A stretch of 28,737 nucleotides of DNA. Origin: an uncultured virus (IMG/VR IMGVR_UViG_2643221865_000003). Lineage: Duplodnaviria > Heunggongvirae > Uroviricota > Caudoviricetes. Each line of letters begins with the position of its first letter. Position 1 is the first letter of the stretch. A program made the translations under genes and the position numbers. Positions 1 through 28,737 of this stretch are shown here, in pieces. A model generated the notes under the pieces. It was not told where the DNA came from. It saw nothing but the letters and a program-made list of their open reading frames with translations, and searched no databases. Where the stretch lies: IMG/VR virus record IMGVR_UViG_2643221865_000003, one strand, 5' to 3'.

Positions 1-67
1 CTCCGACGCTCGAACACGGTGAAAGCCGCTGCTTCGGCGCCGGGGACTTGCCACATGTCTTGATCCC

Positions 68-1777
68 GTGCCCACGCAAATCGAGAAAGCGACGTTGAAG
101 CTTCCGCCGGACTTCAACCCGGACACTCACGCGCGCCTTCTCGACAAGTACGTCCTCCAGAAACTCGGCGAGGGCTGGGAGGTCGACTACATGACGATCG
201 GCGATGGAACCGTCACCGCATCACGGCAGATGGTCGTCCACTCCGTCGGCGAGGAGTCGAAGAACTCCAACGTGAAGCAGGTCAGCCTGAAGCGCGGCAC
301 GAAGCCGGCCGAAGGCGACAAGATCGCCACCAAGCTCGAATCTGACGCCCCCGGCTTCTTCATGACGAAGTTCGAGCCTTACCTCGGGTGGGCTGAGCTC
401 TCCCGCATGCGACCCGAGACTGTGCGGGCCCGCGGTGCCATCGCCCAGGTGCTCGGCGTCAAGCCCTGGGATGTCGGGATCAGCGACCGCGCTGACGGCG
501 GGTTCGACATCGCCCTGCCATCCAACAAGTACTCCTCCGCGAAGCACGATGAGAAGCTGCAGGCGACGGTGGAGACGGACATCGGCCGCGAGGGCTGGTA
601 CATCAAGACGGACTCGAACCGGCTGACCGCTGAGATCATCCCGAGCGAGCCGCCGACCTTCAGCCCGATGATCGGATACCCGATCCAGAACCTCGGCCGC
701 CTCAGCCGTGAGTTCACCCCGTTCGGGATGAAGCTTCCGAAGCCGGGCGAGGAGACCGGCGAGCTCGCCGGCATCGACTGGGTCAGCCAAGCGTTCGGAA
801 TCGTCGCCGGAACCCCCGGCGCCGGCAAGTCGGTGACCCTGAACGCCCTGATCGCAGGAGCCCTTGCAACCGGCGCGATCCTCAGCATCGTCGACTTGCC
901 CGAGAAGGCCATCGACTTCTACCACTACCGCGACATGTGCGGCCCGCACCTGTGGGGATGCGACAGCCTGTCATCGGCCGTCACGACCCTCTCTCTGATC
1001 TACGAAGAGGGGAAGCGCCGGTCAGAGATCCTCGCCGAGAACGGTGTCGTGAACTGGCTGGAACTCCCGAAGTCCCAGCAGTTCCAGCCGATCCTCTGCG
1101 TCGTCGACGAAGTCTCCGGCCTCCTGGTGACCGACAAGATCCCTGCCGGCGTCCCACGCGATCACCCGCTCGCCGTCGAGGTGGCAGAGGAGAACCTGCT
1201 GAAGGTCGCACTCGCATCGTTGATCACGAAGATCATCTCGCAGCAACGCTTCGTCGGAATGCGAATGATCCTCAGCACTCAGGTCCAGAACAACAACACC
1301 GGCATCGGCCCGAGCCTCAAGGCGAAGATCGGCCACAAGATCCTGCAGGGCGTCAACCCGTCGAAGACGCAGCGCGCCCAGGCCTACAACGACGAGACTG
1401 CGGTCCCCCTCATCCCCGCCAACATCCGCGCTGACGCGAAAGTTGCGAAGGGTGTTGGAGCTGCCGAGCTCGAAGGATCCGAACCCTTCATCTACAAGTC
1501 GTTCTACGCTCCTGCGTCCGCCTACCGCGAAGCCCTTCTCGGCATGGGCGTCCCCACCATCAGCAACTTCGCGCCCACCCCGGAGCAAATCGACAAGTTC
1601 GCGCCCCGCCTCGAAGCGCCGGAGGAGCGCACCGCTCGACCCAAGTCCCGGTTCGATGAAGGCGGCTTCGGCCACACCACCGACCGCGAGGAGCCTCGCC
1701 TCCGGGGAGCGGCTGCCGCAGCGCATCAGCTGAAGATGGAAGAACAAGCACACCGGATGGGCGCCGTCACATTCTGA
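68..1777 (+). CDS. FtsK/SpoIIIE-family P-loop ATPase (putative conjugative DNA translocase/coupling protein)
   Basis: Walker A GTPGAGKS (nt 809-832), Walker B ILCVVDE, downstream MILSTQ motif typical of FtsK/HerA ATPases; one ATPase domain; no obvious TM segment. Confidence 0.8.
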   Translation: MPTQIEKATLKLPPDFNPDTHARLLDKYVLQKLGEGWEVDYMTIGDGTVTASRQMVVHSVGEESKNSNVKQVSLKRGTKPAEGDKIATKLESDAPGFFMTKFEPYLGWAELSRMRPETVRARGAIAQVLGVKPWDVGISDRADGGFDIALPSNKYSSAKHDEKLQATVETDIGREGWYIKTDSNRLTAEIIPSEPPTFSPMIGYPIQNLGRLSREFTPFGMKLPKPGEETGELAGIDWVSQAFGIVAGTPGAGKSVTLNALIAGALATGAILSIVDLPEKAIDFYHYRDMCGPHLWGCDSLSSAVTTLSLIYEEGKRRSEILAENGVVNWLELPKSQQFQPILCVVDEVSGLLVTDKIPAGVPRDHPLAVEVAEENLLKVALASLITKIISQQRFVGMRMILSTQVQNNNTGIGPSLKAKIGHKILQGVNPSKTQRAQAYNDETAVPLIPANIRADAKVAKGVGAAELEGSEPFIYKSFYAPASAYREALLGMGVPTISNFAPTPEQIDKFAPRLEAPEERTARPKSRFDEGGFGHTTDREEPRLRGAAAAAHQLKMEEQAHRMGAVTF

Positions 1778-1873
1778 GCTCCGGGCCACCTCTGATCTTT
1801 CAGCTTCCTCCCAGTTTTCTCCACATGTCCTCAGGTTGTCGCGACGACGCGACCTGACCCTGGGGAGATCACC

Positions 1874-2698
1874 TTGTCCAACGTTTCGAGCGTTTCGAAC
1901 ACTGAGCTGCACGCGAAGGTGCAGTACTACGTTCCGCGCCTCATCATCGGTGCGGTTGTCGCCGTCGCCGGCGTGCTGATCTTCGCGATCATCACCGGCA
2001 GCTGGGACTTCCTGATGTGGAGGATGATCGGGACGGTCGCGGTGTTCGCCTCCTACGTCGCCGGCCTCTGGGCTGTGTCCCGGTTCACGCTGTCACGTCC
2101 GCTGTGGGCTTTCGCTACGCAGTTCGCGGCGATCAGCTTCGTGCTGTTCTTCGCCCTGTGGTCGTTGTGGATCAACCCGACTGGCTTGGCGGATGTCGGC
2201 TGGCTGTGGGCGATCCTGGTGGCGGTTGTCGCTGTTGCCCATGTGGAGCTGGTGGCGTTCAACGCCTCGCAGCAGTGGGGGAAGCTGGTCGGCTACGTCT
2301 CCGCCGCCACGTACGTCCTGATCGCGTTGCTCGCGGTCGGCCTGACCATCCCGTTCTACTCGTTCACCGCATCCCACTCGGAGGTGTTCTGGAAGTCGGT
2401 CGGAGTGATCGGCGTCCTGGACCTACTCGGCACCGTCATCATCCCGCTGGCGTGGTCGCTGCTGCACCGTGAGGAGATTGTCCGGTCCCGCACGCTGGCA
2501 TGGCCGGTGTTCGAGGACGGCACGAAGCTGCCGAAGCTGTCGAACGGGAAGCCCGACTGGGCGGCAGCCGTTGCACCATCTAGGACCGAGTCGGGTCCCG
2601 TCGGTGAGCTCCGTCGCATGGCGTGGCCGAGCTACCTCGACGGGCGCGAGCTCGCCGCTTTGTCGGACGGCACCCCGGACTGGCCGGGCACCCGCTGA
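1874..2698 (+). CDS. Multi-pass membrane protein with duplicated C-terminal WP-x3-DG...PDW motif
   Basis: About 6 hydrophobic helices; GGGGAG RBS before TTG; tail WPVFEDGTKLPKLSNGKPDW / WPSYLDGRELAALSDGTPDW. Confidence 0.75.
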   Translation: MSNVSSVSNTELHAKVQYYVPRLIIGAVVAVAGVLIFAIITGSWDFLMWRMIGTVAVFASYVAGLWAVSRFTLSRPLWAFATQFAAISFVLFFALWSLWINPTGLADVGWLWAILVAVVAVAHVELVAFNASQQWGKLVGYVSAATYVLIALLAVGLTIPFYSFTASHSEVFWKSVGVIGVLDLLGTVIIPLAWSLLHREEIVRSRTLAWPVFEDGTKLPKLSNGKPDWAAAVAPSRTESGPVGELRRMAWPSYLDGRELAALSDGTPDWPGTR

Positions 2699-2713
2699 CC
2701 TGATCAGATAGCG

Positions 2714-2745
2714 AGGGGCGCACCGCATGGTGCGCCCCTTTCTTC
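2714..2745 (+). terminator. Intrinsic terminator-like hairpin
   Basis: AGGGGCGCACC-GCAT-GGTGCGCCCCT perfect 11-bp stem followed by TTCTTC. Confidence 0.8.
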
Positions 2746-2754
2746 TGTCTCCGG

Positions 2755-2766
2755 GCCGCACACTTA
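2755..2766 (+). promoter_or_regulatory. Class A motif GCCGCACACTTA, 7 nt before ATG 2774
   Basis: One of 10 copies of GCC(A/G)CACAC(C/T)TA; no RBS before the ATG. Confidence 0.75.
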
Positions 2767-2773
2767 TGCCGTC

Positions 2774-3472
2774 ATGACTCAGACCTCCGACTACGACGCC
2801 CAGAACAACGTCGTCAGGAACCCCAACGGTGACGGCACCTTCCACGAGCACACCCGCGACCTCGGCGGGGTGACGTTGGAGCTGAAGAAGTACCGGACCG
2901 GCTCGATCACCGCACAGGACTTCTCGGAGCTGGCCGCAGCCGCCCGCGACCGTCTCGGCATCGCCGTGTCGGTGTTCGGACGTGAGGATGTGATCGGCGT
3001 CGCCGGCGACTACACGTCCACCCCTAGTGAGGCGGAGAAGGTGTGGGAGCAGTTCCGTGACGGGTCCGCCACCCGCACCATGGTCGACATGATGACGGAG
3101 GCAGGGAACGAAGCTGTCGCTGACGGCATCCGTGAGCTGCGTGAGTCGCTCACCACAGGCACTCTGACGGATGAGGATGACCGCTGGGTTCCTGGGACGT
3201 TGGATTTCACGACCGAGTCGATGACCGCTGCGGACTTCGCTGAGGCTGCCCGACAGGACCGTCTGCTGAATGGTGAGGTGGTGGTGTTCTTCCAGAGAGC
3301 CGACTTCGACTCTCACCTCGCGGACGCCGGCCTGTCCAACGTGGACGCCGATGACGCGTGGGCGAAGTTCCGGTCGAACGGCGGCAACGGGGCGGTCGAG
3401 GATGCCATGGTGTACGCCGGGTCCGACTCCCTCCCCGTCCTCATCTCCGACATCGCTGGGAGCCTCCGATGA
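2774..3472 (+). CDS. Hypothetical acidic protein with N-terminal RNPNGDGTF tag and internal domain duplication
   Basis: GC3-biased codons; repeat TGSITAQDF..VSVFGREDV..VWEQFR vs TESMTAADF..VVFFQRADF..AWAKFR. Confidence 0.75.
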   Translation: MTQTSDYDAQNNVVRNPNGDGTFHEHTRDLGGVTLELKKYRTGSITAQDFSELAAAARDRLGIAVSVFGREDVIGVAGDYTSTPSEAEKVWEQFRDGSATRTMVDMMTEAGNEAVADGIRELRESLTTGTLTDEDDRWVPGTLDFTTESMTAADFAEAARQDRLLNGEVVVFFQRADFDSHLADAGLSNVDADDAWAKFRSNGGNGAVEDAMVYAGSDSLPVLISDIAGSLR

Positions 3473-4155
3473 CATACGAGTACGACGCCCGGAACGGTGT
3501 GATCCGCAACCCGAACGGTGACGGCACCTTCCACGGTCGCGAGACCACGCCGGCCGCCGACGGCACCGTGAAGAAGGTCCACGGCGAGTGGATGATCCGG
3601 GAAGCACCCCGTTTCGACGCCCGCCCCGCCGGCACCCACCTCCAGGACAACCTGGACGACTACGGTCACCCGTTGGACGGCAGCCCCGACGGCGGTCTCG
3701 ACTTCTTCGTCGAGACCATCCGCGACGGGCACCTGTCCCGCGGCGTCCCCGGCGCCGGCCCGGTCGACTCGATCCGCGCATGGCGATGGTGGTCCGGCCT
3801 GAACGGACGCCTGAACGACGACGCCCGCTATCAGTCGTTCTCCGACGGAGTCGGCGGAGCGGCCGTGTGCCTGTCCCTGTCGAAGCTTCGGGAGCAGTGG
3901 ACCATTTCCGATGAGGACGCCCGCGCATACGCGACCGGGCTGAAGGCAGCGCCGGTGCATCTGATGACGTCAGCGGAGCAGATCCTCCAGACGAAGCGTG
4001 TCACGAAAGAGGACCGGGAGCGCTGGATCGCTTCGGTGCACCAGTCGGTTGACCCCGAGAACTGGCGCGGCCAGTGGGTTGCCGCGGCGGCCCTGTCGAA
4101 GACCGATGAATGGTGGGGGTTCCGGGACAACCTGGAACGCACCGTCCTCGGCTGA
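3469..4155 (+). CDS. Hypothetical protein with N-terminal RNPNGDGTF tag (228 aa)
   Basis: ATGA overlap with upstream stop places the start at 3469; N-terminus YDARNGVIRNPNGDGTFH matches the upstream gene. Confidence 0.75.
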   Translation: MTYEYDARNGVIRNPNGDGTFHGRETTPAADGTVKKVHGEWMIREAPRFDARPAGTHLQDNLDDYGHPLDGSPDGGLDFFVETIRDGHLSRGVPGAGPVDSIRAWRWWSGLNGRLNDDARYQSFSDGVGGAAVCLSLSKLREQWTISDEDARAYATGLKAAPVHLMTSAEQILQTKRVTKEDRERWIASVHQSVDPENWRGQWVAAAALSKTDEWWGFRDNLERTVLG

Positions 4156-4167
4156 GCCGCACACTTA
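4156..4167 (+). promoter_or_regulatory. Class A motif GCCGCACACTTA, 7 nt before ATG 4175
   Basis: Identical 12-mer to 2755-2766; fills the short intergenic gap. Confidence 0.75.
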
Positions 4168-4174
4168 CGACGTC

Positions 4175-4732
4175 ATGACCAAGAGACACGACGACGGCCG
4201 CCTCCGCGACGCGAACGGCCAGTACGCCATCGACCCTGCAGCGAACCAGGTCCCCACCGGCCTGCTCACCCAGACTGAGCTCCCCCACCGTCAGCACATC
4301 CAGTCGGTGTGCAAGGAAGCCGGCCTGGAGATGATGGTCGGTGTGTTCGAGGTGATCGACGACCGTGAAGAGGTCGCCACCGTCGCTTTCCAGCGGGTCA
4401 CCACGGACGACATCGACGGGTTCTACGACGAGTTCATCGGCCCGGCTGTCGACAAGATCGAAGCTGAGCTGGTGCGAGACAACCCGAACGAGGACGACTT
4501 CCCCACCGCGGACCTCGACGCTGTCCGCACCCACCTGCACCAGGTGTCGGACGAAGCCGGCCTCGACGTCATGAAGGGGTTCTTCGACGTCCTCGTCGAC
4601 CGTGAGACCATCGCCGATGACGTCCTCACCGGCGTCACCGTCGAGCATGTGGAAGCGTTCTACAGCTGGCGGGTCGCTCCGGCGATCGGTCAGGTCCAGA
4701 ACTCCCTCTCCGCCACCTCCGACCGGTTCTGA
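4175..4732 (+). CDS. Hypothetical acidic protein with RDANGQY tag and two tandem ~60-aa repeats (185 aa)
   Basis: Start reassigned to the ATG after the motif; repeats HIQSVCKEAGLEMM..DREEVA..FY..IGPA and HLHQVSDEAGLDVM..DRETIA..FY..VAPA. Confidence 0.75.
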   Translation: MTKRHDDGRLRDANGQYAIDPAANQVPTGLLTQTELPHRQHIQSVCKEAGLEMMVGVFEVIDDREEVATVAFQRVTTDDIDGFYDEFIGPAVDKIEAELVRDNPNEDDFPTADLDAVRTHLHQVSDEAGLDVMKGFFDVLVDRETIADDVLTGVTVEHVEAFYSWRVAPAIGQVQNSLSATSDRF

Positions 4733-4758
4733 CGAACGAGGGTGAGCACCCTCTGACA

Positions 4759-4770
4759 GCCGCACACCTA
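4759..4770 (+). promoter_or_regulatory. Class A motif GCCGCACACCTA, preceded by small hairpin 4738-4753
   Basis: 12-mer match; here followed by a leader with AGGAG RBS and ATG 4804. Confidence 0.7.
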
Positions 4771-4803
4771 AGTTCGACACCCACGAACTGAGGAGAACAG
4801 CAC

Positions 4804-5559
4804 ATGCCCCGTCAGGGAGACAACAACGTCCAGGCTGCGAAGCCCGGCTTCAACGGGACGGACGGTTCATTCGCGTCCCCGATCCCCTCCGCTGACGAGC
4901 TCGGCGGCCTCCACCGGACACCGAAGCAGCACATCACCGTCAGCATGCTCGTCGAAGCTCCGGCCGTCGACCAGATCGAACTGCCGGAATGGCCGGAGCA
5001 GCTGCCGTTCCCGACGATCGACGTCGACAACGGCAGTGAGCACGAGGGCCTGCAAACGTACATCTCTGTTGGTGGGGCGTCCGCTCACTTCTACGGCAAC
5101 GCGGCCTACAGCGTCGAGGACTCCATCGAGAACTCGTCCGACGGTCAGGGCGACGGTGACTGGGACGGCGTCGCCAACCCCGCCACCCTGCAGCAGATCC
5201 GCCGGTTCGGTCGTGCCGTGCACCGCCGGAACCTCGCCATCGTGGCAAGCGCCACCGAGGAGCTCCTGAACGACGAGAGCGCGAAGGCGCAGTTGATCGC
5301 CGCAGCGTCCGGCCGCCCCGTCGAGCTCTCAGCCACCACCATCGACAGGTCCACCGAACGAGCAGCCCGCATCCTCGAGGTGGTTTCCGGCAGCGGAGTG
5401 TCCCGTCAGGGCGACGCGACCGAGGACGACACCTCCGCGCTTCAGGATGCTCTCTCCGACCTGATGCACTACGCCCACGCCCGCGGCATCGACTGGGGAA
5501 CCGTGTCCGACAGCGCCAAGTACATGTTCGAGGACGAGATCCACGACCCGACCATCTGA
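4804..5559 (+). CDS. Hypothetical acidic protein with GTDGSF tag; C-terminal helical DALSDLMHYA..GIDW motif
   Basis: AGGAG RBS; C-terminus loosely resembles small all-alpha (MazG-like) domains of mobile elements (weak, by eye). Confidence 0.7.
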   Translation: MPRQGDNNVQAAKPGFNGTDGSFASPIPSADELGGLHRTPKQHITVSMLVEAPAVDQIELPEWPEQLPFPTIDVDNGSEHEGLQTYISVGGASAHFYGNAAYSVEDSIENSSDGQGDGDWDGVANPATLQQIRRFGRAVHRRNLAIVASATEELLNDESAKAQLIAAASGRPVELSATTIDRSTERAARILEVVSGSGVSRQGDATEDDTSALQDALSDLMHYAHARGIDWGTVSDSAKYMFEDEIHDPTI

Positions 5560-5576
5560 GCCACCCGCGTCCTGCC

Positions 5577-5612
5577 AAACGCCGCACCTGTCCTGAAAGG
5601 GGTGCGGCGTTT
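5577..5612 (+). terminator. Terminator-like hairpin
   Basis: AAACGCCGCACC / GGTGCGGCGTTT 12-bp inverted repeat after stop 5559. Confidence 0.65.
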
Positions 5613-5656
5613 CGCTGCCGGCGGGCGACCGATCCAGCCCCAAGTGGCCATTCGCC

Positions 5657-5668
5657 GCCACATACCTA
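5657..5668 (+). promoter_or_regulatory. Class A motif variant GCCACATACCTA
   Basis: One mismatch to consensus; 34 nt upstream of GTG 5703. Confidence 0.55.
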
Positions 5669-5702
5669 CAACTCGGACGCAATTCAGCGGGACGACAAAG
5701 GG

Positions 5703-8700
5703 GTGGGCAACGTGGGTGGATCGAGTAGCAAGGCAAGTTTCGGCAGATGGGGTGCGGGGCTCGCCGCCCTCATCGTCGGGGCGCTCGTCGCAGGGCTCGT
5801 TGTCGTGTCACCAGGCAGCGCCGCAATCGCTGCCGAATCCTGTGTCCCCTTGGCGATGATCGCCTTCCGCGGCACCGGCGAAGGCCAGGTTCAGTTCGAC
5901 ACCGAGTGGGATGGCCAGGCCTACAGCTACGTCCCGTTCAAGCACATCAAGAACGCAAGAAATGACCTCAACGGACAACGTCGCGCCACTGGCTGGGAAG
6001 GCATAAGGCTTCACGAACTGCTCCGCGGATTCGAAGCTATTGAGCCCGTCCTGGCGGAATCCATTCCACTCATCGAGATGGGCAATGTCAATGACCCGAG
6101 GACCCTGACGGAAAACGGGTATCCCGCCGACGTTAGCTACGACTTCTGGTCCGCAGGCGAAGGAGTCAAAGAGGGCCGAGCCAGAATTGAAGCCTTCCAA
6201 GCTCAACAACCCGCGCCGTGCGCTCCAACCAAGTTCATCGCCATCGGATACTCCCAGGGAGCGATGGCAGCGCGCGCCCTCATCCAGCAGAAGCCGACAT
6301 GGTTCGCTGGGAGCGTTCTCGTTGCAGACCCATACCAGAAACCGAACGCCGAAGGTGTGTCGGGCGAAGGAGCTTGGGGCAACGGAATCGCTCGGACAGG
6401 ATTGATGATCGCGCTTACTCGCCTAGCCTCCGCCAAGCCAAGCGCCACGGCCCTCTCTCGCTTGGACAGTTACTACGACACCTCAGCAACGAAAACCTCG
6501 TACTGCCACAAGATCGACCTGGTCTGCACCAGTGTGCCTTGGGGTGGCGCAGACCACCTGACCTACTTTCACGATCGGGATGAGCGGACCGCTCAGGCCG
6601 CTGAGCTCGCCACGCTAGTCAAGAGGTTTACATCCACGCCACCAGTACCCGAAGCAGTCTTCCCGAACCGGAAGCTCGACGTGATGGTCTTCTTTGACAC
6701 GACGAAGCCCTCGGACCTACCCAAGATCGCGGCCATGCTCGAAGCAAACCGCAAGAAGTTCACCACAGGACGCGACATTCGGGTCGGCGTCGTGGAGATG
6801 GGTACGGGATGGCCGTGGCTGGCGCCCACGACCGACTTCGACGCGGTCCTCAACTTCATCAAGACCTACAAAGCGCCGACATCAACACAAGGAGACTGGC
6901 TCGACATGATCGAACACCAGGTGTTCGGTAAATGGGCCTATGACACCCAGCTCTTCAGGGCAGACGCTGACAGGGCGATCCTCGCGATTGGCGACCGCGG
7001 CGACCAGGCGGTCAGGTCGGAAAACTCTCTTTACTCCTGGACGCTCGAAACCTTCGTCGCAGACATTGTGGGCAGGTCGAAGGGGACCGGCAGATCGGTT
7101 GGCGGAAGTGGTGGGCGTCGCATTGCTGCACCAGTAACCAGGTTCTATGGCGAACCGGACGTTGGCAAGAAGACTGGAGGATCCTCAGCCACGCTTGAGC
7201 CCGGAGACACAGCGGGGCTGACCTCGATCATTGACCGCGTAGTATCGCCGCCAGTGGCCGCCATCACAGTCCCTGCGCTCGCACTTTTCGGCGGCAAGGG
7301 CGGCGGAACCGGGAGCGCTGCGGGCGCCCCATCCGTTGCCGCTGCGGTGCCGGTTTCCTCTGAAGGTTCTACTGGATCCAGCACCCTGACCACGGAGTAC
7401 TCAGTTGACGGCGCACCGTTCTCAAAGCCAGTACTCAGCGCCGTTGCGACTTTGAACATCATCCAACCGGGAGAGCACGAAGTAACGACCCGTGTGACAG
7501 ATGCGAGCGGCGACAGCTCCACCACAACTGAGACCGTCCTTGTTCTGGATCAAGAATCCCTGCGTGAGGCAGAGGAGTCGGTCGCCCGGTCTCTCGCTGC
7601 GTCAGTTTCTTGGAGTGGGACCGGCGCGACGGTTCAGGGAGGAACTATCAGCGCCATCCCCGGAACAAACAGATTGATCTCGGCACGCATCATCAAGGGG
7701 GCCGAGAGTGCCGACCTCAGTAGCGCCGCGGCAAGCGTGATCGACTTGGGGTACTCCAAGCCGGCCGGGACGGACGGAGTGGCGTCGATAGCGTTCAGCC
7801 TCCCAACAGGAATCCCTCGTGGGGAGTACACCATCCAAGTTGCTGACATGAATGGCAGGTTCGCACTCCTACCATTCTCCGCCCCGGTCCAGCTGTTCAC
7901 GGGCTCAGCCCTGCCTGCGGTCTCAGGTAGTCACGTGGTCGGGGCGACACTGACAGCGGCGCCCGGCCTCGGCTGGGCACCCACTGCGACGTCGTTCACC
8001 TATCAGTGGCTGCGCGACGGCGTTGCAATTGCGGGCGCAACGAAGAGTTCCTACCTCCAGACAGCTGCCGATGCGGGGAAGGCTTTGTCGGTATCGGTGA
8101 CGGCGATCAAGGCCGGCTATGTCAGTCGGTCCTTCAACTCGATACCCACGGTCACGGCAAATGGCACCTTCACCGGATCAGCGACTCCAACCGTCACGGG
8201 CACTCACTCAGTCGGGAAGCTCCTAACTGCCGCGCCAGCGGTCGGCTGGGCACCCACTCCGACGTCGTACACGTATCAATGGCTCCGCGCCGGGTCCGCA
8301 ATCACTGGGGCGACAGCCCAGACCTACACGCAGTCGATCGCCGATCTTGGCTCAGCGATCTCCGTTCGCATGACAGCACTGAAGGCCGGGTACACGAGCA
8401 AGTCGTCGATCTCCACTGCTGTCATCACTGCAAAGGGGATCTTCGCTGGCTCGGCGTTGCCCACTGTCACCGGGACGCACACTGTCGGAAATACCCTGAC
8501 CGCTGCGCTCGGGGCTGGCTGGTCGCCTACCGCGACGTCGTACACGTATCAGTGGCTCCGTGCTGGGGTCGCGATCTCTGGCGCCACGAGCAACACCTAC
8601 AAGCAAGCCGTGGCCGACGCGGGAAAGACGATTGCGGTCACAATTACGGCCGTCAAGTCTGGGTACGCGAGCAGGGCACTAACCTCCGCAGCAGCGACGA

Positions 8701-9260
8701 CTGGATATGGATCTTTCGCCGGGGCTACCGTCCCCACTGTGATCGGCACGCATGCCGTCGGAAAGACGCTGACTGCTGTACCTGCTTCCGGGTGGTCGCC
8801 AGCTGCGACGTCGTACACGTATCAGTGGCTCCGCGCTGGAACTCCGATTGCGGGTGCGACAGCCTTGACCTACACCCAGACAGCTACCGACGCCGGCAAG
8901 GCTCTTTCGGTGCGTGCGGTGGCGGTTAGGGCCGGTTACACGAGCAAGTCGTCAACCTCGACCGCCACTATCACTGCCAAGGGCACATTCGCCGGAACCG
9001 CACTGCCTGCCGTGAAGGGAACCAGGAAGGTCGGTTCGACTCTGACCGCAGCACCTGGGTCTGGCTGGTCGCCCGCAGCAACGTCGTACTCGTACCAGTG
9101 GCTCCGTGCGGGGGTTGCAATCCCTCGGGCGACATCTTCCTCGTACAAGCAGGTGTCCGCAGACCTCGGGAGGGTCATCACGGTGAAGGTCACCACGGAT
9201 AAGGCCGGATACACGAGCAAGTCCCGGACTTCGGCGAGGGCCGCAACGACAACGAGGTGA
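5703..9260 (+). CDS. Secreted multidomain protein: cutinase-like alpha/beta hydrolase + vWA-like + PKD/Ig-like + five 91-aa Ig-like repeats
   Basis: Signal peptide (..SAAIAA-ES); FRGTGE, GYSQG, CHKIDLVC and DHLTY cutinase motifs; DVMVFFDTT/IRVGVV/FRADADRAILAIGD vWA-like strands; YQWLR repeats. Confidence 0.8.
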   Translation: MGNVGGSSSKASFGRWGAGLAALIVGALVAGLVVVSPGSAAIAAESCVPLAMIAFRGTGEGQVQFDTEWDGQAYSYVPFKHIKNARNDLNGQRRATGWEGIRLHELLRGFEAIEPVLAESIPLIEMGNVNDPRTLTENGYPADVSYDFWSAGEGVKEGRARIEAFQAQQPAPCAPTKFIAIGYSQGAMAARALIQQKPTWFAGSVLVADPYQKPNAEGVSGEGAWGNGIARTGLMIALTRLASAKPSATALSRLDSYYDTSATKTSYCHKIDLVCTSVPWGGADHLTYFHDRDERTAQAAELATLVKRFTSTPPVPEAVFPNRKLDVMVFFDTTKPSDLPKIAAMLEANRKKFTTGRDIRVGVVEMGTGWPWLAPTTDFDAVLNFIKTYKAPTSTQGDWLDMIEHQVFGKWAYDTQLFRADADRAILAIGDRGDQAVRSENSLYSWTLETFVADIVGRSKGTGRSVGGSGGRRIAAPVTRFYGEPDVGKKTGGSSATLEPGDTAGLTSIIDRVVSPPVAAITVPALALFGGKGGGTGSAAGAPSVAAAVPVSSEGSTGSSTLTTEYSVDGAPFSKPVLSAVATLNIIQPGEHEVTTRVTDASGDSSTTTETVLVLDQESLREAEESVARSLAASVSWSGTGATVQGGTISAIPGTNRLISARIIKGAESADLSSAAASVIDLGYSKPAGTDGVASIAFSLPTGIPRGEYTIQVADMNGRFALLPFSAPVQLFTGSALPAVSGSHVVGATLTAAPGLGWAPTATSFTYQWLRDGVAIAGATKSSYLQTAADAGKALSVSVTAIKAGYVSRSFNSIPTVTANGTFTGSATPTVTGTHSVGKLLTAAPAVGWAPTPTSYTYQWLRAGSAITGATAQTYTQSIADLGSAISVRMTALKAGYTSKSSISTAVITAKGIFAGSALPTVTGTHTVGNTLTAALGAGWSPTATSYTYQWLRAGVAISGATSNTYKQAVADAGKTIAVTITAVKSGYASRALTSAAATTGYGSFAGATVPTVIGTHAVGKTLTAVPASGWSPAATSYTYQWLRAGTPIAGATALTYTQTATDAGKALSVRAVAVRAGYTSKSSTSTATITAKGTFAGTALPAVKGTRKVGSTLTAAPGSGWSPAATSYSYQWLRAGVAIPRATSSSYKQVSADLGRVITVKVTTDKAGYTSKSRTSARAATTTR
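7890..9250 (+). repeat. Five coding tandem repeats, period 273 nt (boundaries approximate)
   Basis: TA(T/C)CA(G/A)TGGCT (YQWL) starts at 8001, 8274, 8547, 8820, 9093. Confidence 0.9.
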
Positions 9261-9313
9261 CCGCGCTCCGCCACATGCCTCCCTGGCACCTGCACCCCAA
9301 GGAGTAACTCATC

Positions 9314-9760
9314 GTGGACCGCCTAGCCACCCTTCGACAGGCCGCCAGCATCGGCGGCGTCAACCTGCACCTGCCCCATGAAGCGCTCGTCGGTCCGACC
9401 GGTCGTGGTGTCGCCACCGGCTGGGTGGAAGCCCAACCGTGGGTGGGCACAGAGCCTGGTCGGCACCTGGTCGACGCGCTCGATGTGATCGCCGGCGACC
9501 TGTTCGACGCCAGCATCAACACCGCGGTCATCCCCGAGGAGGACCGTCTCCATTTCCTTGTCCCGTTCTCCCCTGGCGGCACCATCCACGTCCATGTCGC
9601 CGGGACAGTCGACAGTAACGACACCCCCGGCCTCCTCGCCCGTGTCGAGGTGGAGCAGCCTGCTGTTCCGAACGGCCGGGAAGCGCATCTGGCCGATGAA
9701 GCTCACACCCGCACTCTGCGGCACATCTTCCAGCTTTGGGGTTCCGCCGTCGCCGCCTGA
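9314..9760 (+). CDS. Hypothetical protein
   Basis: AAGGAG RBS before GTG; class B motif at 9270-9278. Confidence 0.65.
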   Translation: MDRLATLRQAASIGGVNLHLPHEALVGPTGRGVATGWVEAQPWVGTEPGRHLVDALDVIAGDLFDASINTAVIPEEDRLHFLVPFSPGGTIHVHVAGTVDSNDTPGLLARVEVEQPAVPNGREAHLADEAHTRTLRHIFQLWGSAVAA

Positions 9761-9792
9761 CAGCCGAGCGTGTCACTCGCGCATAGAACCGT

Positions 9793-10812
9793 ATGACTGA
9801 GAGCCCCACGCGCCCCGATGACCCGTCCGAACTCCCGGACCCGATCGAGGTCCCCGAGACGTCGTACGGTTACGCCGACGACGACACCGACTGGCCAGAC
9901 GACCCCTACCGGAACGAAGCGCCAGCGGACAGGAAGCGCCGCCTCCGCACGAACCTGATCGTCGCCACGGCCGTTGTGGTCGCCGCGATCTTCGGCATCT
10001 CCGTCCTGATCTTCTCCCAGCTCTCCGATGCGGAGGTCGCTGACACGAAGGCTGCTGCGGCTGGGTACCGGTCTGCTGTGACTGTGTTCTTCGCGGATCA
10101 GATGGATGCGCAGAAGTCGGTGAACGAAGCGGAGGCTGCTGTAGCTGAAGCCCAGGAGGTGTTGGACGGTTCGGCTGGGAAGACGTTCGACAACATCGCC
10201 CGCGAGCAGCTGGCGGATGCGATCAAGATCCGGTCGGCTGAGGTGAAGGAGGCCGCCGACGCCGTATCCGCTGCAGCGCTTCCGGATGTGAAGCCGAAGC
10301 ATGTGGCATGGGACCACGGTGTCGAATACGTGAAAGCCGCGAAGAAGATCGCTGCGATCGAGCTGCCGACCGCCGCCGCCGCCGCCGCCGCCAAGACCGA
10401 CATCCTCGCTGCTCCGGCCGCTGCGGTGGTCGCCGCTCAGGCCGCGTGGCGGAAGGAGCAGGACCGCCTGAACACGATCGCCCACACGGAGTGGGTGCGC
10501 ACTGCGGGGTTCCAGTCGGAGATTGACGCGTGTGACGGGTCGGTGGACATCTCTGACAACTACTGGGGGAAGCGGACGGTTGCTGAGCACTGGTCGTGCG
10601 GCGGCCGTGATTTCCCGACGGCTGCCGGGGCGATCGTGGAGTTCTCCGGGGTGGTGTCCGGGAAGTTCGAGGTCATCGGTGTTGTGGCCAGGTTGAACGT
10701 GAACACGGACGGTGTCGCGGATGTCCCGTCGGGCTTCGATCTTCTGTACCAGACGTGCTGGGCGGGTGACTCGTCGGACATGACGTTTGTCGGTCTCAGA
10801 CGGGTTGCCTGA
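9793..10812 (+). CDS. Membrane-anchored protein with helical stalk and C-terminal sortase-like domain
   Basis: Acidic N-tail, one TM helix, Ala-rich stalk, VAEHW...LLYQTC resembling the sortase His / LxTC motifs. Confidence 0.65.
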   Translation: MTESPTRPDDPSELPDPIEVPETSYGYADDDTDWPDDPYRNEAPADRKRRLRTNLIVATAVVVAAIFGISVLIFSQLSDAEVADTKAAAAGYRSAVTVFFADQMDAQKSVNEAEAAVAEAQEVLDGSAGKTFDNIAREQLADAIKIRSAEVKEAADAVSAAALPDVKPKHVAWDHGVEYVKAAKKIAAIELPTAAAAAAAKTDILAAPAAAVVAAQAAWRKEQDRLNTIAHTEWVRTAGFQSEIDACDGSVDISDNYWGKRTVAEHWSCGGRDFPTAAGAIVEFSGVVSGKFEVIGVVARLNVNTDGVADVPSGFDLLYQTCWAGDSSDMTFVGLRRVA

Positions 10813-10897
10813 TTTCCGCACATGTAGGTCGTGAAACTGCGAACCGAGCCCGGACGGTCCTCCCACCTCTCCCTTTTTGCCTTAGATCGGATCCACC

Positions 10898-11914
10898 TTG
10901 ACTGCTGACACCCGCACTGACGACGACCGTAAGAAGCGTCGGTTCTTCATCTTCCCGTTCCTGCCGTGGTTCGGCGGGTTCGCTTTGACGACCGCCCTGT
11001 TCTTGGGCATGGCCGGCGCTGTGCTGCTGTGGCAGTTCAACGATGTGAAGCTCGATGAGGCGCACGCGTCGATCAACCGGTACAAGGAGTCTGTCGCCCT
11101 GTTCGAGGTGAAGCACCGTGTCGCGTCGCAGAAGCTCGCTGATGTGCAGAACGCCCTCGGTGACGCCGGCCTGCTGCTGGAGGAGTCTGACGGGCAGGTC
11201 GGCGATTCCGGCGCCCGGCAGGTGCTCGCTGATGCGATCGCTGCTGTGGAGGCTGACATTGCCGGCCCGAAGGGTGGGATCGCTTCCACGAAGCTGCCGA
11301 AGGGGAGGCCCGGGTCGACTTGGTTCGACGGTGGCGCCCAGTTCCTCACGGCTGCTGACTCCATCGACGGTCTGGTGTTCCCGGAGTTCGATGAGCATGC
11401 TCTGATCGCGAAGCTTGCCGGACCTGCTCAGGCAACGGCGGATGCTGTCGCTGCGGCGGGTGGGACGGTCTCGAACGGGCAGGGTGGTTTCGGTCCCGGG
11501 ACCGGGCCGATTGAAGGTTCCGGGTCGGCTGGCTCCGGTTCCGCGGGCGGCGACGACGGCGGCGTGGGTGACTCAGATGACCCCGGGTTCATCGAGTACG
11601 TGAACACCGCCGGGTGGCAGCCGGAGGTCGACGCGTGCAAAGGATCGGTCGACGTCACCGCCCACTACAAGGTGAAGACCGTCGCGGAGCACTGGTCGTG
11701 CGGCGGGAAGAACTTCCCCCAGGAGCGTGGCGCGAAGGTGACGTTCACCGGCGGCCTCACCGGCCAGTACCGAGTGCTGGGGATTGTCGCCCGCGCGAAC
11801 GGGTGGACTGATGACGCCCGCAACCTCCCGAAACGCTACGACGTTCTGTACCAGACCTGCTGGGACGGAAAGACGACCGACATGACGTTCACCGCGTTGG
11901 AGCGGATCATCTGA
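10898..11914 (+). CDS. Paralog of 9793-10812; membrane-anchored sortase-like protein
   Basis: Shared TAGxQxExDACxGSVD, TVAEHWSCGG and LYQTCW..DMTF motifs; N-terminal TM; Gly-rich linker; start uncertain (TTG). Confidence 0.65.
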   Translation: MTADTRTDDDRKKRRFFIFPFLPWFGGFALTTALFLGMAGAVLLWQFNDVKLDEAHASINRYKESVALFEVKHRVASQKLADVQNALGDAGLLLEESDGQVGDSGARQVLADAIAAVEADIAGPKGGIASTKLPKGRPGSTWFDGGAQFLTAADSIDGLVFPEFDEHALIAKLAGPAQATADAVAAAGGTVSNGQGGFGPGTGPIEGSGSAGSGSAGGDDGGVGDSDDPGFIEYVNTAGWQPEVDACKGSVDVTAHYKVKTVAEHWSCGGKNFPQERGAKVTFTGGLTGQYRVLGIVARANGWTDDARNLPKRYDVLYQTCWDGKTTDMTFTALERII

Positions 11915-11915
11915 C

Positions 11916-12488
11916 ATGGGCGCCCATAGTTACCAGGTGACCGCCCGGCCGGTCGCTGACCGGCTCGTCGACGCTGCCCTGGTGACTGCCCGCATCACGT
12001 CGATCGGCGCCGCACCGGTCGCAACGAAGCTGAAGCCTGTAGCCCGGAAGGTGAAACCCCATCTGGTGTCCGCCGCCCGGTGGACAACCGATTCCGCGTT
12101 CGCCCTCAAACTCCGATGGATCGTCCTGGTCACCGCGGTCGTCACCGCGGTCACCGGCTCACGCCTCTGGATGTTCGTCTCCGGCCGGCTCGCCGGTCAT
12201 GTGTACCGGCAGTACCGGTACGGGGTGATGCTCGGGAAGGAGGTCGCCGGCGGCGGTCTGGCGAACCTGGCTGAGCACCGCGAAGCCATGGATCTCGGGT
12301 TCCCGTGGACTCACCGCCAGTATGCCTACCTGCTGCAGTCGAAAGCTCGTGACCGTTTCGTCCGCACCCGCCTCCATGACGAGCTCGCCGCATTGCCGCC
12401 GCAGCTCCGGCTCGCCCACAAGGAACAGCTGGTCGCCGAGGCGACCGAAAGGTTCTCAGCTCGCCGTTCCGAGTTCATCCACTTCTGA
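11916..12488 (+). CDS. Hypothetical protein with one hydrophobic segment
   Basis: ORF fills the gap between neighbours; alternative GTG start at 11937. Confidence 0.6.
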   Translation: MGAHSYQVTARPVADRLVDAALVTARITSIGAAPVATKLKPVARKVKPHLVSAARWTTDSAFALKLRWIVLVTAVVTAVTGSRLWMFVSGRLAGHVYRQYRYGVMLGKEVAGGGLANLAEHREAMDLGFPWTHRQYAYLLQSKARDRFVRTRLHDELAALPPQLRLAHKEQLVAEATERFSARRSEFIHF

Positions 12489-12498
12489 CCCCCCACAA

Positions 12499-12510
12499 GC
12501 CACACACCTA
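12499..12510 (+). promoter_or_regulatory. Class A motif GCCACACACCTA, 6 nt before ATG 12517
   Basis: 12-mer match; no RBS. Confidence 0.75.
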
Positions 12511-12516
12511 CGTGTC

Positions 12517-13545
12517 ATGCCAGAAAGCACACTCACCCGGTACAAGAACGTCGGCCTCGTCGGCAACGGCGGATGGATCGCACCCAAGGAGCACCAAGGC
12601 GCTTCCGCGCAGGTGATCGACGGTATCGTCGCAGCTCCCGCCTACCCGTTCAACGTGTTGGAGTACGAGACGGTCGGCGACGCGATCGCCCGCACCGTCC
12701 GCACTTACACCGGCAAGGACGGTGTGAAGGAGACCGTGAACACGTTCTACTCGGACGCCGTCGACGGGTTGACCACCGACCAGATGGACGCGATCCTCCG
12801 CGGAGAGGTCGCCGACGTCCGCGAGGAGATGAAGGAGCGCCTGGCTAAGGCGCACCGCGCAGCCGCTGAGCAGGAGGCTGAAGACATCACCCGGAAGCTC
12901 GGAGCTGACTGGCGTTCGATGGACGACGACGACCGGAACGAGATCGTCGAAGCGGTCATGGAGGTCGACCGTCACGACGCCGTCGGCATCCTCACCCACA
13001 TGACCGAGAAGCAGCTGTTCCGTCTCCCGCTGGGGAAGACGATCGTCGAGCAGGCTGCCGGCACCGGGATCACCGGCATCGAGTTCTTCGACGAGGCGAA
13101 CGCTGACGCTCAGGCCGCCGCCCGCCGGCAGGTTCTGCTCGGGATCTTCGCTGAGCACGGCGCCGACCCGGAGCACCCGGAGACGGTGGAGGCTGCACGC
13201 CGACTCGTCGAGGACGGCCCGAAGGACTGGTCTGAGCTCACTGTCGACGTCGCCTGGAACGGCACCCTCCACGAAGCTCGCATCCCATCAGACGAGTTCG
13301 GCCGCACCAACCCTGACGGCCGTGAGTTCGAGTTCGTCGGCGTCACCGTCATCATCCACGACCCGTACGACGGGGAGACCGTCGACGCTGTCCTCCCGAC
13401 ATTGAAGGCACGAGCCACGGACCGGAACCCGGTGACGGTCGACACTCCCGACAAGCCGGGCTCCTGGTCTGCACAGTCGGGCCGGCAGCACCGCGGCCTG
13501 ACCCCGGATGAGTTCCGAGCGTCCGCTCCCGGCGGCACGTACTGA
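12517..13545 (+). CDS. Hypothetical acidic protein with GNGGWIAPKEH tag (342 aa)
   Basis: Start reassigned to avoid overlap with 11916-12488 and to follow the motif; GC3-biased codons. Confidence 0.75.
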   Translation: MPESTLTRYKNVGLVGNGGWIAPKEHQGASAQVIDGIVAAPAYPFNVLEYETVGDAIARTVRTYTGKDGVKETVNTFYSDAVDGLTTDQMDAILRGEVADVREEMKERLAKAHRAAAEQEAEDITRKLGADWRSMDDDDRNEIVEAVMEVDRHDAVGILTHMTEKQLFRLPLGKTIVEQAAGTGITGIEFFDEANADAQAAARRQVLLGIFAEHGADPEHPETVEAARRLVEDGPKDWSELTVDVAWNGTLHEARIPSDEFGRTNPDGREFEFVGVTVIIHDPYDGETVDAVLPTLKARATDRNPVTVDTPDKPGSWSAQSGRQHRGLTPDEFRASAPGGTY

Positions 13546-14045
13546 TGAAGAACGCATTCCTGCAGGGAGCCGACGGGAAGATGGTCGGCTCTCTGCCTCA
13601 ACCGAAGTCCGCACCCGAGGTGACGCTGTCCACCGTGTACGGCGAGCAGCAGGTCACACCCGGTCGGCTGGATGCCGGCGCCCGCGAAGCGTTCCTGAAC
13701 GGGCAGTGCGTCGCGTTCGCCGCGGCCGCCGCCCGCCGGTTCAACGTGGACGAGATCGTCCTGTGCGTCGACACAGAGGATGAGTTCATCATCCACGCGC
13801 TCGTCGAAGTCGGCGGGGAACTGTTCGATGTCGACGGTGCCACCGATCAGGAATCGTTCGCTGAGGTGCACGGCCTCGACGAGGACGACTTCCGCTGGGA
13901 GCCTTGGACTGTCGCTGACCTAGACCGGTTGGCGGAGTCCGAGCTCGGGTTCACCCTGCCGGAGCAGGACGTTCAGACCGCCTCGACGATGATCGACCAG
14001 TGGCTCGAGGACGGCTTCGGACCGGAAGGGTTCCGGGAGATCTGA
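13545..14045 (+). CDS. Small protein with putative Cys-His-Asp triad (papain/transglutaminase-like fold) and QGADGKMVGS tag
   Basis: FLNGQCVAFA...IHALV...FDVDG; TGATG coupling to upstream gene. Confidence 0.65.
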   Translation: MKNAFLQGADGKMVGSLPQPKSAPEVTLSTVYGEQQVTPGRLDAGAREAFLNGQCVAFAAAAARRFNVDEIVLCVDTEDEFIIHALVEVGGELFDVDGATDQESFAEVHGLDEDDFRWEPWTVADLDRLAESELGFTLPEQDVQTASTMIDQWLEDGFGPEGFREI

Positions 14046-14581
14046 TGAGCGTCTACCTGCAGAACGCTGACGGGAAGCTGGCCGGCTCACTCCCGCAGCA
14101 GAAGTCGGCGGCTGAGGCGGAACTCGTCTCAGCGGACACCGTGACTGTGGAGATCGCTGGCGGCTCCACCTACGAACTCACCCCCGGGGTGCTGAACTTC
14201 GATGCCGAATGGGCGTTCCAATCAGGGCAGTGCATCGCTTTCGCCTCAGCCTTGTCGAAGCGGATCGGCAGCGACGACATCCTCGTGTACCTCCGCGAGG
14301 ACCGTTCAGTCATCCACGCCCTCGCGTACATGCCCATCGATGGCGGCGAAGGCGTCGCCTACGACATCGACGGGATGATGGACCTCGACTGGTACGAACG
14401 CGAGCTGAACGACAAGTACGGCGCGTACGGATGGTCGTTCGAGAGCTTCACCCCGGAGACCATCGACCTAGATTCCGACACCGGGATCGGCGCTGGTCTG
14501 CCGACCCAGAACTTCGAGATCGCAGAGTCGATGATGGACGCTTACGCGGACCTGGGCCGCTGCGATGCGATCGGCGTCTGA
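14045..14581 (+). CDS. Paralog of 13545-14045, Cys-His-Asp protein with QNADGKLAGS tag (178 aa)
   Basis: FQSGQCIAFA...IHALA...YDIDG; TGATG coupling; shared LPxQ motif near the C-terminus. Confidence 0.65.
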   Translation: MSVYLQNADGKLAGSLPQQKSAAEAELVSADTVTVEIAGGSTYELTPGVLNFDAEWAFQSGQCIAFASALSKRIGSDDILVYLREDRSVIHALAYMPIDGGEGVAYDIDGMMDLDWYERELNDKYGAYGWSFESFTPETIDLDSDTGIGAGLPTQNFEIAESMMDAYADLGRCDAIGV

Positions 14582-14911
14582 CTACCGCAGCTCACGCCGC
14601 CACCCTGAGTTGACGGCCGACGCCACCTGCTGGAGCGCTTCGGTGGCCGCTTCATCGACGGTGTTCATGTCCGCCGCGGAAGCTCGCAGGTCAGTGTCGA
14701 ACTGACCGGTCTCCGCGGCGAACGACGATCCGACGCGGCCGAGCTCACCGGCGAGCCCGGCGATCGCACGGTCGAGACGGAGTGTGGCGGGGAGCATCGC
14801 CAGGTTGGCTGCGTCTGATGGGCTGCCGGCGGCGCTCAGCCCAGCGGCTGCGTCTGAGAGTTCATGTTCAACGGCTGACAGCCGATCTGCGTGCAGTGCG
14901 ATCTGCGTCAT
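14582..14911 (-). CDS. Small helical protein, WXG100/ESX-partner-like (109 aa)
   Basis: About 100 aa, Ala/Leu-rich amphipathic helices, C-terminal ..TVDEAA; last gene of the lipase-lipoprotein cassette; no literal WXG motif. Confidence 0.5.
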   Translation of the reverse strand: MTQIALHADRLSAVEHELSDAAAGLSAAGSPSDAANLAMLPATLRLDRAIAGLAGELGRVGSSFAAETGQFDTDLRASAADMNTVDEAATEALQQVASAVNSGWRRELR

Positions 14912-14913
14912 GC

Positions 14914-15429
14914 TCAGTAGTCCTTGAACCGGCTCTGACCCTCGGCAAGCTGCACGCACGGTGAGTACGACGCGATCGTCAGAGTGAGTCCGTCGTCGGC
15001 GCCGGAGGAGATGATGAGCATCGCCCCGTCCTTGGTGCCGACCGACACACGGTCGTACTTGTCACTGGGGCGGTCCAGCTCCAGCCGGGCCGGGTCGGTG
15101 GCTTCCAGCTTCTTCTTGATGGACTGCACCAGTGCGTCACCGTCTTGCGCTGTTGTGAACGTCACCACGGTCTCACCGGGCCAGGTGACGCCGTCTTCGA
15201 CTTCCTCGCAGTTGGACAACCGCATCTTGGTGCGCTGGTCAACGTTCGCAACGATCTCAGCGGGAATCATTGCGACGACATCGTCTTCGAGCTGGAGGGC
15301 GCGCGCTTTGGCTTCTTCGACGGTCATGGTCGTTCCGCTCGGTTCAGGGGCTGGCTGGTCGGCGCATCCGGCGAGGACACCGAGCAGGAGTGCCGCTGCG
15401 ACGACGGCGACAGGGCGGATGTGTCTCAT
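14914..15429 (-). CDS. Lipoprotein, putative immunity protein
   Basis: Lipobox LAG-C; internal Cys and C-terminal SPC; 4-nt overlap with the upstream hydrolase. Confidence 0.7.
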   Translation of the reverse strand: MRHIRPVAVVAAALLLGVLAGCADQPAPEPSGTTMTVEEAKARALQLEDDVVAMIPAEIVANVDQRTKMRLSNCEEVEDGVTWPGETVVTFTTAQDGDALVQSIKKKLEATDPARLELDRPSDKYDRVSVGTKDGAMLIISSGADDGLTLTIASYSPCVQLAEGQSRFKDY

Positions 15430-16943
15430 CCGAAGAGGTCCCGCTTCATAGTGTCGATCACCAGGCGATTCTCCCAGCTCTTGGACGCCACCAGGTCGTG
15501 GTTCTTCGCCGCGGCGTCCAGGTCGAGTACCGGTCCGTTCGGGGTTTCACCGATGACGATCGGTTTCGGTCCTTCGTAGTAGTCGTCGTACTCGAACCCG
15601 GACCCGTCTGAGCGTGGGGTGTTCCCGTCACCGACCAGGCCGGTGGCTTGCGCCATCTGGAGGACATCGTCGTAGGAGTAGTCGCTGTAGTCGGTGCTGG
15701 TGTCCGCCTGCCAATCACCGGGCATCCACGCGCCGGACAGGGAGACGACATCGTCGTAGTGGGCGCCGAGGGTTTCGGATCCGGTAATGTTGGTCAGCCC
15801 CCACGAGTGACCCATGCCGATGGTTCGGGCGTCGTCGATGTTCTGGTCTTGGTCGAGCCCGTTCTGCAGGGAGACGAGACGGTCGCTGGTGACTTCGTAG
15901 GAGTTCGAGTCGTTCGCTTCCAGGATCCGGCTGTAGTCGACACTGCCGTCGGCGCTTTCGCCGGGGTATAGCCCGTCTTTCACGACGAACGCGAGACGGG
16001 TCGGGTCGCCGCCGGTGAGTTCGGATGCGATCATCTGGGCGCCGCCGCTGTAGAACAGTGGGCTGCTGGCGAAGGTGCCGGGCGAGTAGGTGAGAACGTC
16101 GGTGACCTGTGGGCCCGGGGTGCCGATCATCTCGATGATTCGACTGCGAGCAGGGTCGTACAGGTACAGCTGGATGTCGCCGTCCGCGACCCCTTTCAAG
16201 TACTCGAGCTCAGCCTCCTCTGCTGTGCTGAGCCCTCGATTGGCTTCCCGTTCGGTGAGGTCGTCAGCGCGGTCGGCGGCCATCACCTGGTTGGCTGCCA
16301 CGCGTGCGGTCGCGGGGATCCCGTCGAGGGAGCCGACCAGCCACGGTGCCTTCTTAGTCAGAAGCAACATGGTTGCTGCGGGCAGGCTCGCCCACCAGGC
16401 GGCTGCGGTTTCCGGGTCCATCGACCAGCGCAGTGCCAGGTCCCGAAGTTTGTCGTCGGACAGGTGCGCGAGCTGGTTGGAGGTGTAACCGCCAAGCTTC
16501 AACGGGCTGGTAGCTGCGCCGGCTGCGCTCTGCGCGTTGGTGGTGATCGCGGCGAGCTCGGCGGCGGCAGCTTCCACCTTCATCGCCAGCTGGTCGAAGT
16601 CATCCTCTATGCGCTGGAGAGCTTCGTCGGGGTAGCCGATGTAGGAGTGCGGGATCTTGTTGAAGGCTGAGGCCGCATCGGCACGGATGCTGTCGGCTTC
16701 CCGCAGGTACCCGCGGACCTTCTCGACGATTTGCTGCACGTCGTCGTATCGGCGGGCGCGGGACGCCGCTGAGCGCGTGATGGCGTCGCCGGTCAACCCT
16801 TCGATGCCGGGGTCAGCGGCTGCGGACCGGTACGCGTCAGCCGCCTCCTGGAGGGCACCGACCATCTTGTGCAACGGGCCGTCGCCGTCCGTGTACGGGC
16901 TGGCAGCGGCGATCGAGCGAAGCTCCCTGAGCGCGTCGGCCAC
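15426..16943 (-). CDS. Alpha/beta hydrolase (DUF1023-like lipase) with helical N-terminal region; putative T7SS effector (505 aa)
   Basis: GHSWG nucleophile elbow, YSPGT, AAAWWASL..P.LVGSLDGIPATARVAAN segment typical of actinobacterial DUF1023-type proteins; GGGGGA RBS before GTG 16943. Confidence 0.7.
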   Translation of the reverse strand: MADALRELRSIAAASPYTDGDGPLHKMVGALQEAADAYRSAAADPGIEGLTGDAITRSAASRARRYDDVQQIVEKVRGYLREADSIRADAASAFNKIPHSYIGYPDEALQRIEDDFDQLAMKVEAAAAELAAITTNAQSAAGAATSPLKLGGYTSNQLAHLSDDKLRDLALRWSMDPETAAAWWASLPAATMLLLTKKAPWLVGSLDGIPATARVAANQVMAADRADDLTEREANRGLSTAEEAELEYLKGVADGDIQLYLYDPARSRIIEMIGTPGPQVTDVLTYSPGTFASSPLFYSGGAQMIASELTGGDPTRLAFVVKDGLYPGESADGSVDYSRILEANDSNSYEVTSDRLVSLQNGLDQDQNIDDARTIGMGHSWGLTNITGSETLGAHYDDVVSLSGAWMPGDWQADTSTDYSDYSYDDVLQMAQATGLVGDGNTPRSDGSGFEYDDYYEGPKPIVIGETPNGPVLDLDAAAKNHDLVASKSWENRLVIDTMKRDLFG

Positions 16944-17021
16944 GGTCCCCCCATCCGGTCGAAGAGTCAGCCTATTCGCTGACCCCGGAAACCCTCGAGT
17001 CCTCTCTTGAGCGGACACCCG

Positions 17022-17033
17022 GCCACACACCTA
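17022..17033 (+). promoter_or_regulatory. Class A motif GCCACACACCTA, 7 nt before ATG 17041
   Basis: 12-mer match; no RBS. Confidence 0.75.
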
Positions 17034-17040
17034 TGACGGC

Positions 17041-17853
17041 ATGTCAGAAACCAACGACTTCCGTCTGAAGAACACCGCCCAGATCACCCCGCCCGGCGTC
17101 TCGTCCGGCCAGTACGCCACCCAGAACCTCAGCGAGACGGAGGATGCCGCGAAGCCGCAGGTCTCCGCGCTGCAGCTCCGACTCGAAGCCCTCGACCGCC
17201 AGAAGGCGGAAGCTGACCGCGCCCGTGAGGAGGTCATCGTCCAGATCATCGCTGAGCGTCTCGCCGAGGACTTCCCGAACGTCGCCCAGGTTCAGGTCAA
17301 CCTCGACGATGAGGGGTACGCCTGGTACACCGTCGCTGACATCGCCGGTGTCGAGCTGTACGACGGTATGGGCGACGACGACCTGGACTCCGAGGTGCGC
17401 CACCTCATCTACGAACTGGGCATGGAGTGGGACAACGCACGCGTCTACGACGTCCCGGCTTCCCCTGAGAAGTCGATCCTCGCTCAGATCGAGTCCGATG
17501 GCCGGATCGCCGACGAGGCGTTCCGGCGCATTCAGGGCGGCACCGCACGAGGCATCTCCCACGTGGTGAAGAACCAGTTCCCGACCGCAGAGCGGGTACG
17601 TCTGGTGTGGCACTCCACGGACTCCTCCGCTGCAGTCGAGTCGATCCTCGACAAGGACGGCAACGTCCTAATCACCGGGATCGACCTGGAAGACGGTGAG
17701 ACCGAGCTCCCTCAGGTGGACGGAATCGACTTCTACACCCACCTCGAGGACTTCTACCTGATCCAGCTGCCCTCATCCGACGAGGCCCGCTCGATCCTCC
17801 GTAGGGACCAGTTCGGCGACAACACCGACATCGTCATCTCCGAATGGGTGTGA
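17041..17853 (+). CDS. Hypothetical acidic protein with PPGVSSGQY tag and duplicated domain
   Basis: EDFPNVAQVQV..VADIAGVEL vs NQFPTAERVRL..ILDKDGNVL. Confidence 0.75.
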   Translation: MSETNDFRLKNTAQITPPGVSSGQYATQNLSETEDAAKPQVSALQLRLEALDRQKAEADRAREEVIVQIIAERLAEDFPNVAQVQVNLDDEGYAWYTVADIAGVELYDGMGDDDLDSEVRHLIYELGMEWDNARVYDVPASPEKSILAQIESDGRIADEAFRRIQGGTARGISHVVKNQFPTAERVRLVWHSTDSSAAVESILDKDGNVLITGIDLEDGETELPQVDGIDFYTHLEDFYLIQLPSSDEARSILRRDQFGDNTDIVISEWV

Positions 17854-17876
17854 CCCACACCTCCTGACCAACAAGA

Positions 17877-17912
17877 AAGCGGCGGCCCCACTGGGACCGC
17901 CGCTTCCTCTTT
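17877..17912. terminator. Probable bidirectional terminator between convergent genes
   Basis: AAGCGGCGG.CCC / GGG.CCGCCGCTT stem flanked by A-rich and T-rich runs. Confidence 0.65.
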
Positions 17913-17913
17913 G

Positions 17914-17949
17914 CCGTGTTCGGGTCACGGTCCCGTGTTCGGGTCACGG
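17914..17949. repeat. 17-bp direct repeat CCGTGTTCGGGTCACGG x2
   Basis: Copies at 17914-17930 and 17933-17949; each has a CCGTG/CACGG inverted repeat. Confidence 0.85.
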
Positions 17950-18735
17950 AGCTGCGCGGTTGGCGATGTCGTGCATCGTGTTCGCGATCCCTCGGGCAGC
18001 TTCTAGGTCGGCGCGGAGGGTGTCGTACTGCTCGTCAGATACGTCGCTGCTGATCGTGGTGGTGGCGGCGTCGAGCGCCACGATCTGCGGATCCCATTCA
18101 GCTTTCACAGCCGCGGGGACGTCGAGGCTTTGCAGCTGGGCGACATTGAACGCCAACTCCACCTCGTTCGTCAGAAGCCGGAAGAACCCGTTCTCGTCCA
18201 GGGTGGTGACCATGTCGTCGAGGTCCTTGGTGTAGTCGTCCAGGTGCCCGTTCGCGGTGGTCTTGAAGAAGGTGGCATCCGGGACCGGCGCTTCGCTAGG
18301 CTCCTCGACGACCGGCTCCTCTGACGGTTCCGGCGCGACCTCCGCCGGGGTGGCTGAGGTGGTGGCCTGAGCTACAGGCTCCCGCCTGTCCTGCCTGTCG
18401 CTCGCCCCACGGATCAGCGCGGACACCATGCCGATGACCACGATCGCTACGACCACGACGATGATCCACGTGATCGTCTTCCGGGACATCGCAGGCTTCA
18501 CCTGGCCGGCCACGTTCGTGGACTGGTACACCGACGGGTCGTACCCGACAGCCTGCTGCGGGGATTGGACGACGGGGGCGGCCGGAGCGGCCGGGATCAC
18601 CTGTGTGGCGGCCGGCGGCGCCGGTGCCGTCTTCGGTGCCGTGTGCGTCGTCCAAGCTGCACCATCCCAGTAACGCTGGATCGTCTGATCGCTGGGGTCG
18701 TCGTACCAGCCGGCGGGTGGGGTGGGTTGACTCAC
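17944..18735 (-). CDS. DUF2510-type (AGWYxDP..RYWDG..WT) single-pass membrane protein (263 aa)
   Basis: PAGWYDDPSDQTIQRYWDGAAWT; Pro-rich linker; TM helix; GAGGAG RBS before GTG 18735. Confidence 0.8.
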   Translation of the reverse strand: MSQPTPPAGWYDDPSDQTIQRYWDGAAWTTHTAPKTAPAPPAATQVIPAAPAAPVVQSPQQAVGYDPSVYQSTNVAGQVKPAMSRKTITWIIVVVVAIVVIGMVSALIRGASDRQDRREPVAQATTSATPAEVAPEPSEEPVVEEPSEAPVPDATFFKTTANGHLDDYTKDLDDMVTTLDENGFFRLLTNEVELAFNVAQLQSLDVPAAVKAEWDPQIVALDAATTTISSDVSDEQYDTLRADLEAARGIANTMHDIANRAAP

Positions 18736-18823
18736 AGATCTCCTCAGGTGGGCGGCGCAGGGTGCCCGGTGAGTGTATCGACGGCCCACCGACACTGGCA
18801 CCACCCCGTTGTGGGCGGCGGCA

Positions 18824-18835
18824 GCCACACACCTA
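18824..18835 (+). promoter_or_regulatory. Class A motif GCCACACACCTA, 6 nt before ATG 18842
   Basis: 12-mer match; no RBS. Confidence 0.75.
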
Positions 18836-18841
18836 CGGTGC

Positions 18842-20506
18842 ATGTCCTCTTTCAAGCACTCACAGGCGACAGTCCTGAACCGTGAAACCGCACGCCAGCG
18901 CGAAGGCGCTGTCGCCGCCGGCGGGAAGAAGGTCGGCGGCCAGTTCGGCGCCCAGATCTTCATCGGCGGCGTCCCCGTCCAGATCTCCGGCAACCCGGAA
19001 CGCGTCGCCGCGTACCAGGAAGCGCTGCAGCAAGCCCGCTACTACGACCTCGCCGGCGAGATCCTCGGCGTCGACGACGTCGCCACCCGCCTGAAGACGA
19101 AGGAGAGCCTCGCCACCGCGAACGCCCTCATCTCCGACGAGATCAAGAACTCCGCCAACCAGAACGACTACATCGCCGTCCTCGCCGACCAAGCCGGCTA
19201 CGACCCCACCGACCCGAACACCAACACCGACGACTTCCCCGTCATGTCCGGCGTCTCCCGCTTCTACGACGCCGAGCAGTACGCCACCGTCGACCAGGCG
19301 TTCTCCGACTCCGGCCTCACCCCGGACAAGAACCTTGAAGCGTTCGACAAGGTGTTCACCGAGATGACCGACAACATCTACATGCGCGACTTCGCGCTGG
19401 GCACCGACGAGGAGACGTTCTCCAACTCCGTCCTCATCATCGAGGAAGCCGAAGGCGCGATGGCCGGCATCGACGAGGACAACCCCGCATACGCCGCCGT
19501 GATGAAGGACGGTGAGAAGCTCGCCGAGCTGCAGAACGCGTTGGCCGTCGCCGGCCTATACGGAGCGATCCGCGAGAAGTGGGAGGCGTACTCCCCGAAG
19601 CCGATCCCGAAGGAAGGACCGAACGGTGTGAAGCAGCTGTTCAGGAACGCGGACTCCATCAAGGTGGAGAACCACACCAGGTGGAACAGCGAAGGCCAGA
19701 TGACCGGCACCGGCTGGTCCACTGACCGCCGGCCCGTCGGGGAGACGAAGGCGGACGGCAGCGTCAACGCCGGCGACTCGTGGACGCCCGGGATCGACGG
19801 AGCACACATCAAGACCCGCCAGGACCTGAACGGTGACATCCTCGTCACCACTTACCACGACAATGGGCGGCCCGCGTCGGAGCTCCGCTACAAGGTGGAG
19901 AACTTCCCCCGGTTCCAGGACACGAAGGACCCGGGGGCCCGCCGCTACGCGCTGGAGAACCCGAAGCTGAACGCCGACTTCCTCAACGAAGCCGCTCGCA
20001 CCATCATCGAAGGCCGAGCCGACGGGCTGGAGCGGAAGGACGGGATCGCGTTGGAGAACATCGTGAAGCACCCGAACGTCTCCCCCAGACTCCTGAACAA
20101 CCTCGCGGAGATCTCCGACGACGGCCTGATCTTCCGGATTATGGAGTCGAAGAACATCACCCCCGAGGTGGTCGGCAACATCGTCCAGATGTTCGGTGAG
20201 GACAGCGAGGACCGGTTCATCCGGGCGCAGCGAGCTGTCGCCGAGTTCCGATACCCGCAACCGAACCGGTCCCCTGAACAGCGGGAAGAGGACCTGACGA
20301 ACGCCCGAGCCGCTGTGAGGTACGCCCAGAACGTCGACGCGGTCATGGCCAAGGGCCTGTCGTACATGTCGACCAACAAGGTGGACTCGATCGCCGGCCT
20401 CAGCTACAACACCCTGGACGCCGCCGTCGAAGGGTTCATGGGCGGTGTGGAGAAGCTCCGCGACGAGCTCCGCGAAGGCGAGACGCTCTGGGGCGCCGCG
20501 GCTTAG
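18842..20506 (+). CDS. Large hypothetical protein with GGKKVGGQF tag and short helical (HPNVSP..L..LA-type) repeats (554 aa)
   Basis: Strong GC3 bias; start follows the motif; ALENPKL, IVKHPNVSPRLLNNLA and IMESKNITPEVV repeats. Confidence 0.75.
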   Translation: MSSFKHSQATVLNRETARQREGAVAAGGKKVGGQFGAQIFIGGVPVQISGNPERVAAYQEALQQARYYDLAGEILGVDDVATRLKTKESLATANALISDEIKNSANQNDYIAVLADQAGYDPTDPNTNTDDFPVMSGVSRFYDAEQYATVDQAFSDSGLTPDKNLEAFDKVFTEMTDNIYMRDFALGTDEETFSNSVLIIEEAEGAMAGIDEDNPAYAAVMKDGEKLAELQNALAVAGLYGAIREKWEAYSPKPIPKEGPNGVKQLFRNADSIKVENHTRWNSEGQMTGTGWSTDRRPVGETKADGSVNAGDSWTPGIDGAHIKTRQDLNGDILVTTYHDNGRPASELRYKVENFPRFQDTKDPGARRYALENPKLNADFLNEAARTIIEGRADGLERKDGIALENIVKHPNVSPRLLNNLAEISDDGLIFRIMESKNITPEVVGNIVQMFGEDSEDRFIRAQRAVAEFRYPQPNRSPEQREEDLTNARAAVRYAQNVDAVMAKGLSYMSTNKVDSIAGLSYNTLDAAVEGFMGGVEKLRDELREGETLWGAAA

Positions 20507-20522
20507 CCGGTGAGTAGATGAG

Positions 20523-20552
20523 ACGGGCGGGGTTCTTCGGAGCCTCGCCCGT
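20523..20552. terminator. Hairpin between convergent genes
   Basis: ACGGGCGGGGTTC-TTCG-GAGCCTCGCCCGT, cUUCGg loop. Confidence 0.7.
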
Positions 20553-20555
20553 TCG

Positions 20556-21776
20556 TCATCCAACCGCCTGCACCCCGTACTTCGATGCGAGCGCCGGGTC
20601 GACGAGCCGGACGGTGCAGCCGGAGTAGGAGCCGGTGAGCGCTGCCTTCTTCACAGCAGTGGATTCGGTGACCATCAGCTTGTCGCCGGGTGACTGGATC
20701 TTCGTGATGGCGTACCCGCTGACCAGGTTGCTGGTGAACACGATGTTCTTCGTCTTCGCGGCGTCGTACGTCTTCATCGCAGCGTCGTACTTGGTGCCGT
20801 TCCGCTGGGCGAGGATCGCGTTGCCGTACGAGTTGATGTTCTGGGAGGCGAGGCCGGAGACGATGCCGGTGCCGGCGTACGCCATCGTGTTGTACCGGAT
20901 GATGACGTCGTTGGCTGAGCCGGTGACGTTGGATCCGCTGACCTTGATGTTCGCGCCTTCCGGAGCTCCAGCGAGGAGGTTCCGTTCGACGATCCCGCCT
21001 TTGGAGTACAGGGTCGGTTGAAGGTAGATGTCGTGGTACTGCCCGTGGATGCCTTTCCCGAGGTTCTCCCGGATGCAGTTGTTCGCGACGGTGTACGACT
21101 GCGGTGCGGCTTTCGTCCGTTCGGCTGTGGTGCCCTTGACGACCTGGGTGGCGTCTTCGCGGATCATCAGGTTCGCGTACCCGCGGCCGCCGGCGATCTC
21201 GTTGCGGGTGAACTTCCAGCCGCGGCCGCCGAACATGGCGACCACCTGCTCGCCTTTGGTGTGGACGGCGTCGTACTTGAAGTGGATGCCGGTGATCGTC
21301 CAGTAGTCCCCGGACTTCAGGTAGAACTGCCCGGCGAGTGTCACCGTCTCCTTCGGTGCTGCCTGAAGGACGATCGGCTTCGACGCGGTGCCGGGGCGGG
21401 CTCCGTACCCGACAGCTTCCTTGTAGGTGCCGGCACGAACAACGATGACGTCACCGGGCTTCGCCACCTGAACACCGTAGGAGATGGTGGCGAGCGGATG
21501 GGACGCGTCCGGCGCCTGGCATCGTTCCGGCCTCGTAGCCTCCCATCCGATGTTGATGCAGGAGCGCCGGTCGGTGTTGAACGCCTTGTCGGTGCCGGTC
21601 TTCGCAACGTAGATGTACCTGCCGCCGGGAGCAGGTTTCGCCAACGAGGTGGTGCCGACGGAAGTGACCGGCCCGAGCTTCGGGGTAGTCGCCGCTGTCG
21701 CCGGTGCTGCGCACCCGAAGGTGACGGTCAGCGCGAGGAGCGCCGCCGCAGCGAGGGTCCGCGCTCGTTTAGACAT
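20556..21776 (-). CDS. Secreted right-handed parallel beta-helix protein (pectate lyase-like fold)
   Basis: Signal peptide; YIYVAKTGTD..HPLATI..AKPGDVIVVRAGTYKE..GTASKPIVL start typical of beta-helix enzymes; Asn-ladder repeats. Confidence 0.75.
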   Translation of the reverse strand: MSKRARTLAAAALLALTVTFGCAAPATAATTPKLGPVTSVGTTSLAKPAPGGRYIYVAKTGTDKAFNTDRRSCINIGWEATRPERCQAPDASHPLATISYGVQVAKPGDVIVVRAGTYKEAVGYGARPGTASKPIVLQAAPKETVTLAGQFYLKSGDYWTITGIHFKYDAVHTKGEQVVAMFGGRGWKFTRNEIAGGRGYANLMIREDATQVVKGTTAERTKAAPQSYTVANNCIRENLGKGIHGQYHDIYLQPTLYSKGGIVERNLLAGAPEGANIKVSGSNVTGSANDVIIRYNTMAYAGTGIVSGLASQNINSYGNAILAQRNGTKYDAAMKTYDAAKTKNIVFTSNLVSGYAITKIQSPGDKLMVTESTAVKKAALTGSYSGCTVRLVDPALASKYGVQAVG

Positions 21777-22530
21777 GGCCGATGCCGAAGTTGTACGGGG
21801 CGAAGATCACAGAGCCTTCATGCTGGTATCTGTTCTGCCCGGTGACGGAGTTCGAGTTCGAGTACTTCTCCATGTACTTCGGTCCGATCGGCGGTCCGTG
21901 CTCCGCCTGCACCTGGTTGAAGTCGGAGTCCGGGTTGTACGGCTCGTCCATGTACCTGGCCAGCCAGCCGAGGTCGTCGCCGGGCTGGAACCCTTGGATG
22001 GTGGAGACGCTGATGTCCCCGCCGATGACCGGTTCGAGGAACACGACAGCCAAGTTCATGTCCATGTTCTTCCCACCGGTCTCGTGGTCATCCATGACCT
22101 CGAAACCGGGCCATTTGTAGTGGGTGACCGGCCACCATTCCGACCCACCCGGTGTGTCCGAGATGGTCGGCTCAGAACCGATGACCCAGGTCATGTTCTG
22201 CACGAAAGTCTTGACGTCCAGGTCGTAGGACAGACCGACGATGATCTCGCCTGAGGCGTCCTTCATGTCGAGCTGCTCAGGGCGGACGGTGATCTGCGTG
22301 ATGGTGTCCATCGGATCCACTGCAGGAACCGGATCAGGCGCGGGGACGGGAGCAGGTGTTGATGAAGGAGTCGGCTTCGGAGCCGGGACAGGTGACGGCT
22401 TCGCGGTGGCGATCTTCGTCGGAGCCGGCGCCGGTTCAGCTGTCGGTTTCGGAGGGGAGCTTGTTGCGGTGCAACCGGCCAAGGCGATCGCGGCGACAGC
22501 GGTCAGGGCAAAAACGGACAGTCTGTTCAT
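21769..22530 (-). CDS. Lipoprotein with Pro-rich linker
   Basis: Lipobox LAG-C; PAPK/PT-rich stalk; GAAGGA RBS. Confidence 0.75.
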   Translation of the reverse strand: MNRLSVFALTAVAAIALAGCTATSSPPKPTAEPAPAPTKIATAKPSPVPAPKPTPSSTPAPVPAPDPVPAVDPMDTITQITVRPEQLDMKDASGEIIVGLSYDLDVKTFVQNMTWVIGSEPTISDTPGGSEWWPVTHYKWPGFEVMDDHETGGKNMDMNLAVVFLEPVIGGDISVSTIQGFQPGDDLGWLARYMDEPYNPDSDFNQVQAEHGPPIGPKYMEKYSNSNSVTGQNRYQHEGSVIFAPYNFGIGHV

Positions 22531-22584
22531 CGGATCCTTCGTCGGACGGTGGTGTCTGACGGAGGGACATGTGGCGAACGGGTG

Positions 22585-22827
22585 TCAGCCGGTGCGGAAC
22601 CTGCGGACCGTCGACGCCCGCCTGGCCTCAGCGGCGACACGCGGGTCCGGATCCTGCTCGAGGACCGCGAGGATCGGCTGGCGGTGCGGCCCGTGGACGT
22701 TCTGCGCCAACTGCACCCGGATGCGGGTGCGAGCGTCGGATGCGATCAAGTCGAGGAGCGCCTTGTCGGTGTTCGGGTCGCGCATCGCCCAGAACAGCTC
22801 ATCGTCGGTGTGCAGCGCGTCAGCCAT
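22585..22827 (-). CDS. Small HEAT/LRV-like repeat protein
   Basis: DPNT..LLDLIASD...IRVQLAQN...LEQDPDPRVAAEA; GAGAGG RBS; class B motif upstream. Confidence 0.6.
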   Translation of the reverse strand: MADALHTDDELFWAMRDPNTDKALLDLIASDARTRIRVQLAQNVHGPHRQPILAVLEQDPDPRVAAEARRASTVRRFRTG

Positions 22828-22874
22828 CCCAGGACCTCTCCGGTTCGCCGGGAAGGCATGTGGCGAGCATCCGT

Positions 22875-23123
22875 CTAGGGCCGGGTGGTCGCACCCATCA
22901 CCGCTTCGATTGCTGCTCTGCCGGCTCGGATCTCGGCGATGTCATCGGCCATGGACGCCGACAGTTGGTCCATCCGCTCAGCGACTTCGACGAAACGTGT
23001 GTGCTCAGCAGCGCGAACCTCAGACCACGAGGGAACATCTTCCTCGACTCGGTCCTTGCGGTCGGAGCGGTTCGCTTCGTCGAGCTGTCGGTAGGACTCG
23101 TGCAGCCATGTGGGTGAGAACAT
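22875..23123 (-). CDS. Small hypothetical helical protein (82 aa)
   Basis: TGATG coupling to the upstream gene; starts MFSPTWLHESY. Confidence 0.55.
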   Translation of the reverse strand: MFSPTWLHESYRQLDEANRSDRKDRVEEDVPSWSEVRAAEHTRFVEVAERMDQLSASMADDIAEIRAGRAAIEAVMGATTRP

Positions 23124-23563
23124 CAGCGGACGAACGTGTACTTCATGCGGAACGTGGGCTCGAAGATGGCGCCCTTGGCGTTGCCGCTGACCGCCCGCCA
23201 GTAGATGTCGTTGCTTCCGGCGACGCTGTCGATGCGGGTGACCCTCACTTCGGTGCCGTTCAGGTTCCGCTTCCACACCTGGTCGAGCTCGACGGAGTCC
23301 GGCTGGGCCTCCGGTGCCGGGTCGGGTGCCGGGACGAACGGCTGGTAGGTGCCCGCGGCCACATCAGCCTTGTGCTGTCGGTGCCATGCGCGTCGCTGGT
23401 ACGCGGACTGGTAGACGTCGGAGAGCTGCCCGCAGGCACATTTCGCACGACCGGTGCCAGACGTACCGCCGAACAGACCAGATGAGATGCGGTCGGCGTT
23501 CATATCGAAGGGTGCGCCTTCGTTGGCGAGTCCGTGACCGCGGACTTCGGTGTTCTTCGGCAT
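23123..23563 (-). CDS. Hypothetical protein with CxC..H..H zinc-finger-like motif (146 aa)
   Basis: AKCACGQLSD...RAWHRQHK; GAGGAGG RBS before ATG 23563. Confidence 0.7.
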   Translation of the reverse strand: MPKNTEVRGHGLANEGAPFDMNADRISSGLFGGTSGTGRAKCACGQLSDVYQSAYQRRAWHRQHKADVAAGTYQPFVPAPDPAPEAQPDSVELDQVWKRNLNGTEVRVTRIDSVAGSNDIYWRAVSGNAKGAIFEPTFRMKYTFVR

Positions 23564-23586
23564 AGGTGCCTCCTCTTCCACAACGT

Positions 23587-23638
23587 ACATGCGCGGCATG
23601 CCGCGGTTCTTCTGAGAACAGATCGCGTCCGCACATGT
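23587..23638. promoter_or_regulatory. Back-to-back class B motifs (CCGCGCATGT on -, CCGCACATGT on +)
   Basis: 23587-23596 (-) faces gene 23563; 23629-23638 (+) faces gene 23675. Confidence 0.6.
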
Positions 23639-23674
23639 TGGTTACGACCTCAACCAGCAGTCCAGGAGACATCG

Positions 23675-24193
23675 ATGACGACCGCCGCGCCCACACGGAC
23701 CCGCACGCTGCGGTCCGACCTTAGCCGTGCCGCACGGTCGTCGGTCGATGCTGCCGATGTAATCGTGGGTGCCGCTGTGCACGTGGGCGGAATCTCTGCT
23801 GCCAGGGTGCGTTCGCTCGCATCGGCTGCGCCGACGCTCGCTGAGCTCCGGGCTGCTGTCCGATCCGTCGACCGTGCGCGTCTGGTCGCCTTGCTGCCGA
23901 CGGTGTCGTCGGGCCGACAGTCGGCCGCCGCGCGGCGGCACGCATTCCTTCTTCTGCTTGCCCCTTTGGATCATGCCCTGCTTCTGTTCCCGATTGCTGT
24001 GTCGATCGCGGCGACGTGGTGGTTCTGGTTCCTGGCGAACGGTGCGTTCGACGGTGCGTTGACCTTGACGTCGATCGAGGGGATCACGAGCTTGTGCGGG
24101 TGGTCGGCTGGGGCCGGCGCGGTGGGGCTTCTGGCGGGTGTGTTCCTGTTCGGTGAGAGCCGCAGGGCTGCAGTTTCGCGTTCAGACAAGTAG
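23675..24193 (+). CDS. Hypothetical membrane protein (172 aa)
   Basis: AGGAG RBS before ATG 23675; C-terminal hydrophobic helices. Confidence 0.65.
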   Translation: MTTAAPTRTRTLRSDLSRAARSSVDAADVIVGAAVHVGGISAARVRSLASAAPTLAELRAAVRSVDRARLVALLPTVSSGRQSAAARRHAFLLLLAPLDHALLLFPIAVSIAATWWFWFLANGAFDGALTLTSIEGITSLCGWSAGAGAVGLLAGVFLFGESRRAAVSRSDK

Positions 24194-24305
24194 CAGAAAG
24201 CCTGATCGGTAAAGGTTTCTGTGGTGCGCAGGCATCAAAAGTGCCGCATGCCGCACATGGAAGTGGAGACAAAGAGCTCCAACCCGCAAGGAAACCCCCG
24301 CACCC

Positions 24306-25466
24306 ATGTACAAGCACCACCCCCGCACCATCCGTTCACTTCTCGTCGCAGGTTCCGTCGCAGCAATCATCTGCGGCAGCAGCGCCACCGCATTCTCGGT
24401 GACAGCCTCAGCCCCGACGGAGAACCCCACCTGGAACCAGCTCAACTTCGTGAAGAAGGACGAGAAGGCCGCGACCACGCAGGCTGCTGTCCTGAAGAAC
24501 AGCATCAAGCAGGTCGACCACAAACTGGCCGAAGCCCGGAAGGTCGCTGAAGCCGCAACCGTGCAGCTGGTCGACACCCGCCTCGAGGTGACCGGCGACG
24601 TCGTCGATGTCCCCTCCGAGGATGAACCGATCGCCGCTGCCGTCGTCGCGGATGACACCGCCGCCCCACTCCCCGTGAAGCCAACAGTCCAGCCCGTAGC
24701 AGTTGCGGACAGCGCCGCACCGGCGTCCGACGCGACACCCGACGAGGTCCTCGACGCTGCGAAGCAGGTCCAAGCCCAGGCCGAGGCCGACCTAGCCGCC
24801 CAGGAGGTGAAAGCTGCCGAGCTGAAAGCTCAGCTGCAGTTCCTGAAGGACAAGGACGCTGACGACACCGCCAAGTACGAAGCCGCCACCACGAAGGCGG
24901 AGAAGAAGGCGAAGGCGGCCGCCGACGAGCGTCTCGCCGACATCGAAGCGAAGAAGAAGGCGGAGGAGGAAGCCCGCAAGGCCGAGGAGGCCCGGAAGGC
25001 GGCGGAAGCAGAAGCCGCACGCATCGCCGCTGAGCTCGCTTTCAAGAACCGCTGGGTCGACCCCGCGACTGGCGGCATCTCGGACGGGTTCGGTCCCCGC
25101 GCAGTCATCTGCGCCGGCGACGGCTGCTCCTCCGGGTTCCACTCCGGCACCGACGTGTCCACCGGCTGCGACGCCCCGATCCTCGCCGCCCACGCCGGCA
25201 CTGTGTCCTTCGCCGACTGGGACGGCACCCACGGTGAGTTCCTGATGATCGACCACGGCGCCAACACCTGGACCGGGTACGCCCACATCCGCCCCGGCGG
25301 GTTCGCAGTATCTGTCGGCCAGTACGTCGAAGCCGGACAGGTCATCGCCTACACCGGGACTACCGGCGCTTCCACCGGCTGCCACCTCCACTACGAGGTG
25401 TTCCAGAACGGTCAGCGCATCGACCCGCAGCCGTTCATGGCCTCCGTCGGCTCCGCCGTCGGCTAA
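24306..25466 (+). CDS. Secreted M23-family metallopeptidase (peptidoglycan hydrolase) with coiled-coil stalk
   Basis: Signal peptide; HSGTD, YAH and GASTGCHLHYEV M23 motifs. Confidence 0.9.
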   Translation: MYKHHPRTIRSLLVAGSVAAIICGSSATAFSVTASAPTENPTWNQLNFVKKDEKAATTQAAVLKNSIKQVDHKLAEARKVAEAATVQLVDTRLEVTGDVVDVPSEDEPIAAAVVADDTAAPLPVKPTVQPVAVADSAAPASDATPDEVLDAAKQVQAQAEADLAAQEVKAAELKAQLQFLKDKDADDTAKYEAATTKAEKKAKAAADERLADIEAKKKAEEEARKAEEARKAAEAEAARIAAELAFKNRWVDPATGGISDGFGPRAVICAGDGCSSGFHSGTDVSTGCDAPILAAHAGTVSFADWDGTHGEFLMIDHGANTWTGYAHIRPGGFAVSVGQYVEAGQVIAYTGTTGASTGCHLHYEVFQNGQRIDPQPFMASVGSAVG

Positions 25467-25487
25467 CGAACAACGAAGGACTTCACC

Positions 25488-26195
25488 ATGCCGAAGTACA
25501 CCCCCACGAAGGACGAGCGAGCCGAGCTCGACGAGATCGCCCAGGCATCTGAGGAGGAAGCCCTCATGGAGGTCGATGACGACTACTTCTACTCGCCGCG
25601 TGAGTCCGACGACACCATCTCCTACAATTCGTCGGTGGACAAGGATGGCGGCCGGGACTGGGAGCTGTCCCTCGGCGGTGCCGATTGCGAGTACTGCGGG
25701 TACAACTACGACCGGCTGGAAGTCACCGAGAAGCTCCCCGGTGCGTTCGACGCTCAGCTCTCGGTCGGCTGCTACTCCGGTGACGGTGTCACTGACGTTC
25801 GGCTCTCGGAGCTGGCGGCGTTCGTCGACGACCTCGCAGAACGGTACACCGGGTACGGCTGGGGGCGCGCGTTCAAACAGATGGCTGCGGACATCCGCTC
25901 GTCCGAAACCGACGCCCGTGACGGCTCCGGCTACAAGAAGGTGAGCAACGCTGCCGCTGCGATCAACGCCATGCTCAACGGGTACCTCACGAAGGACCAG
26001 GCGATCGCTGCTGCAGCCGCCGCCGGCGACCCGCTGATCGGCCGCCCGTCCGAGGACCTGCACGATGATGCAGCGGCCCCTTTCACCGCTCTGGAAGAGG
26101 CGTTCCGGGACGGCGGCGAATGGTGGGACGCGCTGTACGACGACATCGTCGAGCAGACCACCGGCCCCCACCCGGTCGCCCCGTGGGTCAGCTAG
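25488..26195 (+). CDS. Hypothetical acidic protein
   Basis: GAAGGA RBS; CEYC motif; GC3-biased codons. Confidence 0.7.
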   Translation: MPKYTPTKDERAELDEIAQASEEEALMEVDDDYFYSPRESDDTISYNSSVDKDGGRDWELSLGGADCEYCGYNYDRLEVTEKLPGAFDAQLSVGCYSGDGVTDVRLSELAAFVDDLAERYTGYGWGRAFKQMAADIRSSETDARDGSGYKKVSNAAAAINAMLNGYLTKDQAIAAAAAAGDPLIGRPSEDLHDDAAAPFTALEEAFRDGGEWWDALYDDIVEQTTGPHPVAPWVS

Positions 26196-26206
26196 CCACA
26201 CACCTA
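26195..26206 (+). promoter_or_regulatory. Class A motif GCCACACACCTA, 6 nt before ATG 26213
   Basis: 12-mer match starting at the last base of the upstream stop; no RBS. Confidence 0.75.
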
Positions 26207-26212
26207 CAGTTC

Positions 26213-26908
26213 ATGCCTCAGAACCAGAAGCCGCTTCGCGGCAAGGACAAGAACATCATCCCCGGAAACGGGACCGCTGGTTCGTTCGTCGCCCAGGAGC
26301 ACGCTCCGATCGACGACGACGCCCGCCCGCAGCCTGCCGCAGAGTGGGTGCCGGCGTACGGCTCGCATGAGGAAGCCGTCCGGGACACCTTTGAGGACGT
26401 CCCCGACCGCATGAAGTGGGGCACAGCCGCCGATTACCGGTTCGCGGTCAACGAGTTCGACGCGGCGATGTGGCGAGCAGGTCTCGACAAGACGGACGCG
26501 TTCGACTTCCACGCCGAGTACTCATCCGACATGGTCCAGCGCGTTCAGCACTCCGTCGCGCTGTCCAGCGCTCGCACCGCCGCGGAGATCCGCGAACGCG
26601 AGGCCCGCGAACGCATCGAACAGGCCGAACGCGATGTCGAGGAGGCCATCCACGACCAGACCGCGTTCCTCATCCTGTTCCGGGAGCCGCGCGCCGCCGC
26701 GATCCGATGCGAGATCGTCGACCTGGGCAAAGCGGTCACCGTTGTCCCCTTGGAGATCCTCGACCGTGACGGCAACACCCTCCCGGAGACGGAGAACTGG
26801 TCCGACATGCGCCAGGCGATCTCGAACACGTACCGGGACAGCACACTGCCGAAGTCAGCCCGTTGGTCTGGCGACCGCCACGGGTCGGAGCTCACCTTCA
26901 CCTTCTGA
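26213..26908 (+). CDS. Hypothetical protein with PGNGTAGSFVAQEH tag (231 aa)
   Basis: Start follows the motif; C-terminal EPRAAAIRC..EILDRDGNTL resembles the repeated domain of 17041-17853. Confidence 0.75.
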   Translation: MPQNQKPLRGKDKNIIPGNGTAGSFVAQEHAPIDDDARPQPAAEWVPAYGSHEEAVRDTFEDVPDRMKWGTAADYRFAVNEFDAAMWRAGLDKTDAFDFHAEYSSDMVQRVQHSVALSSARTAAEIREREARERIEQAERDVEEAIHDQTAFLILFREPRAAAIRCEIVDLGKAVTVVPLEILDRDGNTLPETENWSDMRQAISNTYRDSTLPKSARWSGDRHGSELTFTF

Positions 26909-26989
26909 CCTTGTCGGCGGCCGTCAGTAACGTCGCCACATGGCTCACAGCTGACATAACTGACGGCTACGGAATCAAGGGAGGTTGAG

Positions 26990-27073
26990 ATGGGCGAGCA
27001 GCACGAAACAGGCTGGTTCACATCGCGGGAGGAGCTCGAAGAGCACCGCCTGCTGGCTGAAGAAGAGGGCTAG
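26990..27073 (+). CDS. Putative 27-aa acidic micropeptide MGEQHETGWFTSREELEEHRLLAEEEG
   Basis: Strong AGGGAGG RBS 5 nt before the ATG; class B motif at 26935-26943; below the ORF-track cutoff. Confidence 0.45.
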   Translation: MGEQHETGWFTSREELEEHRLLAEEEG

Positions 27074-27148
27074 AGCAAAACGGCGGAGATCCGCACATGT
27101 AGCTCGTACACCCGTGCCTGCACGGACCCCCGCACCCTAAGGACACCC

Positions 27149-27673
27149 ATGACGTTCGTCATCTCCACCGAGATCGGCCCCGCACCGTTGCGCGAGGACG
27201 GCACCAAGTTCCCGTTCGCGTTCATCACCGACACCGAGACGGTGTACGCCGATTCGCTGACCAGCATCGTCGCCCGGTTCATCCCCGGCTACGAGGACCT
27301 GCCGGACAGCTACGACGGTGACGTCCAGTCGTTCATCCTCCGGGTCGAGGAGGCGGCGAAGGTCGCCAACCAGCTTCAGGCGATGATCGTGACCGCCGCG
27401 ATCGACGCAGGCGAGCTGGATGTCCGCAACGCCGACGAGGACACCCTCACGGCCCTGTACGGCATCCGTGGAGGAGCCTTCGCGCCGTTCACCGGCGAGT
27501 GGGAGCACTCGATCCCGCTGGTTCTGACGTCCTCCGACTACGAGCCGTACACGAAGACGCCGGTCCCGACCGGTGAGGTGGTCCTGATCGACCCGACCGA
27601 CGAGCGTCTGTTCCTCAGCTCGCTGGAGGACGCCGGCCTCGGCGAACTGTTCATGGACGCAACCGCAGCCTGA
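27149..27673 (+). CDS. Hypothetical acidic protein
   Basis: AAGGA RBS; class B motif at 27091-27100. Confidence 0.75.
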   Translation: MTFVISTEIGPAPLREDGTKFPFAFITDTETVYADSLTSIVARFIPGYEDLPDSYDGDVQSFILRVEEAAKVANQLQAMIVTAAIDAGELDVRNADEDTLTALYGIRGGAFAPFTGEWEHSIPLVLTSSDYEPYTKTPVPTGEVVLIDPTDERLFLSSLEDAGLGELFMDATAA

Positions 27674-27842
27674 GCCGGCTACCAACACCCTTTTCTCCGC
27701 CACCGCGGAGGTGATCCGGAGCCAACCACAGCCCTGGACGTTCTCCGCCGCACGCGGAGGTTTCGTGAGACGGCGGCGCTTCGGCGCCGCCGTTCCGCAC
27801 CCCTCGCCCTGACCATCCGGGCGACACACCGGCCGTCAAACA

Positions 27843-27854
27843 GCCGCACACCTA
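27843..27854 (+). promoter_or_regulatory. Class A motif GCCGCACACCTA upstream of nrdH
   Basis: 12-mer match; followed by a 67-nt leader with GGAAGGA RBS. Confidence 0.7.
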
Positions 27855-27921
27855 CGTCTCCACAACACGACAACCCACGGCGTCCGGAAGGGCGCTTTTC
27901 TCACCTCTGGAAGGACCCACC

Positions 27922-28158
27922 ATGACCGTCACCGTTTACACCAAGCCATCCTGCGTTCAGTGCACCGCCACGTACCGCGCCCTCGACAACAAGGGCGTCG
28001 AATACGAAGTCGTCGACGTCTCGATCGACGAGAACGCGCTCGAGACCATCAAGGCTCTCGGCTACCTGCAGGCCCCCGTCGTCATCACCGACGATGACCA
28101 CTGGTCCGGCTTCAACCCCATCAAGATCGGCGAGCTCGCAGCGAAGATCGCCGCGTAG
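27922..28158 (+). CDS. nrdH: Glutaredoxin-like protein NrdH
   Basis: VTVYTKPSCVQC, LGYLQAPVV and HWSGF are signature NrdH-redoxin motifs; 78 aa. Confidence 0.93.
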   Translation: MTVTVYTKPSCVQCTATYRALDNKGVEYEVVDVSIDENALETIKALGYLQAPVVITDDDHWSGFNPIKIGELAAKIAA

Positions 28159-28176
28159 CTCTCTCCTGTCTGACCT

Positions 28177-28204
28177 GAACGCCCCGGCTTCGGCTGGGGC
28201 GTTC
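28177..28204 (+). terminator. Terminator-like hairpin after nrdH
   Basis: GAACGCCCCGGC-TTCG-GCTGGGGCGTTC. Confidence 0.7.
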
Positions 28205-28214
28205 GTCGTTGCCG

Positions 28215-28226
28215 GCCACACACCTA
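28215..28226 (+). promoter_or_regulatory. Class A motif GCCACACACCTA, 7 nt before ATG 28234
   Basis: 12-mer match; the overlapping AGGAG lies only 3 nt from the ATG. Confidence 0.75.
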
Positions 28227-28233
28227 GGAGTGC

Positions 28234-28737
28234 ATGACCGACAACAACTTCGTCAAGCTCCCCAACGGCAAGCTGAACGGCTCCGAGCCGAAGCACCAGT
28301 CAGCCGCGGAGGGCCGTACCATCAGCGCAGCCCCAACCACCAAGTACGCCACGGAGATCCTGCCCGGAGACATCCTGGTCGGCCCGAACGGCACCCGAGC
28401 CACCGTCGACAACAGCGACGAGAGCTTCGTCTTCCATGGCTGCCGGGCGATCGAGACCGAGTTCGGGACGTTGTACATCGACGACGACCTCACCTTCGAG
28501 GTGGAGCCTGAAGGCGCCCCGGCCCTCACCTACCCGGAGCGTTCCACCTACACGAAGGCCGCAGAGGATTTCGAGGCGGGCGACGTGATCGTCGCACCGT
28601 CAGGCAACCTGCTCACCATCGACGACATCGAACGCAGCTCCGTCATGCCGGGATGCCTGGCCGTGGAGAACGAGTTCGGCACGCTGTACCTCGGAGAGGA
28701 AGTGGAGTTCGAAGTCCTCGACGAGTCCGCAGCTTGA
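28234..28737 (+). CDS. Hypothetical protein with KLPNGKLNGS tag and two tandem beta-rich ~60-aa repeats
   Basis: TKYATEILPGDILV..GCRAIETEFGTLY..FEV vs TKAAEDFEAGDVIV..GCLAVENEFGTLY..FEV. Confidence 0.75.
   Translation: MTDNNFVKLPNGKLNGSEPKHQSAAEGRTISAAPTTKYATEILPGDILVGPNGTRATVDNSDESFVFHGCRAIETEFGTLYIDDDLTFEVEPEGAPALTYPERSTYTKAAEDFEAGDVIVAPSGNLLTIDDIERSSVMPGCLAVENEFGTLYLGEEVEFEVLDESAA

Follow-up and report, generated by a model that had tools for sequence, protein, structure and literature searches.

An upstream DNA word and a disordered N-terminal tag mark one gene set in an actinobacterial element family centred on FtsK/TcpA-like ATPases

Why would proteins with dissimilar bodies carry a similar short peptide near their N-termini, and why would this peptide so often lie behind the same stretch of DNA? 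The question is raised by a window of 28,737 nucleotides (the whole stretch of DNA analysed here), which is part of a 701-kb contig of lower GC (C5), probably a megaplasmid or giant conjugative element. A preliminary description of this window had singled out 11 acidic proteins with a glycine-containing peptide close to the N-terminus, each lying directly behind a DNA motif or coupled to a gene that does, and had proposed that the peptide is a portable sorting signal for transfer or packaging. We report here that the window belongs to an actinobacterial element family centred on FtsK/TcpA-like ATPases, and that such elements mark one gene set twice, with an upstream DNA word and with an N-terminal protein tag. 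Taken jointly, the element family, the DNA word and the disordered tag on unrelated bodies are findings in which we have very high confidence; our view of what the tag does is more tentative. A search of the literature for this N-terminal tag found no description of it.

Results

The DNA word has 12 bp, comprising CC[GA]CACA and 4-5 variable bases, and ends 6-7 nt before an ATG. On C5, 53 genes have their ATG at this distance after GCCRCACACYTA (6 nt in 32, 7 nt in 21), and CACAC[CT]TA occurs 84 times on C5 vs. 22 times on the other 3.84 Mb. Within the window, CACACNTA is present in 9 copies, all on the + strand, against a chance expectation of 1.07, and none of 100 shuffles reached 9. Among the 53 C5 motif genes, information content is limited to the 12-mer, with an A at -11 followed by CCTA, TCTA or CACC; no conserved -35 element was found upstream of these genes, no Shine-Dalgarno (SD) sequence accompanies the motif, and ATGACC is favoured at their starts. 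The word often lies directly 3' of the preceding stop codon or of a terminator, as exemplified by a terminator-like hairpin of 12 pairs with a T-rich tail (2713..2740, +) immediately upstream of the motif at 2755, and a search of the window for a sigma-70 consensus promoter found none. Given the fixed spacing, the lack of an SD and of a conserved -35, and the terminator abutting the motif, the geometry of the word fits a predicted -10-only promoter that would yield a leaderless mRNA starting at the A of the ATG. The T4 late promoter TATAAATA, used with gp55, is a -10-only promoter of this kind; like such promoters, actinobacterial leaderless promoters and the start-associated sequences of Cluster K mycobacteriophages, the word is a single repeated element at a fixed short distance with no -35, but it differs in sequence from the T4 late and Cluster K elements (CC[GA]CACA with the A at -11) and, unlike the latter, contains no SD. 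A sigma factor encoded at C5:102730 has a homologue inside the island of the motif-bearing genome G389, and no homologue was found in the motif-less G407; motif and element-encoded sigma factor thus occur together in 2 of the 3 elements compared (three genomes only).

All 11 open reading frames and their peptides were located where they had been described. Seven of them start 6-7 nt after GCCRCACACYTA. Copies of GCCGCACACTTA at 2755..2766 and 4156..4167 stand 7 nt before the ATGs of the 2774 gene (2774..3472; 232 aa, pI 4.3, NPNGDGTF at nt 2819-2842, no Pfam family) and the 4175 gene (4175..4732; 185 aa, RDANGQY at nt 4205-4225, a phrog_20591 match). Copies of GCCACACACCTA at 12499..12510, 18824..18835 and 26195..26206 lie 6 nt before the genes at 12517..13545 (342 aa, VGNGGW at nt 12559-12576), 18842..20506 (554 aa, KKVGGQF at nt 18926-18946) and 26213..26908 (231 aa, GTAGSF at nt 26270-26287), and those at 17022..17033 and 28215..28226 lie 7 nt before the genes at 17041..17853 (270 aa, VSSGQY at nt 17098-17115) and 28234..28737 (167 aa, with the variant tag LPNGKL...SAAE). 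Direct placement behind the motif does not extend to the 4804 gene (4804..5559; 251 aa, FNGTDGSF at nt 4849-4872), where GCCGCACACCTA at 4759..4770 is followed by a 33-nt SD-containing leader. The remaining three starts overlap the preceding stop codon, in keeping with the coupling that had been claimed: 3469..4155 (ATGA overlap; 228 aa, tag at nt 3508-3531), 13545..14045 (166 aa, variant tag GADGKM...SAPE) and 14045..14581 (178 aa, variant tag NADGKL...SAAE), the last two encoding paralogues. All of these genes and motifs are on the + strand.

The shared character of the 11 proteins was described correctly in part. Their pI values are 4.1-5.5 in 11/11, an acidity that is only mildly distinctive (median 4.81 for motif genes vs. 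5.2 elsewhere), and none has a hydrophobic N-terminus; these N-termini consist of polar or charged residues and contain no hydrophobic stretch, and hence are not Sec/Tat signal peptides. The bodies do differ, but two pairs, 2774/3469 and 14045/28234, have their tag regions and nothing else in common (for 2774 and 3469, only aa 2-22), and the domain thought to be shared by 17041 and 26213 amounted to a mere 9-residue match with E=0.04. Except for one sub-threshold match, no Pfam family was found in the tagged proteins of the window, and a word-based search with the 18842 protein returned only itself. Membrane and secreted proteins had been said to lack the tag, and they do: membrane, pilin and nrdH genes behind the DNA motif are untagged, as are the signal/TM proteins 5703, 20556 and 24306 of the window. 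The nrdH gene (27922-28158) has the motif at 27843..27854 (+) with a 67-nt leader and no tag, as had been noted, whereas the secreted 1185-aa protein at 5703-9260, cited as a second motif-bearing and untagged case, is indeed untagged but is preceded only by a variant, CCACATACCTA (5658..5668, +), and then a leader.

Two further genes of the window accompany the tag elsewhere. The product of 68..1777 (+) is a 569-aa FtsK/TcpA-like ATPase that resembles FtsK and the solved 'DNA translocase coupling protein' 6o1w, and it is kept, at 39-46% identity, in two other tag-bearing elements and 26 metagenomic loci. A conserved acidic protein of 174 aa (27149..27673, +) has its gene adjoining the FtsK-like gene in both other elements. 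We consider the ATPase a candidate reader of the tag and the 174-aa protein a candidate second partner.

The tag has the core [R/K]-x(2-4)-G-x-[F/Y/W], often with E-x-x-[VIL]-x-L 8-12 residues later, and is embedded in an N-terminal tail that is disordered and some 25-45 aa long; in the AF2 model of a tagged ArdC, aa 1-45 have a pLDDT of 31-47 and no secondary structure. Relatives show it in full as RQPAGxxxGGQFAxxxxxExxVxL. The aromatic core G-x-[FYW] is found in 8 window proteins (2774, 3469, 4175, 4804, 12517, 17041, 18842 and 26213), while 13545, 14045 and 28234, and also C5:559644, carry the sub-variant DGK[LM]xGS...S.A.E with L or M in place of the aromatic residue. Defined strictly as [DNSGTAP]-G-x-[FYW] at residues 11-33, the tag co-occurs with the motif across the replicon, being present in 34/53 C5 motif genes vs. 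53/714 other C5 and 188/3342 chromosomal genes (Fisher's exact test, 2.5e-22). This strict pattern is missed by 19/53 motif genes, even G-x-[FYW] is absent from 13/53, and some tagged genes have no motif. De novo Gibbs sampling on 50 C5 motif genes recovered R-[DNK]-x-[DS]-G-[RTQ]-[FYW]; with a leave-one-out matrix, 35/50 scored above the chromosomal 95th percentile vs. 34/667 other C5 genes (Fisher 1.6e-28), and 25/50 beat the 95th percentile when each was compared with shuffles of its own N-terminus. The 53 motif genes represent 49 body families, and the proposed portability of the tag was upheld by a tagged member in 32/49 of these and by its addition to ArdC, LigA and other known domains. 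An independent HMM, built solely from sequences outside this genome (G000) and applied with an N-terminal match threshold of at least 4 bits, matched 11/53 motif genes, 9/785 other C5 and 2/3463 chromosomal genes; its scores were 4-12 bits in this replicon vs. 15-37 bits in relatives, and, judged by sequence, the tag is degenerate in this replicon.

The phenomenon extends far past the window, C5-wide and to related elements elsewhere. A search of other elements found the tag conserved in those sharing the FtsK/TcpA-like ATPase. Among ArdC-like homologues, the tag precedes the domain in 89/119, compared with 1/119 in a control window; in distant ArdC loci (35 examined of 80 returned), there was no room for, and no sign of, an N-terminal extension. 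Relatives of the 12517 protein retain the tag in 44/54, with alignment beginning only at about aa 50-80, and overall the tag survives even where body identity has fallen to 20-30%, and in more than one bacterial family. The related island in G389, from another family, has 44 DNA-pattern matches in a single 260-kb stretch (control 0), with the tag in 38/42 motif-preceded ORFs vs. 9/136 other ORFs. In metagenomes, 69 tagged ORFs were found across 15/26 loci around FtsK-like homologues, and 35/52 ORFs with the core motif and ATG were tagged, many of these loci being near-identical to one another and hence not independent.

Tagged cargo comprises ArdC-N with an M78/MPTase peptidase, an NAD-dependent ligase, a DnaQ-like exonuclease, and ParB/GmrSD_N, NERD, KTSC, SprT-like and DUF7007 proteins; no Pfam family was found in 33/40 C5 motif-gene proteins scanned. 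Those identities fit early-establishment functions, as far as domain assignments go. They include early-phase effector domain families of conjugative elements (ArdC-N, M78/MPTase-PolyVal, ParB-like GmrSD_N and a weak LPD39 match), and the repertoire overlaps with that of polyvalent and ArdC-type 'escort' proteins (ArdC-N with metallopeptidase, ParB-like, weak LPD matches), also of conjugative elements, which, in the parts of that paper used here, are proposed to be delivered together with DNA and to act in the initial minutes following entry of the DNA (Iyer et al. 2017, PMC5512222). By the fusion criterion of at least two disparate domains, the tagged proteins are not polyvalent effectors: they are mostly separate small proteins of 130-550 aa with 0 or 1 recognisable domain, often with their own promoter, rather than one giant fusion, the sole fusion being ArdC-N plus M78. 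Within those same parts of PMC5512222, no N-terminal peptide tag is described, and 'n-terminal peptide' and 'glycine' have 0 occurrences.

Discussion

A conserved N-terminal marker in front of many unrelated C-terminal bodies is known from MIX (T6SS), LXG (T7SS) and PE/PPE (ESX) proteins, and in the T7SS, substrate recognition falls to an FtsK/SpoIIIE-family ATPase. The likeness is apparent, as FtsK-family ATPases are the conserved core of the tag-bearing elements, but the known markers either fold into domains of 100-200 aa or follow another consensus, whereas the tag is of about 25 aa and disordered. No LXG, WXG or PE-PPE Pfam was matched among 29 window, 40 C5 motif-gene, 16 C5 flanking-region and 34 G389 proteins; with this and the disordered tail, the proteins are not T7SS substrates of these classes. 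Type III/flagellar N-terminal and type IV C-terminal signals are unstructured peptides that address many cargos to an ATPase-coupled machine, a situation akin to an unstructured terminal peptide on many cargos with an FtsK-like ATPase in the window. However, T3SS signals have, to our knowledge, no sequence consensus, while the tag does, and known T4SS translocation signals are C-terminal, while the tag lies at residues 11-33. Neither a VirB4-like protein (AAA_10, PF12846) nor a TrwC relaxase was found in G000; the tag thus does not resemble the T4SS translocation signals currently known.

We surmise, with a probability of about 0.35, that the tag marks establishment, anti-defence and DNA-repair proteins for FtsK/TcpA-type conjugation machinery, either for recruitment or for co-transfer. 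We know of no protein movement by FtsK/TraB-type DNA pumps, and a strong promoter common to the set could alone suffice for early expression in the recipient, with protein transfer unneeded. A possible but doubtful alternative is intracellular docking without any export: wherever the regulon is expressed, the tag would tether its co-expressed products to a single hub, for which the element DNA (as it enters or replicates), a component of the replisome or of RNA polymerase, and a scaffold encoded by the element are conceivable choices. The disordered tail does resemble a short linear motif, many of the bodies that could be identified work on DNA (ligase, exonuclease, ArdC, ParB-like, NERD, SprT-like), the common promoter suggests joint action after expression, and no canonical secretion apparatus was identified by the above searches of G000. 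Arguing against docking, we recognised no known hub-binding motif, most bodies have no DNA-related annotation, and the tag is confined to the N-terminus, while a docking motif may occur anywhere in a protein. Less probable still is a degron or processing site that keeps an early, burst-expressed set short-lived or cleaved, e.g. after Gly-Gly. Such a role would suit an N-terminal, disordered and Gly-rich peptide tied to one promoter class, and element-encoded peptidase domains do accompany some cargo (M78/MPTase on ArdC); it is difficult to reconcile with the lack of likeness to known N-degrons that we could name, with the lack of a conserved GG here (DGTF, NGQY and AGSF are among the cores of this replicon), and with retention on enzymes, LigA among them, for which a short life would seem a disadvantage.

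Three other explanations are very improbable. The strong link with ATG-abutting motifs and the favoured ATGACC might point to an RNA-level or nascent-peptide feature for translating leaderless mRNAs, with no protein signal. This is scarcely compatible with aromatic residues that swap despite differing codons (TTC 20, TAC 9, TGG 4, TTT 1; four Gly codons in use) or with a distance from the ATG that varies from codon 11 to 33; leaderless untagged genes exist as well, e.g. the pilin-like genes of G389, and the tag also occurs where genes are SD-led or translationally coupled, as well as in a small element devoid of the DNA word, from which we infer that it acts at the protein level. Packaging into a phage-like particle, injection device or protein compartment had been raised in the preliminary description by analogy to capsid targeting. 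Indeed, the T4 capsid-targeting sequence and the N-terminal payload signals of contractile injection systems are short portable peptides sufficient to load unrelated proteins, as on T4 internal proteins. We give this idea little credence: capsid, portal, terminase and sheath families were unmatched at E<=0.001 among the 29 window proteins, head/tail-category matches were confined to the Ig-like part of 5703 and the M23 domain of the 24306 peptidase, megablast vs. a phage collection gave no match, and in viral contigs the tag followed 0/108 DNA-motif matches. It is equally hard to believe that the tag has no present function and was merely inherited with a promoter and 5' coding cassette spread by duplication or recombination. 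Although 2774/3469 and 14045/28234 are alike at their 5' ends only, the retention of the tag on highly diverged bodies and across families, its conservation at the amino-acid rather than nucleotide level, and its occurrence uncoupled from the DNA word speak otherwise.

Returning to recruitment or co-transfer as our preferred reading, we postulate that a common promoter, for which the sigma factor of the element itself may be responsible, would turn the set on jointly, and that one common partner of the element would read the tag as a protein-level address, bringing establishment, anti-defence and DNA-repair proteins to, or through, the FtsK/TcpA-type conjugation machinery. On sequence grounds, the tag, carried by dozens of proteins that are unrelated in other respects, has the look of an address label not described before, and the arrangement may represent a 'distributed' version of the polyvalent proteins of other conjugative elements.

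Results

Tag and DNA word on C5

On C5, the contig that holds the window at G000:C5:442655-471391 (701,121 bp, 65.2% GC; 67.9-69.3% GC in the remaining large contigs of the genome), a 12-bp promoter-like DNA word occurs 53 times with ATG after exactly 6 nt (32) or 7 nt (21) in front of an ORF 80 aa or longer. De novo Gibbs sampling over residues 2-46 of 50 of these motif genes yielded R-[DNK]-x-[DS]-G-[RTQ]-[FYW]-[AH] (log-likelihood ratio, LLR, 391); when the sampler was run at lighter settings, the real set reached 387.6 vs. 347-362 for four shuffles, 314-326 for three internal-window sets and 275-295 for four chromosomal N-terminal samples. By leave-one-out scoring, 35/50 motif genes lay above the chromosomal 95th percentile vs. 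34/667 other C5 genes (Mann-Whitney p = 3.6e-26), and 25/50 beat the 95th percentile of their own shuffles. The preliminary description had proposed that unrelated cargo proteins share a tag coupled to the upstream word; the enrichment over both shuffled and host N-termini, and the co-occurrence throughout the replicon, bear this out, as do the protein bodies themselves. Because the 53 motif genes span 49 families by body, with a tagged member in 32, paralogy fails to explain the signal.

A simple pattern, [DNSGTAP]G[QRKTSEHDGN][FYW] within residues 5-46, was chosen post hoc and matched 34/53 motif genes, 53/714 other C5 genes and 188/3342 chromosomal genes, as well as internal windows of 242/3404 proteins overall and 7/50 motif-gene proteins; the unbiased checks are the leave-one-out test and an external HMM. 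The latter, built from tags outside G000 and used with a 4-bit minimum, picked out an N-terminal site in 11/53 motif genes vs. 9/785 other C5 genes and 2/3463 chromosomal genes (Fisher 2e-19 and 9e-6). Nor do start-site errors in the controls account for the signal, as chromosomal proteins seldom show a tag-like match at any position. The tag Gly falls at residues 11-33. A sub-variant, DGK[LM]xGSxPxxxSAxE, in which Leu or Met replaces the aromatic residue, is common to four proteins with only partly related bodies (window 13545-14581 and 28234-28737, plus C5:559644). A chromosomal protein at C1:476054-476731 has a tag-like N-terminus (…HDDGRWRATLLSSPELTL; 6.6 bits with the external HMM at aa 7-28) and may be the remnant of an integrated element.

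Geometry of the DNA word

Within the window, CACACNTA occurs nine times, always on the + strand, with 1.07 copies expected by chance. CACAC[CT]TA has 84 copies on C5 vs. 22 on the other 3.84 Mb, and GCCRCACACYTA-N4-7-ATG is found 43 times in G000, with a single copy in one of 40 related genomes and none in 39. Information content at the 53 sites is limited to gGCCrCACACCTA and a few bases around ATG, neither a -35 element nor an SD being seen; 27 sites follow the preceding same-strand gene at 31 nt or less. A 12-bp terminator-like hairpin (2713-2740) stands directly before one copy, and a sigma-70 consensus promoter was not found within the window. With its final base at -7 or -8 from the A of ATG and its conserved A at -11, the word has the geometry expected for the -10 element of a leaderless transcript, and we surmise from this spacing that it acts as one; in kind, it resembles -10-only promoters. 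Downstream of the variants CCACATACCTA (window 5658) and CCGCACATGTA (10816-10826 and 27091-27101), and of the copy ahead of nrdH, come leaders and genes with no tag; the word is thus a promoter-type signal of general use rather than one specific to the tag. The genes nrdH and 5703, earlier singled out as having the motif but no tag, keep their place as exceptions, with the word or a variant upstream, a leader and no tag. The CCGCACATGTA word, elsewhere also seen as CGCACATGT..., precedes genes that have a leader and mostly no tag, many other C5 genes among them; it is the chief variant in the related genome G389, and may represent a sister promoter class.

C5 also encodes a sigma-70 family factor (C5:102730-103503, region L293) with regions 2 and 4 and a weak region 3. 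It shares 43-44% identity with two genes of G389, of which one lies within the tag-bearing island of that genome; no homologue was found at E<=1e-5 in a second related genome, G407. Presence or absence of this factor agrees with that of the DNA word in 3/3 genomes, a link that we treat as a lead only. A search for single-subunit RNA polymerase (PF00940) gave no match, with its controls equally silent.

Replicon setting

The window encodes an FtsK/SpoIIIE-family ATPase (68-1777), membrane proteins, a 1185-aa cutinase/Ig-domain surface protein, an M23 peptidase, NrdH and many acidic proteins that belong to no Pfam, NCBIfam or PHROG family. The nearest solved structures to this ATPase are FtsK and a 'DNA translocase coupling protein' (6o1w). 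Directly upstream of the window is a 1931-aa FtsK-domain protein (C5:428543-434338; L144:4544-10339), residues 1309-1517 of which match a TcpA-like coupling protein; its residues 911-975 match PDB chains of 139-146 aa titled 'Replicative DNA helicase' and may be an inserted intein-like segment. A PD-(D/E)XK nuclease also lies just upstream, and Tad/type IV pilus-like genes, with two T2SSE ATPases and a T2SSF, follow downstream (C5:477040-481546, region L145). VirB4-like and TrwC families were not found in the genome. We interpret C5 as a megaplasmid or a conjugative element of giant size.

A 174-aa acidic protein (window 27149-27673) is kept in G407 and G389 at 38-39% identity, adjoining the FtsK-like gene in both. 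Its AF2 model (pLDDT 66) had no Foldseek match in the PDB at E<=0.001. This protein might be an adaptor. A word-based homologue search with this protein and with that of gene 18842 returned only the queries themselves, at a limited sensitivity that leaves orphan status unproven.

Tags in other elements

In G407, a genome of the same family, a small element occupying roughly the first 28 kb of a contig has several genes in common with C5, namely those for the FtsK-like ATPase (45% identity), the PD-(D/E)XK protein, NrdH, the 174-aa protein, ArdC and integrases; at least four of its proteins begin ...RQPxGQPxGGQFA, and the DNA word is absent from it. In G389, from another family of the same order, CCGCACAYSTA-N5-8-ATG has 44 matches, every one inside C7:1.01-1.27 Mb, vs. 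0 control matches, and ...[RN]RQPAG[VI]xxGGQFAxEP[KR]xExxVxL opens 38/42 of the ORFs behind it; among crudely called non-motif ORFs of the island, 9/136 show the tag pattern. Three of the four untagged exceptions are prepilin-like genes with the word upstream (G389:C7:1162717-1167800), and the single one scanned has an N_methyl motif. This island and C5 have dozens of genes in common, among them those for both FtsK-like ATPases, the 174-aa protein and a sigma factor. At 26 metagenomic loci with a homologue of the FtsK-like ATPase, an HMM built solely from non-G000 tags detected 69 ORFs with a tag (score of 15 bits or higher), spread over 15 of the loci, many of these contigs being near-duplicates of one another; 37/69 had the core CC[GA][CG]ACA 9-12 nt before the start codon, and 35/52 ORFs with core and ATG carried the tag. 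The tag is coupled to, yet separable from, the promoter-like word in a family of FtsK/TcpA-type elements.

Discussion

The tag is a portable, disordered N-terminal motif under selection at the protein level. A reading in which it serves translation is less likely: F, Y and W codons interchange within it, all four Gly codons are used, its distance from ATG varies, and it is also found on translationally coupled genes and on SD-led genes (e.g., C5:26153, 28471, 31938 and 249240). That it has no function is likewise less likely. The tagged ArdC-N/M78 protein at C5:626469 has 2386 homologues at E<=1e-5, and among the 120 listed (119 non-self, with source names including Agromyces, Microbacterium, Leucobacter, Brevibacterium, Nocardioides and Nakamurella), 89/119 carry the tag pattern at residues 5-60 vs. 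1/119 in a control window, G-x-F being the sole conserved N-terminal feature of the alignment. When genome contigs were scanned with this alignment, the matches listed were distant ArdCs (29-40% identity). The 35 of these 80 loci used as comparators, drawn from Firmicutes, Planctomycetota, Nocardiopsis and other sources, start 10-20 aa ahead of the domain and have no tag-type tail. An exhaustive HMMER search with the 12517 protein gave 55 cluster representatives with the consensus M-x9-G-x5-G-x-F-x6-E-x4-L, and the tag is present in 44/54 non-self relatives although the alignments begin only at about residues 50-80. In an AF2 model of tagged ArdC, residues 1-45 have pLDDT 31-47 and no secondary structure. 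No Pfam, NCBIfam or PHROG model spans the tag, and ESM Atlas queries with this region gave only sub-threshold leads of 0.86 or below. Two known motifs of similar appearance were ruled out, namely the prepilin cleavage site (G|F...E5), as the tags lack a hydrophobic segment and do not conserve E at +5, and the release-factor GGQ motif, as GGQ is unconserved in the replicon.

In kind, the tag resembles known terminal address peptides, and we postulate that one common partner would read it. In our preferred reading, to which we assign a probability of about 0.35, the tag would recruit establishment proteins to the conjugation machinery or co-transfer them through it. Most tagged proteins belong to no family; the identifiable cargo comprises ArdC-N with M78/MPTase, ParB/GmrSD_N, NERD, KTSC, PGDYG, SprT-like, DUF7007, DUF7226 and, by a weak match, LPD39 domains, together with an NAD-dependent DNA ligase (C5:552985-555090, region L032) with a tagged N-terminal extension, and listed with these is a DnaQ-like exonuclease that has the DNA word and no tag. 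In the ligase, which lies downstream of the word, the adenylation domain starts at ~aa 115 and the extra N-terminal segment contains a tag-like NDGAW. This repertoire overlaps the domains that passages of Iyer et al. (PMC5512222) attribute to proteins brought in alongside conjugative or phage DNA. A docking role within the cell, where the same disordered peptide would bind an internal partner, is nearly as likely as recruitment or co-transfer. The tag as a degron is a less likely reading, and so is packaging into a particle, which the preliminary description had also entertained. In viral contigs, exact matches to the DNA word numbered 108, every one a singleton, with a tag after 0/108. For 25 kb of the window there was no megablast match to phages and plasmids, and for the 4175 protein no tblastn match to phages.

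Published work, judged largely from abstracts, yielded no description of such a tag or DNA word. Extending recruitment or co-transfer to its full scope, we can picture the tag as a new class of N-terminal translocation signal that would bring dozens of anti-defence and DNA-repair proteins, each encoded separately, into the recipient along with DNA through actinobacterial FtsK/TcpA-type conjugation, with a -10-only leaderless promoter, read by the element sigma factor, loading the donor on cue, such that two-level (DNA and peptide) addressing would define an unrecognised family of giant conjugative elements; taken jointly, these propositions are doubtful. Were the tag an address label, it would for the first time hint at a handling of protein besides DNA by FtsK/TcpA-type conjugation systems. 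The portable tag of roughly 25 aa and the 12-bp leaderless promoter could also be tools in high-GC Gram-positive hosts. Should the partner prove intracellular, the tag would still delineate a large co-regulated interaction network, itself directly testable. If the tag is an address label, a sequence rule would list the full 'early cargo' of these actinobacterial conjugative elements, a widespread family as yet unstudied, and this cargo, most of it without known function, would be a likely source of new anti-defence activities.
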